Positions 1 through 64,000 of a stretch of DNA of 64,000 nucleotides are shown here, piece after piece; the stretch's first letter is position 1; each line of letters opens with the position of its first letter. This stretch comes from Thermoplasmata archaeon (GTDB taxonomy: Archaea > Thermoplasmatota > Thermoplasmata > UBA10834). Where the stretch lies: contig JBFFED010000005.1 in the NCBI GenBank assembly GCA_041559015.1, positions 2,577 through 66,576 of the forward strand, in the 5' to 3' direction. A program made the position numbers and the translations under genes. Below the pieces are notes generated by a model. The model saw only the letters and a list, made by a program, of their open reading frames with translations. It ran no database searches and was not told where the DNA came from.

Positions 1-219
1 GTAGCACACAACCTGGTTCAGATCACTGATACCATAAGCGGATGAACTGATGAATCCTGTACCTGCTTGGATGTCTAACGGGACATACACATCCAAGGCG
101 GCCGCGGGTCCAGCGAAGTGGAAGGACCACGATAGAAGGAACAACACCACAAACGTCGATATGAAAGCTCTGCTCACACTCCCGCCAAACGGTCTGCTAC
201 CTCTCACGAATCCTTTCAT
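1..219 (-). CDS. Partial CDS (first 73 codons, runs off the left edge): secreted or membrane-anchored protein with a signal-peptide-like N-terminus
   Basis: Own minus-strand translation from ATG 219-217: MKGFVRGSRPFGGSVSRAFISTFVVLFLLSWSFHFAGPAAALDVYVPLDIQ..., open to base 1. Charged n-region, hydrophobic core, AxA-like site. Absent from the ORF track because there is no stop in the window. Confidence 0.4.
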   Translation of the reverse strand, partial: MKGFVRGSRPFGGSVSRAFISTFVVLFLLSWSFHFAGPAAALDVYVPLDIQAGTGFISSSAYGISDLNQVVCY

Positions 220-598
220 GTCGCCACTTCCCCCCATCAATACGGCCCCTCGAACCACTCCAGGAGTCCGTTTAGACCATGTCCGGAGCTATGCTGGGTA
301 GGTCAAACGGTAGACACGAAGGGAGAAATATAGATTTGTCAACCGGCTGTTGACTTTTCGGTCATGTTCTGGCGCAAATCTTACCCTTTGCGGCTAGACG
401 GCGATTGACGAATACGACCTTCACAGTCGGTTAGATGATTCTCGATCCCGCCCTGATGAAGGCCATCCACTCATATGTGCGTCACAACGGAAACCTTGCG
501 CCAGCCATCTGTGGACCGACTGGCAACTCCTATCATCTTCCTGAACACCGCAAGAGACAATAGGGGAATAGTGCAATCAGTCTCCCCGTCTGGAAGAA

Positions 599-3500
599 AT
601 GACTAATGAACCGACATCCTTGAAGGACCTTGTCGAGTACGCAGCTGACCAGGAAAGGCGATGGAACTGGTCGGGCGCCGCTGACGCCTATGACAAGGAG
701 TTGAAGCAGACGCCCGATGGCGATCATCGACGAATCGGGGACTTGCTCGAGCGAGAAGCCTATGCTCTCCACAGGGCGGGATTCCAGGCTAACACGGTCG
801 CTGAGTTCGAGGAGTTGACCCGAAAGGCGATCCAGGGCTACGCGAGAGCGAAAGAAACTCACAGAGACGCCTCTGAACCTGAAGCGCGCGGCTGGGTCCA
901 CCGCTGCGACGCAATGATTTCCTATCTTGGATACTGGCTTGCCGGAGATTCTGCAGAGAAGAAGAGGATGATCAATGAGGCGTGGAAGCATGCGAAGTCC
1001 GCCCTGAGCGTCTTTGAGGCGACTGGAAGACCTCGAGACTTCTCCATGACCTTCGACCATCTGTCATATGCCGCCGCAATCTCCTATGACTACGACGGCG
1101 AGGCCGAGAGCAGGGAGAACATACTCAGGGAGGCCCTGAGCTGCGCGGAGAAGTCGATAAGATATCTCACCGAACTGGAGGACCCGGAGAGCCTGGCAAG
1201 GGCTCATGCCAAGGCTGCAGGCCTGCTGGTCGCCATTGAGGTAGACTTCGCATCATTCAGCGACAAGGACAAGGTTGACATTGAAGCTTGGAACCACTGG
1301 CTTAAGGCCAAGGAGGCGTCTGAGGAAGCCGCCCTGTTGGAGACCCCGTTCGTCGTCATTCTTCAGTCGTGGCCAGCCGCATGCACCACTGAGGAGCGCA
1401 CAGAGACCTACCTCAAGGCTGAGAGGGTTGCCGAGAGAACCCGTGACCGCTTCGTGCTTGGATGCACGCTGGATGGCTTCGCCCAGCGCAAGTTCCTCAT
1501 GGCGATGGCCACGGACGACCCGCAGGAGGTCGAGTCACTCTCCAAGGAGGGCTTCGAGACTGCCAAGATCTCTCAAGAGAACCTGGCGAGGGTTGGGTTC
1601 ACCTCCCCCAATGTGATATGCGTCTGGATCCACGTTCCTGAAGCTGGGTACTACTACTCCCGCTCCGAGGAGGAAAGGGACCCGAACCTCAGACGAGAAC
1701 TTCTGTACAAGGCGCACCATCCCTGCATAGAGCAGCTGAGCCGGGCAAAGGAATCCGGCTACCCGGATGTCCAGTCTGCTGCGCACTTCATGCTAGGTTC
1801 GGTGTTCAAGGAGCTGGGCAAGATTGAGCCCGGCATCGACATGAAAAAGTCGTACCTCGAACACGCCGTCGAGAATCTCAATGTGGCCATAGCCGAGGAC
1901 AGGCGTATCCATCCCACGGAGTATCTCCCTCAGGGCCTGGACCTACTCAACCTTGCGGAGGCACAGTCGGAGATCGCACATATAACGACGAACGCCGAGA
2001 AGAAGTCGTCCATCCTGAGAGAGGCCGTGAACAGGAAGCAGGAGGCGCTGGCCCTCTGCGAGAAGGAGCTGGACGCCACTCAGGATAACAACCCCGAGAT
2101 CGGCAGCGAGATAGCGGAGGGGTACCGCTCAGCGGGCAACTGGACCAAGGAGCTGTGCGCCATCTCAGATGACAATAGCTGCCTTCTGCTGGCGGCTGAG
2201 TGCCTGGACAAGGCAGTCGTCTGGTATACACGGGCGGGCCTCTCGAGCCTGAGTGCGGAGGTGAACTGGGAGGCGGCGCAAACCTATGATAAGATGGGAG
2301 AGTTCATGAAGGCCTCCGAGAGGTTCGACCGCGCGGCCGAGGATTACAGAAGGGCGGCGCAGAGCGTCCCGCGCCTCGGGGAGTTCTATGCTGATCATGC
2401 CATCTACATGCGAGCCTGGGGCGAGATCGAGAGGGGGAGGCACCATCACGCGAGACAAGAACCAAGGCTGGCTAAAGAATGCTACGAGAACGCCTCTGCG
2501 ATGCACAAATCCTCCAGGCGCTGGAGCCACCTGACCACCAACTACTCCGCCTGGGCCAAGGTCGAACAGGCGGAGGGTCTGAGCAGCAGCGAGAAGTATC
2601 AAGAGGCCATGAACGCTTTCGAAGAGGCTGCGCACCTGTTCCAGGAAGCCAAGAAGAACCTGCACGACCAGCTGACGAAGATCGACGATCCCGCTGAGCA
2701 GCAGTCGACGAGGGACCTCGAGAGGGCGGCGGAGACAAGGAGCAGGTACTGCGAGGCGAGAATAGTCCTGGAGAGGGCCAGGGAGCTCGACAAGCAGGGA
2801 GACGCCTCGGGGAGCGCCAGCAAGTACGGCCAGGCAGCGGCTCTTTTCGACGTCATCCTTGAAAGTCTGGAATTCGAGCAGGACCGCAAGGAGATCCGGC
2901 TTGCGACCACGCTTTCGAAGGCGTGGCAGGCAATGGCCATGGCTGAGGCGGAAGCGTCCCCCGAGAAGTACGAGGAGGCCTCCAGACTGTTCGAGGAGGC
3001 GAGGGGGCTCACCACAGGTGAGAAGCCCAAGCTGCTGATGTCGGGCCATAGCCGGTTCTGCAGGGCGCTAGGGGTCGGAGCGAAGTTCGTCGATACGAGG
3101 GACATCACCCTTCATGCGGAGGCCACGAAGCATCTCGAGAGTGCTGCCGACTCCTACCTGAAGGCGGACCACAAGGAGGACTCAGACTATGCGAAAGCCA
3201 GTAAACTCCTCTTCGACGGCTACGTCCAGATGGGAAGGGCCAGCAGAGAAGAGGACCAGGTGAAGAAGACCAAGCTCTATGCCATGGCGGAGAAGGTCCT
3301 TCAGACCTCGGCATCCATATACGACAGGGCCAGGGAGCCCAGTAGGAGGGACCAGGTTCTCCGGCTGCTCGAGAAGGTCAAGGAGGAGCGAGAGCTTGCG
3401 CTCTCGCTGACAGAGTTGCTGCACGCGCCCGATGCGGCATCGGCCACCGCCGCGTTCCCCTCGCCCACACCCTCCCAGGAGAGTGCGACAGGGCTCGGGA

Positions 3501-3913
3501 GGTTCGAGCACGCGGACATCCAGGTCACCCTGATCATCAACCCGAAGAACCCGATAGTCGGCCAGGAGGTCGAGATAGTGTTCGAGATGACCAACGCCGG
3601 CAAGGGAACGGCCATTCTGAAGAGGGTGGAGGACATCCTGCCAGGAGGGTTTGAGGTCGCCGCCAAGCCAGATACCTGCGCAATCGAGAATCACTCCCTC
3701 GTCATGAAGGTGAAACGCCTCGACGCCCTACACTCCGAGGTCGTGAGGCTGGTTCTCAAGCCCACCTCCAAGGGCAGGTTCGTACTCAGGCCTCGCATCC
3801 GCTATGTGGACGAATCCGGGATCGAGAAAGACCAGGCACCTGAACCTGCCGAGATAACGGTGGTAGAGCTGGGGATCTCAGGGTGGCTCAAGGGGCCGGG
3901 CAAGAGGAGCTGA
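599..3913 (+). CDS. Large helical-repeat (TPR/Sel1-like) protein with a C-terminal beta-sandwich-like domain; function unknown
   Basis: 1104-aa ORF. Repeated helical hairpin motifs (NWEAAQTYDKMGEFMKASERFDRAAEDY, KYQEAMNAFEEAAHLF, KYEEASRLFEEARG). The last ~130 aa are beta-rich (IQVTLIINPKNPIVGQEVEIVFEMTNAGKGTA), resembling CARDB/DUF11-type domains. Confidence 0.75.
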   Translation: MTNEPTSLKDLVEYAADQERRWNWSGAADAYDKELKQTPDGDHRRIGDLLEREAYALHRAGFQANTVAEFEELTRKAIQGYARAKETHRDASEPEARGWVHRCDAMISYLGYWLAGDSAEKKRMINEAWKHAKSALSVFEATGRPRDFSMTFDHLSYAAAISYDYDGEAESRENILREALSCAEKSIRYLTELEDPESLARAHAKAAGLLVAIEVDFASFSDKDKVDIEAWNHWLKAKEASEEAALLETPFVVILQSWPAACTTEERTETYLKAERVAERTRDRFVLGCTLDGFAQRKFLMAMATDDPQEVESLSKEGFETAKISQENLARVGFTSPNVICVWIHVPEAGYYYSRSEEERDPNLRRELLYKAHHPCIEQLSRAKESGYPDVQSAAHFMLGSVFKELGKIEPGIDMKKSYLEHAVENLNVAIAEDRRIHPTEYLPQGLDLLNLAEAQSEIAHITTNAEKKSSILREAVNRKQEALALCEKELDATQDNNPEIGSEIAEGYRSAGNWTKELCAISDDNSCLLLAAECLDKAVVWYTRAGLSSLSAEVNWEAAQTYDKMGEFMKASERFDRAAEDYRRAAQSVPRLGEFYADHAIYMRAWGEIERGRHHHARQEPRLAKECYENASAMHKSSRRWSHLTTNYSAWAKVEQAEGLSSSEKYQEAMNAFEEAAHLFQEAKKNLHDQLTKIDDPAEQQSTRDLERAAETRSRYCEARIVLERARELDKQGDASGSASKYGQAAALFDVILESLEFEQDRKEIRLATTLSKAWQAMAMAEAEASPEKYEEASRLFEEARGLTTGEKPKLLMSGHSRFCRALGVGAKFVDTRDITLHAEATKHLESAADSYLKADHKEDSDYAKASKLLFDGYVQMGRASREEDQVKKTKLYAMAEKVLQTSASIYDRAREPSRRDQVLRLLEKVKEERELALSLTELLHAPDAASATAAFPSPTPSQESATGLGRFEHADIQVTLIINPKNPIVGQEVEIVFEMTNAGKGTAILKRVEDILPGGFEVAAKPDTCAIENHSLVMKVKRLDALHSEVVRLVLKPTSKGRFVLRPRIRYVDESGIEKDQAPEPAEITVVELGISGWLKGPGKRS

Positions 3914-3937
3914 CCGGGATATCTTCGGACAGGCTCG

Positions 3938-4168
3938 TCACTCCGTCTCTCTCCTCTCTCGCTGGAGAGGGTCCGGGGCCGACCACACCCACTTCCCGAG
4001 GACGGTCATCAAAGAGGGACGATATCCGTCCTGACTCACCCAATATGCCACATTGTCACCGATAGGTGCCTCCTCGACAAACCCTCTTCTGGCTAGATTA
4101 TTGACACACAGCTTCACGTCGCCATGCCGGAGGCTAGTGTCCAGAGTCTTTCGCATAGTCATGCGCAC
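3938..4168 (-). CDS. Small ORF, possibly a remnant of a winged-helix protein
   Basis: 76-aa ORF with a GTG start. The segment GDVKLCVNNLARRGFVEEAPIGDNVAYWVSQDG resembles the recognition helix and wing of a wHTH, but the N-terminal helices are missing. Weak. Confidence 0.25.
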   Translation of the reverse strand: MRMTMRKTLDTSLRHGDVKLCVNNLARRGFVEEAPIGDNVAYWVSQDGYRPSLMTVLGKWVWSAPDPLQRERRETE

Positions 4169-4331
4169 GGCTTCTACGGAAACATAGGGTTCCCGAGGAC
4201 TTCCAGAGCACCTGTTGGGGGACCATCTTAGAATGCGCAGAGTCCTGCCCGCCTGAGTCGAATCCCAGAATTGCCTTTGCTCGACTTCGCGTGGGGTAGG
4301 GTTTTTTAGTCGTCTGTCGAATCAGGCCACG

Positions 4332-4892
4332 ATGAGGATCAAGAGATCCGTGCTGAGGCAGAGCTATCCATTCCTGTTCGTCACAGGACTCGGACAGATG
4401 ATAGCGGGCCTGATATTCGGCGGCATGGAGAACTATTTGATCGAGGCGCCTGGACTGATAGTGCTCATCCCGTCGATGATAGGCCTCAGGGGTAACATCG
4501 GCTCCGCGCTCGCCTCAAGGCTGGGGACGGCGACACACATGGGTTTCATCTCCTCGACGAACGCGTGGAACGACAGGTCGAAATCCGAGATGTCGACCGC
4601 CATAGTACTCTCGATCTCCCTGTCAGCAATGGCCGGGCTCGTGGCGTTCCTGAGCTGCGTGTTGCTTGGCCTCGACCACATCTCACTCGGCAACTTCCTC
4701 TTCATATCCACCGCCACAGGGCTTATTGACGGCACGCTCCTCAGCCTGATGACTCTCTCGATAGTATTCTACGCGACAAAGTACGGGGCGGATCCAGACA
4801 ACGTGGCAGCTCCCGCCCTTGCGACCGCTGCCGACATCATCACCCTGGGCGTACTGTTCCTCGTGGTCATTGCGAGCGGGGTGGCGCCATGA
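4332..4892 (+). CDS. MgtE/SLC41-family divalent cation transporter, membrane domain only
   Basis: 186 aa, multi-TM. Motifs GLRGNIGSALASRLGT and PDNVAAPALATAADIITLG are typical of the MgtE transmembrane domain. No N-terminal or CBS domains. Confidence 0.8.
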   Translation: MRIKRSVLRQSYPFLFVTGLGQMIAGLIFGGMENYLIEAPGLIVLIPSMIGLRGNIGSALASRLGTATHMGFISSTNAWNDRSKSEMSTAIVLSISLSAMAGLVAFLSCVLLGLDHISLGNFLFISTATGLIDGTLLSLMTLSIVFYATKYGADPDNVAAPALATAADIITLGVLFLVVIASGVAP

Positions 4893-5458
4893 TGGAGATG
4901 CTCGACCGCATGATCATCCGGTCTACCGTGAAACAGTCGATCCCCGTGCTCCTCGTGGCGCTCCTACTGGGAATCCTCGCGGGGCAGATACTGAATCTCG
5001 CATCGTCGATAATCATCATCCCCTTCGTGCTATTCTCCATCCCGATCGTGAACGGCATCGGAGGCAACCTGGGGACTATCCTCGGCGCAAGGCTCTCCTC
5101 GGAGCTTCACCTCGGTTCGATATCACCCCGCCTAGAAGGCGACGATCTCGAGGACGAGCTCCTGACAGGGGTTACCCTTGGGATAATTACTTATGTCTCC
5201 CTGGCATTCGTTTCGATGGTAGTAGCGCCTGTTCTGGGAGTCGAGATGCCGATCAACCTGGTCAAGCTAGGCGTCCTGATTGCATTCTCAGGCATTCTTC
5301 TCAGTTTCGTAGTGCTCGCGATAAGCATGCTCTCCGCGGTCTACAGCTTCAGGTTCGGGCTGGACCCGGACAACTCGGTCGCCCCTCTGACCGCGAGCTC
5401 GGGCGACATCGCTGGCATAATGTGCATCATACTTGTGTTGCAGGTGGTGGGTATCTGA
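4889..5458 (+). CDS. MgtE/SLC41-family divalent cation transporter, membrane domain only (paralogue)
   Basis: 189 aa. Motifs GIGGNLGTILGARLSS and DPDNSVAPLTASSGDIAG. ATGA overlap with the upstream gene. Confidence 0.8.
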   Translation: MMEMLDRMIIRSTVKQSIPVLLVALLLGILAGQILNLASSIIIIPFVLFSIPIVNGIGGNLGTILGARLSSELHLGSISPRLEGDDLEDELLTGVTLGIITYVSLAFVSMVVAPVLGVEMPINLVKLGVLIAFSGILLSFVVLAISMLSAVYSFRFGLDPDNSVAPLTASSGDIAGIMCIILVLQVVGI

Positions 5459-5556
5459 AGGAAGGAGCGAGGAAGGGCAGGCCGAGGAAATCGAGACCGA
5501 AGGAGTTCGAGGGGCTCCAATACGAGCCGAGGAGCGTCCGCGAGCTGCTGACCGAG

Positions 5557-6105
5557 ATGAAGGACATATCAGATGTCATAGTCGACCTGGCGTACTCAGC
5601 CCTGATATTCGACTCGAAGGAGATGGCGGACGAGGTCAGGGACCTGGAGATAAGGATGGACAAGCTGAACTACCAGATACGGCTGACCGCGATGATCGCG
5701 AGCAGGTCGCTCCACGACGCCGAGAGCCTCACCGGGATACTGCAAATCGCCGAGGCGGCCCAGCACATTTCCGATGCTGCCGGGGACATCGTCGATCTGA
5801 TAAGCGAGGAGATAGACACGAGGCCCTTCCTCCCCTTCGTCCTCAGGAACGCGGACGAGAAGTTCAACGCCGTTAGGGTGTTCCCCGAGTCGGAGTTCGT
5901 CGGCAGGACCATCGCGGACTCGAAGATCGAAACCAGGACTGGCGCCCGCATAATCGCGGTCAAGCGCAGGAGCGGGTGGGTCTTCGACCCGGATTCCAAC
6001 TCGGTCTTGAGAGGGAACGATATCGCAATCATAAGAGGGACGGAGGACGGCTACAAGAAATTCCTCAAGGTGGCGAGAGGGACGCAAGGGGGTGCCGGAC
6101 CATGA
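5557..6105 (+). CDS. Cytosolic regulatory protein, PhoU-like helical domain plus TrkA-C (RCK_C) domain
   Basis: C-terminal part of ORF 4819..6105: MKDISDVIVDLAYSALIFD..., then a TrkA-C-like beta region (FNAVRVFPESEFVGRTIADSKIETRTGARIIAVKR). ATG 5557 is the first canonical start, but conserved residues lie upstream, so the true start may be near 5455 (see findings). Confidence 0.75.
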   Translation: MKDISDVIVDLAYSALIFDSKEMADEVRDLEIRMDKLNYQIRLTAMIASRSLHDAESLTGILQIAEAAQHISDAAGDIVDLISEEIDTRPFLPFVLRNADEKFNAVRVFPESEFVGRTIADSKIETRTGARIIAVKRRSGWVFDPDSNSVLRGNDIAIIRGTEDGYKKFLKVARGTQGGAGP

Positions 6106-6740
6106 CGGACGACAACAAGCCCTCGCAACCAGCACAGGCCGAAGACCTCGGCTTCAGCGAAATCACCAAGGACCTGCTCGAGCTCAAGGACACCTCGGAG
6201 CTAATGGTGGACCTGGCGTACTCGGCTCTCCTGTACGACAACGAGGATATCGCGAACGAGATCATCTACCTCGAGGACATCGCCGATGCCATTGAGAGGG
6301 AGGTCGTGCTCAAGGCACTGAAGGATGTGGAGCACAAGGGGGATTCGCACAGGAGCTTCGTGATGGTGAGACTCGCTCAGGCGATGGAGATGATTGCCGA
6401 CGCTGCGGTGTCGATGGCCGATGTCGTCCTCAGGGACATAGAGAAGAACCCCGTCCTTCGCCTCAGCCTGAGGGATTCGAGGACCAACATAACTGCGGTC
6501 AGGGTATCGAAGTCTTCGTCACTGAACGGTAAGTCGCTCGGAGAGGTCAAGCTCGCCTCTGAGTCCGGCATGTGGATCGTCGCCATAAGGAGGGACAAGA
6601 GCTACATCTACGGGCCGGACGAGAACACCGTGATGAAGGCAGGAGACCAGCTCATCGCCCGAGGACACAAGGAGGGCGTGCCCGTCCTGAGGCAGATGGC
6701 GGGGTGCATGAAGAAGCTGGACCTGGAAGAGTGCGAATGA
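6102..6740 (+). CDS. PhoU-like plus TrkA-C domain regulatory protein (paralogue)
   Basis: MTDDNK... begins at ATG 6102 with an ATGA overlap on the previous stop. LLELKDTSELMVDLAYSALLYD and ITAVRVSKSSSLNGKSLGEVKLASESGMWIVAIRR are collinear with the upstream gene. Confidence 0.8.
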   Translation: MTDDNKPSQPAQAEDLGFSEITKDLLELKDTSELMVDLAYSALLYDNEDIANEIIYLEDIADAIEREVVLKALKDVEHKGDSHRSFVMVRLAQAMEMIADAAVSMADVVLRDIEKNPVLRLSLRDSRTNITAVRVSKSSSLNGKSLGEVKLASESGMWIVAIRRDKSYIYGPDENTVMKAGDQLIARGHKEGVPVLRQMAGCMKKLDLEECE

Positions 6741-6913
6741 CCCAGAGAGCGCCCTTCGATTCGACCTGATGCTGCCCCGAAGAGCGGCCGCTCCCGTGGG
6801 ATAGCCCGGACGTGGAATCCCATCCTCTAGGTCAACGAAGCCCTGCGCCATATCAATAGCCAGACAGCGCAGGCGACCAGCAACCCTGTGCACTTGAACG
6901 GGAGCTGGGGGAA

Positions 6914-7459
6914 GTGACGACGATGAGACAGAGTCCGGACGGAAAGCGGATATACACGGTAGAGGAGCTCGTCCTCGGGAACAAGAACGAGGGCGACAGG
7001 ATATACCTCAAGGAGAAGGCCAAGGGCGAGGCCGCTCCCATGAGGGAGCGCGGGTTGGCTGACGCCGAGGCGAAGATGAAGCTCCAGGACGCCCTCAACA
7101 GGTTCGGCCCCGAGGCCATCAGGGCGCTCGTGGCGGAGGAGCTCGTGCAGATGCAGAAGGAGATCGGTATCGAGACAGCAAAGGCCCTGTCGAGCGCGGA
7201 TCTCAAGGTCTTCGCCGGGGGCAACTCCGCGAGGGCCGGTTTCGACCTCGGGCAGATGATAGAGAGCATGAGCGTCGCGAGCGACAGCTCGGCGCTCTCC
7301 GTCCTCAACAGGCTGGCGAGGCCGAACGACCTCGGGTTCAAGGACATCATGGGTGTCCTCACAGGCGTCATAGACGAGAACAAGGACCTGAAGGCGGAGC
7401 TCTTGAAGACGAAGGAGAGCGAACCCCCTGCAGAGAGCAGGAAGGAGAAGGGCAAGTAG
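6914..7459 (+). CDS. Hypothetical protein, charged and coiled-coil-like with a Lys/Glu-rich tail
   Basis: 181-aa ORF (GTG 6914 or ATG 6923) with protein-like composition. Faint resemblance to flotillin/SPFH C-terminal regions (KVFAGGNSARAGFDLGQMI). No confident family call. Confidence 0.55.
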   Translation: MTTMRQSPDGKRIYTVEELVLGNKNEGDRIYLKEKAKGEAAPMRERGLADAEAKMKLQDALNRFGPEAIRALVAEELVQMQKEIGIETAKALSSADLKVFAGGNSARAGFDLGQMIESMSVASDSSALSVLNRLARPNDLGFKDIMGVLTGVIDENKDLKAELLKTKESEPPAESRKEKGK

Positions 7460-7622
7460 CCCTTCTCCAACCCCTTTTTCTATAAACTGACTTGGGCGGT
7501 CGCCCTCAGTCGTGGGAATGCCCCCTGTATCAAGACAGGCCCTTACAGGGCCGGGGGACTTTGGTTTTAGGACAATCACTCTTATCTGGCCAGACCACGT
7601 AGCAAACTACCGGGCATCACCT

Positions 7623-8063
7623 ATGGGAAAAGCAACCGGCGTTGGCTCGATCATCTTCGGGCTTGTCATGATATTCGTGGGCATAGGCGCATTCTTCTCG
7701 GAGGAGGAATCCTCCCAAACACAAAGTGGCAAGATGGCCATAGGCATAGTGATCATCCTTGGACTAGCCCTCATCTACGGAGGAGTCTCAGCGAGGCAGA
7801 AGGCGGATGAGAAGGCCAAGGCGGCACAGCAGGCTCAGGCCGCCCAGACAGCCGAACCGCTTCCGCCGCCACCCCCGCCGGACGCGACCCCGGAGGCTAC
7901 CTGTCCGCACTGTGGGCGGGAGATACGGGCGGACTTCGTCGCGTGCCCGTTCTGTGGCAAGTCGGTCAAGAGCACCTGCCCCAAGTGCGGGAAGCAGGTA
8001 CAGAGCGACTTCGTGGCATGCCCGTTCTGCGGCGTCCAGCTGGCCGGCTCCAAGCAGCAGTGA
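7623..8063 (+). CDS. Membrane protein with a C-terminal double zinc ribbon
   Basis: From ATG 7623: two TM helices (VGSIIFGLVMIFVGIGAFF, IGIVIILGLALIYGGV), a Pro-rich linker, then CPHCG..CPFCG..CPKCG..CPFCG. Confidence 0.65.
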   Translation: MGKATGVGSIIFGLVMIFVGIGAFFSEEESSQTQSGKMAIGIVIILGLALIYGGVSARQKADEKAKAAQQAQAAQTAEPLPPPPPPDATPEATCPHCGREIRADFVACPFCGKSVKSTCPKCGKQVQSDFVACPFCGVQLAGSKQQ

Positions 8064-8161
8064 GCGGCCGTTCAGCGGAGATTGGACCGCAGCTCAAGGA
8101 TCACGGCTGACAACTGGACCCATGAGTAACATTTTCTAGGTTCCTCTGCGCTTCAGAGCCT

Positions 8162-8734
8162 GTGAGGTCCGAAGGAGCAACACTCTTCGAGGATAGAGGC
8201 GCATGGAGGGATTGGCTCCGGAAGAACCATTCTCGCAAGACCGAGATCTGGCTGCTCATACACAAGAAGAGCGCGGGCAGGGTGGGGGTCGCTTACGAAG
8301 AGGCTGTGGAAGAGGCCATCTGCTTCGGATGGATAGACGGCAAGCTCAGACGGATCGACGACAGGCGCCACGCGATCAGGTTCACCCCCCGCAGGGCCGG
8401 GAGCATCTGGTCCGAGAGCAATCGTGATCGGGCGGAGAGGATGATCAGGAGGCGCAGGATGACGAAAGCCGGCCTCGAGAGCGTGGAAGTGGCGAAGAGG
8501 AACGGCAGGTGGGCCGAAGCCCGTGCCCCGAGGAAGGTTCCGGAGATACCTGACGACCTCGCCGCAGCCCTCAGGGCCGACGACCGGGTTGCCAGGAATT
8601 TCGAGGCGCTCGCGCGCTCATATAAGTCGGCTTATGTGTATTGGGTCTTGGGCGCAAAGAGGCCCGAAACGAGAGCCAAAAGGATACGAGAGGTCGTCGC
8701 GAGGGCGGCCTCGAAAAAGAAACCCTGGACATAG
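8162..8734 (+). CDS. YdeI/OmpD-associated family protein
   Basis: 190 aa. WRDWLRKNHSRKTEIWLLIHKK...EEAICFGWIDGKLRRIDD...FTPRRAGSIWSESN...AKRNGRW matches the pattern of this family. Confidence 0.75.
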   Translation: MRSEGATLFEDRGAWRDWLRKNHSRKTEIWLLIHKKSAGRVGVAYEEAVEEAICFGWIDGKLRRIDDRRHAIRFTPRRAGSIWSESNRDRAERMIRRRRMTKAGLESVEVAKRNGRWAEARAPRKVPEIPDDLAAALRADDRVARNFEALARSYKSAYVYWVLGAKRPETRAKRIREVVARAASKKKPWT

Positions 8735-8812
8735 GACCTGAAGGGGCCGATCCGCCTGGACCAGGAAACCGGGGTTTTCATCTATTTATGCTGGCAGTCC
8801 GTTGTCGGTGGC

Positions 8813-9151
8813 ATGTCCGGACTGATATTCCTATCCACACAGGAGCTGGACGAGACTGTCGGGTTCTACACCTCGAGACTTGGGATGGAGGTCTGGCTGA
8901 AGCAGGAGGACTGCACCATCCTGCGCCATGGGAACCTGATGCTCGGCTTCTGCCAGAGGGAAGTGGTGGACGCTTGCGGCATCATAACGTTCTACTTCGC
9001 CTCGAAGGACGAGGTCGATTCCAGATACGAGGACCTCAAGGACATCGCCGACGGGCCGCCCAAGGAGAACCCGAAGTACAGGATCTACCACTTCTTCCTG
9101 AGGGACCCTGAGGGCAGGCGGCTGGAGATACAGAAGTTTTACGACATCTGA
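8813..9151 (+). CDS. VOC (glyoxalase/bleomycin-resistance fold) family protein
   Basis: 112 aa. FYTSRLGMEV...HFFLRDPEGRRLEIQ are typical VOC beta-alpha-beta-beta-beta module signatures. Confidence 0.75.
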   Translation: MSGLIFLSTQELDETVGFYTSRLGMEVWLKQEDCTILRHGNLMLGFCQREVVDACGIITFYFASKDEVDSRYEDLKDIADGPPKENPKYRIYHFFLRDPEGRRLEIQKFYDI

Positions 9152-9233
9152 CCAGTTATGCAGGCCCCGGGACACCGCCAAGGTGGCGGTTCAGGGCCAA
9201 AGGATTAATCTCCAGGCCTTGATTCTGACAGCC

Positions 9234-9884
9234 ATGCACAAGGTTGTGACCGTCGACCTCGAGAAAGACATCCTCTCGGCGAACCGGAAGATAGCCAATG
9301 ACAACCGCGCCCTGCTCGAGAAGCACGGGATAGTGGCTTTCGACTTCCTCGGGGCCATCGGCTCAGGGAAGACACTCATCATAGAGAAGCTCGTGGACGT
9401 CCTCAAGGCGAAGGGCAAGCGCGCGGCGGCGGTGGCGGGCGATGTCTCTGGAGATGATGATTACCAGAGGTTCGTCTCGCACGGCATCCCTGCGGCGAAC
9501 ATCAACACCGGCAAAGAGTGCCACCTAGACGCTCACCTCGTGGACCACGCGCTCGAGGACTTGCCCCTGGACAAGCTGGACTGCCTGTTCATAGAGAATG
9601 TCGGGAACCTCGTGTGCCCTGTGGACTTCCCGCTCGGGTCGCACAAGAGGATCGTGGTCATAAGCGTCACAGAAGGTGACGACATGGTCAGGAAGCACCC
9701 CGCGATATTCACGTTCTCCGATGTGATCGTCATCAACAAGATTGACCTCGCCCAGGCGATGGAAGTCGACCCGAGGATACTGGAGAGGGACGCCCGCAGG
9801 GCCAATCCAGGCGCTGCTGTGATCATGATGGACGCGCGCCACGGGAAGGGCCTGGAAGACCTCGTCAAGGCCCTCGGGCTGTAG
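9234..9884 (+). CDS. hypB: Hydrogenase nickel-incorporation GTPase HypB
   Basis: From ATG 9234: P-loop GAIGSGKT, ENVGNLVCP, INKIDL. A TATA-like GATTAATC lies ~25-30 nt upstream. Confidence 0.9.
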   Translation: MHKVVTVDLEKDILSANRKIANDNRALLEKHGIVAFDFLGAIGSGKTLIIEKLVDVLKAKGKRAAAVAGDVSGDDDYQRFVSHGIPAANINTGKECHLDAHLVDHALEDLPLDKLDCLFIENVGNLVCPVDFPLGSHKRIVVISVTEGDDMVRKHPAIFTFSDVIVINKIDLAQAMEVDPRILERDARRANPGAAVIMMDARHGKGLEDLVKALGL

Positions 9885-9894
9885 AGGACATGAT

Positions 9895-12102
9895 ATGAAG
9901 ATCACCGTCTACGGAATCGTACAAGGCGTCGGGTTCAGGCCCACGGTGTTCAGGGTCGCAAGGGCGATGGGGCTCAGAGGCTATGTCCTGAACAACGGCT
10001 CCAACGTGGAGATACATGTCGACAGAGAAGCCGACAAGTTCCTTGAAGAGCTCAAGCGCGCCCTCCCCTCGCTGGCGCGCATCGATAGGGCGGAGTTCGA
10101 GGACGTCCGGGAGGACCTCGGGGAGTTCACAATAGTCCAGAGCCACGACGGGAAACGGGTTTCGCTAATACCCACCGACACAGCCATCTGCGGGAGCTGC
10201 TTCCTGGATTTCCGCGAGGTCGGCAACAGGAGGCATCACTTCCCGTTCACCAACTGCACGGAGTGCGGTGCCCGCTTCACCGTGATCGCCGATCTGCCCT
10301 TCGACAGACCAAGGACGAGCATGGCGGACTTCCCGATGTGCCCCGACTGCGCGCGCGAATACTCCTCGCCAGATGACCGCAGGTTCCACGCGCAGACCAT
10401 CTCGTGCCCCAGCTGCGGGCCGAGGTACGAGCTGTACGACGGGGACGGGACCAAGGTGACCGGTGAACCGTTCGAGATCTTCGCGGAGAAGATAGACGGC
10501 GGGAGCGTAGGCCTCCTGAAGGGCTGGGGAGGGATGCACATCATATGCACCCTCGAGAACGCGGCCCGGCTCAGGAAGGTGTACCGGCGGGGGGGCAAAC
10601 CCTATGCGGTCATGATGAGAAACCTGGACACGATCAAGAAACTCACCGTCATGGACGACCTTGAGGAGAGGCTCCTGAGGTCGCCTCAGCGACCGATAGT
10701 GCTCCTGCACAAGAGGCGGGAGGCCTTCGAGTCGCTGGACAAGGTCTCTCCGGGGCTCGGGAACCTAGGGGTGATGCTCCCGTACTCGGCCGCACATCTG
10801 CTGATGTTCGAGCACCTGAAGGCGGACGCAGTCATCATGACCTCCGCCAACCCACCTGGGGAGCCAATGTGCACAGAGAACGATAAGGCGTTCTCGCTCG
10901 GGCTCGACTACTACCTGTTGCACAACAGGAGGATCATACACAGGTGCGATGATAGCGTGGTCAAGGTCAACTCGGGGAGGACGAACTTCACGAGGAAGTC
11001 GAGGGGGTTCGTCCCGGTGCCCGTCGAGGCGAACCACAAGCACTCGGTCGTCGGAGTGGGTGCTCAATGGGACGTGACCGGGTCTGTGTCGAGGGACGGT
11101 GAGATATTCCTCACGCAGTACGTAGGTGAGTCGCAGCAGTACCTCACGCTCCATTATCTGGGGGACGCGCTCCACCACCTGATGGGGCTCCTCGGGACGG
11201 AGTCGGTCCAGGCTATAGGCCTGGACAAGCACCCGAAATACTCCACCAGGATAATGGCCAGGAGACTCGCCAAGGAGTTCGGGGCGGAGCTGGTCGAGAC
11301 GCAGCACTATCATGCGCATGCGGCCGCGCTCAAGATAGACCGCGGCATCTCCGGGCCGATTGTGTGCCTGACGTGGGACGGCACCGGATACGGGGACGAC
11401 GGCACATCGTGGGGAGGGGAAACGCTCCTTGCAGACTATCATGAGTATGCTAGGCTCGGCACGCTCGAAGGCATCCCGCTCCTCGGAGGAGACCGTGCGG
11501 TCATAGACCCCAAGAGGGTCGTGACGGCCCTTCAACTCAAGCTCGGCCGCGAGCCGACGATGGTCGATGACGATGACGTGGACCTGTACTCGAAGATGCT
11601 CGGAAAGAGCGTGGTCGCCTCGAGCATGGGAAGGGTCTTGGACGCGGTGTCCTGCATCGTGGGCGTCTGCTGCAAGAGGACCTACGAGGGCGAGCCCGCG
11701 ATAAGGCTCGAAAGATGGCTGGAGGAGGGCAGGCCGACCATCGATTTCGATCTCGACTTCCGCAGGAAGGGTAAGGTCGAGACTGCCCTCACCCTGCCGA
11801 TGTTCGAGAGGCTCCTCGACATGAGGCTCGAATCCGAGACCGAGCGGGCGGACGCAGCCGCCTCCTTCGTGAAGACCCTGGTCGGAGGGGTCGCGGAGCG
11901 CGCCTGCGGGTACGCCGAGTCGCAGGGGTTGAGGCAGATCGGGCTCTCGGGCGGGGTTTCTTTCAGCGGGCCCGTAACCGCATGGGTCAAGGAGACCGTC
12001 GAACGGAGAGGGCTGGAGTTCGTCGGGCATGAGCGGATATCGAACGGCGATGGCGGAATCTCGACTGGCCAGAACGCAATAGCTGGCGCGAACCTTGGCT
12101 AA
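9895..12102 (+). CDS. hypF: [NiFe] hydrogenase maturation carbamoyltransferase HypF
   Basis: 735 aa. Acylphosphatase N-terminus (VYGIVQGVGFRP), two CxxC zinc-finger pairs (CGSCFLDF...CTECGARF; CPDCAREY...CPSCGPRY), then YrdC-like and Kae1-like regions. Confidence 0.95.
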   Translation: MKITVYGIVQGVGFRPTVFRVARAMGLRGYVLNNGSNVEIHVDREADKFLEELKRALPSLARIDRAEFEDVREDLGEFTIVQSHDGKRVSLIPTDTAICGSCFLDFREVGNRRHHFPFTNCTECGARFTVIADLPFDRPRTSMADFPMCPDCAREYSSPDDRRFHAQTISCPSCGPRYELYDGDGTKVTGEPFEIFAEKIDGGSVGLLKGWGGMHIICTLENAARLRKVYRRGGKPYAVMMRNLDTIKKLTVMDDLEERLLRSPQRPIVLLHKRREAFESLDKVSPGLGNLGVMLPYSAAHLLMFEHLKADAVIMTSANPPGEPMCTENDKAFSLGLDYYLLHNRRIIHRCDDSVVKVNSGRTNFTRKSRGFVPVPVEANHKHSVVGVGAQWDVTGSVSRDGEIFLTQYVGESQQYLTLHYLGDALHHLMGLLGTESVQAIGLDKHPKYSTRIMARRLAKEFGAELVETQHYHAHAAALKIDRGISGPIVCLTWDGTGYGDDGTSWGGETLLADYHEYARLGTLEGIPLLGGDRAVIDPKRVVTALQLKLGREPTMVDDDDVDLYSKMLGKSVVASSMGRVLDAVSCIVGVCCKRTYEGEPAIRLERWLEEGRPTIDFDLDFRRKGKVETALTLPMFERLLDMRLESETERADAAASFVKTLVGGVAERACGYAESQGLRQIGLSGGVSFSGPVTAWVKETVERRGLEFVGHERISNGDGGISTGQNAIAGANLG

Positions 12103-12136
12103 AGCTTTATAATCAGCCCTGCCTACCCGATTCCCG

Positions 12137-12364
12137 ATGTGTCTAGCCGTCCCAGCCGAGGTCAAATCGATCGATGGTCACATGGCGACCGTCGACTACG
12201 GAGGCGTGAGCAGGGACGCCAACATCTCCCTCGTCGAGGCCAAGGTGGGAGACTTCGTCATAGTCCACGCGGGCTACGCCATACAGATCATGGACAGGGA
12301 AGAGGCCGAGAAGACCCTGGAGATGTTCCGCGAGATGCTGGACTACGAGTCCACCGGGGCGTAG
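12137..12364 (+). CDS. hypC: Hydrogenase assembly chaperone HypC
   Basis: 75 aa starting MCLAVPAEV, the conserved N-terminal Cys2 signature. Confidence 0.9.
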   Translation: MCLAVPAEVKSIDGHMATVDYGGVSRDANISLVEAKVGDFVIVHAGYAIQIMDREEAEKTLEMFREMLDYESTGA

Positions 12365-12366
12365 AG

Positions 12367-12741
12367 ATGCACGAGTTCTCAGTCATGAGTCAGATCGTCG
12401 ACAGCATCCTCGAGGAGGCGCAGAAGAGGGACGCGAAGAGGATAGAACAGGTCGACTTGGAGATCGGTGACTACACCATGCTCGGGCAGGAGCAGATGAG
12501 GTTCGCCTTCGACGTCCTCGCAAGAGACACGATGATGGAGGGGGCGAAGCTGAACATAACGACCAGACCGGGCAAGGTCAGGTGCTCATGCGGCTACGAG
12601 GGCGCCCCATCTGCCTCCGAAGACTCGCCTCACAAGGTGGTGCCGATACTCGAATGCCCTGAATGCGGTGGCGTCGCGAAGATACTCGAGGGACGGGAGT
12701 GCCTCATCAGGAACATCAGACTGGTGGTGCCCGATGTTTAG
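12367..12741 (+). CDS. hypA: Hydrogenase nickel insertion protein HypA
   Basis: Starts MHEFSVMSQIVDSI (the MHE motif). Zinc site CSCG...CPECGG. Confidence 0.85.
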   Translation: MHEFSVMSQIVDSILEEAQKRDAKRIEQVDLEIGDYTMLGQEQMRFAFDVLARDTMMEGAKLNITTRPGKVRCSCGYEGAPSASEDSPHKVVPILECPECGGVAKILEGRECLIRNIRLVVPDV

Positions 12742-13810
12742 GCTCCGAGACAGGGAGATGTCGCGCGCGATCCTCCACAAGCTCGGAGCTCTGAACCTAC
12801 ACATAACGCTGATGCATGTCTGCGGCACGCACCAGGACACACTGGTCAGGTTCGGCCTCGACAGTGAGTTCAAGCGCGTGGGGATAGACATCCGACAGGG
12901 CCCTGGGTGCCCGGTCTGCGTCACCACGCCGAGAGAGATCGAAGAGGTTCTTGCGCTTGCGCGCGCGGGCATCACAGTCGCCGTCTTCGGCGACGTGCTC
13001 AAAGTGCCCGGTGCGACCGGGTCGCTCAGCGGGGTGAAGGCGGAAGGCGCCGATGTCAGAGTAGTGTTCGGCGTCGATGACGCCGTCTCCCTGGCAAAGC
13101 GGATTCAGAAGGAGGTCGTCTTCATGGGGATAGGCTTCGAGACGACAGCCCCGACGACAGCGTCGGCGCTGCTGTCCTCGCCCCCGCCGAACTTCTCCGT
13201 CCTCAGCTGCCACAGGACGGTCCCGCCAGCACTCGAAGCTATTGCCGGCATGGGGGAGATACGTCTCGACGGCATGATTCAACCAGGACACGTGAGCACG
13301 ATCATCGGCACGAGACCGTACGAATTCCTCTCCGGGAAGCACAAGATACCCCAGGTGGTCGCTGGGTTCGAGCCCCTCGACCTGTTGATGGGAGTGTACA
13401 TGCTGGCCATCCAGATTAGGGAGGGCAGGGCGGAGGTCGAGAACGAGTACACGAGGGTCGTCCATCAAGATGGCAACCCGACCGCTATCAAGGCGATGGG
13501 GCGCGCGTTCGAGCCCTCTGACGTGGAGTGGAGGGGGTTCCCTGTCATACCCAAGAGCGGTCTTGCGATCCGGAAGGAGTTCGGAGCGCACGACGCTAGC
13601 AGGCGTTTCGATGACCTGATCGCACCTGTCCGTGGGAAGGAGTACAAGGAAGCCAAGGGGTGCAGGTGCGGAGAGATGCTCCGCGGGATTGCGGTGAGCG
13701 AGGACTGTCCCCTGTTCGCGAACAAGTGCACGCCCAACACACCGATCGGGCCCTGCATGGTGTCCAGGGAGGGGAGCTGCTACATAGCATACAGGTATCT
13801 GAAGAAGTGA
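12734..13810 (+). CDS. hypD: Hydrogenase maturation protein HypD
   Basis: ATG 12734 overlaps the hypA stop. Motifs MHVCGTH, GPGCPVCV, GFETTAP and the C-terminal Cys cluster (CRCGEMLRG...CPLF...GPCMVSREGSC). Confidence 0.95.
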   Translation: MFRLRDREMSRAILHKLGALNLHITLMHVCGTHQDTLVRFGLDSEFKRVGIDIRQGPGCPVCVTTPREIEEVLALARAGITVAVFGDVLKVPGATGSLSGVKAEGADVRVVFGVDDAVSLAKRIQKEVVFMGIGFETTAPTTASALLSSPPPNFSVLSCHRTVPPALEAIAGMGEIRLDGMIQPGHVSTIIGTRPYEFLSGKHKIPQVVAGFEPLDLLMGVYMLAIQIREGRAEVENEYTRVVHQDGNPTAIKAMGRAFEPSDVEWRGFPVIPKSGLAIRKEFGAHDASRRFDDLIAPVRGKEYKEAKGCRCGEMLRGIAVSEDCPLFANKCTPNTPIGPCMVSREGSCYIAYRYLKK

Positions 13811-14170
13811 GGCACTCCCGGCTTCCCCGGTCTCCTGAGGACATGAGCGCCCTGGCGCAATGGAGGAACGAGAGAATAGCCCCGTGGATAGGGCACAACC
13901 ATGTAAAACGAATCTCCCCTGGTCTTGACGAACGGAAGACCTGCAACCTGGAGGGGCACGCAGAGACAATCTGTGATGCCTGATGCGACCGGGGCCCGTA
14001 CGGCCGATTGCCCCCTTTCGGACAGCGGAGGGGTGAATTCGACGGGTTCCGGAAACGGCGGTTAATCGAATTTCGAATTTCGTGGCCCATATCTGAAAGA
14101 AAATCTACACACCTCGCACGATGACCTGATGATTGTCGCCACAATCACCACGCTTTTCGAAAGAGCCTAA

Positions 14171-14187
14171 CGAAACGTATATAAATA
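14171..14187 (+). promoter_or_regulatory. Candidate archaeal BRE/TATA promoter for the hdrA operon
   Basis: cgaaacg-TATATAAATA sits in an AT-rich patch inside a ~500-bp ORF-free spacer, ~130 nt upstream of hdrA. A GGAGGGGAGG Shine-Dalgarno-like tract lies just before the start. Confidence 0.4.
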
Positions 14188-14318
14188 ACTTGTTTATTAC
14201 CGAGAATCGTAAGACCACTCAATGGACCGAGTGGATGCGCCAGATGGACTGTCTCGGCGCCCTGTCGCGGGGTCACTCGGGCCGGTCGAGGAATCGTCTA
14301 ACCTGATCAGGAGGGGAG

Positions 14319-16415
14319 GTGGACATGGCCGAACCCGCAAAGCAGGACAAGACAGTCACCACGAACGCATCAGAGGAGCACAAGAAGGGCGAGAAGGCCC
14401 CCAGAGTGGGAGTTTTCGTGTGCCACTGTGGCAGCAACATTGCTGGCGTTGTGGACTGCGGCAAGATCCGGGAGACGGCAGAGAAGATCGGCGACGTGGT
14501 CGTGGCCAAGGAGAACAAGTACACCTGCTCCGACCTCGGCCAGGAGGAGATCATCAAGGCCATCAAGGAGCACGGGGTCGAGAGGGTGGTCGTCGCCGCC
14601 TGCTCGCCGAGGCTCCACGAGCCGACCTTCAGGAAGTGCATCCAGGAGGCCGGCCTCAACCCTTACCTGCTGCACATGGTCAACATCAGGGAGCAGTGCT
14701 CCTGGGTCCACGGGCACGAGAAGGCCAAGGCGACAGAGAAGGCCTCCGAGCTGGTCAAGATGGGCGTCTCGAAGGCCTCGAGGCTCGAGCCGCTCGAGGC
14801 CAGGGAGGTCCCGGTCGAACCGAGCTCGCTCGTGATAGGCGGGGGAGTCGCGGGGATCCAGGCCGCGCTCGACCTGGCGAACATGGGGTTCAAGGTCTAC
14901 ATGGTCGAGAAGGAGCCCAGCATAGGCGGCAAGATGGCCATGCTGGACAAGACGTTCCCGACGGGTGACTGCGCCATATGCATACTCGCGCCCAAGATGG
15001 TCGAGCTGTCCAGGCACCCCAACATCACGCTTCTCTCGTACTCCGAGATCGAGGAGGTCAAGGGGTACATAGGCAACTACGATGTCAAGGTCCGCAGGAA
15101 GGCAAGGTACGTCAAGGAGGACCTCTGCGTCGGGTGCGGGGTTTGCGCGGAGGCCTGTCCGGTCAAGGTCGACAACGAGTTCGACCTCGGGTTCGGCCAG
15201 CGCAGGGCGATATACGTGCCCTTCCCCCAGGCGGTCCCGCTCAAGTACACCATAGACAAGGAGCACTGCCTGCACTTCAAGTCCGGCAAATGCCTCCTGT
15301 GCGTCAAGGCCTGCACCAACAACGCGATCGACCACAAGATGGAGGACGAGGTCGTCAACCTGAAGGTCGGCACCATCATCGTCGCCACTGGCTACGACAT
15401 TTATGTGCCCATGAGAAAGGGCGTCTACAAGTACTGGGAGTACGAGAACGTCATCACCGGGCTGGAACTCGAAAGGCTGCTGAACGCCTCCGGGCCCACA
15501 GGCGGTCACCTGGTCAGACCATCTGACGGGGAGCGGCCCCTGAAGATCGCGTTCATTCAATGCGTGGGCTCCCGCACCAAGAAGATCAACAAGAACTACT
15601 GCTCCAGGGTCTGCTGCATGTACGCTATCAAGAACGCGCAGATCATCATGGAGCACGAGCCTGAGACTGAGATCTCCGTATACTACAACGACATCAGGGC
15701 CTTCGGGAAGGGGTTCGAGGAGCTGTACCACAGGGTCAGGGAGGAGTACGCGGTCGAGTTCATCAGGGGCCGGCCCGCGAAGCTCACGGAGAACCCCGCC
15801 ACCAAGAACATCACGATCAGGGCGGAGGAGACGCTCCTGAACGAGATCACCGAGAGGGAGTTCGACCTCGTGGTCCTGTCGACGGGGCTCATACCCTCCG
15901 AGGGAAGCAAGAACGTCGGCAAGGCGCTGGGGCTCACTACCACCCCCGACGGATTCTTCGCGGAGGCGCACCCGAAGCTGCGGCCGGTCGACACCGCCCT
16001 GGACGGCGTGTACCTGGCGGGTTGCGCCCAGGGACCGAAGGACATACCTGACAGCGTCGCCCAGGCCAAGGCCGCGGCGTCATCCGCGGCGGCCCCCATG
16101 TTCGCGAAGAAAGTCACTATCGAGCCGCTCACAGCGTCCGTCGACGAGGACCTGTGCGTCGGATGCGGGTTGTGCGTCGAGCTGTGCCCGTACGGCGCCC
16201 CGGAGCTGGTGACGGTGGAGAAGGGAGGCACGAAGGCCAGGATCATCGAGGCCCTGTGCCACGGGTGCGGCACATGCGCGGCGTCGTGCCCACAGAAGGC
16301 CATAGCCTGCAAGCAGTTCACGGACGAGCAGATATTCTCCGAGATACTCGCCGCGCTCGGGGGAGAGGGCAAGAAGGCCAACGACCGCAAGAAAGCCGAG
16401 GTGGGGGTGAGCTGA
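14319..16415 (+). CDS. hdrA: Heterodisulfide reductase subunit A, canonical full-length layout
   Basis: 698 aa. N-terminal Cys domain (RVGVFVCHCGSN), FAD fingerprint VIGGGVAGIQAALDLA, KTFPTGDCAICIL, inserted ferredoxin (CVGCGVCAEACP), and C-terminal 2x[4Fe-4S] (CVGCGLCVELCP, CHGCGTCAASCP). Confidence 0.9.
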   Translation: MDMAEPAKQDKTVTTNASEEHKKGEKAPRVGVFVCHCGSNIAGVVDCGKIRETAEKIGDVVVAKENKYTCSDLGQEEIIKAIKEHGVERVVVAACSPRLHEPTFRKCIQEAGLNPYLLHMVNIREQCSWVHGHEKAKATEKASELVKMGVSKASRLEPLEAREVPVEPSSLVIGGGVAGIQAALDLANMGFKVYMVEKEPSIGGKMAMLDKTFPTGDCAICILAPKMVELSRHPNITLLSYSEIEEVKGYIGNYDVKVRRKARYVKEDLCVGCGVCAEACPVKVDNEFDLGFGQRRAIYVPFPQAVPLKYTIDKEHCLHFKSGKCLLCVKACTNNAIDHKMEDEVVNLKVGTIIVATGYDIYVPMRKGVYKYWEYENVITGLELERLLNASGPTGGHLVRPSDGERPLKIAFIQCVGSRTKKINKNYCSRVCCMYAIKNAQIIMEHEPETEISVYYNDIRAFGKGFEELYHRVREEYAVEFIRGRPAKLTENPATKNITIRAEETLLNEITEREFDLVVLSTGLIPSEGSKNVGKALGLTTTPDGFFAEAHPKLRPVDTALDGVYLAGCAQGPKDIPDSVAQAKAAASSAAAPMFAKKVTIEPLTASVDEDLCVGCGLCVELCPYGAPELVTVEKGGTKARIIEALCHGCGTCAASCPQKAIACKQFTDEQIFSEILAALGGEGKKANDRKKAEVGVS

Positions 16416-16416
16416 G

Positions 16417-16995
16417 ATGGCCGAGGTGGAGAAGGTCTTCATAGGCGGCCTGCACGAACAGCTCACCGAGGAGAAGGTCATAGAGGAGAAGGACCTGGAC
16501 CGTGACTTCGCGAAGGAGATCAGGAAGTACGGCGGGAAGGACGTCATGACCTGCCTGCAGTGCGGGAACTGCACGGGCGTGTGCCCAATCAGCCTCAAAA
16601 TCGACTACAAGACCAGGAACATCATCAAGTGCTGTCAGTTCGGGCTCAAGAAGTACACCCTCGGGACGCAGTGGGTATGCGCGACCTGCTACCGCTGCTA
16701 TGAGCACTGCCCCGCGGACCTGAACCCCGCGGAGGTCATGATAGCGCTCAGGCACATAGCGATCAGGGAGGGCATCATACCGCCGTTCGTGAAGACGGCC
16801 GCGACCAACCTGGTCAGGTATGGCCAGAGCGTCAGGCCTGACCCCGAGATTGACAAGATAAGGGTCGAGCTCGGTCTCAAGCCGGTCCATGCGGACGCGG
16901 ACCAGCTGAGGGCTGTTGTCAGGGAGATCCAGACCCTCGTCCACGCGACCAAGTACGACAAGCTCATAGGCATACTGGAGGAGGTGAAGGTGTGA
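16417..16995 (+). CDS. hdrC: Heterodisulfide reductase subunit C
   Basis: 192 aa with two ferredoxin-type motifs, CLQCGNCTGVCP and CATCYRCYEHCP. Starts 1 nt after the hdrA stop. Confidence 0.85.
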   Translation: MAEVEKVFIGGLHEQLTEEKVIEEKDLDRDFAKEIRKYGGKDVMTCLQCGNCTGVCPISLKIDYKTRNIIKCCQFGLKKYTLGTQWVCATCYRCYEHCPADLNPAEVMIALRHIAIREGIIPPFVKTAATNLVRYGQSVRPDPEIDKIRVELGLKPVHADADQLRAVVREIQTLVHATKYDKLIGILEEVKV

Positions 16996-17909
16996 ATTCC
17001 TACCTCTACTTCTTCGGATGTGTCATCCCCAACAGGTACCCGGGCGTCGAGTACGCCGTCCGATGGGTCACGGGGAAGAACGGGTTCGATATGGACGTGA
17101 AGAACTGCGAGGAGTTCTCGTGCTGCCCTGTCCCGGGCATATTCTACTCCACGGACAAGGACACATGGCTCCTGCTGGCGGCCAGGAACCTAGTTCTGGC
17201 GCAGCCTGAGAAGAGGGACATCCTGACCGTCTGCAACGGATGCCTCGCCTCCCTGCTGAAGGCCACCGAGTACCTCCAGGAGCCCAAGAACATGGGCAGG
17301 GTGAACCGCATGCTGGCCAAGGTCGGCAAGAAGTACACGGGGATACCTGTCAGGTCTGAGGGCAGAAGGAAGATCTTCGAGCCCGTCAAGGTCAGGCACT
17401 ACATCGAGGTCATGGCGAACGACATCGGCACCGATGCGATCGCCGAGCATACCAAACACCCTCTCAAGAACCTGAAGGTGGCGGTCCACTACGGCTGCCA
17501 CTACCTGAGACCGACCGAGCACGCCCAGTTCGATGAACCCAACGACCCCGTCCTCCTCGACAGGATAGTCGAGGCGTGCGGCGCTGCCAGCGTGGACTAC
17601 GAGGACAAGCACGACTGCTGCGGCGCAGGCGGAGGAGTCAGGTCTCACATAGTCGAACTGGCGAACTCGCTGACACAGGACAAATGCAGGAACATATCGG
17701 CCGCGGGGGCGGACTGCATCGTGACAGGATGCCCGTTCTGCCTCCTGCAGTTCGACAACGCCCAGAAGAGCTTCGCCAAGGACGGCATCCCCGTGATGCA
17801 CGTCTCGCAGTTCCAGGCGCTGGCGATGGGGATAGACCCGATCTCCCTGGGCTTCGACACGCATCACGTATCCGCACACTCACTGCTCAGAAAGATCAGG
17901 GGGTCCTGA
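16992..17909 (+). CDS. hdrB: Heterodisulfide reductase subunit B (two CCG domains)
   Basis: 305 aa. FFGC...SCCPVPG...CNGC and YGCH...DCCGAGGG...GCPFC. GTGA overlap with hdrC. Confidence 0.85.
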   Translation: MNSYLYFFGCVIPNRYPGVEYAVRWVTGKNGFDMDVKNCEEFSCCPVPGIFYSTDKDTWLLLAARNLVLAQPEKRDILTVCNGCLASLLKATEYLQEPKNMGRVNRMLAKVGKKYTGIPVRSEGRRKIFEPVKVRHYIEVMANDIGTDAIAEHTKHPLKNLKVAVHYGCHYLRPTEHAQFDEPNDPVLLDRIVEACGAASVDYEDKHDCCGAGGGVRSHIVELANSLTQDKCRNISAAGADCIVTGCPFCLLQFDNAQKSFAKDGIPVMHVSQFQALAMGIDPISLGFDTHHVSAHSLLRKIRGS

Positions 17910-17914
17910 GAACA

Positions 17915-18367
17915 ATGGAGGCTTCAACCAATGCACCGGCCCAGGAGGCAGCCTACGAGCCGAAGATAATCGCTTTCTGCTGCAACTGGTGCTCGTACGC
18001 TGGCGCGGACCTCGCGGGCACGACCAGGCTGCAGTATCCCCCGAACGTCAGGATCATCAGGGTCATGTGCTCGGGCAGGGTCGACCCCGCATTCGTGCTC
18101 AAGGCGTTCACCCTGGGTGCGGACGGCGTGATTGTAGCAGGGTGCCACCCGGCGGACTGCCACTACATCAACGGCAACGAGAAGACCGCCATGAGGGGGG
18201 ACTTCCTCAAGTCGTTCCTCGAGGACGCGGGCATCGAGAGCCAGAGGTTCAAGGTAGAATGGATCGCGGGCTCGGAGGGGCGCAAGTTCGCCGAGACCGT
18301 CAAGAAGATGGTGGTGGAGCTGGAGAAGCTGGGGCCGATAGGCCAGGAGGCTGCTGCTGATGGCTGA
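17915..18367 (+). CDS. mvhD: MvhD/FlpD-family iron-sulfur protein
   Basis: 150 aa from ATG 17915. IIAFCCNWCSYAGADLAG...RVMCSGRVDP...VAGCHPADCHY. Confidence 0.9.
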   Translation: MEASTNAPAQEAAYEPKIIAFCCNWCSYAGADLAGTTRLQYPPNVRIIRVMCSGRVDPAFVLKAFTLGADGVIVAGCHPADCHYINGNEKTAMRGDFLKSFLEDAGIESQRFKVEWIAGSEGRKFAETVKKMVVELEKLGPIGQEAAADG

Positions 18368-21300
18368 GAAGAAGGTCGGCGCCGTCCTCGTGGTCGGCGG
18401 AGGGCCCGCGGGGATGCAGGCTGCCCTCGACCTGGCGGACTCGGGCTACAAGGTGTACATCCTCGAGACCACAGCGAGCATAGGCGGCACGATGGCCCAG
18501 CTGGACAAGACCTTCCCGACGAACGACTGCTCGATGTGCATCCTCTCCCCGAAGCTCGTCGCGACGGGCAGGCACGAGAACATCACCATGCTGACCCATG
18601 CCGAGCTCAAGAAGATCGAGGGCAAGGCGGGTAACTTCAAGGTCACACTCAACAGGCATTCCAGATACATAATAGAGGAGAAGTGCACGGGCTGCGGAGT
18701 GTGCGCCGAGCACTGCCCTGTCGAGGGGGTCAACTCGTTCGACAGGGAGATGGCCCCCGCGAAGGCCATCTACGTGCCCTTCCCGCAGGCCGTCCCACTC
18801 GTGTACACGATCGACCGGGGGCTATGCATCGGCTGCGGCGTGTGCGAGAAGTTCTGCGAGGCCACGGCCATCCAGTACTCCCAGAAGCCGGACAAGGAGG
18901 AGGTCCTGGAGGTCGGGGCAGTCATACTCAGTCCCGGGTACGATGTCTTCGAGGCTGGCAGGAAGGTGGAATACGGCCATGGCACGTTCCCGAACGTGCT
19001 GACGAACATCGAATTCGAGAGGATGCTCAGCGCCTCCGGCCCGACTGAGGGGCACGTCATAAGGCCGTCGGACGGCGATGTGCCGAAGAAGATAGCGTTC
19101 ATACAGTGCGTCGGATCGAGGGACTCGCAGACCGGCAACACCTACTGCTCTTCGTACTGCTGCATGGCCGCCCTGAAGCAAGCGGTCATAGGCCAGGAGC
19201 ATGTCCCCGGCCTGCAGACGAAGATATTCTTCATGGACACCCGGGCGTTCGGGAAGGAGTTCGAGGAGTACCTGTTCAGGGCCGAGAACGAGTACGGGGT
19301 CCAGGTGCTCAGGAACACGAGGGTGCCCAAGGTCCAGGAGGACCCCAGCACGAACAACCTCATGATATACTACCACGAAGGCCCCGAGATCAAAGAGGAG
19401 GTCTTCGACATGGTGGTGCTCTCGGCGGGGGCGCAGCCTCCGGCGTCCGGAGCTGCCGCAGCCAAGATCATGGGCATCGAGCTCAACAAGTTCGGCTTCT
19501 GCGAGACTGACGACCTCAGTCCTGTGGAGACTTCGGCGCCAGGGATCTTCGTTTGCGGGGCGTTCTCCGGCCCGAAGGACATCCCCGACTCCATCGCGCA
19601 GGCCAGCGGCGCTGCGGGCAAGGTGGCCGCGCTACTCTCAGAGGAGAGGGGGAAGCTCGTCGCGAAGAAGGAGTACCCTCCCGAGAAGGACGTCTCGGGA
19701 AAGCCCCCCAGGATAGGCGTGTTCGTGTGCCACTGCGGGATCAACATCGGTTCCGTGGTGAACGTCCCGGAGGTCATGGAGTATGCGAAGTCCCTCCCCA
19801 ACGTGGCGTACGTCGAGAGGAACCTCTACACTTGCTCTGGGGACACCCAGAAGAAGATCAGGGAGGTCATCGACAAGCACGACCTGAACAGGGTCGTGGT
19901 CGCGAGCTGCACGCCCAGAACTCACGAGCCGCTCTTCCAGAACACGATCCGGGAGGCGGGCCTGAACAAGTACCTGTTCGACATGGCCAATATCAGGGAC
20001 CAGTGCTCCTGGGTGCACAGGCTGGAGCCAGAGAAGGCCACACAGAAGGCGAAGGACCTTGTCAGGATGGCCGTCGCGAAGGCGGCCAAGTTGGAACCCC
20101 TGCCGCAGCCCAAGATACCTGTCACGCACGCAGCCCTCGTCATAGGGGGAGGGCTCAGCGGCATGGCCGCCGCGCTCGAGATAGCCAAAGCCGGCTTCGA
20201 GGTCCATTTAGTGGAGAAAGACAAGGCCCTCGGAGGGCACCTCAGAAGGATATACCACACCCTAGCGGGCATCGACCCGCAAGAGGCTTTCGAGAGCCTC
20301 AAGAAGGAGATCTCGGAGAACAAGAGGATCAAGGTGCACCTCGGGACTGAGGTGGCCGAGGTCAAGGGGTACATAGGCAACTTCGAGTCCACCCTGAAGA
20401 ACGGCGAGAAGGTCAAGCACGGGGCTGTCGTGGTCGCCACGGGCGGCATCGAGTACGAGCCCAAGGAATACGAGTTCGGCAAGCACAAGAAGGTCATCCG
20501 GCAGACCGAGCTCGGAGAGCTGCTCCATAGCAAGAAATTCAAGGCCGAGAACGTGGTCATCGTGCAGTGTGTCGGCTCCAGGAACGAGGAGCACCCGAAC
20601 TGTTCCAGGATATGCTGCTCGACCGCCCTGGCCAACGCAGTCAAGATCAAGAACGATCACCCGGAGACAAACGTGTTCGTCCTCTACAGGGACATCAGGA
20701 CCTACGGCTTCGCGGAGGAGCACTACAACGAGGCTTCCAGGCTGGGCGTCACCTTCCTCAGATACGACCCCGCCTCCCCGCCGAAGGTCACCTCGAAGGG
20801 GGACGACCTCTTCGTGGAGGTGGACGAGGTCTTCATCGAGCAGGCGGTCCGCATCAAAGCGGACTATCTGGTGCTCAACGCAGCAGTACATCCGAACCCC
20901 GACAACCAGGAGCTGGCCAAGCTGCTGAAGGTCCCGCTCAACAAGGAGGGCTTCTTCCTGGAGGCGCACATGAAGCTGAGGCCGGTCGACTTCGCCACCG
21001 ACGGGATATTCCTGTGCGGTCTGGCGCACTCGCCCAGGCTCATAGGCGAGAGCGTCTCCCAGGCGCTCGCGGCCGCCGCCAGGGTCAACACGGTCCTGTC
21101 GAAGGAGTTCATCGAGGCCGAGGGCGTCGTCAGCGTCGTCGACGAGGACAAGTGCATCGCCTGCGGCAGATGCGAGGAGATCTGCGAGTACGGCGCGCCG
21201 AGCCTGGTGGAGGTCAGGCCAGGCGTCATGAAGTCCAAGATCAACGAGGCGCTCTGCAAGGGCTGCGGGTCGTGTGCGGTCGCATGCTGCTCGCGGGCCA

Positions 21301-21392
21301 TCAGCCCGAAGCACTTCAAGACCGAGCAGATACTGACGATGATTGAGGCGTGCCTCAAGAATGACCTCGAGCAGGAGGAGGCGAGGACATGA
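18360..21392 (+). CDS. Tandem (double) HdrA-like flavoprotein
   Basis: 1010 aa. Unit 1 (aa 1-~425) has the FAD fingerprint, TFPTNDCSMC and the inserted ferredoxin. A linker follows. Unit 2 has an HdrA N-domain-like Cys module (PRIGVFVCHCGIN), a second FAD fingerprint (LVIGGGLSGMAAALEIA, no TFPTxDC) and a C-terminal 2x[4Fe-4S] (CIACGRCEEICE, CKGCGSCAVACC). Confidence 0.85.
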   Translation: MAEKKVGAVLVVGGGPAGMQAALDLADSGYKVYILETTASIGGTMAQLDKTFPTNDCSMCILSPKLVATGRHENITMLTHAELKKIEGKAGNFKVTLNRHSRYIIEEKCTGCGVCAEHCPVEGVNSFDREMAPAKAIYVPFPQAVPLVYTIDRGLCIGCGVCEKFCEATAIQYSQKPDKEEVLEVGAVILSPGYDVFEAGRKVEYGHGTFPNVLTNIEFERMLSASGPTEGHVIRPSDGDVPKKIAFIQCVGSRDSQTGNTYCSSYCCMAALKQAVIGQEHVPGLQTKIFFMDTRAFGKEFEEYLFRAENEYGVQVLRNTRVPKVQEDPSTNNLMIYYHEGPEIKEEVFDMVVLSAGAQPPASGAAAAKIMGIELNKFGFCETDDLSPVETSAPGIFVCGAFSGPKDIPDSIAQASGAAGKVAALLSEERGKLVAKKEYPPEKDVSGKPPRIGVFVCHCGINIGSVVNVPEVMEYAKSLPNVAYVERNLYTCSGDTQKKIREVIDKHDLNRVVVASCTPRTHEPLFQNTIREAGLNKYLFDMANIRDQCSWVHRLEPEKATQKAKDLVRMAVAKAAKLEPLPQPKIPVTHAALVIGGGLSGMAAALEIAKAGFEVHLVEKDKALGGHLRRIYHTLAGIDPQEAFESLKKEISENKRIKVHLGTEVAEVKGYIGNFESTLKNGEKVKHGAVVVATGGIEYEPKEYEFGKHKKVIRQTELGELLHSKKFKAENVVIVQCVGSRNEEHPNCSRICCSTALANAVKIKNDHPETNVFVLYRDIRTYGFAEEHYNEASRLGVTFLRYDPASPPKVTSKGDDLFVEVDEVFIEQAVRIKADYLVLNAAVHPNPDNQELAKLLKVPLNKEGFFLEAHMKLRPVDFATDGIFLCGLAHSPRLIGESVSQALAAAARVNTVLSKEFIEAEGVVSVVDEDKCIACGRCEEICEYGAPSLVEVRPGVMKSKINEALCKGCGSCAVACCSRAISPKHFKTEQILTMIEACLKNDLEQEEART

Positions 21393-22984
21393 CGGACAAG
21401 AAGTTCGACCCCAACATAGTCGCTTTCTGCTGCAACTGGTGCTCCTATGCCGGGGCGGACCTGGCAGGGGTCTCGAGGATGCAGTACCCCCCGAACGCCA
21501 GGGTCATCAGGGTCATGTACTCAGGCAGAGTCGAGCCATACTTTATACTTAGGGCGCTCGAGCTGGGCGCGGACGGAGTGCTCGTGGCGGGGTGCCACAT
21601 AGGAGACTGCCACTATCTGTCCGGGAACGTCGAGGCCGAGAAGAGGATGAAGATGACCGAGGAGGTCCTCGACACGCTCGGCCTGGGCAGCAAGAGGATG
21701 CGCCTCGAGTGGATATCTGCCTCCGAGGGCCAGAAGTTCGCCCACACCATGAAGGAGTTCACCGAGCAGATCAAGGGCCTAGGGGCAAACCCGCTCCCGA
21801 AGCCACCGGCGAAGAAGGTCGGCGATCCGGCGTCAATCAAGGAGGCAATGAACAGGATCATAGAGGACACCGGTGCCTTCGACTGCGTCGAGTGCGGCAA
21901 GTGCACGACCGTGTGCCCCGTGGCCAAGTACAACCCCGACTTCGCCCCCAGGACGGTCGTCCTGAAGGCGTCGGAGGGGATAGTAGAGAACGTTGCCAGC
22001 AACAGGGACGTCTGGACTTGCGTAACGTGCGAGCAGTGCAACGCGATGTGCCCATACAAGGTCGACTATTCTGGGTTCATAAGGGGCATGAGGGCCGAGG
22101 CGGTCCAGTTCGACAACGCCCCCGCCTGCTCCCAGGGAGGTCTCATCCATGCAATCATGCGCATCCAGGCGAACAGCGACCTCAAGCAGAACAGGTTGGG
22201 GTGGCTCACGCCGGACCTCAAGGTCGCCGACAAGGGGGAGGTATTCTACTTCACCGGGTGCGTCGCCTACTTCGATGCCATCTTCAAGGAGCGCAACCTG
22301 GGGCTGTCTGGCATACCCCAGTCGGTAGTAAAGATAATGAACAAGGCCGGTGTTACTCCGGTCGTCAGCAACGACGAGGTTTGCTGCGGGCACGACCTCA
22401 ACTGGACGGGGGACGAGGAAGGGCTCAAGAAGCTGATGAAGAAGAACGTCGACCTGGTCAAGGCCTCAGGGGCCAAGAAGGTCGTGTTCTCGTGTCCCGA
22501 GTGCCTGCGGACGTTCAACCTCGACTACCAGGACTTCCTGGGTGACTTCGACTTCGAGATGCAGCATGTGTCGGAGTACGTGGACGACCTCATCCAGGAG
22601 GGCAAGCTGAAGTTCAAGAAGGGGTCCAAGAAGGTCACGTTCCAGGACTCCTGCAGGCTGGGGAGGCACATGGGGATCTACGACCCACCCAGGAACGCCC
22701 TCAAGGGGGCGGATGCCCAGGTGGTGGAGATGGAGAACACCAGGGACAAAGCCGTATGCTGCGGTGTCAGCGCCTGGGCGACCTGCGACGAGATATCCAG
22801 GAAGCTCCAGATCGACAGATTCAAGGAGGCAAAGAAGACCGGCGCTGAGTGCCTCGTCACCGGCTGCTACAAGTGCCTCATACACCTCAGCTGCGCGGTC
22901 GAGAACAAGACCCAGGTCCCCAAGGAGCAGATCGACATACCGATCAAGGACCTGAGCGTGTTCATCGCGGAGGCTCTGGAATGA
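21389..22984 (+). CDS. MvhD-HdrC-HdrB fusion protein (MvhD domain + 2x[4Fe-4S] + two CCG domains)
   Basis: 531 aa. N-terminal IVAFCCNWCSYAGADLAG...GCHIGDCHY, then CVECGKCTTVCP / CVTCEQCNAMCP, then FTGC...VCCGHD...SCPEC and DSCR...VCCGVSA...GCYKC. ATGA overlap with the upstream gene. Confidence 0.85.
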   Translation: MTDKKFDPNIVAFCCNWCSYAGADLAGVSRMQYPPNARVIRVMYSGRVEPYFILRALELGADGVLVAGCHIGDCHYLSGNVEAEKRMKMTEEVLDTLGLGSKRMRLEWISASEGQKFAHTMKEFTEQIKGLGANPLPKPPAKKVGDPASIKEAMNRIIEDTGAFDCVECGKCTTVCPVAKYNPDFAPRTVVLKASEGIVENVASNRDVWTCVTCEQCNAMCPYKVDYSGFIRGMRAEAVQFDNAPACSQGGLIHAIMRIQANSDLKQNRLGWLTPDLKVADKGEVFYFTGCVAYFDAIFKERNLGLSGIPQSVVKIMNKAGVTPVVSNDEVCCGHDLNWTGDEEGLKKLMKKNVDLVKASGAKKVVFSCPECLRTFNLDYQDFLGDFDFEMQHVSEYVDDLIQEGKLKFKKGSKKVTFQDSCRLGRHMGIYDPPRNALKGADAQVVEMENTRDKAVCCGVSAWATCDEISRKLQIDRFKEAKKTGAECLVTGCYKCLIHLSCAVENKTQVPKEQIDIPIKDLSVFIAEALE

Positions 22985-23244
22985 ACGAAGAAGCATTTGG
23001 GGCCATGATTCAAAGACGAAACTTGCAGATTCCTTGCAGCGATATTCACGATTCGAGTTCATTTGAGGGCGGATTGTGCCTCACTCCGAAGGTATTCGCA
23101 GGAGGGACAGGATGAGGCTAGTGGGGCAGTCAACGAAACACATAAGACAGAGGATGAAATACGGCAAGAAGACAGCGGATTGCGCAACTACAGTGCCCGG
23201 GGGGGCGGAGAATACACACGCAGGATCATGACGGAGGTCTTTGA

Positions 23245-25947
23245 ATGGAGAAATCAGTGATGGTGATTGGTGGTGGAATTGCTGGCATCCAGGCCGCCTT
23301 GGACCTGGCCGAGAAGGATATCAAGGTGAGCCTAGTGGAGAAGTCTCCAAGCATCGGCGGGAGAATGGCCCAGTTGGACAAGACATTCCCGACGAACGAC
23401 TGTTCGATCTGCATACTGGCGCCCAAGATGGCGGACTGCTACAACCATCCCAACATCGATGTGCTGACCTACTCTGAAGTTGAGGAGGTCAGTGGGAAAG
23501 CTGGCGATTTCAAGGTGAAGGTCCTGAGGCGGTCAAGATTCGTCGATGAAGAGAAGTGCACTGGCTGTGGAGACTGTTTCAAGGTGTGCCCTGTTGCGCT
23601 CCCGAACGAGTTCGACATGGAGATGAGGGAGCGAAGGGCGATCTTCATGCCCTTCCTGCAATCAGTTCCGCGCGTGGCCGTCATAGACCGACAGGGACAG
23701 GCGCCATGCTCGAACGAGTGCCCCGCGGGACTCAGCGCCCAAGGATATGTCGCGCTGATACGCGCCGAGAAATTCAAGGAAGCCCTGGACCTGATAAGAA
23801 GGACTGTGCCGCTCCCATCTGTGTGCGGTCGCATATGTCACCATCCATGCGAGGAAGGCTGCAACAGAAAGGATGTCGACCAGCCAGTCGCAATCGCCGC
23901 GTTGAAATCATTCGTCGCTGACCATGTTCGCGAGCAAGGCGAAGACAAACCAACGCCCCCTGAGACGAAGCGCAAGGAGAAGGTCGCAGTGGTGGGAGCA
24001 GGGCCTGCGGGTCTTGCGGCGGCCTATCGCCTCGCCCTAAGAGGTTTCAACGTCAAGATACTTGAAGCCACATCCAAGCCTGGCGGCATGCTGTGGTGGG
24101 GGATTCCAGACTACAGGCTTCCGAAGGAGATACTCACCGCCGAAGTGGAGTACCTTCTCAGTCACGGCATCGAAGTGGAGTACGGAAAGACCGTGGGCAA
24201 GGACGTCACCCTGGAGCAGCTGCAGAAGGAATACGATGCTGTCTTCCTCGCAATAGGAGCGCACAGGAGCCTGAAACTTGGCATCCCGGGGGAGGACTTG
24301 AACGGAGTTATGCATGGGGTCGATTTCCTACACAAGCTTGTTGCCAAGGAGAAGGTCACGATAGGCAAGAAGGTCGCTGTGATTGGAGGAGGAAACGCCG
24401 CAATGGATGCAGCCAGAACAGCCCTCCGCTTGGGTTCCGAAGTCACTGTGCTGTACAGAAGAACCAGGAACGAGATGCCTGCCATCGCTTCCGAGATCGA
24501 AGGCGCGGAAGAGGAGGGGATCAAGTTCGAGTTTCTGGTGGCGCCTGTTCGCATTGTTGGCCAGGGAGGCAAGATCTCCGGAATCGAGTGCCAGAAGATG
24601 AAGCTGGGAGAACCTGACAAATCGGGAAGGGCCAGGCCTGTTCCAATCGAGGGCTCGGAGTTCACAATTGAGGTAGACACAGTCATCCCTGCGGTAAGCC
24701 AGGAGCCAGAGATTGAGAAGCTGGGCGCGAAGTCCCTTACAGCGACGAAATGGAAGACCATTGAGGTCAACCCCGGCAACCTCAGCACTAATGTCAAGGG
24801 TGTCTTCGCAGGGGGAGACGCTGTCACTGGACCAGCCTCGGCAGTCGAAGCGTTCGCTGCGGGAAACAAAGCCGCAATCTACATAGAGAGATTCCTGGAC
24901 GGCAAGAGCATAGAGCCTGATCCTGAGGAGAAGGACGAACACATTGTCACTCTGGAGGACATCAAGGCAAGGATGAAGGGGGATATCACTAAGACCGAGC
25001 GTGTGCAGAGACAGAAGCTCGCACTCGAGAAACGCAGAACCACCTTCGGCGAGGTCGAGAAGATCCTCACGAAGGAAGAAGCCCTCAAGGAGGCATCTCG
25101 ATGCGTGAGCTGTGGGCCATGTTCTCGATGCGAGGCGTGTGTCCCTGTCTGCGGTCCCAAGTGCATTGACTACAACATGAAGGATCAGGTCCTGACACTC
25201 AACCCTGCTGCTATCATCGTCGCGACTGGGTTTGACATATGGGATCCGACTTCGTCGACAGAATACGGATACCGAAGGTACCCGAACGTGTTCACGGCAA
25301 TGGAGTACGAGCGGATGATAAATGCCGCGGGACCTACCGGAGGACACATAGTGAGGCGTTCCGATGGCGAGCATCCGAAGAAGATGGCTTTCATCCAGTG
25401 CGTAGGCTCGAGAAATCCGCAGGTGGGGCATCCATACTGCTGCGGCGTGTGCTGCATGCACTCCACCAAAGAGGCCATGCTGGCTAGGGAACACTACGAG
25501 GACGTCAACTCGACGATCTTCTACAAGGACCTCAGAGCGTGCGCGAAGGGCTTCTTCGAGTACGTCGAGAGGGCGAAGAACGATTATGGCGTGAAGTTCG
25601 TGAACTCGGATGCGACCGTGCAGGAAAATCCCGACACGCACAATCCAATCGTAGTCTTCGATATCGGGGGGAAGCAGCAATCCGAGGAGTTCGACGCTGT
25701 GATTCTCGCCACGACGCTGATACCCAGAAAGGAGACAATCGAACTGGCGAAGATACTTGGCTTGAAGCTCGATGAGTTCGGGTTCCTGGAGTCCGCAGAC
25801 AGGATCTTGGAACACGGGACGACGCAGGTTCCCGGGGTATTCTTGGCCGGATACTGCGCCGGACCTGCAGATATCCCCGAATCTGTTGCCCAGGGCTCGA
25901 ACGCGGCTGCCAAAGCGGTCGAAGTGCTAGTATTGACAGGAGCGTGA
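23245..25947 (+). CDS. HdrA-like flavoprotein (unit-1 type) with an inserted GltD/NfnB-like NAD(P)H-binding module
   Basis: 900 aa. HdrA start (VIGGGIAGIQAALDLA, TFPTNDCSICIL, CTGCGDCFKVCP). Then aa ~150-615 resemble glutamate synthase small subunit (CGRICHHPCEEGC, VAVVGAGPAGLAAAYRLA, VAVIGGGNAAMDAART, FAGGDAV). Then it returns to HdrA (KMAFIQCVGSRN...CCGVCCM...GVFLAGYCAGPADIPES). Confidence 0.85.
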   Translation: MEKSVMVIGGGIAGIQAALDLAEKDIKVSLVEKSPSIGGRMAQLDKTFPTNDCSICILAPKMADCYNHPNIDVLTYSEVEEVSGKAGDFKVKVLRRSRFVDEEKCTGCGDCFKVCPVALPNEFDMEMRERRAIFMPFLQSVPRVAVIDRQGQAPCSNECPAGLSAQGYVALIRAEKFKEALDLIRRTVPLPSVCGRICHHPCEEGCNRKDVDQPVAIAALKSFVADHVREQGEDKPTPPETKRKEKVAVVGAGPAGLAAAYRLALRGFNVKILEATSKPGGMLWWGIPDYRLPKEILTAEVEYLLSHGIEVEYGKTVGKDVTLEQLQKEYDAVFLAIGAHRSLKLGIPGEDLNGVMHGVDFLHKLVAKEKVTIGKKVAVIGGGNAAMDAARTALRLGSEVTVLYRRTRNEMPAIASEIEGAEEEGIKFEFLVAPVRIVGQGGKISGIECQKMKLGEPDKSGRARPVPIEGSEFTIEVDTVIPAVSQEPEIEKLGAKSLTATKWKTIEVNPGNLSTNVKGVFAGGDAVTGPASAVEAFAAGNKAAIYIERFLDGKSIEPDPEEKDEHIVTLEDIKARMKGDITKTERVQRQKLALEKRRTTFGEVEKILTKEEALKEASRCVSCGPCSRCEACVPVCGPKCIDYNMKDQVLTLNPAAIIVATGFDIWDPTSSTEYGYRRYPNVFTAMEYERMINAAGPTGGHIVRRSDGEHPKKMAFIQCVGSRNPQVGHPYCCGVCCMHSTKEAMLAREHYEDVNSTIFYKDLRACAKGFFEYVERAKNDYGVKFVNSDATVQENPDTHNPIVVFDIGGKQQSEEFDAVILATTLIPRKETIELAKILGLKLDEFGFLESADRILEHGTTQVPGVFLAGYCAGPADIPESVAQGSNAAAKAVEVLVLTGA

Positions 25948-25953
25948 TGATGA

Positions 25954-27825
25954 ATGGCAGAGACCAACAAGGACGTCAAGACGGAGGAGCCGAGAGTCGG
26001 CGTCTTCATTTGCCACTGTGGATCGAACATCGGGGGATTCGTCGATGTCAAGGCGGTGACGGAGTATGCCAAGACACTTCCTGGGGTAGCATACGCCACC
26101 GACAACCTCTACACATGCGCCGAAGATGGCCTCGCCTCCATCAGAGCAGGGATCAAGGAACACAACCTGAACAGGGTAGTGGTTTCGAGTTGCACTCCTC
26201 GAACCCATGCTCCGCTGTTCCAGGGAACCTGCGAGTCGGCAGGTCTGAACAAGTACCTGTTCACGTTCGTGAACATCAGAGAGCATTGCTCCTGGGTGCA
26301 CATGAAGGAACGAGACAAGGCGACCAGGAAGGCAAAAGACCTCGTCCGGATGGGAGTCGCAAGGGCGAGGCTGCTGCAACCTCAGATTGAGACGAAGGTC
26401 GAAGTCACGCCCGTCGGACTCGTGATAGGAGGGGGCGTTTCTGGCATGACCGCGGCCCTGTCGCTGGCCGACATGGGGTTCACCGTGCATCTCGTGGAGA
26501 GCGAGGCGAATCTCGGCGGACTTGTCAAGGACCTCCACAGCCTTACGCTGACAAGCAAGAGCGCTTCCGACACGATCAGTCCACTGATTGAGAAGGTCAA
26601 GGCTAGCAAGAACATCGTGCTTCATCTGAGTTCCCAGGTCAAGTCGGTCGAGGGGTTCATAGGCAACTACGACATCGTCATCGCGAGCAAGGACGGCAAG
26701 GAGAGCGAGTCGAAGGTCGGCACGATAATCGTCGCCACCGGGGCTCAGGCCCTGATTCCGGAAGGGCTGTTCGGCTACAAGGAATGCCCGAATGTCGTGA
26801 CGCTTACCGAGTTCGAAGAGCTGGCGAGGAAGAGGGCACTTCCGAAACCCCTGAAGAACATCGCCTTCATACAATGTGTCGGCGCACGAGGACAGAAGGT
26901 TACGTACTGCTCAAGGATCTGCTGTAATGTGGCCATAAAGAGCGCGGTCAATCTCACGGACAATGTCGACAACATCCTTGGGGTGGCTGAAGAGAAGGGC
27001 GAAGTTGTCGAGGCGGCGCCCGCAGAGGAGAAGAAGGTGGCGCCGGAAGAAGGTACGGAACGCAGACGGAGAAGGCGCGGCCGAGACGAAGAGGGACCTT
27101 CCTCGGAGGCGAGGGCTGCCCCGTCCGGAAGAGTGGACATCACTGTATTCAACCGGGACGTCATGGCCTACGGGATCGAGCACGAGCTCGACTACAACAA
27201 GGCCAGGGAGAAGAGAGTCAAGTTCGTCAGGTATCTCCCCGAGAATGCGCCAAAGGTCTTTATGGATGGCGACAAGCTTACAGTCGGGTACTTCCATGAG
27301 ACTCTGAAGATCGAGAGGACCATGCAGGCCGACATGGTTGTCCTGGCAACACCGCTGGTCTCTCGGCCTGATGCCCCGCGGCTCTCGCAGATGCTGAAGG
27401 TGCCCATCGGACAAGAAGGGTTCTTCCAAGAGGCACATGTGAAGCTCAGACCTGTCGATTTCGCGACGGACGGCATCTACGTGTGCGGAACTTGCAGGGG
27501 CCCGGCAGACATACCAGAGTCCGTGTATCAGGCAGCTGCTGCAGCATCAAGGGCCGCCATACCAATGGCGAAGGGATACGTCCAGGCAGAGGCCCTGACG
27601 CCCGCAGTGGATGAAACGAAATGCACGGGATGCGGAACATGCATCGAAGTCTGCCCTTACGGCGCGCTGAGAAAGAACGACAAGGGCATATGCGAAGTAA
27701 TAGTGGCAGCCTGCAAGGGCTGCGGCTGTTGTGGCGCGACCTGTCCGGAAGCGGCCATAGCGATGACGCACTATTCGGATGCGCAGCTGCTTGCTGAGGC
27801 CAAGGCAGCTCTGGAGGAGGTGTGA
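25954..27825 (+). CDS. HdrA-like protein (unit-2 type): N-domain Cys module, degenerate FAD domain, C-terminal ferredoxin
   Basis: 623 aa. PRVGVFICHCGSN, LVIGGGVSGMTAALSLA, IAFIQCVGARG...CSRICC, CTGCGTCIEVCP / CKGCGCCGATCP. Same frame as the upstream gene, separated only by three TGA codons. Confidence 0.85.
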   Translation: MAETNKDVKTEEPRVGVFICHCGSNIGGFVDVKAVTEYAKTLPGVAYATDNLYTCAEDGLASIRAGIKEHNLNRVVVSSCTPRTHAPLFQGTCESAGLNKYLFTFVNIREHCSWVHMKERDKATRKAKDLVRMGVARARLLQPQIETKVEVTPVGLVIGGGVSGMTAALSLADMGFTVHLVESEANLGGLVKDLHSLTLTSKSASDTISPLIEKVKASKNIVLHLSSQVKSVEGFIGNYDIVIASKDGKESESKVGTIIVATGAQALIPEGLFGYKECPNVVTLTEFEELARKRALPKPLKNIAFIQCVGARGQKVTYCSRICCNVAIKSAVNLTDNVDNILGVAEEKGEVVEAAPAEEKKVAPEEGTERRRRRRGRDEEGPSSEARAAPSGRVDITVFNRDVMAYGIEHELDYNKAREKRVKFVRYLPENAPKVFMDGDKLTVGYFHETLKIERTMQADMVVLATPLVSRPDAPRLSQMLKVPIGQEGFFQEAHVKLRPVDFATDGIYVCGTCRGPADIPESVYQAAAAASRAAIPMAKGYVQAEALTPAVDETKCTGCGTCIEVCPYGALRKNDKGICEVIVAACKGCGCCGATCPEAAIAMTHYSDAQLLAEAKAALEEV

Positions 27826-27828
27826 GAA

Positions 27829-28650
27829 GTGACCGACAAGCATGCCACACACAGCAGTTCTGACGCTGCCGCGAAGGGCGAATGGGAGCCGAAGGTGATA
27901 GGGTTTCTGTGCAATTGGTGCTCATACGCGGGGGCGGACCTCTGCGGCGTGAGCCGATTCCAGTATCCGACGGACATACGCCTGATCAGGGTCATGTGTT
28001 CCACTCGAATCAGCCCGCACCTTGTGCTGAACCTGTTCGAGGCGGGAGCCGACGGGATCCTCATAGGCGGATGCCACCTGAACGACTGCCATTACATATC
28101 AGGCAACTTCCACACGGAGAAACGCGCAAGACTCATGAACAAGCTGCTGGAAATGACCGGAATAGAGCCGAAGAGACTGAGGCTCGAGTGGGTCTCGGCC
28201 TCCGAGGGTGAGAAGTTCTCCAAGGTCGTCACCGAATTCACCGACACTGTCAAGAAGCTCGGGCCCAGCAAGGTCGGGAAAGATGATCTCCTGAGGGCGA
28301 AGGCGACCGCCGCCGACGAGGCATCTGAGACCTTCAGAATCAAGGCCCTTGTTGGAAAGGAGTTGAATCTGGAGACAAAGGGCAATGTATACGGTGACAC
28401 ACGGAGCAAGGATGACCTCGAGAAGATCGTGGACAAGTCGGCTGAGGAAGAGTTCGAGAGAAGTCTCATAATTGAGCTCTCGAGGCAGCAGCCAAGATCC
28501 GTAAAAGATCTCAGCAAGATAATGGGCGTTCCAGCAGATCAGGTCCTGCGGCATATCGTTGTGCTGAGGCAGAGGAACCTGATCTCGATGGACCACCCGG
28601 AAGGATTCACGCCAACATACAGGGCAATTGAGATAGGAGGTGAGCAGTGA
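27829..28650 (+). CDS. MvhD-domain protein with a C-terminal winged-helix-like extension
   Basis: 273 aa, GTG start 3 nt after the upstream stop. VIGFLCNWCSYAGADLCG...GGCHLNDCHY. The last ~120 aa end in an HTH-like segment (RSVKDLSKIMGVPADQVLRHIVVLRQRNLI). Confidence 0.8.
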   Translation: MTDKHATHSSSDAAAKGEWEPKVIGFLCNWCSYAGADLCGVSRFQYPTDIRLIRVMCSTRISPHLVLNLFEAGADGILIGGCHLNDCHYISGNFHTEKRARLMNKLLEMTGIEPKRLRLEWVSASEGEKFSKVVTEFTDTVKKLGPSKVGKDDLLRAKATAADEASETFRIKALVGKELNLETKGNVYGDTRSKDDLEKIVDKSAEEEFERSLIIELSRQQPRSVKDLSKIMGVPADQVLRHIVVLRQRNLISMDHPEGFTPTYRAIEIGGEQ

Positions 28651-31600
28651 TGGCTGCTACGGACACGATAGGCGCGGTTATGGTCGTTGGAGGAGGCATA
28701 TCGGGCATGCAGTCCGCCCTCGATCTGGCAGATTCGGGGTACAAGGTATACCTCATCGAGAAGCAGCCGAGCATCGGTGGCACCATGGCCCAGCTGGACA
28801 AGACTTTCCCCACGAACGACTGCGCGATGTGCATCATGGCGCCCAAGCTCGTTTCCACGGGCAGGCACCACAACATCGAGCTTGTGACGAATGCAGACGT
28901 CGCATCTGTCGAAGGTGAGGCCGGGAACTTCAAGGTGACCGTCAAGCAGAGGGCTTTCAGGGTCGATCCCACCAAGTGTACTGGATGCGGCAGCTGCGCG
29001 CAGAAGTGTCCCATCGAGACCGACGACGAGTACAATGAGGGGACCAAGGTCAGGAAGGCGATATATGTGCGTTATCCACAGGCTGTTCCACTCGTGTATT
29101 CGATCGACCTCGACAAGTGCATAGGCTGCGGGATATGCTCGGAGGAATGCAAGGCCAAGGCCGTCGTCTACGACCAGAAGGAGAAGACCATGGAGATCAG
29201 GGTCGGCTCGATAATCGTCTCTCCTGGCTTCGACGAGTTCAATGCGAGGCTCAAGGGGGAGTACGGTTACGGCGTCTACAAGAACGTCGTATCCAGCATC
29301 GAGTTCGAGAGGATGCTCTCGGCGACAGGTCCGTACTTCGGCACTGTGATGAGACCTTCTGACGGCGACATCCCGGAGAAGATAGCATTCATACAATGCG
29401 TCGGATCAAGGGACGAGCACGTCGGCCACGAGTACTGCTCAAGCGTTTGCTGCATGTACTCCATCAAGGAGGCCGTCATAGCGAAGGAGCATGGAGGGAA
29501 CATCAAGCCAACCATCTTCTTCATGGACATGCGGGCATTCGGGAAGGAGTTCGACGAGTACTACAACCGGGCTCAGAACGAATATGGCATCAGGTTCATC
29601 AGGTCGAGGGCAGCCGGCATCACAGAGGACCCGAAGACGAAGAACCTCAAGGTGAAGTACACCGATGGTGGAGAGCCAAAGGAAGAGGAGTTCGGCCTCG
29701 TCGTGCTTGCTGTGGGTCTCGCACCTCCTGCGGATTCGGAGAGCCTGAGCAAGGCGATGAAGTTCGGGCTGAACGACGACGGTTTCGCTCAGACGAATGT
29801 GTTCTCTCCTCTCGACACCTCGAGGCCTGGGATATTCGTCAGTGGCGCTTTCTCGTCACCCAAGGACATCCCGATGACCGTCGCCGAGGCGTCTGGCGCG
29901 GCGGCGAAAGCGTCGACACAGATCGCGAGCGCGAGGAACACGCTCGTCACCAAGAAGGAGTACCCGGCCGAGATCAGCGTCGAGGGGCAGGAACCCCGGA
30001 TAGGAGTGTTCGTCTGCCACTGCGGCATCAACATAGGAGGCGTCGTGAAGGTACCCGAGGTCATGGAGTACGCCAAGACGCTCCCGAATGTGGTGTACGC
30101 AGAGCAGAATCTGTACACCTGCTCCCAGGACACACAGGAGAAGATCAAGGAGAAGGTGAAGGAGCTCAAGCTGAACAGGGTGATAGTTGCCTCCTGCACG
30201 CCGAGGACGCACGAGCCGTTGTTCCAGAATACCATCAGGGAGGCCGGACTCAACGCCTACCTGTTCGAGATGGCCAATATCAGAGACCAATGCTCGTGGA
30301 TACACATGCACGAGCCCAAGGCCGCCACGAAGAAAGCCAAGGACCTCGTCAGAATGGCGGCAGCTAAAGCAAGGCTTCTGGAACCTCTGGAGAACCTGAC
30401 GCTCAAGGTGAACCAGACTGGGCTGGTTGTCGGAGGAGGTGTGGCGGGGATGATGGCGGCACTTGAGATCGCGAAACAGGGTTTCAAGGTGCACCTGGTC
30501 GAGAGAGAGAAGGAGCTCGGAGGGAACGCGCTCAAGCTGCACTACTTGCCATCTGGAGATGACCCGACCGCGTTCGTGAAGGACCTGGAGAAGCAGGTCA
30601 CATCGAATCCGAACATAACGGTCCACAAGGGCGCGAAGATACTGAGCATCGACGGCTATGTCGGCAATTTCAAGACGAAGCTCGGCGACGGCAAGGAGCT
30701 GGAGCATGGAGTGGTCATCCTCGCGATTGGAGGACTGGAGTACAAGCCCGAGGGCGAGTACCTCTACGGCAAGAACAAGCAGGTGACGACCCTGCTCGAG
30801 TTCAAGGAGCAGCTCCACAAGGGCCACGCCAAGGGCAACGAGTATGTATTCATCCAGTGTGTCGGCTCCAGAGAGGAAGGACATCCCAACTGCTCAAGGG
30901 TATGCTGCACGGGCACGATGACAGCGGCGATAGAGATCAAGAAGCGCGACCCGAAAGCGAAGGTCTTCGTCCTTTACAGGGACATCAGGACCTACGGCTT
31001 CAGAGAGAAGTACTACAAGGAGGCAGCCAGGCTCGGAGTGACCTTCATAAGATTCGACGACGCCGTCAAGCCGAAGGTGGAGGATAAGGGCGGGAAGATC
31101 ACAGTGCATGTGAAGGATGAGGACACTGGCAAGGATGTGGTCCTGAAGCCGGACCACCTCGTACTGGCGACAGGCACCAGGGCACAGCCGGACGCTGGGG
31201 CACTCGCTCCGATGTGCAAGGTGCCCCAGACGAAGGAGGGTTTCTTCCTTGAGGCGCACATGAAACTGCGGCCGGTGGACTTCGCAACCGATGGTATATT
31301 CCTCGCAGGGTTGGCACACGGCCCCAAGTTCATTGACGAGAGCATCTCCCAGGCTCTGGGTGCAGTCGCAAGAGCGGGGACAATCCTGTCCAAGACCGAG
31401 CTGGAGGCTGAGGGGATAGTGGCCAAGATCGACGAAACCTTCTGCGATGGATGCGGGATATGTGTCCCGGTCTGCGAGTACAAGGCGCTCGAGGTCATCC
31501 CTGACAAGAAGGATCCGGAGAAGAAGCTCGTGGAGGTCAATGTAGGGCTCTGCAAGGGCTGCGGCGCGTGTGTGGGCACGTGCCCGTCCGGTGCCCTGAC

Positions 31601-31697
31601 GCAGATGGGCTACAAGGACGAGCAGATATACGCGATGATAGATGCCATGCTTGAAGAGGAGCATCCCGGGCAGGAGGTGAAGCAGAATGAGCACTGA
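28647..31697 (+). CDS. Tandem (double) HdrA-like flavoprotein, paralogue of 18360..21392
   Basis: 1016 aa, collinear with the 1010-aa protein. VVGGGISGMQSALDLA, TFPTNDCAMC, PRIGVFVCHCGIN, LVVGGGVAGMMAALEIA, CDGCGICVPVCE / CKGCGACVGTCP. Confidence 0.85.
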   Translation: MMAATDTIGAVMVVGGGISGMQSALDLADSGYKVYLIEKQPSIGGTMAQLDKTFPTNDCAMCIMAPKLVSTGRHHNIELVTNADVASVEGEAGNFKVTVKQRAFRVDPTKCTGCGSCAQKCPIETDDEYNEGTKVRKAIYVRYPQAVPLVYSIDLDKCIGCGICSEECKAKAVVYDQKEKTMEIRVGSIIVSPGFDEFNARLKGEYGYGVYKNVVSSIEFERMLSATGPYFGTVMRPSDGDIPEKIAFIQCVGSRDEHVGHEYCSSVCCMYSIKEAVIAKEHGGNIKPTIFFMDMRAFGKEFDEYYNRAQNEYGIRFIRSRAAGITEDPKTKNLKVKYTDGGEPKEEEFGLVVLAVGLAPPADSESLSKAMKFGLNDDGFAQTNVFSPLDTSRPGIFVSGAFSSPKDIPMTVAEASGAAAKASTQIASARNTLVTKKEYPAEISVEGQEPRIGVFVCHCGINIGGVVKVPEVMEYAKTLPNVVYAEQNLYTCSQDTQEKIKEKVKELKLNRVIVASCTPRTHEPLFQNTIREAGLNAYLFEMANIRDQCSWIHMHEPKAATKKAKDLVRMAAAKARLLEPLENLTLKVNQTGLVVGGGVAGMMAALEIAKQGFKVHLVEREKELGGNALKLHYLPSGDDPTAFVKDLEKQVTSNPNITVHKGAKILSIDGYVGNFKTKLGDGKELEHGVVILAIGGLEYKPEGEYLYGKNKQVTTLLEFKEQLHKGHAKGNEYVFIQCVGSREEGHPNCSRVCCTGTMTAAIEIKKRDPKAKVFVLYRDIRTYGFREKYYKEAARLGVTFIRFDDAVKPKVEDKGGKITVHVKDEDTGKDVVLKPDHLVLATGTRAQPDAGALAPMCKVPQTKEGFFLEAHMKLRPVDFATDGIFLAGLAHGPKFIDESISQALGAVARAGTILSKTELEAEGIVAKIDETFCDGCGICVPVCEYKALEVIPDKKDPEKKLVEVNVGLCKGCGACVGTCPSGALTQMGYKDEQIYAMIDAMLEEEHPGQEVKQNEH

Positions 31698-32145
31698 GAT
31701 CGCACAGACGTCCACCCCGGATGAGGAGGGGGGCAAGTTCGATCCGAAATTGCTGGTGTTCTGCTGCAACTGGTGCTCTTACGCGGGGGCAGACCTCGCG
31801 GGAGTCAGCAGGCTGCAGATGCCCCCGTACTTCAGGGTAATCAGGGTAATGTGCTCCGCCAGAGTGGACCCTGAATTCATTCTGAGGGCGTTCCAGAAGG
31901 GGGTGGATGGGGTCCTGGTGGCGGGCTGCCATCCAGCGGACTGCCACTACATCGGAGGCAACTACAGGACTCGCAGGAGGATTGCCCTGCTGAAGATGCT
32001 CATCCAGCAGTTCGGATTCGACCCCGACAGACTGAAGCTGGAGTGGGTGTCAGCAGGCGAAGGCGAGAAGTTCCAGAAGACCATCGTCGAGTTCACCAAT
32101 ACTGTCAAGGAACTAGGGGCCTCGCCCTTCCGAGGTGGTGTATGA
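31687..32145 (+). CDS. mvhD: MvhD/FlpD-family iron-sulfur protein
   Basis: 152 aa. LLVFCCNWCSYAGADLAG...VAGCHPADCHY. Overlaps the upstream stop by 11 nt. Confidence 0.9.
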   Translation: MSTEIAQTSTPDEEGGKFDPKLLVFCCNWCSYAGADLAGVSRLQMPPYFRVIRVMCSARVDPEFILRAFQKGVDGVLVAGCHPADCHYIGGNYRTRRRIALLKMLIQQFGFDPDRLKLEWVSAGEGEKFQKTIVEFTNTVKELGASPFRGGV

Positions 32146-32518
32146 TATGTCCTTGAGGGAGGCCAGGGTGCGAGCGGCCCTTAGGACACTCGAGGGCGAG
32201 AGAGTCAGGTGGCTCCTGGGCAAGAAGGGGTCGCTGACATCGACCGGCAATGTCTTCGGCGAGGTGATCACCGAGCCGAGGTATGACTTCATAGTCCAGA
32301 AGGCTGCCGCAATCGAGCTCGAGAGGAACCTACTGCTCCAGGAGATGGAGGAAGGGTCGAGGACCGTCCACGAGCTGCACAGAGCCACGGGCATCGCGAA
32401 GCCCGAGATTGTGAGGCACGTGATCGCGCTCAAGAGGTGGAGGCTGGTAGAGCAGGTGGGCACCAAGGGCCAGTCGCCACAGTACATGGCCGCACCGAGG
32501 AAGAAAGAGGTGAACTGA
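32135..32518 (+). CDS. Small winged-helix-like protein homologous to the C-terminal extension of the 27829..28650 protein
   Basis: 127 aa (GTG 32135/32138 or ATG 32147). TGNVFGE... and RTVHELHRATGIAKPEIVRHVIALKRWRLV align by eye with KGNVYGD... and RSVKDLSKIMGVPADQVLRHIVVLRQRNLI. Overlaps the mvhD stop and ends 2 nt before mvhG. Confidence 0.65.
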   Translation: MVYDMSLREARVRAALRTLEGERVRWLLGKKGSLTSTGNVFGEVITEPRYDFIVQKAAAIELERNLLLQEMEEGSRTVHELHRATGIAKPEIVRHVIALKRWRLVEQVGTKGQSPQYMAAPRKKEVN

Positions 32519-32520
32519 AC

Positions 32521-33537
32521 ATGGCAGATAAGATCAAGATAGCACAATACTGGGGAGCTGGTTGCGGAGGCTGCGACGTCGCTCTCCTGGACATAGATGC
32601 GAAGATACTGGACGTGCACGCGATCGCGGAGGTCGTCTTCTGGCCGATAGGCTTCGACGGGAAGATCAAGGACATCGAGGCGATGCCAGACAAGTCGATT
32701 ACGGTCAGCTTCTACAACGGGGCGATAAGGAATAGCGAGAACGAACACATAGCCAAGCTCTTGAGGCAGAAGTCGGTCATCATGATCTCATTCGGGTCGT
32801 GCGCGTGCTTCGGGGGCACGCCCGGACTCGCGAACGTGACGAACAGGAAAGAGGTGTTCGATACAGTCTACAGGCAGACGCAATCCACGGACAACCCGAA
32901 TGGCGTGATGCCGCAGACCCACATCAAGGTGAAAGAAGGCGAGCTCGATCTGCCGGAGTTCTACGACACCGTCAAGACGCTGGACGAGGTCGTGGATGTC
33001 GACTACTTCATGCCAGGGTGCCCGCCAACAGTCAACCTGATTGCCATGGCGGTGGATGCCGTGGCGCAGCACGTCACGAAGGGCGCGCCACTCCCACCCA
33101 AGGGGACCATCATAGCCTCGGACAAGACCCTGTGCGACGAGTGCAACAGAGAGAGGGTGGAGAAGAACCGGAGGATCGAGAGGATCTACCAAGCTTATGA
33201 GATCACGCCAGACCCGAAGAAGTGTCTCCTAGACCAGGGGATCATATGCATCGGGCCTGCCACGAGAGCTGGGTGCGGCGCGATGTGCCCGAACGCACAG
33301 ATGCCCTGCAGGGGCTGCATGGGTCCGACCAGGGCAGTCATGGAGCAGGGTGCGAGCATGCTGAGCGCCGTCTCCTCGCTGCTGAACATCACGGATTCGG
33401 AGTCAAAGCTAAGTGAGGAGCAGATAATGGAACTGATGATGCAGGTCAAGGACCCGCTAGGCACGTTCTATGCATTCACGCTGCCGAAGTCCGCGCTCAA
33501 GCGGGTTGTGACCGAGAAGAAGAAGAGGAAGGGGTGA
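32521..33537 (+). CDS. mvhG: [NiFe] hydrogenase small subunit, F420-non-reducing (Mvh) type
   Basis: From ATG 32521: WGAGCGGCDVALLD, FGSCACFGG, MPGCPP, and a distal cluster region CDECNRE...GPATRAGCGAMCPNAQMPCRGCMGP. Confidence 0.9.
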   Translation: MADKIKIAQYWGAGCGGCDVALLDIDAKILDVHAIAEVVFWPIGFDGKIKDIEAMPDKSITVSFYNGAIRNSENEHIAKLLRQKSVIMISFGSCACFGGTPGLANVTNRKEVFDTVYRQTQSTDNPNGVMPQTHIKVKEGELDLPEFYDTVKTLDEVVDVDYFMPGCPPTVNLIAMAVDAVAQHVTKGAPLPPKGTIIASDKTLCDECNRERVEKNRRIERIYQAYEITPDPKKCLLDQGIICIGPATRAGCGAMCPNAQMPCRGCMGPTRAVMEQGASMLSAVSSLLNITDSESKLSEEQIMELMMQVKDPLGTFYAFTLPKSALKRVVTEKKKRKG

Positions 33538-33543
33538 TCAATA

Positions 33544-35058
33544 ATGGCCGGACCTATCATCAACGACACACCGACTAAGACGAAGGAAAAGAAGATCACT
33601 ATCGACCCCATCACGAGGCTTGAGGGGCACGGTAAAATCGTGATATTCCTGAACGACCAGGGGAACGTCGAGAACGCGTACCTCCAGGTGCCGGAGCTGA
33701 GAGGCTTCGAGAGGTTCTGCATCGGAAGGCACGTGATGGAGCTGCCGGTGCTCACGAACAGGCTATGCGGAGTCTGCCCCGCGGCACACCATATCGCCTC
33801 GATGAAGACCCTGGACGCGGTGTTCAGCGCCACACCGACAGAGACGGCAAAGAAGATCCGCGAGCTCTTCTACATGGGCCAGTACGTCCACAGCCACATA
33901 GCGCACTTCTACGCGCTCGCGGCACCGGACTTCGTGCTGGGACCATCGGCCCCTGCGAACAAGCGCAACGTGCTGGGGGTTGTCGACGCCGTCGGAGTGC
34001 CCATAGGCGCCGAGGTCATAAAGCACAGGTCTTACGGTCAGAAGGTGCAGGAAATCACAGGCGGAAGGGCGACGCACCCAGTGTTCGGCCTCCCTGGAGG
34101 AGTGTCCAAACAGATTTCAGAGGAGGAGAGGGCCCAGATAGAGGAGATGGCGAAATCGTGCGTCGAGTTCGGCAAGTTCACCATCAAGTTGTTCCACGAC
34201 CTCGTCCTCGGGAACAAGGACTACATGTCCCTCGTCCTCAACAAAGACGCGTACTACCTCGACACGTACTACATGGGCATGGTCGACAAGGACAACAAGA
34301 CGAACTTCTACGATGGGGACATAAGAGTCGTCGACCAGGAGGGCAAGGAGGTCGAGAGGTTCAAGCCGGACCAGTACCTGGACGTCATCGCCGAGCACGT
34401 CGAGCCCTGGACCTACATGAAAATGCCCTTTCTCAAGAAGGTCGGCTGGAAGGGGTTCACCACCGGGAAGCAGAGCGGCATATACCGAGTCGGCCCGTTG
34501 GGCAGAATCAACGTGTGCGGTGGCTACACCACTCCTCTCGCACAGAAGGAGTATGAGTTCCTCGCGAAGACCGTCAAGGACCTGGGCGTCACGGGGCCCG
34601 TGCATTTCACACTTGCGTACCATTGGGCGCGGGCAATCGAGCTACAGTACGCCGCCGAGAGGATGCTCGAGCTGGCGAGTGACAAGAAGCTCACGAGCGA
34701 CGACATCAGGGGACCCATTGGGCAGCCCAAAGAGGGCGTCGGCATCTGCGAGGCGCCGAGGGGTACGCTGATACACCACTACGCCTCTGATAAGGACGGC
34801 CTCTGCACCAAGATCAACATGATAGTGGCCTCGACGAACAACTATGCGGCGAGCAACACGAGCGTCAAGCAGGCTGCAACCGCCCTCATCAAGAACTGGG
34901 AGGTCTCGCCCGGACTGCTGAACAAGGTGGAGATGGCCTTCAGGTGCTACGACCCATGCCATTCGTGCGGGACGCACTCGCTGAACGGCGGGCCAGCGCT
35001 GGAGGTCACGATAAAGCGCAGAGACGGTTCTGTCCTGACCAAGCTGAGAAACTTCTGA
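33544..35058 (+). CDS. mvhA: [NiFe] hydrogenase large subunit, Mvh type
   Basis: 504 aa. N-terminal ligand motif RLCGVCPAAH. C-terminal DPCHSCGTH followed by a 26-aa extension, the expected protease substrate. Confidence 0.92.
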   Translation: MAGPIINDTPTKTKEKKITIDPITRLEGHGKIVIFLNDQGNVENAYLQVPELRGFERFCIGRHVMELPVLTNRLCGVCPAAHHIASMKTLDAVFSATPTETAKKIRELFYMGQYVHSHIAHFYALAAPDFVLGPSAPANKRNVLGVVDAVGVPIGAEVIKHRSYGQKVQEITGGRATHPVFGLPGGVSKQISEEERAQIEEMAKSCVEFGKFTIKLFHDLVLGNKDYMSLVLNKDAYYLDTYYMGMVDKDNKTNFYDGDIRVVDQEGKEVERFKPDQYLDVIAEHVEPWTYMKMPFLKKVGWKGFTTGKQSGIYRVGPLGRINVCGGYTTPLAQKEYEFLAKTVKDLGVTGPVHFTLAYHWARAIELQYAAERMLELASDKKLTSDDIRGPIGQPKEGVGICEAPRGTLIHHYASDKDGLCTKINMIVASTNNYAASNTSVKQAATALIKNWEVSPGLLNKVEMAFRCYDPCHSCGTHSLNGGPALEVTIKRRDGSVLTKLRNF

Positions 35059-35143
35059 ACACTTTCGGTGAGGAGGGGGGACCTCCCCCTCATGACGCCT
35101 CTTCTCCTCTAGTCCTAACACAGGCATCTGGTTGAGAGAAACG

Positions 35144-35599
35144 ATGAAGAAAACACTGGTCCTCGGAGTCGGGAACCCGATTCTGTCCGACGATGGAGTT
35201 GGCATACACGTCGCCAGGATACTCAAGGGAAGGAGGCTCCCGGGAGTCGTCGTCGAAGAGCTACCTGCAAGCGGGCTGGAGCTACTCGACATGGTGCTCG
35301 ATTTCGACAAGGTCGTGATTGTCGATGCCATCAAGACGAAGGGAGGTGTGCCTGGGGAGCACTACATGCTCGAGGAGGATGACTTCGAGAAGTCGGTCCA
35401 TGGCGCATCTCCTCATGGAATCAACATCGCTACGGCCATCGGGCTCGGCAGGAAGATAGTGCCTGAAAGGATGCCGAAAGAGGTCATCTTCATAGCCGTC
35501 GAGGCGGAAGACCTGCACAACCTCAGTGAGAAGCTCACGGACAGTGTCGAGGAGGCGCTGCCGAGAATTGTGAACAGGGTGGTTGAAGAGGTCTCGTGA
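35144..35599 (+). CDS. Hydrogenase maturation endopeptidase
   Basis: From ATG 35144: MKKTLVLGVGNPILSDDGVGIHV..., VIVDAI, HGASPHG. Directly downstream of mvhA. Confidence 0.85.
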   Translation: MKKTLVLGVGNPILSDDGVGIHVARILKGRRLPGVVVEELPASGLELLDMVLDFDKVVIVDAIKTKGGVPGEHYMLEEDDFEKSVHGASPHGINIATAIGLGRKIVPERMPKEVIFIAVEAEDLHNLSEKLTDSVEEALPRIVNRVVEEVS

Positions 35600-35607
35600 A
35601 GAGGAAT

Positions 35608-36663
35608 TCAGCAAATCCTCGGCACTGGATCTCCGACAGGTGGCTCGACAACTCTGTTGCCGCCGGTGTGTGTCTCCATCACCACACCTCTGATGTCCCC
35701 GACCGCCTCACCGATGATCCTGGCTTTCTTGCCTTCTGGGAAGGCCCTTATCGCCTTGAGCACTTCCCCCGCCAACGGGGATGCTACCGCGAGGATAACC
35801 TTGCCCTCGTTGCCTATCTCAAGCGGGTCGATCCCCAGCATCTCGCAGGCCGCAATCACCGGCTCATCCATCGGGATGTCCTCCTCACGAATCCTGAGGC
35901 CAACGTGTGACTTGTCCGCCCACTCGTTCAGAAGGTTCGAGAGGCCTCCGCGAGTCGGATCCTTCATTGAGCAAACACCCCCAGCCTTCAGAGCGGCAGA
36001 TATCATGTGATTCAGCGGAGCTGCGTCGCTCTCGACCGACGTCTCGAAGCCATAGCCCTCCCTGGATGACAGGATTGCCACTCCGTGGTTGCCTATAGGT
36101 CCTGATGCGATAAGGACATCCCCAGCTGCAACCGCGGAATCGTTCGGCCAGTTCCACTTGAAAGACCTGTGCTCCCTTATCCTGGCGATGTTGCTGTCAA
36201 GGTACTCGGAGCGCCTTCCTATGCCGCTCGTGTTGATGAATATACCGTCGGCCGCCTGCTTCTCGACCACCTTGGTATCCCCTGTCACCACCCTAACGCC
36301 CGCCTTCTTGGAGGTCGCGTTGATGCTCCGCATAATCTTGTGCAGGTCGTCGCTGGAGAACCCCTCCTGGATGATCATGGCGCATGAGAGCGCGGTGGGC
36401 GACGCACCCATCGCGGCGAGGTCGTTGACGGTCCCCGCCACACAAAGCGTGCCTATGTCCCCGCCTGGGAAGAATATCGGCTTCACCGTGTACGAATCCG
36501 TGGTGAACGCGATGCCGTCGACGATGGCAGCGTCGTCGAGCAACGAGAGTGGTATCTCCCCGAAGTCGTGATCCAGCTCCTTGAGGACGAACTCGCGGAT
36601 GAACTCCTGCATGCGTTCGCCCCCGGCCCCTTGGGCCATGGATATCTTAGCCATCAGCAGCAC
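35608..36663 (-). CDS. hypE: Hydrogenase maturation protein HypE
   Basis: 351 aa, PurM-like fold signatures, MAQGAGGE near the N-terminus and the diagnostic C-terminal PRIC. Convergent with the protease gene across an 8-bp gap. Confidence 0.92.
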   Translation of the reverse strand: MLLMAKISMAQGAGGERMQEFIREFVLKELDHDFGEIPLSLLDDAAIVDGIAFTTDSYTVKPIFFPGGDIGTLCVAGTVNDLAAMGASPTALSCAMIIQEGFSSDDLHKIMRSINATSKKAGVRVVTGDTKVVEKQAADGIFINTSGIGRRSEYLDSNIARIREHRSFKWNWPNDSAVAAGDVLIASGPIGNHGVAILSSREGYGFETSVESDAAPLNHMISAALKAGGVCSMKDPTRGGLSNLLNEWADKSHVGLRIREEDIPMDEPVIAACEMLGIDPLEIGNEGKVILAVASPLAGEVLKAIRAFPEGKKARIIGEAVGDIRGVVMETHTGGNRVVEPPVGDPVPRIC

Positions 36664-36690
36664 CAGGTCATCCCGCGTAGAGGCTGGCCG

Positions 36691-36697
36691 ATAATAA
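36691..36697 (-). promoter_or_regulatory. Candidate TATA element upstream of hypE
   Basis: TTATTAT on the minus strand, ~30 nt upstream of the GTG 36663 start and ~40 nt from ATG 36654, flanked by a TGGCCGA direct repeat. Confidence 0.3.
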
Positions 36698-36780
36698 CCT
36701 TTTTGGCCGACGCGCAGCCGATGGCCACGCTGCCAGGCCGGGATACGTTGAATACCTGAGAATGTCTTGCCCTTCCCGAC

Positions 36781-37392
36781 ATGCTGACCGGAGCCGTGCT
36801 CTCTGGCGGGACGAGCAACAGGATGGGCGAGGAGAAGGGCCTCGTGAAGCTCGGCGGGATCCCGATGGTATACTACGTCGCGAAGACCATGGAGCTCCTG
36901 GCGGACGAAGTCGTGGTAGCAGTGGCCCCAGGGATGGCCGAGCGGTACAGGCAGGTCCTAGGCGAAGAGAGGCGCATCGTTGAGGACAAAGAGGCCGCAG
37001 AAGGGCCGCTTGCGGGCCTTGTGACAATCCTCAGGGAGGCAAAGGGCGACTATGTAATGGTCAGCCCGTGCGACACACCTTTCGTGAGGCTTGACATATG
37101 TCAGGCGATAGTCATGTTCGCGAAGGGAAGGGACGCTGCCGTGCCCCGCGTCCGTGGGTATCTGGAACCGCTCCACAGCGCGTACAAGCGCCGGCACTGC
37201 CTCGCCGCGTTCGAGGAAGCGCTTGACGAGGGTATCAGGAAGGCCTCGGACGCATACAAACTGCTGCACATGGTGCACGTCGAGGAGGAGGACCTTCGCG
37301 CTCTCGACCCTCATCTCGAGAGCTTCTGGAACGTGAACACCTCCGAGGACCTGGAGGAGGCGGAGAGGCGGCTCAGGACGCATATCTTCTAG
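36781..37392 (+). CDS. mobA: Molybdenum cofactor guanylyltransferase
   Basis: 203 aa. N-terminal GAVLSGGTSNRMG...K nucleotide-binding signature, and SPCDTPF. Confidence 0.8.
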   Translation: MLTGAVLSGGTSNRMGEEKGLVKLGGIPMVYYVAKTMELLADEVVVAVAPGMAERYRQVLGEERRIVEDKEAAEGPLAGLVTILREAKGDYVMVSPCDTPFVRLDICQAIVMFAKGRDAAVPRVRGYLEPLHSAYKRRHCLAAFEEALDEGIRKASDAYKLLHMVHVEEEDLRALDPHLESFWNVNTSEDLEEAERRLRTHIF

Positions 37393-38069
37393 CGCCCGTT
37401 CTCCTCGTTGCCGCCGCTGATCCTCCCTTTGATTTCCCTGAGCCGGCCTCTGGCCGCCCCGACGTCGAAGGATTCCGCGAACTTCTCGGGCGGCGTGTGC
37501 TTGAACAGGTACTGCGTCGTCGTTGCGGCGACGAAGAAGCCTGCGAATCCGTCGAAGAGCATGTCCAGCATAGAGTCGTCGAGTGAGTACTGCATCAGGC
37601 TCCCGGTGAGTCCGTCTATGCCGAACTCCATGAGCTCCCACATGACTCCGAAGGCCATTGTGAACATTACTATGAAGAATGCGAGGAATGGCCTCGGGAG
37701 GTATATCGACTCGTAGTACCTGTCTATCGAGACTACGAACACCAGCCCGAGGGCCGCCACCAGCGACGCGGACATCGCATGCGTGAGATGGTCCCACCAC
37801 GATATGCGGTCGTAGAATCCATAGAACCCTCCCACGACGTGCAGGAACAACGCCAGGACTATCAGGAAGTTGAATTGGACTGGCAGGACGAGCTTGAAGT
37901 CCCTGGCAAGCAAGGATGGAACCGCGCTGACCAAGAGCGAGATGAACGCGGAGGGTATCCATGTGAGGTGGCCCGTCACTATACCCGCTAGACCGACCGC
38001 AAGCATCCCCGCCTGCATCGACCGCGAGAGGAGTTTCAGCTTCTCTTCGTCCGTCCGGTCACCTCCCAA
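37389..38069 (-). CDS. Integral membrane protein, unknown function
   Basis: 226 aa (TTG start; an internal ATG at 38018 is also possible), ~6 predicted TM helices, similar architecture to the adjacent upstream gene. Confidence 0.55.
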   Translation of the reverse strand: MGGDRTDEEKLKLLSRSMQAGMLAVGLAGIVTGHLTWIPSAFISLLVSAVPSLLARDFKLVLPVQFNFLIVLALFLHVVGGFYGFYDRISWWDHLTHAMSASLVAALGLVFVVSIDRYYESIYLPRPFLAFFIVMFTMAFGVMWELMEFGIDGLTGSLMQYSLDDSMLDMLFDGFAGFFVAATTTQYLFKHTPPEKFAESFDVGAARGRLREIKGRISGGNEENGR

Positions 38070-38707
38070 AGGTGTATGAACCCGAGCCTCTCCCTTCTCC
38101 CCTTCGACATGACCCTGATGTAGCCGTCATATACGAACCCCATGAACACTCCTCCTAGAAGGGCCCAAAGGAGGTTCACCATAGCATCAGAGTTGGATTC
38201 GAGCAGATTGGCTCCGTAGAGCTTCTGGTCAATCCACAGGCCCACCTGCCAGAATCCGGACGCCCCGAGGGTGAACAGCAAGACGAAGAGTATCGCGAAC
38301 GGCCGGTTCATCCTGACCTTGGTGTACATCTGCAGCTCCACGGTGAGCATGAAACCTATGGTCGTAAAGGAGAACGCGAATGCGATCGAGGTGAGATCCT
38401 TCCACCAGCCAATCTCCTCCATTAGCGGCCTTGAGCCCTCGGAGATGTGGAGCAGTATGGGCGCTGCCAGCAATAGCACCATCTCCCATGGCAGGGCCCG
38501 GAATGGGTTCCTCATCGATACTATCGGCAGCACGTAGAGCGATATCGCAGTAATCCCGAAGACAACCCACATCAAGTCCATGCGGACGGTCACATAGATG
38601 GTCGCGAAGAAGAGCACCAGACTGGCTATCCAGGACGCCTCCGCCTCGATGATCCTCCGCCTATCGGAGGGGATTATCGATTCCTTGCGTTTCTGGTCGC
38701 CAGACAT
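38036..38707 (-). CDS. Integral membrane protein, unknown function (paralogue-like)
   Basis: 223 aa, ~6 TM helices, with the WW(D/K)(H/D)LT motif shared with its neighbour (ISWWDHLTHA vs IGWWKDLTSI). Confidence 0.55.
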   Translation of the reverse strand: MSGDQKRKESIIPSDRRRIIEAEASWIASLVLFFATIYVTVRMDLMWVVFGITAISLYVLPIVSMRNPFRALPWEMVLLLAAPILLHISEGSRPLMEEIGWWKDLTSIAFAFSFTTIGFMLTVELQMYTKVRMNRPFAILFVLLFTLGASGFWQVGLWIDQKLYGANLLESNSDAMVNLLWALLGGVFMGFVYDGYIRVMSKGRRERLGFIHLWEVTGRTKRS

Positions 38708-38829
38708 CGCGCCACCCGATTATCGCCTGCAGACGAATCGAACCTATTAACGATTGCCCTCAGAGGGGCTGTCGACCGAGCATCTGATACATGGGAAGAT
38801 ATTTCTGAGGGTGCGCTTCTGACCAGTCC

Positions 38830-39390
38830 ATGGTGAAGATCAGTTACGTGGCGGACGACGGCACCGACATCGTGCTCAGAGAGCCGACCGCTGACGACGC
38901 CCGAGGGCTGATGGAGTTCATCAACTCGGTCATCGGAGAACGACTCTCCGGGATAGTCCTCGTCAAGGAACTGACATTGAAGGCCGAGAAGGCGTGGCTG
39001 GCCGGGGTCCTCAAGGATATAAGACGCGGGGAGGCGGTGATGCTCCTGGTGGAGTCCGATGGCAGGATCCTCGGCAACTGCCACGCGACCAGACGGGCCA
39101 TGAAACATGCCCACCGCGCCTCGATAGGGATCGCCCTCGTCAAGGAAGCCAGGGGGAAGGGAATCGGAGAGTTCGCGATGAGGGCTACCATAGACCTCGC
39201 CAGGAAGAGGATGAAAGGAGTGGAGTTCATCGACCTCTCGACTTTCGGATACAATAAGAGGGCCCAGAGGCTGTACATGAGACTCGGCTTCGTCAAGGTG
39301 GGGGAGATCCCGGACGCGGTCAGGGAAGGGGACCGATACTTCAGCGAGCACCTGATGGCCCTCGACCTCAAGAAGTGGGATGAGCGCTGA
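38830..39390 (+). CDS. GNAT family N-acetyltransferase
   Basis: 186 aa. Acetyl-CoA motif IALVKEARGKGIGEFAM and NKRAQRLYMRLGF. Confidence 0.8.
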   Translation: MVKISYVADDGTDIVLREPTADDARGLMEFINSVIGERLSGIVLVKELTLKAEKAWLAGVLKDIRRGEAVMLLVESDGRILGNCHATRRAMKHAHRASIGIALVKEARGKGIGEFAMRATIDLARKRMKGVEFIDLSTFGYNKRAQRLYMRLGFVKVGEIPDAVREGDRYFSEHLMALDLKKWDER

Positions 39391-39490
39391 GGGGGAGATT
39401 TGAACTCCCGAGGCGCGTGAGCGCCACGAGCTTGCTGGCTTCTTCGCAAAGGCTCCAGGCTCGCGCCTTACCGGTCTGGGCCACCTCAGC
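39385..39490 (-). tRNA. tRNA-Ser (anticodon GGA) with a 20-nt intron at the canonical 37/38 position
   Basis: Hand-folded. Acceptor GCTGAGG/CCTCAGC, anticodon stem CGAGC/GCTCG, loop CU-GGA-G[intron 39433..39452]A, long variable arm GGCGC-TCAC-GCGCC, T-arm GGGAG-TTCAAAT-CTCCC, discriminator G. 86 nt after splicing, no encoded CCA. Confidence 0.75.
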
Positions 39491-39514
39491 CTGAGTACCT
39501 CAAAAAGGGTGTTC

Positions 39515-39522
39515 ATATTTAA
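39515..39522 (-). promoter_or_regulatory. TATA box for tRNA-Ser
   Basis: TTAAATAT on the minus strand, centred ~28 nt upstream of the tRNA 5' end. Confidence 0.5.
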
Positions 39523-39550
39523 CAGTATCCGGCCCTGGCCAGCAGTCCCC

Positions 39551-40381
39551 TCAGTACCTCCGGCTAGACCTCAGGACATCGCCTATCTCGTCCAGTATCT
39601 CCGCCCTGGTGTCCCTCACGGTGGGTCGAAACCTTCGGGCGACATCGATATCGGAGAGATCGATCTCGGCATCGATGATCTCCTCCTCGAGCGGACCCCC
39701 CGATGCGATCTCCTCGCCCCTTGGACCATACACCACGCTCCCCCCGCCGAACACGAGGCTGCCGTGGACGCCCACCATGTTGCAGTACCCGAGATATATC
39801 GCATTTTCGACCGCCCGTCCTGGCATGACCTTCCTGAACGATGGTAGAGAGGTCGTGGGGGCCGCCGATATGTTCACCAAGAGCTGGGCCCCCAAGAGCG
39901 TCTCCAGCTTGGCTATCTCCGGGAAGAACATGTCATAGCAGACCGTGAGGCCGATCCTTGCATGCCTGCCTTCACCCACCACCACATCCTTCCCCTCAGC
40001 GAAGAAGACCCGTTCCTCGAAAGGGCCGAACGTCGGCAGGTACATCTTGTCGTACCTGAAAAGCCGGCCGTGCCCTGTCGCCAGCAGGCACGAGTTGTAG
40101 ACGAGACCGGGGACGCGCTCATCCTTCATCGGGCATCCGAACACGACATCCTTCCCGGTGTCCCTGGCGAGCTTCAGGACAGCTTTGATGGTGGGCCCGA
40201 CGACCGTCTCCGCCTGGCTGAACAGGTCGTCCCTTGGAATGTAACCAGTGAGATTAAGCTCGGGGAAGACCACTATCTTCCCCTTGGCCTTCTTGACGAT
40301 ACCCTTCATACGCCTCAGGTTGGCCGCCTTGTCGTGCAACTGGCATGTGACTTGGGCCAGGGTGACATGGACCTTGCTCAT
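39551..40381 (-). CDS. Carbon-nitrogen hydrolase (nitrilase superfamily) protein
   Basis: From ATG 40381: MSKVHVTLAQV..., catalytic-triad context VVFPELNLTGY (Glu), a conserved Lys region, and LTVCYDMFFPE (Cys). Confidence 0.8.
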   Translation of the reverse strand: MSKVHVTLAQVTCQLHDKAANLRRMKGIVKKAKGKIVVFPELNLTGYIPRDDLFSQAETVVGPTIKAVLKLARDTGKDVVFGCPMKDERVPGLVYNSCLLATGHGRLFRYDKMYLPTFGPFEERVFFAEGKDVVVGEGRHARIGLTVCYDMFFPEIAKLETLLGAQLLVNISAAPTTSLPSFRKVMPGRAVENAIYLGYCNMVGVHGSLVFGGGSVVYGPRGEEIASGGPLEEEIIDAEIDLSDIDVARRFRPTVRDTRAEILDEIGDVLRSSRRY

Positions 40382-40450
40382 AGGCACTCCGAGGACCTTC
40401 GGATAGATTAGGGTTTTCCCTCGGATCCGTGCTGGGGAGACACCATAACG

Positions 40451-40458
40451 GATATATC
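40451..40458 (+). promoter_or_regulatory. TATA box for nadE (leaderless transcript likely)
   Basis: GATATATC centred ~27 nt upstream of the nadE ATG at 40481. Confidence 0.45.
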
Positions 40459-40480
40459 CAGAGGGTGGCATTCAAGCACG

Positions 40481-41299
40481 ATGATACTGCCCAAGCTCAG
40501 GGAGGGCACAGAGAAGACCATAGAGAAGTTTCTCGCGGAGAAGCTGAGGAAGATTGGCGCCAAGGGTTTCGTGCTAGGTGTCAGCGGAGGCATTGACTCC
40601 GCCGTGTGTCTCAGATTGTGCGCGCGCGCAGTTGGCAAGGGTAGGGTCCTTGCCTTGCTGATGCCAGGGAAGGACTCCCCAAAGATGGACCTGCGGGACT
40701 CCAAGGATCTCTGTGGCCATGAGGGCGTGAAGTACAAGATCGTGGATATCACAGGTCCGGTCGAGGCGTATAAGAAGGCGATCAAAGGCCCGATGGACAA
40801 GAAGTCCCTCGCGAATATCAAGGCCAGGTGCAGGATGATTGCCCTCTACCATTACGCCAACACCGAGAGGAGGCTGGTAGCCGGCACGAGCAACAAGAGT
40901 GAGATACTGATCGGCTACTTCACGAAATTCGGGGATGGCGGCGCGGACCTCGAGCCGATAGGAGATCTTTACAAGACCGAGGTGCGACAGCTCGCGGGAA
41001 ACCTCGGCCTTCCGGACAGGATTATCAATAAGGTCCCCTCCGCTGGCCTTTGGAGAGGGCAGACGGATGAGGGTGAGATGGGCATCTCCTATGAGCGGCT
41101 CGACGCGATCCTGCTCGGCATAGAGCTCGGACTCGACGAGAGGAAGATTGCCAAGAGGGCGGAGACGGGCGTCAGGGAGGTCCAGAGGATTGCGAAGATG
41201 GTCAGGCTCTCCTCGCACAAGCGGAAGTTCCCACCGGCCGCGAAGATCGGGTTCAGGACGCCTGGACTCGACTGGCGCGAGGGTGACGAGGATGTCTGA
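40481..41299 (+). CDS. nadE: NAD+ synthetase, single-domain (NH3-dependent type)
   Basis: 272 aa. PP-loop GVSGGIDSAV, and YFTKFGDGGADLEPIGDLYKTEV. Confidence 0.9.
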   Translation: MILPKLREGTEKTIEKFLAEKLRKIGAKGFVLGVSGGIDSAVCLRLCARAVGKGRVLALLMPGKDSPKMDLRDSKDLCGHEGVKYKIVDITGPVEAYKKAIKGPMDKKSLANIKARCRMIALYHYANTERRLVAGTSNKSEILIGYFTKFGDGGADLEPIGDLYKTEVRQLAGNLGLPDRIINKVPSAGLWRGQTDEGEMGISYERLDAILLGIELGLDERKIAKRAETGVREVQRIAKMVRLSSHKRKFPPAAKIGFRTPGLDWREGDEDV

Positions 41300-41409
41300 A
41301 CTGCAGAATCCGCAAGGCGGCCCTGCTCCGCATCCTGCGATGGTTGCTGGCCAGGAGGGGTGACTGCCTGGGATGGGCGCCGTACCGTACGACCATGACC
41401 TCGCAAACG

Positions 41410-41418
41410 TTTATGTAA
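41410..41418 (+). promoter_or_regulatory. TATA box for tRNA-Glu
   Basis: TTTATGTAA centred ~33 nt upstream of the tRNA 5' end. Confidence 0.4.
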
Positions 41419-41446
41419 GCCCACCGGTTTCGCTGGATTCCTGAGG

Positions 41447-41548
41447 GCTCCCGTAGTGTAGTCCGGCCAATCATTCGAGCCTCTCGCGGCCGCTTTCAAG
41501 GCTGGCCGGGGAAAGCTCGATACCCGGGTTCAAATCCCGGCGGGAGCA
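41447..41548 (+). tRNA. tRNA-Glu (anticodon CUC) with a 27-nt intron at the canonical 37/38 position
   Basis: Hand-folded. Acceptor GCTCCCG/CGGGAGC, D-arm GTGTAGTCCGGCCAATCAT (typical archaeal Glu/Asp type), anticodon stem CGAGC/GCTCG, loop CU-CUC-G[intron 41487..41513]A, T-arm CCGGG-TTCAAAT-CCCGG, discriminator A. 75 nt after splicing. Confidence 0.8.
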
Positions 41549-41608
41549 CTTCTCCTCCGTTACTAAGATTCGACCATCCTGAGCTGTGGTGGCAAATCAG
41601 CATGAGAC

Positions 41609-41658
41609 GTGAATCCGCTCCGAGCTGCCGCATACGGATTCACAATCGGCGGATTCAC
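41609..41658. repeat. 9-bp inverted repeat GTGAATCCG/CGGATTCAC plus a third direct copy
   Basis: GTGAATCCG at 41609-41617, CGGATTCAC at 41635-41643 and again at 41650-41658. Lies between tRNA-Glu and the 3' end of the 87-aa minus-strand ORF. Confidence 0.5.
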
Positions 41659-41918
41659 TGTTTGGCTCCACTTCCCAATCTCCTCAAGACGCCCGGCCAG
41701 AAATCCGGATGATCGACCACCAGCTCGCTGAAGAAGGCGAATGGCAGAGACACGGCTGACGCGATTACAACGATTTGAATAGTGATTGTGTCTCCCGTCG
41801 CGAAGTATATCGCCATCAGGTCTTCCGAAATGCCCATCATGAGACCGACGATGAAGAACTCCGCAAAGCGGGTCAGTCTCTTCCTCGGTGCCCTAACAGT
41901 GACGTGTGTGCCTGTCAT
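41655..41918 (-). CDS. Small membrane protein, unknown function
   Basis: 87-aa ORF with two hydrophobic helices (FAEFFIVGLMMGI, IVVIASAVSLPFAFF). Confidence 0.45.
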   Translation of the reverse strand: MTGTHVTVRAPRKRLTRFAEFFIVGLMMGISEDLMAIYFATGDTITIQIVVIASAVSLPFAFFSELVVDHPDFWPGVLRRLGSGAKQ

Positions 41919-42131
41919 CCGATGACCTCTACTGGGAGATGTGTCTCTTCATGGATAGACTTTCATGTAGGATGGGCTTCAGTCCTGATACGATTGGATC
42001 GGGCGCCCGCGCCGAGCACGCACCAACAACATTTTCGCTAACACCCAATGAGACAACGGTCCAGCTCTGAATCTGCTCGCGCAGGAGATGGCTCTCCCTT
42101 CAGGGACGCCGGTAGAGCACGCATTCTAGCG

Positions 42132-43247
42132 TTATGCACGATAGGTCTTCGGAGACGCAGAGTGCCAGGAATCCAGTAGTATTGCGCCCAAGACCAGGAT
42201 GGGGCCAACTATGAGCCCGGCGCCGATGACAAGAGCCGCTACAGCAACCATAAGCGATACCGCCAATCTCGGCACGGTGGACGGGGGTTGCCCCCGTCCA
42301 GCATATCTCAGCGCAACCATACCGAGCACGATGGCGGCCGATTGCAGCAGGAGCACCACCATGCCTATTGGAGACTCGCTGAAGAGCGGGGACAGCACGA
42401 GAAAGACTGTCTGATTGACGCCGCCCCCAATCATGAGCAATGCCCCAGACAAAGCCGAGTAGAAAAGGGCTTTCTGCGTCCTGTCGCTGATTCTTGATAC
42501 CGACCTGAACCGCGGCAACACGAACGCATGGAAGGCCAGACCTCCAATGACCGTGAGGTATGTCGGGAGCATGAAGACGAGCGGGTTCTCCTCCCAGAAG
42601 ACCTTGGTGCTGTACCAATCATACGGTATGAGAACGAAGTCGAGAACTCCGAAGTCCTCCTCCACGCCGGGCGCGAACAGATACTTGTAGACTGTACCAT
42701 CGCTCACGCCTTCCAGGGCGTGGAGAGCTATTGACAGGGCGATCATGAAATAGTAGGTACCTTCCACATCGAGAGTCGTGTCAACGGTCTGTCTCACCCA
42801 GAACTCGGTCTGAGTGAACGGCTCGAACTCCTCATCGTACATTGGGCCATCATACATCCAGCTCAAGACGCCTGTCTCAGGCGGGAGAGCTACCGAGTAG
42901 TATGAGAGCATCTGCTGAGCACTCTCGTCAGGCAGAGGGAGCCCTGGACCTATCAGCAGCACCTCAGGCGCGAAGGCGTCGAAACGGTCGAAGGTTGGGA
43001 CACCAAGCTGGAAATGGAGACTCTCTCCTGCTTCTGCAGGAAAGGAGTAGAAATGGGTCCCGGTTCCTTGCTCGAACTCGGCGTATATGGCATATGACAC
43101 CTGGATATCGGGTATCTCCAGCGCGTCATTAATCGTGGAGCCACCCGACCGGTAAAGAGGAAGATGGCCACTCGACTCGTCGGGTACCGCCAATAGCACG
43201 ACGAGAGACACGAAGACGATTGCCCCCACCGGTTTCGCAACACGCAT
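42132..43247 (-). CDS. Membrane protein with an N-terminal signal peptide, an extracytoplasmic domain and a C-terminal multi-TM region
   Basis: From ATG 43247: MRVAKPVGAIVFVSLVVLLAVP..., a ~230-aa soluble domain, then ~5 TM helices. The longer ORF start at 43391 adds only Arg/Pro-rich sequence. Confidence 0.6.
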   Translation of the reverse strand: MRVAKPVGAIVFVSLVVLLAVPDESSGHLPLYRSGGSTINDALEIPDIQVSYAIYAEFEQGTGTHFYSFPAEAGESLHFQLGVPTFDRFDAFAPEVLLIGPGLPLPDESAQQMLSYYSVALPPETGVLSWMYDGPMYDEEFEPFTQTEFWVRQTVDTTLDVEGTYYFMIALSIALHALEGVSDGTVYKYLFAPGVEEDFGVLDFVLIPYDWYSTKVFWEENPLVFMLPTYLTVIGGLAFHAFVLPRFRSVSRISDRTQKALFYSALSGALLMIGGGVNQTVFLVLSPLFSESPIGMVVLLLQSAAIVLGMVALRYAGRGQPPSTVPRLAVSLMVAVAALVIGAGLIVGPILVLGAILLDSWHSASPKTYRA

Positions 43248-43461
43248 CCTGATATCGATTACCGACCGCACATTGTGATAGACGCTAGTAACCCTTCCAC
43301 CAACCCTGTTCGGTCGACTTGAGGGATTTCTTATCAGAACGGGTCTTTTCCGTGCGAGGGGAGCGGACAATCGCTGACCGGCGATTGCCATTGTGCGTCA
43401 CAACGGCCCTCGCACTACTGGTGTCAATCATTCCTACAGTCTAGCGCAGAGGGGTCGCTTA

Positions 43462-44169
43462 TCAGGCTTCCTCGTCCACGCCTTCATCGAATTCCGCGCC
43501 GCATTCAGGGCACTTGGGAGCCGTCAGGGGAGAAGGCGTTCCGCATACGGGGCACTCACCCATCTCCACCTCTTCCTGCTCCCTGTCCTTCGTTCTGGAA
43601 GGGTTACCAGGCCTCTTCTGCCTGGTGCTCCTCCTGCGGAGGCGTGTTCTGAGGGCCTTGACCTTGTCCATGTACGCCAGACCCAGCACGACGCAGAAGA
43701 GAGCCATAGCGCCCAATACCACAGCGTAGACGAAAGAAACGGGTATCGCGGGCAGGAATGGAAGCGCGACGGCCTTGTCGTTGACATATGCGCTAGCGAA
43801 GAACAGGAATCCAACAGCTGCGGGGATGGGAAGAGCTACGGTGAATAACACGCTTTGGACCATAACGGACTTCTTTGTCGGATCTGGCTGTCCGAAGAAG
43901 AGGTAGAGGCTCAGCCCCACCAGACTCGCCACGGCGACCAATGTGAAGCTGGCGCAGTAGTAGAACTGAATGGCGTCATCCATCTGGTCCATATACTCTG
44001 GCCCTGCCAGCAGCTGTGAGAATCCTAGGAAGCTGCCCAGGATCAACATGTAGGGGATGGCCTTCGGGAAGCGTTCCTCGAAGACGATGGCGGCTATGGA
44101 GCCTGCCAGAAAGAAGTCTATCCCCAGGAGTAGGAAGAACTGTGCGGGGAATACAGCCATATTCAGCAC
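43462..44169 (-). CDS. Polytopic membrane protein with a C-terminal zinc ribbon
   Basis: 235 aa, ~6 TM helices, basic linker, CPVCG...CPECG. Start overlaps the signal peptidase stop. Confidence 0.6.
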   Translation of the reverse strand: MLNMAVFPAQFFLLLGIDFFLAGSIAAIVFEERFPKAIPYMLILGSFLGFSQLLAGPEYMDQMDDAIQFYYCASFTLVAVASLVGLSLYLFFGQPDPTKKSVMVQSVLFTVALPIPAAVGFLFFASAYVNDKAVALPFLPAIPVSFVYAVVLGAMALFCVVLGLAYMDKVKALRTRLRRRSTRQKRPGNPSRTKDREQEEVEMGECPVCGTPSPLTAPKCPECGAEFDEGVDEEA

Positions 44170-44738
44170 CCCCCTTCTTGGTCAATCTCTAGAGGCTTCT
44201 CTGCCTGAGTGGTTTCAGTGCTTTCTGTCGGGTTCTTCTTGGGCCCGAACAGGAGAACCACCAGCGCCAAGGCAGTGATGCCCATCGCCACGAGCACCCA
44301 GCCGGACCCCCACAGAGAAGGCGAGATGTAGCCCGCAGAGGGGATTGTCGCAACCACCTTGGAGATGTAGTCCTCCTCGGTGACCTGCCACGGGTCGATT
44401 GTGGGGTTCGTGAGGTTGTTGTCCCCCTTGGTCAACAGGAATGTGGCACTCCCGCTGGTGTTGACCGCGACAACTCTGTGAATCACTGTCGTGGGGACCC
44501 CTCTAGGATCCTTGAACACTATGATGTCTCCAACTTCGATGCTGTCGAATGAAGTCTTGTAGACCACTACGGCGTCAGCGTAGTCTATCGTTGGTGACAT
44601 GCTGCTCGGGTTGTCGGATACGACGAAGAACGGCGGAGTCCCCTTGGCATAGCTGACTGCTGAGAAGACGAGGAGGCTGAGTATGACTACAGCGAAGCCG
44701 TAGTTCAGATACTTCAGGTATCTCCTCATGTTCTTCAT
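44163..44738 (-). CDS. Signal peptidase I, archaeal/eukaryotic S26B (SipW-like) type
   Basis: 191 aa. N-terminal TM, catalytic Ser region SSMSPTI, GDIIVFK, then VIHRVV and TKGDNN, with a C-terminal TM. Starts immediately after the upstream stop. Confidence 0.8.
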   Translation of the reverse strand: MKNMRRYLKYLNYGFAVVILSLLVFSAVSYAKGTPPFFVVSDNPSSMSPTIDYADAVVVYKTSFDSIEVGDIIVFKDPRGVPTTVIHRVVAVNTSGSATFLLTKGDNNLTNPTIDPWQVTEEDYISKVVATIPSAGYISPSLWGSGWVLVAMGITALALVVLLFGPKKNPTESTETTQAEKPLEIDQEGGC

Positions 44739-46361
44739 TCAGTTCACCGTCACATCGATTGCATAGTAGCAGAATGGGCTCGTACCTGGACTGATTGTGG
44801 CATACAGAACGATGCTCGAGCTCCCGAACTCATCCGCGACCGCCTGTATCCTCATGTAAAGCGTCGAACTACCCGACAGTGTGACCGAAGATCCAGAGGA
44901 CTGGGTCACGGCTCCGTCGGCGATCAATACCTGAGCAGTGGCGGGAGAGTAAAGAGAGACATTCATGCTGGTTATCCTGTCGATCGAGGAGTAGCTGTAC
45001 ACGGACAGACTGACGGAGTAGCTTGTCGATTCAGAATTCACGAACCTCAGGACGTAGTCGAAGTCGCTCGGTGTCGCGAAGTTCGTGGTCTGTCCAGTGC
45101 CCCAGTAGATGGTGTAGGTTATCCCACTGCCAGTCGGGTTGGTGAGCACTGCGAGCAGCCGGTCTCCCGATGATATCGAGGTCTCAGACCCCGCGAACGT
45201 GGTGATCACCTCGGACTTCGAGGTGGTTATGGGGTCAGTGCTGTCGCTGACGATCCAGTCAGTCACGGCGCCGCTCGTATACACGAGCAGGAGCACATCC
45301 ATCGACCCCTGGGAACTCGCCATGGCCCAGAGGTCCAGCGCCCATGTCCCGGCGTATACCGTCGCCGCGCTGGTATATGCAGGCGACCAAAGGAAGGCTG
45401 AATTGCCGGCCGAGACTGTGAAGGACCCGCTCGTGGCAGGAGCGGTTAGGTCCGTATTGCTGGAAGCCGATGGTATCGTCCCCTGTACAGCATCGCCTAT
45501 CATCGCCCATGTGACGCTTGACGTCGTCGAGAAGTCTATTGTGGTTGAAGTCTGTGGCGACATGACTCGCTTATACTCCGCCGCTCCGCCCAATGTAGAT
45601 CTGTCTGTGCTGTATATCGTTGTGAATCCGCTACCTGCAGATGGATCTGGAGCGGTCCCAGAGGAAACTCTGACGGCCACCGCACCGATCAGGAAATCAT
45701 TGGGGTTCACGGTCGAGAGGGTCACTGACTGCGCTGTCCCGCTACCCGTGCCAGTGACTGGAGAGCTCAGGCCGGGGTCGAAGGGATCAGCGGTGTTCGC
45801 GCCGCTGATCCCAAAGGCGATGACTATGAAGATCGTGTTAGCGCTGAAGCTCACGGTTATGTCCCTTGAGCTCGCAGTCGGCGCTACCGCCCACCAAGTC
45901 TCGACCCTCTCGTTCGTGCCATCTGAGACAGCACCCCTCTGTGTCCAGGTAAGCGCGGTCCCGGAATTCGTCACGGAGGTCACCGTCGCATCGCCTCTGA
46001 TCAACGCAGCCACATAGATCAGGTCGTCCGCATTGCTCGTGGAGAGGCCACTTACCGTTCCAGAATTCGCGGTGTCTGCCACCATCCCCGAACCATCGAG
46101 TGCTGGCGCTGCGTAAGCCGACACCGTCGCATCCGCGGTCTCGTAGAACTCAAGTCCGGCGCCGATAGTCACTTCTCCGTAATCCCCTGTAGAGGAGATC
46201 GACGAACTGCCTATGTCTCCGGTATTGAGGGCAACGGGAGCGGTTTGAGCAGTTGACGTTCCATCACATCCATACTCTTCTATCACGAGGGCGCTGGACA
46301 GCCCTGAGGCTATCATGAACGAGGAGACTACGACTATCAGCGGACGCAGACAGTGCCCCAT
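44739..46361 (-). CDS. Large secreted Ser/Thr/Gly-rich beta-rich protein, unknown function
   Basis: ATG 46361 gives MGHCLRPLIVVVSSFMIASGLSSALV (signal or anchor); GTG 46433 is the longest alternative. About 540 aa, very Ser/Thr-rich. The C-terminal ~90 aa loosely resemble the C-terminus of the 209-aa upstream protein. Confidence 0.65.
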   Translation of the reverse strand: MGHCLRPLIVVVSSFMIASGLSSALVIEEYGCDGTSTAQTAPVALNTGDIGSSSISSTGDYGEVTIGAGLEFYETADATVSAYAAPALDGSGMVADTANSGTVSGLSTSNADDLIYVAALIRGDATVTSVTNSGTALTWTQRGAVSDGTNERVETWWAVAPTASSRDITVSFSANTIFIVIAFGISGANTADPFDPGLSSPVTGTGSGTAQSVTLSTVNPNDFLIGAVAVRVSSGTAPDPSAGSGFTTIYSTDRSTLGGAAEYKRVMSPQTSTTIDFSTTSSVTWAMIGDAVQGTIPSASSNTDLTAPATSGSFTVSAGNSAFLWSPAYTSAATVYAGTWALDLWAMASSQGSMDVLLLVYTSGAVTDWIVSDSTDPITTSKSEVITTFAGSETSISSGDRLLAVLTNPTGSGITYTIYWGTGQTTNFATPSDFDYVLRFVNSESTSYSVSLSVYSYSSIDRITSMNVSLYSPATAQVLIADGAVTQSSGSSVTLSGSSTLYMRIQAVADEFGSSSIVLYATISPGTSPFCYYAIDVTVN

Positions 46362-46449
46362 TTGTCCATCCCAGCCTTGCTCCAACTCAGGAAGCGCCCT
46401 GGACACATCCGCCAGTGGCGGGGTTGCCGCCACTGGCGGCGTTCAGCGT

Positions 46450-47079
46450 CTAAGCCCACTGGATGGCTATGTCGAACGTCACTGCCTGTCCCGTTGTCGC
46501 CGTGGATATCGCGTACGCAACTACCTCGATGTAGTGGGTAGCGCCAGCTCCAAGCGCCTGGCTTGATCCCAAGACAGACCCGCCGGTCGTGCTCGTTATC
46601 TCGAAGGAACCAACGTTGCTGGAGGCGGGGTCATCCGTCTGGCTGGTGCAGTAGTACACCACGATCTTCCCAAGGACGCTGTTAGTATCGACAATGTTCG
46701 ATATCGTCACGGAGTTGACCGTTCGGGCCGTGGCGCTCGGGTTGTCGATCTGCAGAAGGTCTGTGTAGTACGTCGCGGGCTGCGGCGTGTTCGTCACCGA
46801 CGGGAACATGTCGATGGCGATGGCGGCGTAGTCATACGTGCTGGCAACAGTGACTGTCGCACTCGGATATCCAGAGCCACCAGAGTCAGACCCGGCAACC
46901 AGTTGCACATCTGGTGTCCTGACGGTCGCAGTCGCATCTCCATAGTAGTTCACGAAAACCGAGGCGCTCGCAGTTGCCATCAGCATTGACAAGAGCAGAA
47001 CGCCCAGGATCTTCCCGGTCTTCGAGTTCAGTCTCGATGTTCTCTCACGCATTCGGGCTATCATCTCTGACAATCCCAT
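46450..47079 (-). CDS. Secreted beta-rich protein, candidate TasA/camelysin-like or archaeal bundling-pilin-like subunit
   Basis: 209 aa. Basic n-region, hydrophobic core and ASA site (KTGKILGVLLLSMLMATASASVF), then beta-strand-rich Ser/Thr/Val sequence. First gene of the operon containing the SipW-like peptidase. Confidence 0.55.
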   Translation of the reverse strand: MGLSEMIARMRERTSRLNSKTGKILGVLLLSMLMATASASVFVNYYGDATATVRTPDVQLVAGSDSGGSGYPSATVTVASTYDYAAIAIDMFPSVTNTPQPATYYTDLLQIDNPSATARTVNSVTISNIVDTNSVLGKIVVYYCTSQTDDPASSNVGSFEITSTTGGSVLGSSQALGAGATHYIEVVAYAISTATTGQAVTFDIAIQWA

Positions 47080-47186
47080 ATTCTTTGCCTCATACCCATG
47101 CTTCGGGTGTGAGAGCCTATCTCGATGGGGTGTATTTGTACCGCCTCACCTGGTTCGCAATTTTGATAACAGGTCTTGGCCGACGG

Positions 47187-47194
47187 TATATAAA
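47187..47194 (-). promoter_or_regulatory. Candidate TATA box for the surface-protein operon
   Basis: TTTATATA on the minus strand, ~110 nt upstream of the 47079 start. It is the only strong TATA in the 365-bp spacer. Confidence 0.35.
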
Positions 47195-47410
47195 CCTACG
47201 CCCATGGCCGTCGACCGCGATTCCAGCAAGTCTGGCTATCACCGCTTGAGGGCTCCGAACACATGGGGGCGTGCGCGGCCAGTATGACCATGGATTAACA
47301 TCCGGAAAACACGCCAGTGTTCATTGCTCGGGAGGGGCACGGCCTCTATCTGGTGAATACGGCCACTCCATTTCGCCCCAGGTGAGTGGACTGCCAGGTC
47401 CATGGTACAG

Positions 47411-47436
47411 AAAAACGAGTGATAAGGGGTTTAAAA
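47411..47436 (-). terminator. T-rich tracts downstream of the M28 peptidase gene
   Basis: On the minus strand, TTTTAAA (47430-47436) and TTTTT (47411-47415) lie within 35 nt after the TAG stop at 47445-47447. Oligo-T is the usual archaeal termination signal. Confidence 0.35.
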
Positions 47437-47444
47437 GGGGGCGC

Positions 47445-49592
47445 CTACAGCTGTGAGGACAGGACATCTATCTGGTCGTTGGCGCCCTCGATCGCGTCGC
47501 ACATCATCACGAAGGCGTTCTCAAGCTGCACGATGGAAACGTCCACGAGCTTCTGCTCCAACGAGGCGATGATCGGCCCGAGCGCCTCCGGGGTGACTGC
47601 GTTCTCGCCCATGAGCCCGACGAGGGCATCATATTCAGGCCACACGTCGACCGACAGTTGCAGGTGCGTCTGAAGACCCCACGAGGCCATCCTGCTCCCC
47701 GTCAGCCTGTCCCTCTGGTCCAAGTAGTTGTCGTAGGAGCTGTAGTCGTAGTACCAGACCATGCCGACCCAGTTGAGATGTCTGATCGCACCTGTCACCA
47801 TGGAGTTCCCCGCTGCCGCTTTCAGCATACCGATGGCTGCGTCTGCCTTGTACACGTCGTTTATCGGCTGCTGGTACGGGTACCAATCCTGCTCCCAGAC
47901 ACCTATGGCTATCAGGGCCGTATCGAGGGCCTCGACTATGCTCATCAGCTGCAAGTTCACCTCGTGAGCCTCCGAGACTGGGACCAGTCCCAGGGCGGGC
48001 TGGAGAGCTGACACCTTCGAACTGAACTCTGACACTTCCCCTAGGAGCCTCTCCAGGTTCTCCGTGCTCACGCCGTACTCGTCGTAGATGTCATAGAGGC
48101 CGTCGACGCCGAAGTTGCCTCCCAGGAGCGTGCTCTCGAGCTGCCCCGCAAGCACACTGAAGTCGTAAGGCGCGATAGGTGTCGTCATCAACCTCACGGA
48201 CATGTCGGTGAGCAGAGTGAACAACTGCTCAAGGTAGCCGTAGTCTATGATGTTCGGCGCATCGAGATTCGAGTGGTAGTAGAACTCCTCCCATGCCGTC
48301 GATACCGTCTCGAACTCTATGCCGGGTATGCCCGCGGCCGAGAAGGTCCAATGGTCAGCCCATGTGTGCACTGTAGGTGCCAGTATGGCCCCATAAGGCA
48401 CGTTGGCCCGATTGTCCGATAGTACCTGCTTCACGAAGGTCGCAATCTCAGGCACGCAGTTGATGTAGACTGGCTCTCCGGCCATACCCATCAGCTCAAG
48501 GCAGAGATACGCCACGCTCTTCCCGACCCACTCCGGGTGCGCCTCTATGATCTGGTAATTGGCGCCCCAGCACCAATCGAAGTACGTGTCATCTATCCCG
48601 TACTCCTCGGCCGTATGCGAAGTGAATATCATCGTCCTGTCTGGCACCCATCCATCCTCGTCGATGGTATCCACCATCGCCTTCGCGATGACAAGCAGCG
48701 CTGCCACAGCGGAAGTGTCGTCCATCGCCCCCTGGAACCAGGCATCGTGGTGCGGGCCTATGATGACATACTCGTCAGAGTCCGTGCCCCAGTGCTTCCC
48801 AGGCAGGTATCCCACGACATTGTACCCGAAGCTGTCACCGTCGCCACGTGAGCCCTTCACGATGTCGCTGTACATGGTCGCGGTCCACATGCCTCCCTTC
48901 TCTATCTTCTCGATCACCTTAAGCGCATTCTCCTTGCTTATCGATATCAGCGGCGGGAATCCTGGTACGTAGAGGCCATCGTGACACGATATCGCATCCG
49001 GGCCCTGGCCGACGTTCGAATCGATGGTCGTCACGACCATCCCTGCGACCTCGTGCTCCATTGCCCCGTAGGCCATGGAGTCGACCCAGTAATCGTAGCC
49101 GATCCAGTTTGCGAGGACTATCTTGCCTTTCACGTCCTTGCCATCGTAGTCGCTATCGTAGCCATTGCCGATCCAGACTATCTCTGCGGTTATGGACTCC
49201 ATATCAGGAGTGGCCTGATCGTCCGTACCTGGAAAGCCGCCAAAGGAGGCGGCGGTCATCGTTCCGAGTCCTGGGACCTGGAGATATGCGGACCTGAACT
49301 CCCATGAATCGACCGGCACAGGTTCCAACACCACATCGGTCAGGCCCATCAGCTCCATCTCATTCGCGATGTACTCGGCCGCCTCGATGTCAGCCGGGCC
49401 GCCCGCCCCCCTGAAACCGATGGCGCTGTCTCCCATCGCGCACACATCGTCGATTATGCGTTCCGCGTAGTACATGTCCAACTTCTCGACTACATTCGCC
49501 GTCCAATCCGGTTTCACAGGCTTCGCTGCCATTACTGAGACAGGTGCTGCGACCAGTATCGCTAAGGCGATTGCGGTCAGAAGCGTTGCCAA
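47445..49592 (-). CDS. Secreted M28-family metallopeptidase with a PA (protease-associated) domain
   Basis: 715 aa, TTG start. Hydrophobic signal LATLLTAIALAILVAAPVSVMA, PA-like insert (GKDVKGKIVLANW), M28 metal-ligand contexts (IIGPHHDAW, DDTSAVAALL, FTSHTAEEYG), and a long helical C-terminal domain. Confidence 0.8.
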   Translation of the reverse strand: MATLLTAIALAILVAAPVSVMAAKPVKPDWTANVVEKLDMYYAERIIDDVCAMGDSAIGFRGAGGPADIEAAEYIANEMELMGLTDVVLEPVPVDSWEFRSAYLQVPGLGTMTAASFGGFPGTDDQATPDMESITAEIVWIGNGYDSDYDGKDVKGKIVLANWIGYDYWVDSMAYGAMEHEVAGMVVTTIDSNVGQGPDAISCHDGLYVPGFPPLISISKENALKVIEKIEKGGMWTATMYSDIVKGSRGDGDSFGYNVVGYLPGKHWGTDSDEYVIIGPHHDAWFQGAMDDTSAVAALLVIAKAMVDTIDEDGWVPDRTMIFTSHTAEEYGIDDTYFDWCWGANYQIIEAHPEWVGKSVAYLCLELMGMAGEPVYINCVPEIATFVKQVLSDNRANVPYGAILAPTVHTWADHWTFSAAGIPGIEFETVSTAWEEFYYHSNLDAPNIIDYGYLEQLFTLLTDMSVRLMTTPIAPYDFSVLAGQLESTLLGGNFGVDGLYDIYDEYGVSTENLERLLGEVSEFSSKVSALQPALGLVPVSEAHEVNLQLMSIVEALDTALIAIGVWEQDWYPYQQPINDVYKADAAIGMLKAAAGNSMVTGAIRHLNWVGMVWYYDYSSYDNYLDQRDRLTGSRMASWGLQTHLQLSVDVWPEYDALVGLMGENAVTPEALGPIIASLEQKLVDVSIVQLENAFVMMCDAIEGANDQIDVLSSQL

Positions 49593-49763
49593 TCTAACTC
49601 CGTTCGTACAATCCCCCCTCCGATGCGCTCAGACCAGAATCCGAACGCCACCCGATATCGCGGTATTCAGTAGAAAATCATTTGTGCGGAACTCTACCTG
49701 GCAGACGGCTGAGAATGCCACCTCCGCGGGGCCGGCCTGGTGCCGACCTCATCAAGTGGCGGG

Positions 49764-50432
49764 CTACAATCTCCCCAGCTTCCTGAGCAGCATTTCCGGG
49801 CTGTCGACCAAGGCAGCGCGAGCCTCCTCTGGGGTCATGCCCGCGCCCCTGGCAACAGTGGTCGCGAAGGCCATTGTGCTCAGGTCCTCTGGTGAGTGCG
49901 CATCCGTGTTCACGACGAGCCTCGCTTTCGTTCCCCTCGCAAGATATGCGACATGACCGTTCGCCAGCGAATGACCACTTCTGCAGCTTATCTCAAGGAA
50001 CACACCGTTGCTGGCGGCCAGCTCGATATCGTCTACCGACATGAGCCCGGGGTGCGCGAGTATGTCCACCTCCGGGTTTGAGACGGCCTTGAGATTGGTG
50101 CCTTTTTCGACGGGCTCAACAAGCGTCTCCCCGTGAACGACCACGATCTCAGCGCCGAGCTTCCTTGCGTTTCTAATCGCATCGTCGATGTGCCTCACCG
50201 GGACATGGGTGAGTTCGACACCAGGAATAGCCTCTATGCCCCACACATCTGCCTTCCCGCAGTCCCTGGCTGCGGACTCGATGACCTCCTCCATGTTGGA
50301 GAAAGAAGCGTGGTCGGTGATCGCTATCGCCCTGTGGTCAGCCGCAGCGGCCCTCCGGATGAGCTCCATGGGCAGCAGATCGCCGTCGCTGAACAGAGTG
50401 TGCATGTGAAAGTCGCATCTCCTTGCCCTCAT
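49764..50432 (-). CDS. PHP-domain phosphoesterase, probable histidinol-phosphate phosphatase
   Basis: 222 aa. [33 protein letters not shown] metal-binding motifs of the PHP fold. ATGA-type overlap with the hisIE stop. Confidence 0.8.
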   Translation of the reverse strand: MRARRCDFHMHTLFSDGDLLPMELIRRAAAADHRAIAITDHASFSNMEEVIESAARDCGKADVWGIEAIPGVELTHVPVRHIDDAIRNARKLGAEIVVVHGETLVEPVEKGTNLKAVSNPEVDILAHPGLMSVDDIELAASNGVFLEISCRSGHSLANGHVAYLARGTKARLVVNTDAHSPEDLSTMAFATTVARGAGMTPEEARAALVDSPEMLLRKLGRL

Positions 50433-51007
50433 TTCCTTCTGCCCTCCAATTCCTTGTAGATGTCTTCGATAGTCATCTTCTCGTCATACAGCAGTACCAT
50501 GAGATGATAGAGAAGATCTGCGGCCTCGTAGACCATCTCCTCTCTCTTCCCGTCCTTCGCGGCGAGTATGACCTCCGCGCTCTCCTCGCCTATCTTCTTG
50601 AGCAGGAGGTTCCTGTTCCTGAGGAGCTTCAAGGTGTAGGACGATTCCGGACCCTCCCTCCTGCGCTCATCAAAAACACGCCACAGCTCGCTGACGACAT
50701 CCTCCTGCCTGAGAGGCTCCTTGAAGAAGCATGAGTAAGAGCCCGTGTGACACGCAACGCCTGTCTGCTCCACCCTCGCGAGCAATGCGTCCCCGTCACA
50801 ATCCGTCATGAGCTCGATGCACCTCTGGAGGTTACCCGATGTCTCGCCCTTCTTCCAGATGGCGTTCCTTGAGCGGCTCCAGTAATGCATGAAACCAGTC
50901 TTCTTTGTCAGCTCGATCGACTCCTCGTTCATGTACGCGAGCATGAGCACGTTGTTGTTCTTGATATCCTGCACCACGACCGGTGTCAAACCGTCCTCTA
51001 GCTTCAT
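50429..51007 (-). CDS. hisI: Bifunctional phosphoribosyl-AMP cyclohydrolase / phosphoribosyl-ATP pyrophosphatase
   Basis: 192 aa. HisI part (VVQD...MLAYMN...WSRSR...WKKGETSG...DCDGDALL...CHTG), then HisE part ([12 protein letters not shown]...[13 protein letters not shown]). Confidence 0.92.
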
Positions 51008-51774
51008 TTGACCACGCTCTCCCTGACCGGCACGCCCGCTGCCTTGAGCGCCCTCTTGACGTCAGCGACCGTGTGCTGGCCATAATGGAATATCGAGGCG
51101 GCCAGGGCGGCATCGGCCTCCCCCTTCGTGAGGACCTGCACTATGTGCTCGATAGTCCCGCAGCCTCCGGAGGCGATCACAGGCACGCTGACTGCCCTGA
51201 CAATCGTCCTCGTGAGCTCGATGTCGTAACCAGCCTTCGTGCCGTCGGCGTCCATGCTAGTGAGCAGGATCTCGCCCGCACCCCTCTCGCAGGCCTCTTT
51301 GGCCCACTCGACCGCGTCCCTGCCGGTCGGCTTGGTCCCAGAATGGGTGTAGACTTCCCAGCCATCACCCGCGCTCTTCGCGTCTATGGCGACCACCACG
51401 CATTGGCTCCCGAAGGCGTCAGCGCACTCGGTGATGAGCCCAGGGCTCTCCACCGCCGCGGTGTTCACCGAGGTCTTGTCGGCACCCGCCTTCAGCGTCT
51501 CCCTCACGTCCTCGAACGACCGGGTGCCGCCTCCGACAGTCAGAGGTATGAACAGGTTCTCAGCAGTCTTCTTCACCGCTGAGCGCATCGTCGCCGCGCC
51601 CGCAACCGTGGCATTCACGTCCAGGAAGACTATCTCATCCGCACCCTGTCTCTGATACTCCACCGCGAGTGCGGGAGGATCACCCACACTCTGCAGGTTC
51701 CTGAAACACACGCCCTTGACGACGACCCCGTCCTTCACGTCCAGACAAGGCATGATGCGCTTGGTGAGCGGCAT
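51004..51774 (-). CDS. hisF: Imidazole glycerol phosphate synthase cyclase subunit
   Basis: 256 aa from ATG 51774 ([16 protein letters not shown]...). One-nt overlap (TGATG) with the hisB stop. The longer track ORF is a spurious extension. Confidence 0.92.
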
Positions 51775-52337
51775 CAACCCACCCCCCACTTGACGCTGGA
51801 CTTGGTCGACATCGTCGTTGAGGAGACCGTCGTCGCGTCCCTCAGACAGAGGCCGAGGGCCTTGAATGTCGCCTCGATTATGTGGTGCTCGTCCTTGCCA
51901 CGGACCACAACGGTGTGCACAGTGGCCCTGAGCTCCATCGCGAACGAGCGCATGAAGTGCTCGTACATCTGGTCGGGGAGCTCGAGGTGCACGTACGGCC
52001 TGTCGATGAGGTCTACAGTCACCTGCACGAGTGCCTCGTCCATGGGGACAGTCTGACTGGATATCCTCTTGACGGGCGTGTCGCCGATGGCCTCCCTGTA
52101 CGCCCTTCCCAGGGTGATTGCGACGTCCTCGACGAGGTGGTGCTCGATGTCTCCTCTGGCAGAGATCTCGAGATCGACCCCCGAGTACTTTGCGAGCGTT
52201 TCTACCATGTGCCTCAGGAACTCGTCCGGGATTCCGCACTTCGAGCAGCCGCTGCCGTCGAGCGCCAATCTTGCGCTTATCGTGGTCTCCTTCGTCTCCC
52301 GGGATATCGACGCTGTCCGCTCCTCCCTCTGGCTCAT
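51774..52337 (-). CDS. hisB: Imidazoleglycerol-phosphate dehydratase (monofunctional)
   Basis: 187 aa. [33 protein letters not shown]. No fused phosphatase domain. Confidence 0.92.
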
Positions 52338-53044
52338 GTGAAAGACCTCACTGCCTTTCTGAAATCTATCCTTCCGGTGTAAACCGCCATGCCGAGAACC
52401 GCGGAGTGGGCGCCCATGCGCCTGAGGGTGTCCAGATCGATAGTGTCGGTGATGCCCCCGGAGACTATGACAGGTTTGCGTGTCGCCTTGATCAACGCCC
52501 GGATGGGCTGCGGGTCTATGCCCTCCAGGCGGCCCTCGACCCCCACGTTCGTGTACAGGAAACCGAATATTGGCATGGTCTCGAGGTCCTTCGCGACTGT
52601 GATGATGTTCCTGCCTGAGCCTTCCTGCCAGCCTTTGATTAGCACCTCGTCGGCGACCGAGTCTATCGCCACCACTATTCCATCAGGGTACTCATTCGCG
52701 ATCTCCTCCACGAACTGTCTGTCCTGTATGGCCCTCGTTCCGACGATAACACGCTCGCAGCCCATACTGAACAGTCTCTGGACCTTTTCGGTCGAGCGGA
52801 CTCCTCCCCCTACCTGGACGGGGATCGAGACGGAGGCTGCCACCATCTCCACGAGCTGCTCGTTGTTGCCTGTCCCGAAGGCGGAATCCAGGTCGATCAT
52901 GTGTATGATCTCCGCCCCTTCGTCCTGCCATCTTCGGGCGACCCCCATGACATCGTCGATGACGACCTTCTCGGTCCCGGGCTTTCCTCCAACAAGCTGG
53001 ACGCATCTGCCCCCTTTGACGTCTATCGCAGGTATGATCTTCAC
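52334..53044 (-). CDS. hisA: ProFAR isomerase
   Basis: 236 aa. [17 protein letters not shown]..., [16 protein letters not shown]. Confidence 0.92.
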
Positions 53045-53640
53045 TTCAACCCCTCCGCTATCCTGATGAAATTCGCAAGCAACCTCAGCCCAAGGGGACC
53101 GCTCTTCTCCGGGTGGAACTGCACGCCGCAGAGCGCCCCCTTCCTCACGGCAGAGGGAAAGCTTTCCCCATACTCGGTCTTTGCGACTCCGACCGCCTCA
53201 TCCGGATGACATACATACGAATTCGCGAAGTAGAACTGCGTGCGTCCGGGGACGCCGTCGAACAGGGGATCCTCAAGGGGAACGACGTCGTTCCAGCCCA
53301 TCTGGGGTATCCTTTCGGCCCTCAGCCTCCTAACCTCGCCTCTCAGCACGGCCACTCCTTCACCAGGGGACTCCTCGCTGCGCTCGAACAGTATCTGCAT
53401 GCCCAGGCAGACCCCTAGCGTGGGCGTCCCGTCGTCTATCCGTCTCCTGAGCGCCGGAAGAATCGGCCTGAGGGTCTCCATCGCAGCGCCGAACGCCCCG
53501 ACGCCCGGGAAGACGATGCTCTCGGACTCCAGCAGCATCGCGGGGTCGGAGACTATCTCGACCCTCGCGCCCGCGCGCTCCAGCCCCTTCGCTATGCTGT
53601 GAAGGTTCCCGACGCCGTAGTCCATGATGGACACTCTCAC
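53041..53640 (-). CDS. hisH: Imidazole glycerol phosphate synthase glutaminase subunit
   Basis: GTG 53640 (GTGA overlap with the hisC stop) gives MRVSIMDYGVGNLHS. Also GVCLGMQ (catalytic Cys) and QFHPEKS. The longer track ORF overlaps hisC and is rejected. Confidence 0.9.
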   Translation of the reverse strand: MRVSIMDYGVGNLHSIAKGLERAGARVEIVSDPAMLLESESIVFPGVGAFGAAMETLRPILPALRRRIDDGTPTLGVCLGMQILFERSEESPGEGVAVLRGEVRRLRAERIPQMGWNDVVPLEDPLFDGVPGRTQFYFANSYVCHPDEAVGVAKTEYGESFPSAVRKGALCGVQFHPEKSGPLGLRLLANFIRIAEGLK

Positions 53641-54701
53641 CGAGAACCACCGCCTACAAGTGGTTCCAGCTTCTGAAGCAGGGTCTCCAGCATCGGCCTG
53701 GGGGCCATCGTTATCCTCACGTGGTCCTCCAGGAGCGGATAGGCATTGCAGTCCCTGATGGCCACGCCCTCTCCCCTCAGCGCGGCGACCAGAGCCGGAC
53801 TCGGCACGGGCGCCTCGCACAGCAGAAAATTGCAGTCGGACGGGTACACCTTGAAGCCGAGCGATTCCAGCCTGGGACGGAGGTACGCCATCTCAGATCT
53901 CACCTTCAGAGTCACCTCCCGCATCCAGTCCTTGCTGTCTAGCGCCCTCACGGCCACAGCCTCGGCGAACGAGTTGAGCCCAAATGGAGTGCGCACGCTC
54001 CTGAGCTCGTCGATTACCTCCTTCCTTGATATCGCGTATCCTATCCTCAGGCCCGCGAGACCATACGCCTTGGAGAAAGTGCGCACATCAATCGCGTGAG
54101 GGGCAGCCATGACGTCGGCCAACATATCGGATCCGCAGAACTCCGCATACGCTTCGTCGAGCATGACAATCCCGGCGGACTCATCCAAGACCATCTTGAT
54201 ATCCTGTGGCCTGAACAGCGAAGCGGTCGGATTGTTCGGCTGACAGAGTGCGGTCAGCTTCGCGCGCTCCTCTGTCAACTGGACAGGGTCAAGGGAGAAG
54301 TCCTCCCCCAGCCGCTTCTCGCGTATCCTTGCGAGGTGAAGCCGAGCGTAGAACTTGTACATGCTGAATGTCGGGGCGGGGGAGCAGAAGACATCTCCTG
54401 GGTTGATGAAGCACTTGGAGGCTATGTCGAGTATCTCGTCCGACCCATTCCCGACTATGACTTCGTCAGCGGAGACGTCGAACTCCGACCCTATGCGCTC
54501 CCTGAGCGCATCGGAGTTCTCGCTGGGATATGCCCACAGCCTCGCGAAATCGAACGAACTGGCCACCTCATCCACTGCAGGGTTAACCCCGAACAGGTTG
54601 GCGTTGTCGTTCAGCAGCAACATGTCCTTGTTTGAGAGGGAGTAGGAGGGGCGGGTCAAAGCCTCCAGGGTGCGTCGCCTGAGCTCGTTGACAGACGTCA
54701 T
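53637..54701 (-). CDS. hisC: Histidinol-phosphate aminotransferase
   Basis: 354 aa, class II aminotransferase. NANLFGVNP, NPNNPT, RTFSKAYGLAGLRIGY (PLP Lys). Confidence 0.9.
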   Translation of the reverse strand: MTSVNELRRRTLEALTRPSYSLSNKDMLLLNDNANLFGVNPAVDEVASSFDFARLWAYPSENSDALRERIGSEFDVSADEVIVGNGSDEILDIASKCFINPGDVFCSPAPTFSMYKFYARLHLARIREKRLGEDFSLDPVQLTEERAKLTALCQPNNPTASLFRPQDIKMVLDESAGIVMLDEAYAEFCGSDMLADVMAAPHAIDVRTFSKAYGLAGLRIGYAISRKEVIDELRSVRTPFGLNSFAEAVAVRALDSKDWMREVTLKVRSEMAYLRPRLESLGFKVYPSDCNFLLCEAPVPSPALVAALRGEGVAIRDCNAYPLLEDHVRITMAPRPMLETLLQKLEPLVGGGSR

Positions 54702-55984
54702 CGACGCACCTTCCTCGCGCGCAGCTTGGCCGCGGCCGCATGAGCGGGCAGCCCCTCGGCGGATGCGATGGAGTCCACCACGCCCGCTAGCCGGGAGACG
54801 CCCTCCCTGCTGATGCTCTGATACGGGATGATCTTGAGGAAGTCATAGACCGAAAGCGAGGACTTCATCGAGGCCGTGCCCTTGGTCGGGAGCACGTGGT
54901 TTGTCCCCGAGCAGTAATCCCCGAAGGCGACCGAGGAATAGCCGCCCAGGAACACTGACCCTGCGCTTCGGACTGATGATAGCAGTCGCGCTGGCCTCTT
55001 GACATCTATAAGCAGGTGTTCAGGGGCGAACTCGTTGGAGAACTCGATCGCCTCGTCCAGGGATTCCACGAGCACGAACACTGCCCCCTTGACGGACGCC
55101 TCTGACGCAATGTCCTTCCTCTCTGAACTCTTGAGCATCCTCCTGAGCTCTGCCCTAACCTGCTCGAGGAACGTCTCGGAGGTCGTGACGAGGACTGAGC
55201 GGGCGTAAGGGTCGTGTTCGAGCTGCGCGACCATATCAGATGCGATCATCTCGGGGTCGCCACTGCCGTCCGAGATCACCAGCACTTCTGACGGACCTGC
55301 GAGGAAATCTATCTCGCAGTCGTTCCTGACTATGAGCTTCGCCGCGGCCACATATGCCCCCCCTGGGCCCACTATCTTCTGCACGCGTGGTATGGACTCT
55401 GTGCCATAGGCGAGCGCGCTGATAGCCTGAGGCCCTCCCACCGGGTGGACCTCCTCCACCCCGCACATCTCGGCTGCGGCAAGGATAGCGTCGGGGACCC
55501 TTCCTTTCTTGCCGGGCGTGCAGAGGGCGATCTCATCCACGCCCGCGATACGGGCGGGGATGCAGCACATGAAGACCGATGACACGTAGTCAGCGGTCCC
55601 GCCAGGCACGTATACGCCCACGCGCTCCAGGGGGACTATCCGCTGCCCGAACTCGCCACATTCATCCCCGTATGAGAACGGCTCTAACCTCTGACGCTTG
55701 TGGAACGCCTCTATCCTCCTCTTGCTGACCTTCATGGACCTGATCAGCTCCCTAGGAACCCGGCCCCTGGCCGCCTTCAGGCGCGACGGCGGGACGGTCA
55801 GAGGCATGCCCCCGAATGAATCGAACTTCTTGGCGAACCGCCGCACCGCGGAGTCGCCATACAGTCTTACGTCGTCGACCACCAGCTTCGCGAGGCTCAT
55901 GGCCCGCTCCATGTCCACGCCCTCCCTGGTCATGACAGACCTCTTCTGCGAGGGTGTCATCTTCCCGAGCTCGTATGTGCGCAT
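54698..55984 (-). CDS. hisD: Histidinol dehydrogenase
   Basis: 428 aa from ATG 55984, which lies 1 nt after the hisG stop. GVYVPGG, IVGPGGAYVAAAK, QLEHDP, HVLPT. The longer track ORF overlaps hisG. Confidence 0.92.
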   Translation of the reverse strand: MRTYELGKMTPSQKRSVMTREGVDMERAMSLAKLVVDDVRLYGDSAVRRFAKKFDSFGGMPLTVPPSRLKAARGRVPRELIRSMKVSKRRIEAFHKRQRLEPFSYGDECGEFGQRIVPLERVGVYVPGGTADYVSSVFMCCIPARIAGVDEIALCTPGKKGRVPDAILAAAEMCGVEEVHPVGGPQAISALAYGTESIPRVQKIVGPGGAYVAAAKLIVRNDCEIDFLAGPSEVLVISDGSGDPEMIASDMVAQLEHDPYARSVLVTTSETFLEQVRAELRRMLKSSERKDIASEASVKGAVFVLVESLDEAIEFSNEFAPEHLLIDVKRPARLLSSVRSAGSVFLGGYSSVAFGDYCSGTNHVLPTKGTASMKSSLSVYDFLKIIPYQSISREGVSRLAGVVDSIASAEGLPAHAAAAKLRARKVRR

Positions 55985-55985
55985 G

Positions 55986-56852
55986 TCAGAGGACCATCCT
56001 GTCAATGGGAAGTATGAGTATGCCGGCCGCGCCAATCCTCTTCAGCATAGTGATCACGCCGTTGACCTCGTCCTCGTTCGTCACGGCGTGTATCGCCACC
56101 ATGTCCTCCCGGCCGATTATGTTCATCACGGTCGGTCCTGAAACGCCCGGTAGGAGCTTCTCGAGGTTCGAGAGGGCGTCCTTGGGGACGTTGGCCATGA
56201 TGTATCGCTTCCTGGAGGCATTCATCACGCTCTGGATGGCGCTCGTGACCTCCTCTATCCTTGCCTTCTTCTCCTCGAGGGCCTTCGGGTTCGCTATCAG
56301 CACCGCGGTCGATTCGAGGATGACGCCTATCTCCTTCAGGTGGTTCAGTTTGAGGGTGGAGCCCGTCTCTGTCAGGTCGGTGATGACATCGGCGAGCCCC
56401 ACCTGGGGGGCGACCTCCGTGGCCCCTGAGACCTCCGCGATGGCGACGGACTTACCCATGTCTTCGAAGAACGCCTTCGTGAGGTTGGGGAAACATGTCG
56501 CAACCGTGCAGCCGTCCTTAACACCCTGTAGATCGGACATCGGCGATTCATCAGGCACGGCGACCACCAACCTGCACCTGCCGAAGTCGAGCGGCATCAG
56601 GTTCTCCACCATGCATCCCGTCTCCTTCACGAGGTCGAGCCCGGTTATGCCAAGGTCGGCTGCCCCCATCTCCACGAACTCAGGTATGTCCTGCGCCCTT
56701 GCGAGTAGGACCTGATACCTGCCCTTACCGAACTCCGCGAGCAGGGTCCGGTTGCTGGCATCCGGGACCGGGAACCCTATCTTGTTCATGAGTCTGATCG
56801 CGCTCTGGTTCAGCCTGCCCTTGTTGGGCAGGGCTATCCTTACCATCATCAT
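55986..56852 (-). CDS. hisG: ATP phosphoribosyltransferase, long form
   Basis: 288 aa. RIALPNKGRL, DLGITGLD, TGSTLK, plus a C-terminal regulatory domain. Confidence 0.9.
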   Translation of the reverse strand: MMMVRIALPNKGRLNQSAIRLMNKIGFPVPDASNRTLLAEFGKGRYQVLLARAQDIPEFVEMGAADLGITGLDLVKETGCMVENLMPLDFGRCRLVVAVPDESPMSDLQGVKDGCTVATCFPNLTKAFFEDMGKSVAIAEVSGATEVAPQVGLADVITDLTETGSTLKLNHLKEIGVILESTAVLIANPKALEEKKARIEEVTSAIQSVMNASRKRYIMANVPKDALSNLEKLLPGVSGPTVMNIIGREDMVAIHAVTNEDEVNGVITMLKRIGAAGILILPIDRMVL

Positions 56853-57253
56853 CTAGACACCTCCGGACCGAACCCAGGACAGGGTCCTGGCACGGGCATG
56901 GCCACGCCTGGCTCGGTACTCTCGAAAAACTCCTCTTCGGCGCACTGGCTGGGACGGGTCGAATCACCCGTGAAGGCAATCAAACACGACTTCAGTCCAT
57001 GCCATGTCCTTGCGCCTCGAGCATCCGCGTGAAGAACTGAACCGTATATATTGATTCCGGTCGAGGCGGGACGCGCACTGGCCATCCTTGTACACAGCGA
57101 CGACTCGCTCCCGATACCCCGCACCCGAGCACCGTCCGCACGGGTCATCAGAATCACTCATGATAACGACCTCGGAGGATTCTTTAGAGCGCGTGCTCGT
57201 TCCGTTGCACGGGACATGGTCGGAAATGGCCTTTCGCAGACAAGCTGGTTAAA

Positions 57254-58579
57254 ATGACCACTGACACTCTCAGGACCGAGCACAGAGGAAGCGACCTGAG
57301 GAGCACTGCTTTAGAGAGCATACTGGAGGTCACATCCGACATCCTGTACGTGACAGATGTCGACGCACTCCTGAACAAGATAGCCAAGACCGTCTCGGAG
57401 ACCTTCGGCCTCAAGTGCGTGTCCATAGGCATCCAGGACGGGGAGACCGGGGACTTCTGCGTCAGGGCATCGCATGGATACTCCTCAGAGGTAGAGGGCA
57501 GGATCCTCAAGATCAGGTACTCCGAGGAGAGGATGACCAAGGATCTCAGGCCGGAGTTCAAGGTCGGGAGGAACGTGTTCTATGTCCCCGGCGAGAGCTA
57601 CCAGATAGATACTGACGACGAGATGCTCTTCGTCGTGCACCCCGAACGCATAGACCGCCCAAGGCGGTTCCCCAACGAATGGCACGAACTGGATTTCATC
57701 GACTTCATGATGCACAGGCGAGACGGCAGCCTCCTGGGCTACCTGGAGATCGACGAGCCAGACGATCACAGGGTGCCGGACGACGAGAAGCTGCGGGCAA
57801 TCGAGATATTCTCCGACCTGGCCGCGATAGCCATACAGAACGCCGAGCTGTACCAGCAGCTGGACACGGACAGGCGCAAGATAGAGCTGCTCTTGGACCT
57901 CATCGGCCACGATGTCAACAACTACGCCCAGGCCGTAAGCGGGTTCATAGAGCTGGCTATGCAGAGGAAGAACGTGCCTGAGCCATCGAGGAAGAGCCTC
58001 GCGAAGGCCCTTGACCAGGTCTGGAACCTCAACAAGCTGGTCACCAATGTGAAGCTCTTCGGTAAGATTGAGTCCGCGAACGGCAACGAGGTACGGCCGA
58101 TGGATCTCGTTTGTGTGATCCGGGACGCTCTCGCAGCGGCCGAGTCGAACTACCCTAGCCGCACGGTGAGGATCGCGGTGGAGGACGACGGTGAACACAA
58201 GCTGTGCCTGGTGGACAACCTGGCCAAGGAGATATTCGTCAACCTGTTCTCCAACGCCATCAAGTTCGACCCCAACGAGGTAGTCGACATAGAGGTGACG
58301 ATGGACCGGTCGCGTACGGAGACAAGGGAGTACTGGTGCGTGTCCGTCGCGGACCACGGCCCTGGGATAGATGACTCGCTCAAGGAATGGGTCTTCGAGC
58401 GGTTCGCGCAGGCCGGAACCTCTGGCGCGAAGGGCAGCAGCGGACTCGGACTGCACATCGCCAGGAAGCTGGTCAGCGCCTACAAGGGCAGGATATGGGT
58501 CGAGGACAGGGTCCCGGGAGACAGGACCAGAGGCAGCGTGTTCAAAGTGATGCTGCCCAAGGCTCCAGAGCCCGCCTAG
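57254..58579 (+). CDS. Sensor histidine kinase with an N-terminal GAF-like domain
   Basis: 441 aa. H-box LLLDLIGHDVNNY. N, G1 and G2 boxes (NLFSNAIKF, VADHGPGI, GSSGLGLHIA). Confidence 0.85.
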   Translation: MTTDTLRTEHRGSDLRSTALESILEVTSDILYVTDVDALLNKIAKTVSETFGLKCVSIGIQDGETGDFCVRASHGYSSEVEGRILKIRYSEERMTKDLRPEFKVGRNVFYVPGESYQIDTDDEMLFVVHPERIDRPRRFPNEWHELDFIDFMMHRRDGSLLGYLEIDEPDDHRVPDDEKLRAIEIFSDLAAIAIQNAELYQQLDTDRRKIELLLDLIGHDVNNYAQAVSGFIELAMQRKNVPEPSRKSLAKALDQVWNLNKLVTNVKLFGKIESANGNEVRPMDLVCVIRDALAAAESNYPSRTVRIAVEDDGEHKLCLVDNLAKEIFVNLFSNAIKFDPNEVVDIEVTMDRSRTETREYWCVSVADHGPGIDDSLKEWVFERFAQAGTSGAKGSSGLGLHIARKLVSAYKGRIWVEDRVPGDRTRGSVFKVMLPKAPEPA

Positions 58580-58746
58580 GATGCGGGGTAGACAACTCCG
58601 AGGATCAGGACCAGCGCTGAGGCAGCTATGCACATAGCGACCACGAACCACGGGTTTATCTTGAGGGCCTTGTCATCCTCAGAGTCGAAGTACCGTATAA
58701 GACCGGCCGCGGAATGGAAACCCTCGCCCTTCTTGTTCTTAGCCAT
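58576..58746 (-). CDS. secG: Preprotein translocase subunit Sec61beta
   Basis: Own translation (56 aa, below the ORF-track cut-off): MAKNKKGEGFHSAAGLIRYFDSEDDKALKINPWFVVAMCIAASALVLILGVVYPAS. It has the SAAGLIRYF...KI.P motif and a single C-terminal TM helix, as in archaeal Sec61beta. Confidence 0.8.
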   Translation of the reverse strand: MAKNKKGEGFHSAAGLIRYFDSEDDKALKINPWFVVAMCIAASALVLILGVVYPAS

Positions 58747-58776
58747 AGGTCCCGAAAGGACCTATTGAGGGATTCC

Positions 58777-58785
58777 ATATTTAAA
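58777..58785 (-). promoter_or_regulatory. TATA box for the Sec61beta gene
   Basis: TTTAAATAT on the minus strand, centred ~35 nt upstream of the ATG. The short leader contains the palindrome AGGTCC-N5-GGACCT (58747-58763). Confidence 0.45.
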
Positions 58786-58973
58786 CGTTTAGAGGGTCTG
58801 GCGCGCCCTCCAGAAGGCCGGATTCGCCCGTGAGTCCGTGGTGAAAACCATTTTATAACGTGCAAGATAATCAACAGTTCCCAGCCTGGCTCCCCCGGCG
58901 CATGGCCCATGGAGCATGTTCTGGGCACAAAAGTCGGTCCGCGGACGCGCTCTGACCTCAGGAGGTAGTTAAG

Positions 58974-59354
58974 ATAGCCACGGTCTTCCTAGTCGATGAT
59001 GAGAAGTTCATCGTCGACCTCTACAGGGACATCCTCGAGGCCAATGGGCACGTGGTCATCGGCGTCGCTTCGGACGGCGATGAGGCCGTCCGGAAATACC
59101 GCGAGATGAAGGAGAAGCCCGTCATAATCATCATGGACCAGCGCATGCCCGTCAAGGACGGCGTGAGCGCGACACAGGAGATCCTGAAGATGGACCCCGA
59201 GGCGACGATATTCTTCGGAAGCGCGGACCTCCACATCGAGAAGGAGGCCATCGCTGCGGGGGCCAAGGGATTCTTGCTCAAACCTTTCAGGATCGAGGAG
59301 CTCCTCGAAGCCATCGAAGAGACAATCGCTGGAAAGGTCAAGGCCAAGTGCTAG
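58974..59354 (+). CDS. Single-domain response regulator (CheY-like receiver)
   Basis: The frame encodes ...KIATVFLVDDEKFIVDLYRDILEANGHVVIGVASDG...IIIMDQRMPVKDG...LLKPF. The track ORF starts at GTG 59052, which would remove beta1 and the DD acidic pocket. The start is therefore uncertain, with ATA 58974 after AGGAGGT the best candidate (see findings). Confidence 0.65.
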   Translation: MATVFLVDDEKFIVDLYRDILEANGHVVIGVASDGDEAVRKYREMKEKPVIIIMDQRMPVKDGVSATQEILKMDPEATIFFGSADLHIEKEAIAAGAKGFLLKPFRIEELLEAIEETIAGKVKAKC

Positions 59355-59503
59355 CGAGGCCGGCGTCTCTCTGCGGGCTTCGACTGATTTCATGTAGGTG
59401 AGTAGTGTGAACGATAGGGAGTGCGAAGGATGTGACGGCATCGGCCTACTTTTAAGTACGCAGGCCGGAATGCAGAGAGCGGCGCCCTTGGAGGGGTGAA
59501 GCG

Positions 59504-60988
59504 ATGCCTGAAGATGCGAGCGACCTGAGGGCCCTTAGAAGGGCGAAGCTGGAAGATCTCAAGGCCAAGGGTCTCAACCCGTACGAGAAGTACAAGTACG
59601 TCAGGACACACGACTCTTCCGGGATAAAGAAGGACTTCGAGGGTGTCGGCGCGGACAGGAGCGAGAGGAAGGTCTCCACCGCGGGCCGGATAATGGGCAT
59701 GCGGATACACGGCAAGGCGGGGTTCGCCGACCTCCAGGACAGAGGGGGGCGGGTCCAGGTCTACTTCAAGCTCGACGAACTCGGCAAGGAGAGGTTCGAC
59801 CTGTTCAAGTCACTGGACAAGGGCGACATGGCCGGGGTCACAGGGAGAGTGTTCAGGACCAAGATGGGCGAGATAACGGTGGCTGTGGAGGGCTTCGAGA
59901 TACTCACCAAGGCGCTCGAGCCGTATCCCGACCAATTCCACGGGCTCCAGGACGTCCAGACGAGGTACCGGAAGAGATACCTCGACCTCATCATGAACCA
60001 GGACGTCAGAGAGCGGTTCGTCAAGAGGAGCAGGATGGTCGCCTTCATGCGCGACTGGCTCAACGAGAAGGGGTACCTCGAGGTCGAGACCCCCATACTG
60101 CAACCGCTCTACGGAGGCGCGCTGGCGAGACCGTTCGTGACTCACCACAACTTCCTGGACATGGACCTCTACCTGAGGATAGCGCCGGAGCTGTACCACA
60201 AGAGGTGCATAGTCGGCGACCTCGAGAAGGTGTACGAGATAGGCCACAACTTCAGGAACGAAGACATCGACGCTCAGCACTATCCGGAGTACACCTCGCT
60301 GGAGCTCTACGAGGCCTATGCGGACTACAACGACATAATGGACCTGACGGAGTCCCTGCTGTACGATACCGCGATGAAGATCTGCGGCACCGACAAGATA
60401 CCGTATGGCGAGAAGACGATTGACTTCGCGAGGCCCTGGCTCAGGATTACCATGCTCGATGCGATAAAGAAGCTCACTGGCCTGGACTTCGGCTCGTTCA
60501 AGACCGTGGATGACGCCAGGGACGCCGCGATACAGATAGGCACCAGGGACGTCGAGGGCTGCGACACCATGGGAGAGGTCATGGCCGAGATCTTCGACCA
60601 GAAGGCGCAGCCGAGCCTTGTCAATCCGACATTCGTCATCGACCACCCGATAGAGGTCTCCCCACTCGCGAAACGGAAGAGGGGGGACCCGCAGCTGGTG
60701 GAGAGGTTCGAGCTGTTCATCAACGGCTGGGAGTTCGCCAACGCCTTCTCGGAACTCAACGACCCGAAGGAGCAGGAGCAGAGGTTCAGGGACCAGGAGC
60801 GGTACAGGGACGAGGGGGACGACGAGGCGCACCCGATAGACATGGACTACGTGAACGCGCTCGAGTACGGGCTCCCGCCGACAGGCGGCCTCGGCATAGG
60901 CATCGACCGGTTCGCCATGATCCTCACGAATGCCCCCTCGATCAAGGAGGTCATCCTCTTCCCGCACATGAAGCCCGAGCAGGTCTAG
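59504..60988 (+). CDS. lysS: Lysyl-tRNA synthetase, class II
   Basis: 494 aa. OB-fold N-domain (GRIMGMRIHGKAGFADLQD), class II motifs (YEIGHNFRNE, motif 2 region, GGLGIGIDRFAMIL motif 3). Confidence 0.93.
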   Translation: MPEDASDLRALRRAKLEDLKAKGLNPYEKYKYVRTHDSSGIKKDFEGVGADRSERKVSTAGRIMGMRIHGKAGFADLQDRGGRVQVYFKLDELGKERFDLFKSLDKGDMAGVTGRVFRTKMGEITVAVEGFEILTKALEPYPDQFHGLQDVQTRYRKRYLDLIMNQDVRERFVKRSRMVAFMRDWLNEKGYLEVETPILQPLYGGALARPFVTHHNFLDMDLYLRIAPELYHKRCIVGDLEKVYEIGHNFRNEDIDAQHYPEYTSLELYEAYADYNDIMDLTESLLYDTAMKICGTDKIPYGEKTIDFARPWLRITMLDAIKKLTGLDFGSFKTVDDARDAAIQIGTRDVEGCDTMGEVMAEIFDQKAQPSLVNPTFVIDHPIEVSPLAKRKRGDPQLVERFELFINGWEFANAFSELNDPKEQEQRFRDQERYRDEGDDEAHPIDMDYVNALEYGLPPTGGLGIGIDRFAMILTNAPSIKEVILFPHMKPEQV

Positions 60989-60998
60989 AGGTCGTAGG

Positions 60999-61856
60999 AT
61001 GGCGGCCGACGCGGAGGGTATCAGGATTGAGCATCTCGCTCATGGGCAGCTGGACGCCCTGATAGATGCCCAGAACGGGATATTCGAGGACTACATCATC
61101 CCGATAAGGTCCTCGAGACAATTCTTCACGGACTTCCTCAAGTCGGTCGGAGGGGACCTCAGGAACGTGCTCGTGTCGCTGGACGGCGACAGGATAGTCG
61201 GCTATGCGAACCCGGTCGTGGACGGGGACGAGGCGTGGATAGGCGGCATCGGTGTGCTGCCGTCCCACAGGGGCATGGGCATCGGGACGAAGTTGATGCT
61301 CGCCGCGGAGCGGGAGTGCATAGAGAGAGGCGTCCGAGAGATATCCCTGGAGGTCATAGAGGGCAACGACCGTGCGATGAGGCTCTATGACCGACTCGGG
61401 TATGTCGGCGGCAGGAGGTACCTGACGGCAGAGGGCAGGCCCGTCAGGTTCCAGGGCTTCGGCCAGATGCCGGAGCCGGCGAGCCAGGCCGAGATAGTGC
61501 GGATGCACGCGAAGTCATATGGTGACACCTGCTGGCAGAAGCGGAAGACGGACGCCGTGATCTCATCCGCCCAGGGCGCAGAGCGTTACAGGGTCGATGG
61601 GGGCTTCGTTCTGGTCAGGTCGGTCGAAACAAGCGGGTTCATACCGTTCTTGGGAGTCCTCCCGGAGAAGAGGAGGATGGGCGTCGCGACTTCGCTGGCG
61701 AAGTTCGCCCTGACGAAGCTCTGGGACCTCGGGGCGTTCAAGGTGACCGTCTACAACGTCAACGACGACACGCCCACGCTCAAGCTCCTGGACATGTTCG
61801 ACTTCAAGGTCACGATGGGGCAGCTCGAGATGAGGAAGAATCTGACTGAGAAATGA
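60999..61856 (+). CDS. GNAT-family acetyltransferase with two GNAT-like halves
   Basis: 285 aa. First half IGGIGVLPSHRGMGIGTKLM...NDRAMRLYDRLGY. Second half FLGVLPEKRRMGVATSLAKF. Confidence 0.7.
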   Translation: MAADAEGIRIEHLAHGQLDALIDAQNGIFEDYIIPIRSSRQFFTDFLKSVGGDLRNVLVSLDGDRIVGYANPVVDGDEAWIGGIGVLPSHRGMGIGTKLMLAAERECIERGVREISLEVIEGNDRAMRLYDRLGYVGGRRYLTAEGRPVRFQGFGQMPEPASQAEIVRMHAKSYGDTCWQKRKTDAVISSAQGAERYRVDGGFVLVRSVETSGFIPFLGVLPEKRRMGVATSLAKFALTKLWDLGAFKVTVYNVNDDTPTLKLLDMFDFKVTMGQLEMRKNLTEK

Positions 61857-61890
61857 GGGGCGAAGTGGTTTCAGGTTCCTGATCGGGCGG

Positions 61891-62781
61891 CTACTGGCGG
61901 TACTGGGCCGTCTTCTCGTCCGCCTGCCACTTCTTGTTGACCCAGTCCTGGATCTTAGTGATGTCGTCCTCGGTCATGTGCCTGAACCTGCCCTGGAGCT
62001 TAAGGTAGTCCCGCACCGGCGTCATCTTGGGCTTCTTGCTTATGGTGAACTTGCCGTTCTCACACTCATAAAGCGTCCACATGCCCGTGTCGACCGCCAG
62101 CTTGGCTATCTCCACTGTCTTCGCAGTGTCGTGTCTCCAGCCGGTGGGGCACGGTGCGAACACCTGGATGTACCTGAAACCCTTGATCCTCTTCGCCTTC
62201 TCGAACTTGTTAATGAAGTCCTGTATGTGCCCGACCGAGGTAGTGGCCACGTATGGCACGTTGTGCGCTATCATGATCTGGGGCATGTCCTTCTTGAAGG
62301 CCGACTTGCCTGACTTCACCTTGCCGATGGGGGTCGTGGTCGTCCACGCCCCGTACGGGGTACTCCCAGACCTCTGTATCCCCGTGTTCATGTACGCCTC
62401 GTTGTCGTACATCACGTAGATGATGTCCTCATTCCTCTCGGCCGCCGCCGAGAGTGCCTGTATGCCTATGTCCGCAGTGCCACCATCGCCGGCAATGCCC
62501 ATGACTATGGTGTCGTCCTTGCCCCTGGCCTTGAGCGCCCTCTTAGTGCCTGTAGCGCACGCGGCGGTGTTCTCGAACGCGACGTCCTGATAGGGAACCT
62601 TCCACGCAACCAATGGATACGTACCCCCGAAGACCAGCATGCAGCATGCCGGGTTCTGCACGACCGTGTTAGGCCCGAGTATCTTCATCAGGTTCCTTAC
62701 GGCGATCGCGCCTCCGCAGCCTGCGCACGCAGTGTGTCCCCTCGTGAACAGTTCCTCATCAGGCAGTTCCTTCAACTTCAA
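61891..62781 (-). CDS. porB: Pyruvate/2-oxoacid:ferredoxin oxidoreductase beta subunit (TPP-binding)
   Basis: 296 aa. CAGCGG, GIAGDGGTADIG, YDNEAYMNTGIQRS, and CPTGW at the C-terminus. Confidence 0.9.
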   Translation of the reverse strand: MKLKELPDEELFTRGHTACAGCGGAIAVRNLMKILGPNTVVQNPACCMLVFGGTYPLVAWKVPYQDVAFENTAACATGTKRALKARGKDDTIVMGIAGDGGTADIGIQALSAAAERNEDIIYVMYDNEAYMNTGIQRSGSTPYGAWTTTTPIGKVKSGKSAFKKDMPQIMIAHNVPYVATTSVGHIQDFINKFEKAKRIKGFRYIQVFAPCPTGWRHDTAKTVEIAKLAVDTGMWTLYECENGKFTISKKPKMTPVRDYLKLQGRFRHMTEDDITKIQDWVNKKWQADEKTAQYRQ

Positions 62782-63959
62782 GGCTCCACCCCCCTTGTGG
62801 AGATCCAGACGATGTCGCGCTTGGCCTTTCCGGTCTTGGCCGCCTCGAGCAGTCTGTCGAACATGAGCCCTAGATCGCCGAGTGAGACGTCTCTTCCTCC
62901 CAGGCCGCCGATGAAGTCTATCGTCGGGACGTTCAATCCGTACAGGGCGTTCCTCAACTCGATGTACGATGGGCCGCCTACGCCGTATGACACAGCCCTG
63001 TCGAAGGTTCCGAGCGCCTTGACATTCTGGGCGATCTTCCTCATCTGCTCGGTCGGGTATGGCCTCCAGTACCTCAGCTTCACGAGCCCGACCTTCTTGC
63101 CCTTTGACCTGTATTCGTCGACAACCTCATGGGCCGTCGAGCTCGCGGAGCCCATCGTGACAAGGACGGCGTCGGCGTCTTCGACCATGTACGGGTCGAT
63201 CATGCCACCCCAGTCCCTTCCGAACTGCTTGGCGAACGCGGCGTTGACCTCTTCCACGACTTTCGGCGCGTCCCGCATGACCTTGTCCATCTGCCATCTC
63301 GTCTCTTGCACGTAATCTGGCGGCACAAGGGTCCCGTAGGCTACCGGATTGTCGGGATCGAGGAAAGGCCCCGGGGACTTGAACTTCGGCACGAACTTGT
63401 CCGCATCCGAGGGTTCCACCAAATCAACTGGCTCCACCGTGTGCGAGAGTATGAACGCGTCCAGGTTGACCACCATTGGAAGCGCGATCCGCTTGTCCTC
63501 TGCGATCTTGTATGCCTGGAGCACCATGTCGTGGACCTCCTGGTTGTTGTCGCAGAATACCTGCAGCCAGCCGGAGTCCCGCTCCGGCATTATGTCGTTG
63601 TGCTCGACCCATATGTTGATGGGCGCGGCTATGGCTCTGTTGACCACCGCCATGACTATGGGCAGGCGCATGCCCGATGCGCACGGGAGTATCTCATGCA
63701 TCAGCGCGAGGCCCTGTGAGGACGTCGCGGTGAAGGCCCGCACGCCGGTCGCGCTCGCAGCCACGCAGGCGCTCAGAGCTGAGTGCTCGCTCTCGACCTC
63801 GACGTATTCGCACTGCATCTCGCCATTGTTCACGAACTCGGAGAGATGTTCCACGATGAATGTCTGTGGCGTGATCGGGTATGCTGCGACGAACGCGGCC
63901 CTGGACCTCATCGCACCATATGCAGCCGCGTAGTTTCCAGTTACGACCTTCTTTGGCAT
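62778..63959 (-). CDS. porA: Pyruvate/2-oxoacid:ferredoxin oxidoreductase alpha subunit
   Basis: 393 aa. GNYAAAYGA...AAYPITPQT...ESEHSA...TATSSQGL. ATGA-type overlap with porB. Confidence 0.9.
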   Translation of the reverse strand: MPKKVVTGNYAAAYGAMRSRAAFVAAYPITPQTFIVEHLSEFVNNGEMQCEYVEVESEHSALSACVAASATGVRAFTATSSQGLALMHEILPCASGMRLPIVMAVVNRAIAAPINIWVEHNDIMPERDSGWLQVFCDNNQEVHDMVLQAYKIAEDKRIALPMVVNLDAFILSHTVEPVDLVEPSDADKFVPKFKSPGPFLDPDNPVAYGTLVPPDYVQETRWQMDKVMRDAPKVVEEVNAAFAKQFGRDWGGMIDPYMVEDADAVLVTMGSASSTAHEVVDEYRSKGKKVGLVKLRYWRPYPTEQMRKIAQNVKALGTFDRAVSYGVGGPSYIELRNALYGLNVPTIDFIGGLGGRDVSLGDLGLMFDRLLEAAKTGKAKRDIVWISTRGVEP

Positions 63960-63965
63960 CCTCGA

Positions 63966-64000
63966 TCACCTCACCATCTTTATTGCGTCCGCAGGGCACT
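63966..64000 (-). CDS. porD: Partial CDS: C-terminal end of the ferredoxin-type delta subunit of the oxidoreductase
   Basis: Own translation ...CPADAIKMVR-stop (TGA 63968-63966), 6 nt upstream of the porA ATG. CP.DAI is the end of a [4Fe-4S] motif. The gene order D-A-B fits por/vor operons. Confidence 0.5.
   Translation of the reverse strand, partial: CPADAIKMVR

Follow-up and report, generated by a model that had tools for sequence, protein, structure and literature searches.

The Hdr/Mvh island of this Thermoplasmata archaeon contig was analysed by means of open reading frames, Pfam and NCBIfam within a window of 64 kb, the window being the whole stretch of DNA under study. It spans 21 kb, with all genes on the + strand, and holds four HdrA cores, four MvhD domains, two CCG modules and one hydrogenase. 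This is the tally given by an earlier sequence-only reading, and profile annotation upheld it; each gene listed there was found, in the same order and on the same strand. The count of HdrA can be refined, as five hdrA genes contain seven thioredoxin-reductase-type HdrA units, equal to four dimer-equivalents. A 260-bp gap (22985–23244) separates the island into two halves. The P1 unit comprises a canonical hdrA-hdrC-hdrB-mvhD set followed by a fused tandem hdrA and an mvhD::hdrC::hdrB fusion. The P2 unit begins with an hdrA half carrying an NfnB/GltD insert, the complementary hdrA half and mvhD::wHTH, and continues with another fused tandem hdrA, mvhD, a free wHTH gene, mvhG, mvhA and a protease gene. 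The packing is tight, with neighbouring genes in each half overlapping by 4–11 nt or standing 1–6 nt apart, except for 73 nt ahead of the protease gene.

The expected bracketing by hydrogenase maturation genes was likewise found. On the + strand at 9183–13810 lie hypB (9183–9884, Pfam cobW/HypB), hypF (9895–12102, Pfam HypF domains), the [NiFe]-hydrogenase maturation gene hypC (12137–12364), hypA (12367–12741, Pfam HypA 4e-27) and hypD (about 12734–13810, Pfam HypD 2e-127), and on the other side an inverted hypE (35608–36663, − strand), which has AIRS and AIRS_C domains and is also inverted and syntenic in orthologous loci. The translations of the island genes contain no frameshifts or internal stop codons, no selenocysteine codons were seen in the island, and no other electron-donor modules were found in its flanks, over approximately 14 kb on the upstream side and 28 kb on the downstream side. 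A 2-oxoacid:ferredoxin oxidoreductase is encoded at 61891–63959 in the same window.

Each of the two intergenic gaps of the island contains a promoter-like element on the + strand. Element P1, AACGAAAC GT ATATAAATA (14169–14190), lies about 150 nt upstream of hdrA1, and element P2, AACGAAAC AC ATAAGA (23132–23150), lies within the 260-bp gap and precedes the hdrA gene A3 by about 113 nt. In the 64-kb window AACGAAAC occurs only at these two sites. A P1-type AACGAAAC is also found upstream of hdrA1 in the loci L003, L007 and L008, and P2 forms an invariant block in 10 of 10 aligned genomes, being present at all ten collinear orthologous loci. Both are putative promoters.

Module I is a canonical homodimer-type HdrA together with HdrC, HdrB and MvhD. 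The gene hdrA1 (A1; 14319–16415, probable ATG at 14325) encodes a four-domain, full-length HdrA that scores 910 bits against the solved HdrA 5odc_A, with 60% identity over residues 3–646, and has all cluster-binding cysteines as well as Cys194/Cys197, E356 and K409. It is followed by hdrC1 (16417–16995; TIGR03290, 117 bits), with the two [4Fe-4S] motifs CLQCGNCTGVCP and CATCYRCYEHCP, and by hdrB1 (16992–17909; CCG E = 6e-32), with two CCG domains, all ten cysteines and 280 bits to the solved 5odc_B. The first mvhD is present as had been stated, but its location was corrected to 17915–18367, in the frame of the ORF 17576–18367; it encodes 150 residues with six of six conserved cysteines (FlpD E = 8e-54). 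The ORF 17989–18360, in another frame, was rejected as mvhD1, having no Pfam match. HdrA1, HdrB1 and HdrC1 fall below the NCBIfam equivalog cut-offs (956 vs 1100, 321 vs 345 and 117 vs 160 bits, respectively), so CoM-S-S-CoB would be no more than a candidate substrate. The NCBIfam model that scores highest for HdrA1 and for all four MvhD domains is HdrA2 of Methanosarcina, a protein in which HdrA is fused to MvhD; HdrA2B2C2 takes F420H2 without extra subunits.

The other three cores are built differently. In module II, A2 (18360–21392, 1010 aa) is a fused tandem HdrA with unit 1 at aa 1–440 and unit 2 at aa 441–1010; by blastp, aa 10–428 align to residues 145–565 of 5odc_A, and aa 450–676 and 688–995 to residues 2–229 and 320–644. 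A5 of module IV (28647–31697, 1016 aa), 56% identical to A2, has the same fused form, with Cys59/Cys62 and Lys274 in unit 1 and Thr759 at the K409 position in unit 2. In module III the units are encoded separately, by A3 (23245–25947; blastp vs 5odc_A, Pfam and NF009410), which is unit 1 with the NfnB/GltD-like insert, and by A4 (25954–27825), which is unit 2, with N-terminal cluster, thioredoxin-reductase and C-terminal ferredoxin domains. Unit 1 of a pseudo-dimer keeps E356, K409, Cys194/Cys197, the inserted ferredoxin domain and the HA4 cysteines, and the 28 reference cysteines retained by A1 are kept or missing in blocks that complement each other across the two units. The hallmarks of a bifurcating FAD, E356 and K409, are present in A1, A2 unit 1, A3, A4 and A5 unit 1, and replaced in unit 2 of A2 (G, A) and of A5 (K, T), a pattern retained across 9–10 orthologous loci. 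By sequence, each fused or split HdrA is an asymmetric pseudo-dimer, fused in modules II and IV and divided across two genes in module III. Homologues of A3 and A4 are joined in a single 1500-aa ORF at L009, which argues that these two proteins act together. In HdrA the inserted ferredoxin domain is the low-potential exit (ferredoxin port), and the HA4 cluster leads to HdrC. Each pseudo-dimer thus amounts, by its sequence, to one complete circuit, half of the symmetric methanogen HdrA dimer. A4 lacks the inserted ferredoxin domain and Cys194/197. It retains E356 and K409, however, which both fused proteins have lost from their unit 2, and module III may therefore work differently.

The insert of A3 comprises roughly 480 aa (about 23692–25110) and separates one cluster motif of the inserted ferredoxin domain from the other. 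A3 matches NF009410 with 550 bits over aa 150–641, and the insert scores 343 bits against T. maritima NfnB (4ylf_B), 464 bits against 9bov_A and 334 bits against the large subunit of P. furiosus NfnI (5jca_L). As in the NfnAB/NfnSL transhydrogenases, it has a two-cluster N-terminal region, an FAD motif (GAGPAG at aa 251) and a pyridine-nucleotide motif (GGGNAA at aa 381, then YRRTR); unlike them, it is inserted in HdrA rather than being a free subunit, and the island has no NfnA-like partner. An NfnA/PyrK-like gene is located near the homologue in L009. Six relatives do without the insert, two of them close (L013, L014) and four distant (L033–L036); it is dispensable. The GltD-like insert proposed earlier is confirmed; its role as an NAD(P)H input is one of several readings, since it lies in the low-potential exit domain and not at the MvhD entry port. 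The thermodynamic role of the NfnB-like module is ambiguous, as this branch normally ends at ferredoxin.

The MvhD domains differ in what is attached to them. The triple fusion mvhD::hdrC::hdrB (21389–22984, 531 aa; FlpD 1e-53, two-cluster Fer4, CCG 3e-23) consists of an MvhD domain, a Pro-rich linker of about 25 residues and an HdrD-like domain, in which two [4Fe-4S] motifs accompany two complete CCG motifs; it has PDB sequence matches to MvhD and HdrC. One conserved Cys of its MvhD domain is changed to Tyr, in this genome only when compared with orthologues. The fusion has 3942 homologues at E ≤ 1e-20, and among the best 120 of them those that are named are nearly all from Thermoplasmata/Thermoplasmatota. 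MvhD4 (31687–32145, 152 aa; FlpD E = 5e-55) carries no appendage and has six of six conserved cysteines. MvhD3::wHTH (27829–28650, 273 aa; FlpD E = 5e-51) has Leu in place of the first Cys in the motif FLCNWC, as do all orthologues, and its C-terminal helical/winged-helix domain shares 30% identity (64.7 bits) with the protein of the free wHTH gene (32135/32147–32518, 123 aa; HTH_5 E = 3e-5). This homology, and the MvhD (FlpD) domain found in 69 of the 80 longer matches of a profile search yielding 260 cluster representatives, point to an MvhD-associated adaptor, rather than a regulator, as the most likely identity of the wHTH. That the free protein and the MvhD3 wHTH are instead ArsR-type transcription factors, sensing redox state through the MvhD [2Fe-2S] cluster and regulating the island, is improbable. 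Pfam does match HTH_5 and IclR, the nearest folds are ArsR/SmtB, BigR and MarR repressors, and some databases label family members as ArsR regulators; however, Foldseek with the AlphaFold2 model (mean pLDDT 78.8) reached ArsR/SmtB folds only at E about 1e-3, with TM-scores of 0.4–0.5. Gaps of 1–2 nt separate the free gene from mvhD on one side and mvhG on the other, the wHTH sequence is unusually conserved (mean column identity 77%), the domain is usually fused to MvhD, and the wHTH of BamF is a protein–protein interface in the solved BCRII structure (10.64898/2026.04.10.717634).

The single hydrogenase is encoded by mvhG (32521–33537), a [NiFe]-hydrogenase small subunit of 338 aa from its ATG with 13 cysteines (Oxidored_q6 E = 4e-19), whose orthologue matches mostly start at residue 29 of a longer ORF, and by mvhA (33544–35058; Pfam NiFeSe_Hases), a group-3 large subunit with RLCGVC and DPCHSC motifs, beyond which 26 residues form a C-terminal extension. 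The closest solved relatives of MvhA are 7t2r_D, the large subunit of the bifurcating NiFe-HydABCSL (381 bits), and MvhA 5odc_F (371 bits). A HycI-type maturation protease (35132–35599; PF01750 E = 5e-14) completes the array. Cofactor motifs are intact in HdrB1, HdrC1, the triple fusion, MvhA and MvhG.

The synteny search suggested by the sequence-only reading found the whole array collinear in at least 10 independent Thermoplasmata assemblies (L001–L008, L013, L014), with protein identities of 62–87%, and two of these are closed chromosomes. This collinearity excludes mis-assembly and pseudogenes, two of the outcomes that the earlier reading had named as fatal to its claim. The region is repetitive at the protein level, and the Cys to Tyr change of the fusion could be taken as a sign of decay; nevertheless, the paralogous DNA inside the island is only 60–82% identical, the genes are unbroken, and the motifs that seem missing are complementary between units and conserved in orthologues, so that an assembly artefact or decaying duplicates can hardly be credited. 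The core of the array is also present in the distant Thermoplasmata L033–L036, with different hydrogenase and CCG content; there, all HdrA pseudo-dimers have an MvhD behind them, apart from one where L035 is cut off, and several cores share a locus of roughly 20 kb with only one CCG module.

The types of part are already published, and it is the combination that lacks description in the literature searched: no paper describing this arrangement in Thermoplasmata was found, in agreement with the earlier remark that it was not recognised as a described system, and related papers mention only "multiple hdrABC/mvhADG homologues". Module I with MvhGA matches the full subunit set of MvhADG-HdrABC from hydrogenotrophic methanogens (5ODC and later cryo-EM), including the ligands and key residues of HdrA1, both CCG motifs of HdrB1, and the NiFe motifs and protease-dependent C-terminal extension of MvhA. 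Unlike that complex, the island counts seven thioredoxin-reductase units in five hdrA genes, with four MvhD domains and two CCG modules for its one hydrogenase, three of four cores are asymmetric pseudo-dimers, the hydrogenase genes come after a fused rather than the canonical HdrA, the Hdr proteins miss the equivalog cut-offs, and related Thermoplasmata lineages are described in papers as non-methanogenic. Fused "type II" HdrA, GltD-inserted "type III" HdrA and HdrD-like subunits in hdrA clusters are known from ANME-1 and from other methane/alkane archaea, as well as from Bathyarchaeota (Chadwick 2022, PMC9012536; Lyu 2025, PMC12054007). These clusters share with the island the complementarity of N-terminal domain and Cys197 between units, the GltD/NfnB-like module within the inserted ferredoxin domain, and multiple hdrA alongside mvhD and HdrD-like genes. 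The surveys took only genomes with mcrA or mcrA-like genes, and the Thermoplasmata host is therefore outside their coverage. The island differs in lacking FdhB or molybdopterin partners, in teaming its type III unit with a separate unit-2 gene and MvhD::wHTH, in its MvhD::HdrC::HdrB triple fusion, and in forming one conserved, two-promoter-like island that includes hydrogenase and hyp genes.

Two bacterial systems are also comparable. In BamDEF(GHI) of the class II benzoyl-CoA reductase of Geobacter metallireducens (bioRxiv cryo-EM preprint, 10.64898/2026.04.10.717634), BamE is reported to have the layout seen here: a fused HdrA dimer whose first thioredoxin-reductase unit holds the bifurcating FAD (Lys280, Cys59-Cys62), the FAD of the second unit being non-bifurcating. 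The MvhD adaptor BamF contacts the input module through its winged-helix extension, and the HdrD-like BamD accepts the high-potential electron; each has a counterpart in the island. The Cys59/Cys62 and Lys274 of A5 match BamE closely in a comparison of residue numbers. The input of the island is a [NiFe] hydrogenase instead of the NuoEF-like BamGHI, there is no tungsten BamBC output, and the wHTH also occurs as a free gene. MetFV-HdrABC-MvhD of Moorella thermoacetica has a fused two-FAD HdrA with complementary domain loss plus MvhD and HdrBC, without hydrogenase; the island lacks metF/metV but has a hydrogenase and the NfnB-like insert.

With four cores set against one hydrogenase and two CCG modules, the HdrA cores, each with its own MvhD, are most likely alternative platforms that share these partners, a reading held with moderate confidence. 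The profiles uphold the modular side of the earlier proposal of alternative or combinable bifurcation modules, with NAD(P)H input and the novelty of the parts qualified as above. It is rather unlikely that the four cores surround the single hydrogenase in one supercomplex for serial bifurcation, chained by the MvhD appendages (wHTH, HdrCB), with each core passing electrons that it has bifurcated on to the following one. Such an assembly would reach lower potentials or deliver electrons to ferredoxin, NADP+ and a disulfide simultaneously. It is consistent with an MvhD behind each core in near and remote relatives alike (apart from the core where L035 is cut off) while inputs and outputs vary in number, with the several cores per CCG module of the distant relatives, and with the promoter-like motif common to both units. 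MvhD sits on the mobile arm of HdrA in the canonical complex, and the triple fusion joins this arm-docking part to an HA4-docking part; yet its Pro-rich linker equally fits both domains on the same HdrA, and the two halves have separate promoter-like elements. Coupled bifurcation modules are documented in BCRII (10.64898/2026.04.10.717634), and for ANME clusters that combine type II with type I a proposal of bifurcation in two steps exists.

A mainly H2-evolving, confurcating island in a fermenter, drawing on reduced ferredoxin from 2-oxoacid oxidoreductases and on NADPH through the NfnB-like module, is unlikely, and the same holds for the redox balancing that the CCG modules would then serve. 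The wiring of the NfnB-like module to the ferredoxin port of module III, the score of MvhA against the HydABCSL subunit, as good as that against MvhA of methanogens, the 2-oxoacid:ferredoxin oxidoreductase in the window and the description of the Thermoplasmata SG8-5 lineage as a peptide degrader all fit it. However, six relatives lack the insert and retain the rest of the island, so NADPH coupling cannot be the core function, and the conserved, complete CCG active sites suggest a real disulfide or thiol substrate. It is improbable that the genes are clustered for co-regulation only, with modules I–III as independent enzymes that find their electron donors and acceptors (F420H2, formate, NADH dehydrogenases, DsrC-like proteins) elsewhere in the genome. 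The best scores to the HdrA2 model, given the self-sufficiency of HdrA2B2C2 with F420H2, and the Chloroflexi loci L010 and L012, which pair related modules with different neighbours, speak for it; the strict order and tight packing across ten genomes, and flanks free of other donor modules over about 14 kb and 28 kb, speak against it.

If the cores are alternative platforms sharing their partners, MvhAG would oxidise H2 and hand the electrons to MvhD4, which with the aid of the small wHTH adaptor would deliver them to the bifurcating FAD in module IV. In module III the low-potential route would run through the NfnB-like module inside HdrA, with NADP(H) as acceptor or donor. The high-potential electron would exit via HA4 to a CCG-type reductase, which would then reduce a disulfide; this reductase could be HdrBC or, in the MvhD fusion, the HdrCB part. 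Electrons may flow towards H2 uptake or towards H2 evolution. Modules III and IV stand in their own transcription unit without a CCG partner, and modules I and II have no electron-input module in theirs; the pairing of modules with partners is conjecture. The choice of partner would depend on what each MvhD carries at its C terminus (nothing, wHTH or HdrCB).

The 21-kb co-directional array proposed by the sequence-only reading was borne out gene by gene, all on the + strand, by the ORF listing and by a profile annotation of the ORFs with Pfam and NCBIfam, which identified the claimed gene families. The array opens with hdrA (A1, 14319-16415), hdrC (16417-16995), hdrB (16992-17909) and mvhD (D1, 17915-18367), followed by a tandem hdrA encoding 1010 aa (A2, 18360-21392) and a mvhD::hdrC::hdrB fusion of 531 aa (21389-22984), whose MvhD domain is D2. 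A gap of 260 bp separates the end of the fusion gene at 22984 from the start at 23245 of an hdrA with a GltD/NfnB-like insert (A3, 900 aa, 23245-25947). Downstream of it lie a further hdrA (A4, 623 aa, 25954-27825), an mvhD with a C-terminal extension (D3, 273 aa, 27829-28650), a second tandem hdrA (A5, 1016 aa, 28647-31697), mvhD (D4, 31687-32145), a small winged-helix (wHTH) gene (32147-32518), mvhG (32521-33537), mvhA (33544-35058) and a HycI-type protease gene (35132-35599). Neighbouring genes overlap by 4-11 nt or are spaced by 1-6 nt, the exceptions being the 260-bp gap and 73 nt before the protease gene. The island thus holds five hdrA genes, four MvhD domains, two CCG (HdrB-type disulfide reductase) modules and one mvhGA pair, and the proposed bracket, with hypB, hypF, hypC, hypA and hypD upstream and an inverted hypE downstream, was recovered as well. 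A single correction applies to the first mvhD, which sits in the frame of ORF 17576-18367; the ORF at 17989-18360 has no family match. Selenocysteine-interrupted genes were rejected for the island, as every ORF is continuous.

The island falls into two units of different content. The P1 unit, from hdrA1 through the fusion gene, carries both CCG modules and no electron-input module; the P2 unit, from A3 through the protease gene, carries the hydrogenase, the NfnB-like module and both wHTH parts, and no CCG module. Promoter-like elements were located by alignment, the host being archaeal. Within the 260-bp gap, a AACGAAAC-N2-ATAA block (23132-23150) is invariant in 10/10 aligned genomes, and a second AACGAAAC stands about 150 nt upstream of hdrA1, beside ATATAAATA (14169-14190), and is found at that place in three orthologous loci as well. 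Beyond these two, one at the start of each island half, the 64-kb window has no AACGAAAC site; the form they share is AACGAAAC-N2-ATA(T/A)A. Such elements would suit BRE/TATA-like promoters of two co-regulated units, or the site of a common regulator. In one orthologous locus (L013) the gap between the halves measures about 650 bp (~9346-10000) and contains an apparent extra small reading frame with a repeated Cys-rich motif, absent in the window.

Outside the island the window is occupied by housekeeping genes, including a histidine biosynthesis operon, a tRNA synthetase, NAD synthase and a 2-oxoacid:ferredoxin oxidoreductase, and no second hydrogenase was found in the 64 kb. The oxidoreductase pair (POR_N/PFOR_II plus a TPP-binding subunit) lies at the window end, at 61891-63959 on the - strand, and is a possible source or sink for ferredoxin handled by the island. 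Several long ORFs in 599-3913 (+), 36958-39516 (-) and 42132-46433 (-) match no Pfam family at E <= 1e-5, among them one of 1104 aa (599-3913) and others of 334, 223, 280, 419, 235 and 564 aa.

Every HdrA unit was aligned to a reference comprising residues 3-646 of 5odc_A, the HdrA of the solved methanogen MvhADG-HdrABC complex, rebuilt from the alignment. HdrA1 shares 60% identity with 5odc_A and has all four HdrA domains (N-terminal, thioredoxin-reductase, inserted ferredoxin, C-terminal ferredoxin). Its retained cluster Cys are complete, Cys194 and Cys197 are both present, and so are the two residues described as hallmarks of the bifurcating FAD, E356 and K409 (PMC12054007). HdrA1 alone has this full set; the other hdrA genes supply it only as complementary unit pairs. 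Unit 1, found as the N-terminal half of A2 and A5 and as the insert-bearing A3, begins at about reference position 145 and is therefore without the N-terminal domain, and it stops before the C-terminal ferredoxin domain; the hallmarks E356 and K409, Cys194/Cys197 and the HA4 Cys are retained, as is each of the two cluster motifs in the inserted ferredoxin domain. Unit 2, found as the C-terminal half of A2 and A5 and as the separate gene A4, retains the Cys residues of the N-terminal domain and of HA4 together with the full eight of the C-terminal ferredoxin domain, and has neither Cys194/Cys197 nor the inserted ferredoxin domain. In the fused proteins A2 and A5, E356 and K409 are gone from unit 2, replaced by G and A in A2 and by K and T in A5; the K409 equivalent is K273 in unit 1 and Ala in unit 2 of A2, and K274 and Thr, respectively, in A5. 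Unlike these, A4 retains both residues.

A2 and A5 therefore each carry two thioredoxin-reductase-type units on one polypeptide, complementary for the N-terminal domain and Cys197, and this is kept in the orthologues. The complementarity between unit 1 and unit 2 is identical across 9-10 orthologous genomes, which argues for design and not decay; pseudogenisation was rejected, since the motifs missing from one unit are complemented by its partner and are the same in orthologues. In canonical HdrA, an arm of one protomer works with the other protomer's FAD, Cys pair and inserted ferredoxin domain. By this comparison unit 2 of the pseudo-dimers is predicted to be the arm and unit 1 the catalytic half, so that each fused HdrA would form one complete circuit, and the pseudo-dimers have, at the level of sequence, a single-circuit anatomy.

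The insert of A3, in the split pair, spans about aa 150-627, between C105xxCxxCxxxC115 and a Cys-rich motif at aa 620-640, and both ferredoxin motifs are retained; its position corresponds to the inserted ferredoxin domain, the low-potential exit, and not to the MvhD entry port. It scores 343 bits to Thermotoga maritima NfnB and contains an FAD motif and a pyridine-nucleotide binding motif, GGGNAA at aa 381 with VTVLYRRTR after it. The GxGxxA rule (cited in PMC12054007) suggests a preference for NADPH. No NfnA/PyrK-like partner was found among the island or window ORFs scanned, which sets the island apart from NfnAB, and in the orthologous loci L013 and L014 A3 is without the insert and its ferredoxin domain is intact. 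In L009, a locus from a hot-spring Thermoplasmata MAG, the homologues of A3 and A4 form a single 1500-aa ORF, which supports the view that A3 and A4 work together. This ORF (9902-14404) is followed by mvhD and, further downstream up to 17798, by a Fer4_8 protein, a Fer4_22 protein and an NfnA/PyrK-like protein (NAD_binding_1 plus DHODB_Fe-S_bind). A4 itself has a low-complexity insert of about 70 aa after the HA4 Cys motif, containing ERRRRRRGR (27058-27084, aa 369-377); the RRRRRRGR stretch is invariant in 10/10 orthologues, one of them reading DRRRRRRGR, and the insert is absent from the other HdrA units and from the solved HdrA.

The island resembles MvhADG-HdrABC in that HdrA1, HdrB1/HdrC1, MvhD and MvhA/MvhG each have the expected domains and motifs. 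HdrB1 has two CCG motifs with ten Cys for two non-cubane clusters and HdrC1 has two [4Fe-4S] motifs, and both resemble the methanogen proteins (HdrB1 scores 280 bits to 5odc_B). However, the protomer of the solved complex has one each of HdrA, MvhD, HdrBC and MvhAG, compared with five hdrA, four MvhD, two CCG modules and one mvhGA here, and HdrB1 (321 against 345 bits), HdrC1 (117 against 160) and HdrA1 (956 against 1100 bits for the HdrA2 model and 679 against 1400) miss the NCBIfam equivalog cut-offs. The best model for HdrA1 and for all four MvhD domains is NF040770, the Methanosarcina HdrA2 (an HdrA::MvhD fusion), which beats VhuD; HdrA1 aligns to residues 1-642 of this model and the MvhD domains to its C-terminal end (633-777 in the case of mvhD1), and for this reason module I (14319-18367) looks like a split HdrA2-type enzyme. 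In the fusion protein, the MvhD domain is joined by a Pro-rich linker of some 25 residues to a part with two [4Fe-4S] motifs and two CCG motifs, both complete. The protein belongs to a large family (3942 matches at E <= 1e-20), in which the named members among the best 120 listed are nearly all from Thermoplasmata/Thermoplasmatota, and a 100%-identical cluster representative exists (P0001). MvhA, a group-3 [NiFe] large subunit, carries RLCGVC and DPCHSC, ends in a C-terminal extension of 26 residues for the protease, and scores 371 bits to the MvhA 5odc_F, about equal to its score against the NiFe subunit of the bifurcating HydABCSL; MvhG is an Oxidored_q6 small subunit with 13 Cys.

The MvhD domains differ in what they carry. 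All retain the His and Asp of the CHxxDC motif, and D1 and D4 have 6/6 conserved Cys, whereas D3 has Leu at the first conserved Cys in all orthologues and D2 is missing the VMC Cys in this genome only. In D2, Tyr44 (codon TAC, 21518-21520) replaces the Cys of the 'RVMCSGR' motif, which is Cys in 9/9 orthologous loci; the change could impair this MvhD domain, or could represent a strain variant or a sequencing error. D3, with 273 aa, extends its MvhD domain by more than 100 residues, and its C-terminal 128 aa, which had no match in a PDB sequence search, are homologous to the free 123-aa wHTH protein (30% identity, 64.7 bits). The latter is highly conserved, and its model (mean pLDDT 78.8) has N-terminal helices followed by a winged helix. 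It matches HTH_5 above the cut-off (24.3 against 22 bits), and a regulatory role, in the manner of ArsR/SmtB-type transcription regulators, was considered for the wHTH parts. The Foldseek matches of the model to ArsR/SmtB-type proteins are weak, at E ~1e-3 and TM-scores of 0.4-0.5, and would suffice for the fold, not for function. Moreover, a profile search of 1.84 billion representatives returned 260 relatives, and 69 of the 80 longer ones carry an MvhD domain, which speaks against a regulator; two others are named HdrA by their source. There is also a precedent in BamF of the class II benzoyl-CoA reductase (BCRII): in this MvhD adaptor, the winged helix is in contact with the input module (10.64898/2026.04.10.717634). 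Taking together the homology to the D3 end, the conservation, the weak ArsR/SmtB likeness, the MvhD fusions and BamF, the wHTH parts are most likely protein-protein adaptors at the MvhD/partner interface, and a regulatory role is less likely. The gene order (mvhD, wHTH, mvhG) and the BCRII structure suggest that such an adaptor would contact the electron-input module.

The synteny scan, which used one genome per species, found the array collinear in related genomes: in its entirety in L001-L008 and L013, and as the downstream half in the short contig L014. These orthologous loci come from Thermoplasmata, Thermoplasmatota or 'Methanobacteriota' MAGs, including two closed chromosomes, and their proteins are 62-87% identical to those of the island. 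The DNA of the island paralogues is only 60-82% identical, which makes repeat-driven mis-assembly implausible; with collinear arrays in other assemblies besides, mis-assembly was rejected. In more distant Thermoplasmata (L033-L036, ~55-60% identity) the core of the array is kept as [tandem + MvhD::wHTH], [tandem + MvhD::HdrCB], [unit 1 + unit 2 + MvhD::wHTH] and [tandem + MvhD], so that the recurring unit is an HdrA pseudo-dimer with one MvhD-family protein; the sole core without its own MvhD lies where L035 is cut. The kept part of the array adjoins a divergent [NiFe] hydrogenase in inverted orientation, and neither a canonical hdrABC nor an NfnB insert was found in these four loci. The clade of the window differs from them in having a canonical module I, an NfnB insert, and an mvhGA pair that is co-directional and comes with a free wHTH gene, all of which look like later additions. 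Three Chloroflexi/Anaerolineae MAGs have type III HdrA 48-55% identical to that of the window, in L010 and L012 within multi-Hdr clusters of another composition (hdrC, hdrB, tandem hdrA, mvhD, a CBS protein, an HdrD-like gene and a full-length hdrA) and in L030 as a match alone; horizontal transfer between archaea and Chloroflexi may account for them.

Every component type of the island is already published. Chadwick and others described the same complementarity in ANME HdrA paralogues, together with an NfnB-like insertion (Chadwick et al., PMC9012536), and Lyu and others applied the name type II to HdrA in which classes A6 and A12 are fused, and type III to HdrA with a GltD insertion (Lyu et al., PMC12054007). 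A2 and A5 resemble type II HdrA and BamE as fused, complementary units with the hallmark Lys in one unit, although A4 of the split pair keeps the Lys, and A3 resembles type III in having its NfnB/GltD module within the inserted ferredoxin domain. In BamE, two HdrA units are fused into a dimer, the first holding the bifurcating FAD (Lys280, Cys59-Cys62) and the second a non-bifurcating, structural FAD (cryo-EM preprint 10.64898/2026.04.10.717634). Compared by the preprint's description and not by alignment, A5 has Cys59/Cys62, Lys274 and Thr at the matching unit 2 position, and D3, with its MvhD domain and a winged helix in the extension, resembles BamF. A PDB sequence search returned no solved fused HdrA. 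ANME-1, Asgard and TACK archaea are known to have HdrA in several copies and in fused form, and papers on related Thermoplasmata, lineages published as non-methanogenic, mention only 'multiple hdrABC/mvhADG homologues' and an unknown heterodisulfide; for the array itself, the Thermoplasmata, Thermoprofundales and MBG-D literature yielded generic HdrABC/MvhADG mentions only. Within the literature searched, the new elements are the composite island as a conserved whole, an MvhD behind every core, with appendages of three kinds, a wHTH adaptor that is split off in one case and fused in the other, and an NfnB insert that some close relatives have and others lack.

Each core of the island is paired with an MvhD, the cofactor motifs are intact, and the gene content is conserved across species. 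In the proposed mechanism, H2 would be oxidised by MvhAG and the electrons would pass through MvhD4 to the bifurcating FAD of A5; the low-potential electrons would go to ferredoxin, in module III (A3 and A4) to or from NADP(H), and the high-potential electrons would go to a CCG module and on to a disulfide. The surplus cores would be alternative platforms with the hydrogenase and the CCG modules in common. An unlikely alternative is a single multi-core machine, in which MvhD adaptors chain single-circuit HdrA cores to the one [NiFe] hydrogenase and electrons are bifurcated serially or distributed. The C-terminal appendages of the adaptors in such a machine would differ, one adaptor having none and a free wHTH in its place, others a wHTH or HdrCB fused to them, and electrons would go through at least two serial bifurcations or be delivered simultaneously to ferredoxin, NADP+ and a disulfide. 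If true, it would represent a modular MvhD-based wiring without precedent in any purified Hdr enzyme.

Anaerobic energy conservation depends centrally on flavin-based bifurcation by HdrA, and the island bears on how the many 'extra' HdrA copies of uncultured archaea are wired. Type II and type III HdrA were catalogued in archaea with mcrA, and the island takes their range beyond that group. With one canonical and three asymmetric cores and a single hydrogenase, it constitutes a compact, strongly conserved natural experiment, in which each core has its own MvhD, the appendages differ, and the NfnB module is present in some close relatives only. Such a system is suited to asking whether the MvhD appendage picks the partner module, whether asymmetric HdrA are single-circuit enzymes, how type III HdrA uses NADP(H), and which disulfide is reduced in a Thermoplasmata lineage without an established link to methanogenesis.

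Follow-up and report, generated by a model that had tools for sequence, protein, structure and literature searches.

Does a single chain built from two HdrA-like units carry one bifurcating flavin or two? The question is raised by T1, the product of an intact gene in the 64,000-nucleotide stretch analysed here (the window), which comes from an uncultured Thermoplasmata archaeon. T1 is very probably a type II (fused) HdrA of BamE-like architecture, in which the FAD of unit 1 would be the sole bifurcating flavin and the FAD of unit 2 a structural remnant.

Domain architecture of the fused HdrA

In phmmer searches, T1 matched HdrA from the structure 5ODC with E = 3e-207 (5ODC_A). Residues 10-374 align to HdrA 147-511 and cover the TrxR domain with its inserted ferredoxin, residues 449-620 align to HdrA 3-174 (the N-terminal domain as well as the start of the Rossmann fold) and residues 848-1000 align to HdrA 500-651 (the end of the TrxR domain together with the C-terminal ferredoxin). 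The chain also contains an internal repeat: unit 1 aligns to unit 2 in two segments, one of 256 aa at 30% identity (E = 4e-23) and one of 90 aa at 32% (E = 5e-11). The domain mapping and the repeat bear out the original prediction that two HdrA-like units occupy one chain.

The finer claims held as well. The motifs assigned to unit 1 (GGGPAG, KTFPTNDC57SMC60 and the eight Cys of the inserted ferredoxin) are present, and a motif check confirmed that this unit has neither N-terminal domain nor C-terminal ferredoxin. Unit 2 supplies PRIGVFVCHCGIN...IRDQCSW, GGGLSG and two C-terminal CxxCxxCxxxC motifs, as proposed, and the units are separated by the expected linker of about 25 aa. KTFPTxDCxxC and the inserted ferredoxin are indeed missing from unit 2. 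Losses that had not been predicted are those of the ERMxxASGPTGGxxxRxSDG stretch and of the E356 and K409 equivalents in unit 2 (Gly719 and Ala758; marker numbering of M. thermolithotrophicus HdrA), and that of an EAHxKLRP loop in unit 1, which unit 2 keeps.

The two units were aligned to canonical HdrA to see which ligands survive, as the prediction had proposed. The Cys pair and the counterparts of E356 and K409, the residues characteristic of a bifurcating HdrA flavin (E220 and K273 here), are kept in unit 1 only, which also has the cluster ligands C250/C263/C267/C268. The HdrA-family site, an FAD domain with GxGxxG and a four-Cys [4Fe-4S] cluster (C386, C399, C403, C404), occurs twice. Both ferredoxin domains carry 2x[4Fe-4S], and in the inserted one all ligands (C109/112/115/119 and C156/159/162/166) are invariant. 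Counted from the sequence, T1 thus holds one full HdrA cofactor set plus an extra flavin domain, amounting to seven [4Fe-4S] sites and two dinucleotide folds.

An AF2 model of T1 is confident and forms one compact body (pLDDT 85.8, pTM 0.87). Unit 1 superimposes on 8rwn_A with a TM-score of 0.96 and an rmsd of 1.5 Å in Foldseek, a comparison of single chains that confirms the fold of each unit and does not speak to the inter-unit arrangement. Sequence and Foldseek searches found no fused HdrA in the PDB copy searched.

Table 1. Features of T1 and neighbouring genes (positions in the window)
Feature	Position	Strand	Remarks
hdrA, canonical, 698 aa	14319-16415	+	head of the tightly packed gene string that includes T1
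hdrC	16417-16995	+	same packed string
hdrB	16992-17909	+	same packed string
mvhD, 150 aa	17915-18367	+	directly upstream of T1; 8-nt overlap with T1 start
T1, fused HdrA, 1010 aa	18360-21392	+	intact ORF
T1 unit 1 flavin (TrxR-like) domain, first part, aa 1-100	18360-18659	+	GGGPAG, E36, KTFPTNDC57SMC60 (= Cys194/Cys197 pair)
T1 unit 1 inserted ferredoxin domain, aa ~101-175	18660-18884	+	Pfam Fer4; aligns to 5ODC 237-315
T1 unit 1 flavin domain, second part, aa 176-425	18885-19634	+	E220, C250/C263/C267/C268, K273, GIFVCG...PKDIP; without EAHxKLRP loop
T1 inter-unit linker, aa 426-450	19635-19709	+	conserved R430, E438, P440, E442, P450; pLDDT 86-89
T1 unit 2 HdrA N-terminal cluster domain, aa 451-580	19710-20099	+	C457, C459, C492, C517, C549 invariant; resembles 5ODC 3-130
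T1 unit 2 second flavin domain, aa 581-915	20100-21104	+	GGGLSG, E619, C737/C748/C752/C753 and EAHMKLRP (868-875) kept
T1 unit 2 C-terminal ferredoxin domain (aa 916-1000), tail and stop codon	21105-21392	+	C932/935/938/942 and C966/969/972/976
MvhD-HdrC-HdrB triple fusion, 531 aa	21389-22984	+	FlpD, 2x[4Fe-4S], two CCG domains; start overlaps T1 stop (ATGA)
Unit-1-type HdrA with GltD/NfnB insertion, 900 aa	23245-25947	+	separate gene
Unit-2-type HdrA, 623 aa	25954-27825	+	separate gene, after the unit-1-type gene
Long MvhD, 273 aa	27829-28650	+	
T2, second fused HdrA, 1016 aa	28647-31697	+	56% identical to T1
mvhD after T2	31687-32145	+	
mvhG	32437-33537	+	
mvhA	33544-35058	+	
Maturation protease gene	35132-35599	+	

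Divergence of the two units and the number of bifurcating flavins

Unit 1 shares 46-57% identity with canonical HdrA and with the other sequences of its type, against only 26-31% with unit-2-type sequences; for unit 2, identity to others of its own type is 40-55%. Judged by these identities, the units stem from two distinct HdrA classes and not from a recent duplication. E220, K273, C57 and C60 of unit 1 are invariant (84/84 sequences), and so are all 28 Cys of the seven cluster motifs and the additional N-terminal-domain residue C549. The unit 2 positions equivalent to E356 and K409 vary within the same set (719: G34/E27/K19; 758: A35/T24/K16).

In Geobacter metallireducens, class II benzoyl-CoA reductase has an HdrA-like subunit, BamE, that is a solved, collinear homologue of T1. 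The cryo-EM structure of BamE has been described as an HdrA dimer fused into one chain, in which TrxR1 holds a bifurcating FAD (Lys280, Cys59-Cys62) and TrxR2 a non-bifurcating, structural one, with clusters E1-E7 (bioRxiv 10.64898/2026.04.10.717634). T1 shares 47% identity with a BamE orthologue from a Geobacter locus with a bamBCDEFGH-like gene cluster (L062), collinear over aa 1-1002; in this orthologue the residues are C57, C60 and K278, numbered two lower than in G. metallireducens. The structure comes from a preprint, and BamE belongs to a complex other than that of T1. The solved homologue and the restriction of invariant markers to unit 1 both support the pseudo-heterodimer first proposed for T1.

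Lyu et al. 2025 (PMC12054007) put forward for type II HdrA that both flavin domains may be catalytically competent, which would give two bifurcation events per chain. Unit 2 of T1 does retain GxGxxG, E619, GG625-626, GIFLCG and its own four-Cys cluster, and in the wider family, for which 150 representative matches were classified by alignment column counts (motif regular expressions being too strict for diverged sequences), unit 2 has Lys at the K409 equivalent in 53/86 sequences and Glu at the E356 equivalent in 61/86. Yet these markers are absent from unit 2 of T1 and also of T2 (K/T at the 719/758 positions), in a clade where the positions are unconstrained, and the second FAD of BamE does not lie at a branch point. 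Unit 2 moreover lacks the Cys pair and has no second N-terminal-domain cluster or inserted ferredoxin to serve a low-potential branch. A chain contains the N-terminal cluster domain, the inserted ferredoxin and the C-terminal ferredoxin once each, which leaves room for a single complete bifurcation wiring, and we regard two bifurcating flavins in T1 as highly unlikely. The markers are imperfect by themselves, as TrxR2 of the BamE orthologue examined still has Lys at the K409 equivalent.

Could unit 2 have become flavin-free, a mere scaffold for the N-terminal-domain cluster, a single TrxR-domain cluster and the C-terminal ferredoxin? Its counterparts of K409 and E356, the ERM...SGPTGG stretch and the PKD motif (PRL in unit 2) are gone, and sequence variability peaks at aa 641-735, higher than anywhere else in the chain. 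A flavin-free unit is nonetheless quite improbable, because the invariant G596, G598, G601, G625, G626, G882 and G887 and the conserved E619 (81 E, 3 D) are hard to explain without a bound dinucleotide, and FAD is bound in both domains of BamE. With its dinucleotide-binding fingerprint and its own four-Cys cluster retained, unit 2 probably still binds FAD. The description of this unit as degenerate in the original prediction is best taken in the catalytic sense.

The conservation patterns alone point to one bifurcating flavin in the Thermoplasmata fused HdrAs, not two.

Gene neighbourhood and predicted partners

T1 lies in a tightly packed gene string (Table 1), and the overlaps between the mvhD, T1 and MvhD-HdrCB genes suggest translational coupling. 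A 123-aa ORF at 17989-18360 with no Pfam match was considered as a small partner and rejected as an out-of-frame shadow of mvhD. The likely partner of T1 is the MvhD-HdrC-HdrB polypeptide, which corresponds to BamF plus BamD and whose gene also follows the T1 orthologues in L001 and L004.

The following genes at 23245-28650 (+) encode the two-unit design of T1 as separate proteins, and T2 supplies the fused design a second time. Canonical, fused (twice) and split HdrA, the last with a GltD insertion, stand side by side in this one operon-like string, a small natural collection of HdrA architectures that could serve as a comparative system.

The T1 locus sits with Mvh hydrogenase and hyp genes, and no methanogenesis genes were seen in the window. 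Likewise, the window contains no bamB (tungsten AOR), bamC or bamGHI, and no AFOR domains or NuoE/F-like genes, which are present at L062, were found near T1. Donor and acceptor of T1 are read from the gene neighbourhood only; the physiological donor is probably H2, by way of the Mvh hydrogenase encoded 11 kb downstream.

A different entry route would make unit 2 a non-bifurcating dehydrogenase that takes two electrons as hydride from a soluble donor (e.g. F420H2 or NAD(P)H) and passes them through its adjacent cluster. Such a role would fit the strict conservation of the FAD fingerprint and neighbouring four-Cys cluster in unit 2, the absence of any dedicated donor module directly beside T1 other than the MvhD modules, and the proposal that the HdrA2 flavin reacts with F420H2 (PMC12054007). 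We consider it improbable. The two MvhD modules that flank T1 are the usual adaptors for one-electron entry, unit 2 showed no motif for binding NAD(P) or F420 apart from the FAD fold, and the second FAD of BamE is described as structural and off-pathway.

Proposed electron flow

By homology to the HdrA and BamE structures, electrons would enter T1 through an MvhD [2Fe-2S] module, supplied by the upstream mvhD product or by the MvhD domain of the downstream fusion, and reach the unit 1 FAD over the C-terminal ferredoxin of unit 2. This FAD, with K273, E220 and C57/C60, would be the only flavin that bifurcates. The high-potential electron may then move to the unit 1 cluster (C250/263/267/268) and the HdrC-like and HdrB-like parts of the MvhD-HdrC-HdrB fusion, and would end on a disulfide-type acceptor. 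The low-potential electron is predicted to move over Cys57-Cys60, acting as a relay, to the N-terminal-domain cluster in unit 2, and from there over the inserted ferredoxin of unit 1 to ferredoxin; for Cys/Sec197, a relay function between FAD and N-terminal-domain cluster has been described (PMC13518236). The unit 2 FAD and its cluster would persist as a remnant with a structural role and no part in bifurcation.

The EAHxKLRP loop, without variation in unit 2, is absent from unit 1, and the HdrA and BamE literature searched assigns it no role. The scheme with one bifurcating flavin leaves this pattern unexplained, which counts against it. We speculate, tentatively and with more doubt than conviction, that the Thermoplasmata fused HdrAs go one step beyond BamE: the flavin site of unit 2 is without the Lys and Glu markers, T1 and the MvhD-HdrC-HdrB polypeptide form a self-contained bifurcating module of two genes, and the unit 2 loop, which no unit-1-type sequence retains, works in trans on the single bifurcating flavin in unit 1 or on MvhD docking. 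Were the loop to act in trans, the active site of T1 would be truly composite.

Distribution and origin of the fused form

The fused form proved widespread. The search matched 600 or more genomic loci in Archaea and Bacteria, and all 80 of those kept are collinear over almost the whole length. T1 has more than 200 homologues of about 1000-1016 aa and is collinear with more than 100 representative clusters. Collinear homologues of equal length come from many independent assemblies and from complete genomes, and an artefact of assembly or of a frameshift was rejected on these grounds.

Both units also occur as adjacent separate genes in unchanged order, in this window and at Asgard and Bathyarchaeia loci. 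The fusion may have arisen when two HdrA paralogues of ancient divergence, which normally pair as a heterodimer, became joined by the conserved linker of about 25 residues. The first unit would be 'A6-like', without N-terminal domain or C-terminal ferredoxin, and the second 'A12-like', without Cys pair or inserted ferredoxin.

Comparison with known systems

The fused two-unit design, its asymmetry and its distribution are already documented, and T1 opens no new question in these respects. No NCBIfam model is dedicated to the fused type, and T1 falls below the equivalog cut-offs for HdrA2 (1000 vs 1100 bits) and HdrA (745 vs 1400 bits).

BamE is like T1 in its single chain of about 1000 aa with seven [4Fe-4S] sites and two FAD folds, in the order of its parts (flavin domain 1, which bears the Cys pair, the Lys and the inserted ferredoxin, followed by an N-terminal-type cluster domain, flavin domain 2 and a C-terminal ferredoxin) and in having partners of the MvhD type (BamF) and HdrCB-fusion type (BamD). 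In T1, however, the partner is a single MvhD-HdrC-HdrB polypeptide, and two unit 2 residues differ, Thr755 standing in place of Gln768 in BamE and Ala758 in place of the Lys of the BamE orthologue.

Borrel et al. 2014 (PMC4153887) described a long HdrA of Methanomassiliicoccales next to mvhDGA, longer than other HdrAs and with two predicted FAD sites. The order fused hdrA, mvhD, mvhG, mvhA recurs at T2 and at L013, L018, L029 and L070, whereas T1, the paralogue of T2, precedes the MvhD-HdrCB fusion and not the hydrogenase.

Each protomer domain and cofactor motif of canonical homodimeric HdrA (5ODC, 7BKB, 8RVU) is found once in T1, with the flavin markers conserved. The domains are split over two non-identical units of one chain in T1, giving one complete site instead of two symmetric ones.

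Self-complementing fused HdrAs were put forward in 2022 for methane-oxidising archaea, as the HdrA3/4 of ANME archaea (Chadwick et al. 2022, PMC9012536), and were placed in type II HdrA, which comprises classes A3/A4, in 2025 (Lyu, Yu and Lu 2025, PMC12054007). T1 shares with this type, described as a fusion of A6-like and A12-like HdrA, two thioredoxin-reductase-like domains per chain and the placing of the N-terminal domain on a unit other than that with Cys197, and the Methanoperedens loci are collinear with T1. The text of Chadwick et al. gives the two units in the opposite order; no chain starting with the N-terminal-domain unit was found among 10 loci checked, Methanoperedens included. 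The published context is a molybdopterin-protein/FdhB (F420) cluster, whereas that of T1 is MvhD-HdrCB and Mvh hydrogenase. Both markers were reported in both domains for 75% of type II sequences (Lyu et al. 2025), which places T1 and T2 in the minority without markers in unit 2. The one-flavin result bears on a small disagreement in the literature, between Lyu et al. 2025 on one side and Chadwick et al. 2022 and the BamE structure on the other.

Domain architecture of the fused HdrA

The fused HdrA under study (T1) is encoded by an uninterrupted ORF of 1010 residues. Among all solved structures searched by sequence, its top match is canonical HdrA (5ODC_A, E = 3e-207), aligned in three pieces, two of which are listed in the table. 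Its first and second HdrA-like halves (units 1 and 2) also show significant mutual similarity, with 30% identity across 256 aa (E = 4e-23) and 32% across 90 aa (E = 5e-11). These two results bear out the original prediction of two HdrA-like units in one chain, and all motifs quoted in that prediction are found in the sequence. The domain losses that it claimed are likewise confirmed when T1 is aligned with 5ODC HdrA and the remaining HdrA genes in the window. Canonical numbering of T1 sites follows the 5ODC HdrA sequence as aligned to T1.

Features of the fused HdrA and its genomic surroundings (nucleotide positions in the window unless marked aa)
Feature	Position	Strand	Remarks
ORF, 1104 aa	599-3913	+	no Pfam match at E <= 1e-5
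Hydrogenase maturation genes	9183-13810	+	HypB-like GTPase, HypF, HypA, HypD
Canonical hdrA	14319-16415	+	first in the Hdr/Mvh string; followed by hdrC, hdrB
mvhD, 150 aa	17915-18367	+	between hdrB and T1; 8-nt overlap with T1 start
ORF, 123 aa	17989-18360		rejected as spurious
T1, fused HdrA, 1010 aa	18360-21392	+	uninterrupted
T1 flavin domain match	aa 10-374		HdrA 147-511 (5ODC_A); TrxR flavin domain and inserted ferredoxin
T1 N-terminal domain match	aa 449-620		HdrA 3-174 (5ODC_A); N-terminal cluster domain and start of Rossmann fold
EAHMKLRP loop of T1	20961-20984	+	aa 868-875
MvhD-HdrC-HdrB fusion, 531 aa	21389-22984	+	start overlaps T1 stop (ATGA)
Split two-unit set	23245-28650	+	900-aa unit-1-type HdrA, 623-aa unit-2-type HdrA, 273-aa MvhD, in that order
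T2 (second fused HdrA), mvhD, mvhG, mvhA, HycI-type maturation protease	28647-35599	+	in that order
AIR-synthase-type (HypE-like) gene	35608-36663	-	downstream of the Hdr/Mvh string

Gene neighborhood

T1 lies within a string of tightly packed Hdr/Mvh genes. Upstream of the string are hydrogenase maturation genes, and an AIR-synthase-type gene follows it on the other strand. Near the start of the window is a large ORF that matches no Pfam domain. The 123-aa ORF overlapping the 150-aa mvhD is rich in Arg, Gly and Pro, has no Pfam match and was rejected as an out-of-frame shadow of that gene. The 531-aa protein encoded directly after T1 combines an MvhD (FlpD) part, an HdrC-like 2x[4Fe-4S] domain and two CCG domains resembling HdrB. 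Among the loci examined, full-length versions of this fusion are restricted to L001 and L004, the nearest Thermoplasmata relatives, and elsewhere its parts are separate genes, for example in Methanoperedens. The gene organization around T1 recurs in these same two loci and partly in a locus from the bin4 MAG (L002).

The window also encodes the two-unit design in split form. The 900-aa unit-1-type HdrA carries a GltD/NfnB-like insertion of ~480 aa between the two clusters of its inserted ferredoxin, resembling "type III" HdrA. Its 623-aa unit-2-type partner has a Glu/Arg-rich insertion of ~50 aa past the CC motif and, unlike T1 and T2, retains the equivalents of K409 and E356 of Methanothermococcus thermolithotrophicus HdrA. 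The MvhD of this set has a C-terminal extension. T2 (1016 aa) is 56% identical to T1.

Conservation differs between the two units

Unit 1 (aa 1-425) retains GGGPAG and KTFPTNDC57SMC60, in which C57 and C60 correspond to Cys194 and Cys197. It also keeps E220 (E356), K273 (K409), the flavin-domain cluster ligands C250, C263, C267 and C268, and all eight Cys of the inserted ferredoxin. It has neither N-terminal domain nor C-terminal ferredoxin, and the EAHPKLRP loop is missing too. Retained in unit 2 (aa 451-1010) are the N-terminal domain with every Cys, GGGLSG, E619, its own cluster ligands (C737, C748, C752, C753), an EAHMKLRP loop and the C-terminal ferredoxin. Neither the Cys pair nor the inserted ferredoxin is present in unit 2, and its ERM..SGPTGG..R.SDG stretch is lost as well. 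The residues that mark the bifurcating flavin of HdrA in the literature are gone from unit 2, where G719 and A758 take their places.

Across 84 non-redundant relatives (alignment A1), none of the 28 Cys in the seven cluster motifs varies, and neither does an additional Cys of the N-terminal domain, C549. E220, K273, C57 and C60 are conserved in 84/84, and positions 719 (G34/E27/K19) and 758 (A35/T24/K16) of unit 2 vary freely. Marker residues that are invariant in unit 1 and variable in unit 2 indicate purifying selection on the unit 1 flavin site. In unit 2, such selection still maintains the dinucleotide-binding glycines but does not extend to the catalytic residues of the flavin site. Across 86 representatives of the wider family, unit 2 retains Lys at the K409 equivalent in 53 and Glu at the E356 equivalent in 61. 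Neither marker remains in T1, T2 and much of their clade, where both positions are unconstrained.

The conservation asymmetry, together with a solved homolog described below, supports the suggestion that T1 is a pseudo-heterodimer with a degenerate second flavin domain. The degeneracy is, in our reading, catalytic: the second domain probably still holds FAD.

The EAHxKLRP loop is distributed in the opposite sense. Its E, H, K and R are conserved in unit 2 of 84/84 relatives, and the loop is also present in canonical HdrA. Every unit-1-type sequence has a shorter, variable stretch in its place. We found no published role or explanation for the loop in the HdrA and BamE literature consulted. A function across the pseudo-dimer interface is possible.

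Predicted structure

An AlphaFold2 model of T1 computed from A1 has a mean pLDDT of 85.8 and a pTM of 0.87, so the chain is predicted to form one compact body. Low confidence is confined to residues 46-55 (the loop preceding the Cys pair), 869-871 (the EAHxK loop, pLDDT <50) and the tail (1003-1010). The two loops are plausibly cofactor-dependent. Foldseek matched the model to canonical HdrA chains only (8rwn_A, TM 0.96, rmsd 1.5 A over 428 residues; 5odc_A, TM 0.71 over 657 columns), and the PDB copy searched contained no fused HdrA structure.

The fused form is common in Archaea and Bacteria

Over 200 proteins with lengths of about 1000-1016 aa share 61-97% identity with T1 or T2. A library clustered at 50% identity yielded 2959 representatives scoring below 1e-30. 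Of the 150 best, more than 100 align collinearly with T1 over aa about 5-1000. Many further representatives have lengths of 1300-1500 aa, with a GltD-type insertion in those that were examined closely.

A scan of one genome per species matched at least 600 loci. The 80 loci kept include, among archaea, Thermoplasmata, Methanomassiliicoccales, Methanomethylophilaceae, Bathyarchaeia, Asgard archaea, Archaeoglobi, Methanoperedens and Altiarchaeales. Bacterial loci in this set include Desulfobacterales (with Desulfosarcina variabilis), Syntrophobacterales, Desulfomonilaceae, Dehalococcoidia, Desulforudis, Geobacter and Actinomycetota. By motif position, the Cys-pair unit precedes the N-terminal-domain unit in 10/10 loci checked. 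In Methanomassiliicoccales and Methanomethylophilaceae loci the fused hdrA is directly followed by mvhD-mvhG-mvhA, as for T2.

The homolog on the D. variabilis chromosome (L032) has an in-frame TGA exactly at the Cys197 equivalent (KTFPTNDCSM*ILSPK, about 8172-8177 of L032). This codon probably encodes selenocysteine, as for Sec197 of Methanococcus maripaludis HdrA. A Syntrophorhabdaceae homolog (L080) is split near the corresponding position.

Origin and proposed electron path

Unit 1 is 46-57% identical to other unit-1-type proteins and canonical HdrA and 26-31% identical to unit 2, which is itself nearest to other unit-2-type proteins (40-55%). The pair is also found as adjoining separate genes in unchanged order. 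These identities and gene pairs indicate that T1 is a fusion of an old heterodimer pair, in agreement with Lyu et al. 2025 (PMC12054007). Recent tandem duplication was rejected because the units are closer to their own types than to each other.

Since T1 has just one each of N-terminal-domain cluster, inserted ferredoxin, C-terminal ferredoxin and marked flavin, it can accommodate only one bifurcation circuit. By homology, electrons would pass from the [2Fe-2S] module of MvhD through the C-terminal ferredoxin of unit 2 to the FAD of unit 1. The high-potential branch would pass the cluster of unit 1 and then enter the HdrC and HdrB portions of the fusion protein encoded downstream of T1. The low-potential branch would run via Cys57/Cys60, the N-terminal-domain cluster of unit 2 and the inserted ferredoxin of unit 1 to ferredoxin. 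In M. maripaludis Hdr, the Cys/Sec197 pair has been described as a relay that links FAD to the N-terminal-domain cluster (PMC13518236), and the pair is given the same role in BamE, the HdrA-like subunit of class II benzoyl-CoA reductase (10.64898/2026.04.10.717634). We infer the electron donor and acceptor from the gene neighborhood. The flavin fold and cluster of unit 2 are most likely a structural remnant with FAD still bound.

Comparison with known systems

T1 scores under the NCBIfam cut-offs for both HdrA and HdrA2. The HdrA of Methanomassiliicoccales was described as longer, with two predicted FAD sites and adjoining mvhDGA (Borrel et al. 2014, PMC4153887). Chadwick et al. 2022 (PMC9012536) reported tandem and fused HdrAs of ANME archaea, as well as the HdrA of Moorella MetFV-Hdr. 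The fused HdrAs of two Methanoperedens loci (L015, L059) have the unit order of T1, opposite to that text; either different proteins are meant or the order is reversed there. Lyu et al. 2025 (PMC12054007) define type II HdrA as a fusion of classes A6 and A12 and forms with a GltD insertion as type III, and suggest that both type II flavins might bifurcate.

The solved homolog is BamE, seen in a cryo-EM structure of class II benzoyl-CoA reductase (2026 preprint, 10.64898/2026.04.10.717634, which lists PDB codes 29QY, 29RC and 29RN). Its TrxR1 FAD is bifurcating, with Lys280 3.4 A from N5 and a Cys59-Cys62 disulfide, and its TrxR2 FAD is structural and non-bifurcating, with Gln768. BamE contains clusters E1-E7, seven in total. 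Of its partners, BamF is similar to MvhD and BamD to an HdrBC fusion. One locus in our set (L062) is a bam-type cluster by Pfam domains (AOR, ferredoxin, HdrCB-like, fused HdrA, MvhD with winged helix, NuoE-like, NuoF-like). Its fused HdrA, a BamE ortholog, shares 47% identity with aa 1-1002 of T1 and has the Cys pair and Lys at corresponding positions. However, bamB, bamC and bamGHI are absent around T1, which is thus not a functional BamE ortholog despite sharing its architecture. The BamE ortholog is also among the family members that retain the unit 2 Lys, which T1 and T2 lack.

The fused two-unit architecture is therefore already in the literature and very widespread. T1 is a slightly different version of it, with an EAHxKLRP asymmetry, loss of the unit 2 markers and a single MvhD-HdrC-HdrB partner as variations within this architecture.

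Follow-up and report, generated by a model that had tools for sequence, protein, structure and literature searches.

The 900-residue protein encoded at positions 23245-25947 (forward strand) of the analysed window, a DNA stretch of 64,000 nucleotides, is probably the first half of an HdrA of the Moorella type, also known as HdrL, which is split here into two genes for proteins of 900 and 623 residues and in which an inserted module would act as an NAD(P)H port feeding HdrA. The gene is one uninterrupted open reading frame and contains every string quoted for it in an earlier note on this DNA. It encodes the thioredoxin-reductase-like (TrxR-like) flavin domain of HdrA, with the inserted-ferredoxin domain split by the module. 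An AF2 model of the protein was obtained with a pLDDT of 89.5 and a pTM of 0.85, and it matched the HdrA core 8rwn_A in Foldseek with a target-normalised TM of 0.95.

The HdrA parts of the protein were delimited by PDB sequence matches to HdrA of M. thermolithotrophicus (5odc_A). Residues 5-150 correspond to 5odc_A residues 146-291 (E 1e-57) and residues 626-892 to 5odc_A residues 293-562 (E 1.5e-72), which places the insert between two consecutive HdrA residues, just before the second ferredoxin motif. Both C-x2-C-x2-C-x3-C motifs of the inserted-ferredoxin domain are present, with 475 residues of insert between them, and their cysteines are invariant in all 120 homologues listed (48-100% identity), the set on which all conservation counts are based. 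Motif 1 (23542-23598, forward strand; residues 100-118, with C105, C108, C111, and C115) aligns with the C-x2-C-x2-C-x3-CP of 5odc_A and is matched by Pfam Fer4 at residues 100-117. Motif 2 (25120-25164, forward strand; residues 626-640) carries C626, C629, C632, and C636, the equivalents of 5odc_A C293, C296, C299, and C303. The rest of the flavin domain (25165-25944, forward strand) contains the HdrA [4Fe-4S] motif C...YC-x3-CC (C719, C732, C736, and C737), invariant among homologues, and the flavin-site residues E689 and K742. The latter correspond to E356 and K409 of 5odc_A, a pair taken to mark HdrA flavins that bifurcate (Appel 2021, cited in PMC9430772), and both are kept in 120 of 120 homologues.

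The 900-residue protein has neither the N-terminal nor the C-terminal HdrA domain, and it misses the HdrA models NF040770 (528.6 against a cut-off of 1100) and NF041891 (342.7 against 1300). Both domains are supplied by the adjoining HdrA' gene (25954-27825, forward strand; 623 residues), whose product aligns to 5odc_A residues 2-237, 317-412, and 420-646 and also carries both residues of the E/K flavin signature. The two proteins are fused in 91 of the 120 homologues, to a length of about 1470-1565 residues, and HdrA' is 45% identical to residues 934-1489 of one such fusion (P0013).

The inserted module spans residues 151-625 (23695-25119, forward strand; 475 residues). These boundaries are fixed by an insert-free orthologue in the same operon of a Thermoplasmata sister lineage (L013). 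The earlier note had located the module correctly, at 23692-25090 (residues 150-616), but its end lies at 25119, about 30 nt further 3'. The proposal that a GltD/NfnB-type module occupies the inserted-ferredoxin position was borne out by Pfam, NCBIfam, PDB, and Foldseek matches. The domain search that the note had set as a check detected a GltD-type fold, with Pfam Fer4_20 (9e-20) and Pyr_redox_2 (2e-50) in the insert and a match to NfnB (4ylf_B; E 3e-100, 45% identity). The module also scored 550 bits with NCBIfam NF009410, over its cut-off of 516, and 1.8e-123 with TIGR01316, under the cut-off of that model. Within this module type, however, the nearest relatives are not NfnB or GltD themselves but the NfnL-like domain of Bfu-type NfnA/StnC (8OH5, 9BOV, and 9N5U; NF009410/NF009454 lineage), which gave the best match in both sequence and fold. 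The PDB matches cover 9bov_A residues 101-570 (9e-138), 8oh5_C residues 95-568, and 9n5u_A residues 105-596, with 46-47% identity to 8oh5_C and 9bov_A. In Foldseek, the module superposed on 9bov_A with an rmsd of 1.8 A over 481 columns, and the classical NfnB/NfnL/GltD structures gave TMt values of 0.80-0.82.

Four parts can be distinguished within the module. The cluster-binding helical domain (23698-23940, forward strand) contains C155, C159-P160, C198, C202, C206, and K221. It lacks the first two cysteines of its family and covers only positions 29-112 of the 113 in the Fer4_20 profile. The FAD and NAD(P)H Rossmann domains follow (23980-24903, forward strand; residues 246-553, with Pyr_redox_2 at 246-540) and carry the motifs GAGPAG (251-256), GGGNAAMD (381-388), Y404-R405-R406, and FAGGD (521-525), as well as R291. 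The Y-R-R triplet is found in 114 of 120 homologues, as in NADPH-using relatives, and R291 in all of them. The nucleotide-site motifs are nearly identical to those of the NADPH-oxidising Csac NfnA, and by this motif similarity the site looks NADPH-type; among enzymes of this architecture, the sole one assayed uses NADH rather than NADPH (PMC9430772). A linker (24904-24990, forward strand; residues 554-582), modelled by AF2 with a lower pLDDT of about 78, then leads from the end of a classical NfnB, where the 4ylf_B alignment stops (residue 554, matching residue 462 of 468), back towards the cluster domain. The last part (24991-25119, forward strand; residues 583-625) contains R586, R597, F601-x-E-V, and E616-A617-x-R619-C620-x2-C623-G-P and resembles an N-terminal segment that has been relocated. 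We rejected the idea that the insert by itself had been acquired horizontally in recent times, as its GC3 of 0.665 is near the 0.71-0.73 of the gene flanks.

Judged from its sequence, the module is circularly permuted relative to NfnB, with the N-terminal helix and the first two cysteines moved to the C-terminal end. A profile of the last 43 residues of the insert matched N-termini, namely NfnB 4ylf_B 6-42 (E 8e-13) and NfnL 6-45; it also matched GltD 17-53 and DPD 56-83, near their N-termini, and Xfn likewise. On the other side, the insert begins at the equivalent of NfnB residue 45 and DPD residue 84. In its native order the module matched Fer4_20 with 72.4 bits (profile positions 29-112). 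When residues 585-624 were re-pasted in front, the score rose to 106 bits (positions 2-112), compared with 76 bits when that segment was shuffled, in a single hand-made shuffle. The permutation suspected in the earlier note was thus confirmed by both the tail-segment profile and the Fer4_20 scores. It is not special to the 900-residue protein, as the NfnL-like domain in the solved structures of Bfu-type NfnA/StnC has the same order, and the tail-segment profile aligns with NfnA/StnC at residues 526-594. Our literature search, which had incomplete coverage, returned no paper linking circular permutation to NfnB, GltD, StnC, or NfnL.

Within the distal-cluster motif, the permutation breaks the chain between Cys2 and Cys3. 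The note had also envisaged a [4Fe-4S] motif shared by module and host at the junction, and this part was not upheld. By alignment, C620 and C623 are Cys1 and Cys2 of the NfnB/GltD/DPD motif and belong to the module, whereas C626-C636 match HdrA motif 2 one-to-one; no [4Fe-4S] cysteine motif is common to both, and the two sets adjoin with a Gly-Pro between them. By counting the cysteines and by homology to DPD C79 and C82, we infer that the distal [4Fe-4S] cluster would be held by C620, C623, C155, and C206, and the proximal cluster by C159, C198, C202, and K221. The distal cluster would be the point of both entry and exit for the chain, and since C623 precedes the first cysteine of HdrA motif 2 by two residues, this cluster should sit beside an HdrA cluster. 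The predicted ligand residues of the S. ovata protein (C104, C108, C562, and C565) were not found in the supplements of the Stn paper. In the alignments, K221 takes the place of K170 in StnC and of the Glu in NfnB, and R291 that of R239 in StnC. The lysine and the permuted order occur together in 8 of 8 sequences, compared with Glu or Gln in 5 of 5 classical ones. Every cofactor residue is kept in all 120 homologues: the seven module cysteines, K221, F601, and R619 are invariant, and the Glu (NfnL/GltD) or Gln (DPD) ligand is absent, whereas C194 is found in only 83. A Desulfobacterota homologue (P0120) has all junction residues as in the 900-residue protein.

The gene is located in a Thermoplasmata hdr-mvh supercluster. 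Directly upstream, an MvhD-HdrC-HdrB fusion (21389-22984, forward strand; Pfam FlpD, Fer4, and two CCG domains) is a candidate disulfide-reducing partner. The 260-nt gap that precedes the HdrL-type gene contains a GGAGG a few bases 5' of the ATG, as read by eye. Downstream of HdrA' lies an MvhD-like gene (27829-28650, forward strand) for a FlpD domain (Pfam 4.6e-51) of the kind that binds [2Fe-2S], with an extra C-terminal tail. An mvhD gene followed hdrL in all the contexts examined. The cluster ends with mvhG and mvhA, for the small and large subunits of a [NiFe]-hydrogenase (32437-35058, forward strand; Pfam Oxidored_q6 and NiFeSe_Hases), and a maturation protease, with hyp genes upstream. 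The gene order through mvhG and mvhA is conserved in related genomes (8 species). Beyond this group, the order HdrC-HdrB-HdrL-MvhD recurs in Sumerlaeota (BRC1), Desulfobacterota, and a Methanomassiliicoccales archaeon, with metVF flanking the Desulfobacterota homologue. Among the window ORFs scanned, which cover part of the window, no MTHFR or MetV family was matched. Among those scanned in the hdr-mvh cluster (14319-35599), there was no match to an NfnS/PyrK-like or GltB-like family and no NuoF/NuoE-like gene. A glutamate synthase role was rejected, given that no GltB was found and that the host protein is HdrA.

The insertion, whose prior description in a characterised family the earlier note had named as a point against its finding, is an architecture already published for HdrL (2009), for ANME-1 HdrA9-11 (2022), and for the 1487-residue HdrA of M. 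thermoacetica. The latter belongs to the HdrCBA-MvhD-MetVF system and oxidises NADH (Kremp et al. 2022, PMC9430772). By its description, a GltD domain that binds clusters, FAD, and NAD(P)H breaks up an extra ferredoxin and TrxR-like unit, and the HdrA part that comes next lacks the inserted ferredoxin domain (PMC9430772). The protein pair studied here matches this description, including the E/K signature in both TrxR-like domains, and likewise has mvhD and hdrCB alongside. It differs in being split into two genes, in its archaeal host, in having mvhGA in the locus with no match to metVF in the ORFs scanned, and in a nucleotide site that looks NADPH-type. A literature search for 'Moth_1194' returned no match. 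HdrL of Desulfobacterium autotrophicum and Syntrophobacter fumaroxidans is similarly defined as a fusion of HdrA with glutamate synthase that has a site for NAD(P)H, and its gene lies together with mvhD (Strittmatter 2009, PMC2702500; Sedano-Nunez 2018, PMC5947623); these two papers corroborate the name that the note had given. Nothing has been published on the insertion point of HdrL or on a permutation in it, and its function is known from no assay. The ANME-1 proteins HdrA9, HdrA10, and HdrA11 have the same architecture by description, in a different archaeal lineage (Chadwick et al. 2022, PMC9012536). The FNOR paper, the HdrA-evolution preprint, the Chloroflexi paper, and the archaeal fusion survey contained nothing specific to this architecture.

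[quoted passage not shown] That host, however, is NuoG/Fdh-like with the NuoF/NuoE-like partners BfuBC, whereas the host here is HdrA, and C114 of StnC is without equivalent in the module (A165). Classical NfnB/NfnL, GltD, and the N-terminal domains of DPD share the fold, the FAD and NADPH sites, the two-cluster helical domain, and the seven-Cys-plus-one ligand set. In contrast, their first helix and C-x2-C are N-terminal rather than at residues 583-625, their fourth proximal-cluster ligand is Glu or Gln rather than Lys, and no partner of the NfnA/NfnS or GltB kind was matched in the cluster ORFs scanned here.

Based on these likenesses, we propose that the module is wired into HdrA through its two [4Fe-4S] clusters and that NAD(P)H would serve as a mid-potential donor, like NADH for the M. 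thermoacetica HdrA. Electrons would pass from NAD(P)H to the module FAD, the proximal cluster, the distal cluster, and the inserted-ferredoxin clusters of HdrA, and then through the N-domain cluster of the 623-residue partner to the HdrA FAD. The two-cluster NfnL-like domain of StnC/NfnA, with its Lys ligand, has a flavin reported to be non-bifurcating, and the module flavin may likewise convert two-electron to one-electron transfer without bifurcating. If bifurcation occurs, the HdrA flavin, with E689 and K742 present, is a better candidate for it than the module flavin. Two points weigh on this reading. The inserted ferredoxin domain of methanogen HdrA is where low-potential electrons leave for ferredoxin (PMC9012536), and a donor entering there would require the branches to be re-assigned, which counts against it. 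In addition, as the locus ends in mvhGA and not metVF, the Moorella analogy may not extend to the physiological reaction.

A reverse polarity, which we regard as unlikely, would have NADP+ replacing ferredoxin as the acceptor on the low-potential branch. The HdrA flavin would then bifurcate to disulfide, via the HdrBC-like proteins, and to NADP+, NADPH formation being allowed at low H2 pressure and the reverse reaction being a confurcation. The module sits exactly on the domain that passes electrons to ferredoxin in methanogen Hdr, and the hydrogenase end of the cluster, kept in order in 8 species, also fits this direction. The assayed Moorella enzyme, however, oxidises NADH, and in other lineages most homologues lack a hydrogenase next to them.

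Less probable still is a pair of bifurcation sites in series, an NfnB-like module flavin and the HdrA flavin, as the authors suggested for the ANME-1 HdrA-NfnB proteins (PMC9012536). The 45% or so identity to T. maritima NfnB and a PyrK/NfnS-like gene near the homologue in the BRC1 locus agree with it, and the conservation of R291, which protects flavin N5 in NfnB, makes the sequence by itself compatible with a bifurcating module flavin. The StnC-like features and the proximal-cluster ligand, Lys instead of Glu throughout the 120 homologues, argue against it, as do the non-bifurcating flavins of the closest solved relatives and the lack of an NfnS/PyrK-like match in the cluster, which leaves no second outlet found for the module flavin. 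It is very unlikely that the insert is a degenerate or structural remnant that has lost NAD(P)H binding, comparable to the FdhF-like domain of StnC, which is inactive. The insert-free orthologue indicates that the host can work without it, but both dinucleotide fingerprints, the seven cysteines, the lysine, R291, and F-A-G-G-D show little or no variation among the homologues, which range from 48 to 100% identity, and the AF2 model is confident. For that orthologue, the idea that its 'LTKDK' is a deletion scar of 'LTKEE' was left as unsupported speculation. An assembly chimera, or a gltD-like gene wrongly called as joined to hdrA, found no supporting point and can practically be dismissed, since the gene is a single ORF, an identical protein is on record elsewhere (P0001), the same gene and gene order are present in 8 other Thermoplasmata species genomes, and the sequence runs through the junction in about 130 of the 150 best clusters at 50% identity.

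The preferred reading of an NAD(P)H port feeding HdrA leaves the known picture of the family unchanged, and the locus provides an archaeal, split, and hydrogenase-linked example of an NAD(P)H-bearing HdrA. The energy economy of many strict anaerobes is governed by Hdr-type flavoproteins, whose connection to the NAD(P)H pool is poorly understood. Since the module shares its permuted order and Lys ligand with StnC/NfnA, its entry flavin is predicted to be non-bifurcating, and an exact set of cluster ligands and an electron path can be predicted as well. The circular-permutation reading, not found in the literature searched, may help domain annotation. Insert-bearing and insert-free orthologues in the same operon of sister lineages offer a natural comparison. 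Hosts of the permuted unit seen in this analysis are HdrA, the NuoG-like NfnA/StnC, and NuoF-domain proteins. We tentatively suggest, as a rather speculative extension, that this NfnL-like unit may serve as a portable port for NADPH: as its two chain ends would come together at a single [4Fe-4S] cluster, it could be inserted into, or excised from, Fe-S loops of hosts that are not related. If this is true, the unit might convert an Mvh-Hdr complex of this archaeon into a ferredoxin-independent enzyme linking H2, NADP, and a disulfide.

The presence of a GltD/NfnB-type module within an HdrA-like protein, as proposed in the earlier note, was confirmed by Pfam, NCBIfam, alignment to PDB sequences and fold matches. 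All sequence strings quoted in that note occur in a 900-aa ORF, HdrL (23245-25947, + strand), where its coordinates correspond to aa 150-616; domain parsing placed the inserted module at aa 151-625 (nt 23695-25119, + strand). In alignments to solved structures, aa 5-150 and aa 626-892 of HdrL matched residues 146-291 and 293-562, respectively, of HdrA from M. thermolithotrophicus (5odc_A), with the insertion point located directly before the first cysteine of motif 2 in the inserted ferredoxin domain of HdrA. Between the two HdrA parts, Pfam detected the Fer4_20 and Pyr_redox_2 families, and the module matched NF009410 from NCBIfam with 550 bits (cut-off 516). The AlphaFold2 model of HdrL, obtained with 46 homologues as input (pLDDT 89.5, pTM 0.85), aligned through its HdrA core with 8rwn_A (target-normalised TM 0.95) and through its insert with C. 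saccharolyticus NfnA (9bov_A; rmsd 1.8 Å over 481 columns).

As judged from its sequence, HdrL has two flavin sites and full ligand sets for four clusters, two each in the module and the ferredoxin domain. Residues E689 and K742 correspond to the signature of bifurcating HdrA flavins, the significance of which is described in PMC9430772. The nucleotide site of the module contains Y-R-R (aa 404-406), the same as in the NADPH-oxidising NfnA; at this predicted 2'-phosphate site, Y-R-R is replaced by C-L-E in 6 of the 120 homologues listed, which may be a mark of NADH-specific members.

In pig DPD, one cluster is bound by C79, C82, C87 and C140 and the other by C91, C130, C136 and Q156. Based on these ligand sets, the distal cluster of the HdrL module would be coordinated by C620, C623, C155 and C206, and the proximal cluster by C159, C198, C202 and K221. 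All eight assigned residues are invariant in the 120 homologues listed (48-100% identity), and C194 is retained in 83 of them. The suggestion that the module shares a [4Fe-4S] motif with HdrA was not borne out, since the two have no cysteine in common: C626, C629, C632 and C636 correspond one-to-one to C293-C303 of HdrA, and the two cysteine sets are simply adjacent, C623 and C626 being separated by the two residues Gly-Pro.

The suspected relocation of the GltD-type N-terminal segment to the C-terminal side of the module was backed by three sequence tests. With Pfam, the native N-side matched Fer4_20 from profile position 29 only (72.4 bits), while re-pasting aa 585-624 ahead of aa 151 restored a full-length match (positions 2-112, 106 bits); the control, one hand-made shuffle of aa 585-624, scored 76 bits, and aa 585-624 by itself scored 19.7 bits at profile positions 2-37. 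Used as a single query, the tail segment (aa ~583-625) matched residues 8-52 of T. maritima NfnB and residues 524-596 of Bfu-type NfnA/StnC. Finally, a profile of the 43-residue tail segment built from 43 homologues and compared with PDB sequences (E up to 1) found 13 sequences, 12 belonging to the superfamily and the last being a chance-level match (E 0.83). The matched regions were residues 6-42 of NfnB (E 8e-13), 6-45 of P. furiosus NfnL (E 8e-10), 6-45 of Xfn, 17-53 of GltD (E 6e-6), 56-83 of DPD (E 5e-3) and 526-594 of NfnA/StnC (E 1e-12 to 1e-9). On its N-side, the insert starts at the equivalent of NfnB residue 45 and DPD residue 84, and thus the break lies within the C-x2-C-x4-C-x3-CP motif, between its second and third cysteines. 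Our literature search, conducted in a searchable library, found no paper linking circular permutation to these proteins.

The nearest relatives of the module are of the StnC/NfnA type rather than NfnB or GltD. The best matches were the NfnL-like domains in cryo-EM structures of Bfu-type NfnA/StnC, for which the alignment includes the tail segment. According to the papers on these proteins, the GltD/NfnL-like domain sits inside a NuoG-like subunit and contains two [4Fe-4S] clusters; a lysine (StnC K170) is a ligand of the proximal one, and the flavin does not bifurcate. In the alignment, K221 of HdrL corresponds to StnC K170 and to a glutamate position of NfnB, and R291 corresponds to StnC R239 and NfnB R201. 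In a small sample, the permuted order was accompanied by lysine in all eight cases and the classical order by glutamate or glutamine in all five. The permuted order is not peculiar to HdrL. A third host is represented by ~610-aa proteins of Clostridia and Negativicutes (L015-L021; MAGs of Negativicutes, Oscillospiraceae, Lachnospiraceae and Bacteroidaceae), in which the module follows a Cys-rich N-terminal domain that by eye resembles the NuoF Fe-S region, the lysine ligand is present, and the chain ends with the relocated F-x-x-[IV]-E...RC-x2-C segment.

HdrL belongs to an hdr-mvh supercluster that begins with hypB, hypF and hypA, followed after other intervening ORFs by hdrA, hdrC, hdrB and mvhD. 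Next are a tandem hdrA-hdrA gene (1010 aa, 18360-21392), an mvhD-hdrC-hdrB fusion (531 aa, 21389-22984) comprising MvhD (FlpD), HdrC-like ferredoxin and HdrB-like 2xCCG domains, HdrL itself, the adjoining 623-aa HdrA' (25954-27825), mvhD (273 aa, 27829-28650), a second tandem hdrA-hdrA gene (1016 aa, 28647-31697), another mvhD, mvhG and mvhA, and a maturation protease. Seven HdrA-type flavin domains (canonical HdrA, HdrL, HdrA' and the two tandems) are thereby encoded in one 21-kb cluster. HdrA' contains an Arg-rich low-complexity insertion at aa ~340-395 (ERRRRRRGRDEE) that is present in the orthologue at the Thermoplasmata locus L013 and absent in the fused HdrL homologue P0013. In the 273-aa MvhD, FlpD occupies aa 23-145 and is followed by a ~125-aa tail without a Pfam match; similarly long FlpD proteins (251-270 aa) also follow HdrL in one bacterium of the Desulfobacterota (L035) and one archaeon of the Methanomassiliicoccales (L036). 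GC3 is 0.67-0.73 for HdrL, HdrA' and the next mvhD (23245-28650), compared with 0.87-0.90 for the hdr genes immediately upstream (14319-22984) and 0.83 for mvhA, and this trio may have a distinct history or expression level. Elsewhere in the window, a 1104-aa ORF (599-3913, + strand) had no Pfam match at E <= 1e-5.

The name HdrL was coined for a fusion of HdrA and glutamate synthase that has an NADH site and adjoins mvhD (Strittmatter et al., 2009; PMC2702500). Sfum_0824 of S. fumaroxidans was later given the same name, and the products of its cluster were completely detected only with sulfate (PMC5947623). ANME-1 HdrA9-11 are among the published cases of the architecture (Chadwick et al., 2022; PMC9012536). 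The 1487-aa HdrA of M. thermoacetica oxidises NADH; in this protein, an extra ferredoxin plus TrxR-like unit is interrupted by a GltD domain for FAD and NAD(P)H that also binds clusters, and the HdrA that lies C-terminal to this unit has no inserted ferredoxin domain (Kremp et al., 2022; PMC9430772). HdrA' shares 45% identity with aa 934-1489 of P0013, and the 120 homologues listed comprise 91 fusions of about 1470-1565 aa and 29 proteins of ~900 aa; therefore, the window encodes a split Moorella-type protein. The HdrA-module junction is common, being spanned by about 130 of the best 150 clusters at 50% identity. The module and its permutation stand from the earlier interpretation, the shared motif does not, the StnC/NfnA type rather than NfnB/GltD is nearest, and the architecture was already published and partly characterised. 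The window adds an archaeal, split and Mvh-linked example.

We propose that the module is a port through which electrons enter from or leave to NAD(P)H without bifurcation; its distal cluster would adjoin an HdrA ferredoxin cluster, with the wire to the HdrA flavin running via the N-domain cluster of HdrA'. By analogy with Moorella, NAD(P)H is favoured as the probable electron donor. The reverse polarity, with H2 as donor and NADP+ as acceptor in place of ferredoxin, is a serious alternative, since the module occupies the branch on which methanogens reduce ferredoxin and hydrogenase genes close the cluster. A second bifurcating flavin within the module is less likely, given the lysine ligand at the K221 position, the non-bifurcating nature of the nearest solved relatives and the failure to find an NfnS-like partner among the ORFs scanned in the cluster.

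The closest genomes to the window are Thermoplasmata MAGs (~80% identity). The cluster order, compared from hdrC onward, is common to eight species, in seven of which mvhG/mvhA fall inside the compared stretch. Fused HdrL occurs in the order HdrC-HdrB-HdrL-MvhD in one bacterium each of the Sumerlaeota (BRC1) and Desulfobacterota and in one archaeon of the Methanomassiliicoccales; a tandem HdrA comes next in the latter two, and in the Desulfobacterota locus metV and metF lie at the flanks. Downstream of these genes, the Sumerlaeota locus (L033:6586-19755) encodes two polyferredoxins, a PyrK/NfnS-like protein, GcvH, a GlcD-like FAD oxidase, an HdrD-like protein and a lipoate ligase, which hints at a link to lipoate or GcvH. 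Two sister Thermoplasmata lineages (L013, 8001-9299, and L014) keep synteny and encode a 432-aa orthologue without the insert, whose flanks are 75% identical to HdrL and whose junction, TIDKENC-x7-C-x2-C-x3-C, has an unusual motif 2 spacing. Describing the permutation explicitly and reporting this insert-bearing/insert-free orthologue pair are modest additions. Set against the window, the two lineages allow the gene to be compared naturally in its forms with the module and without it.
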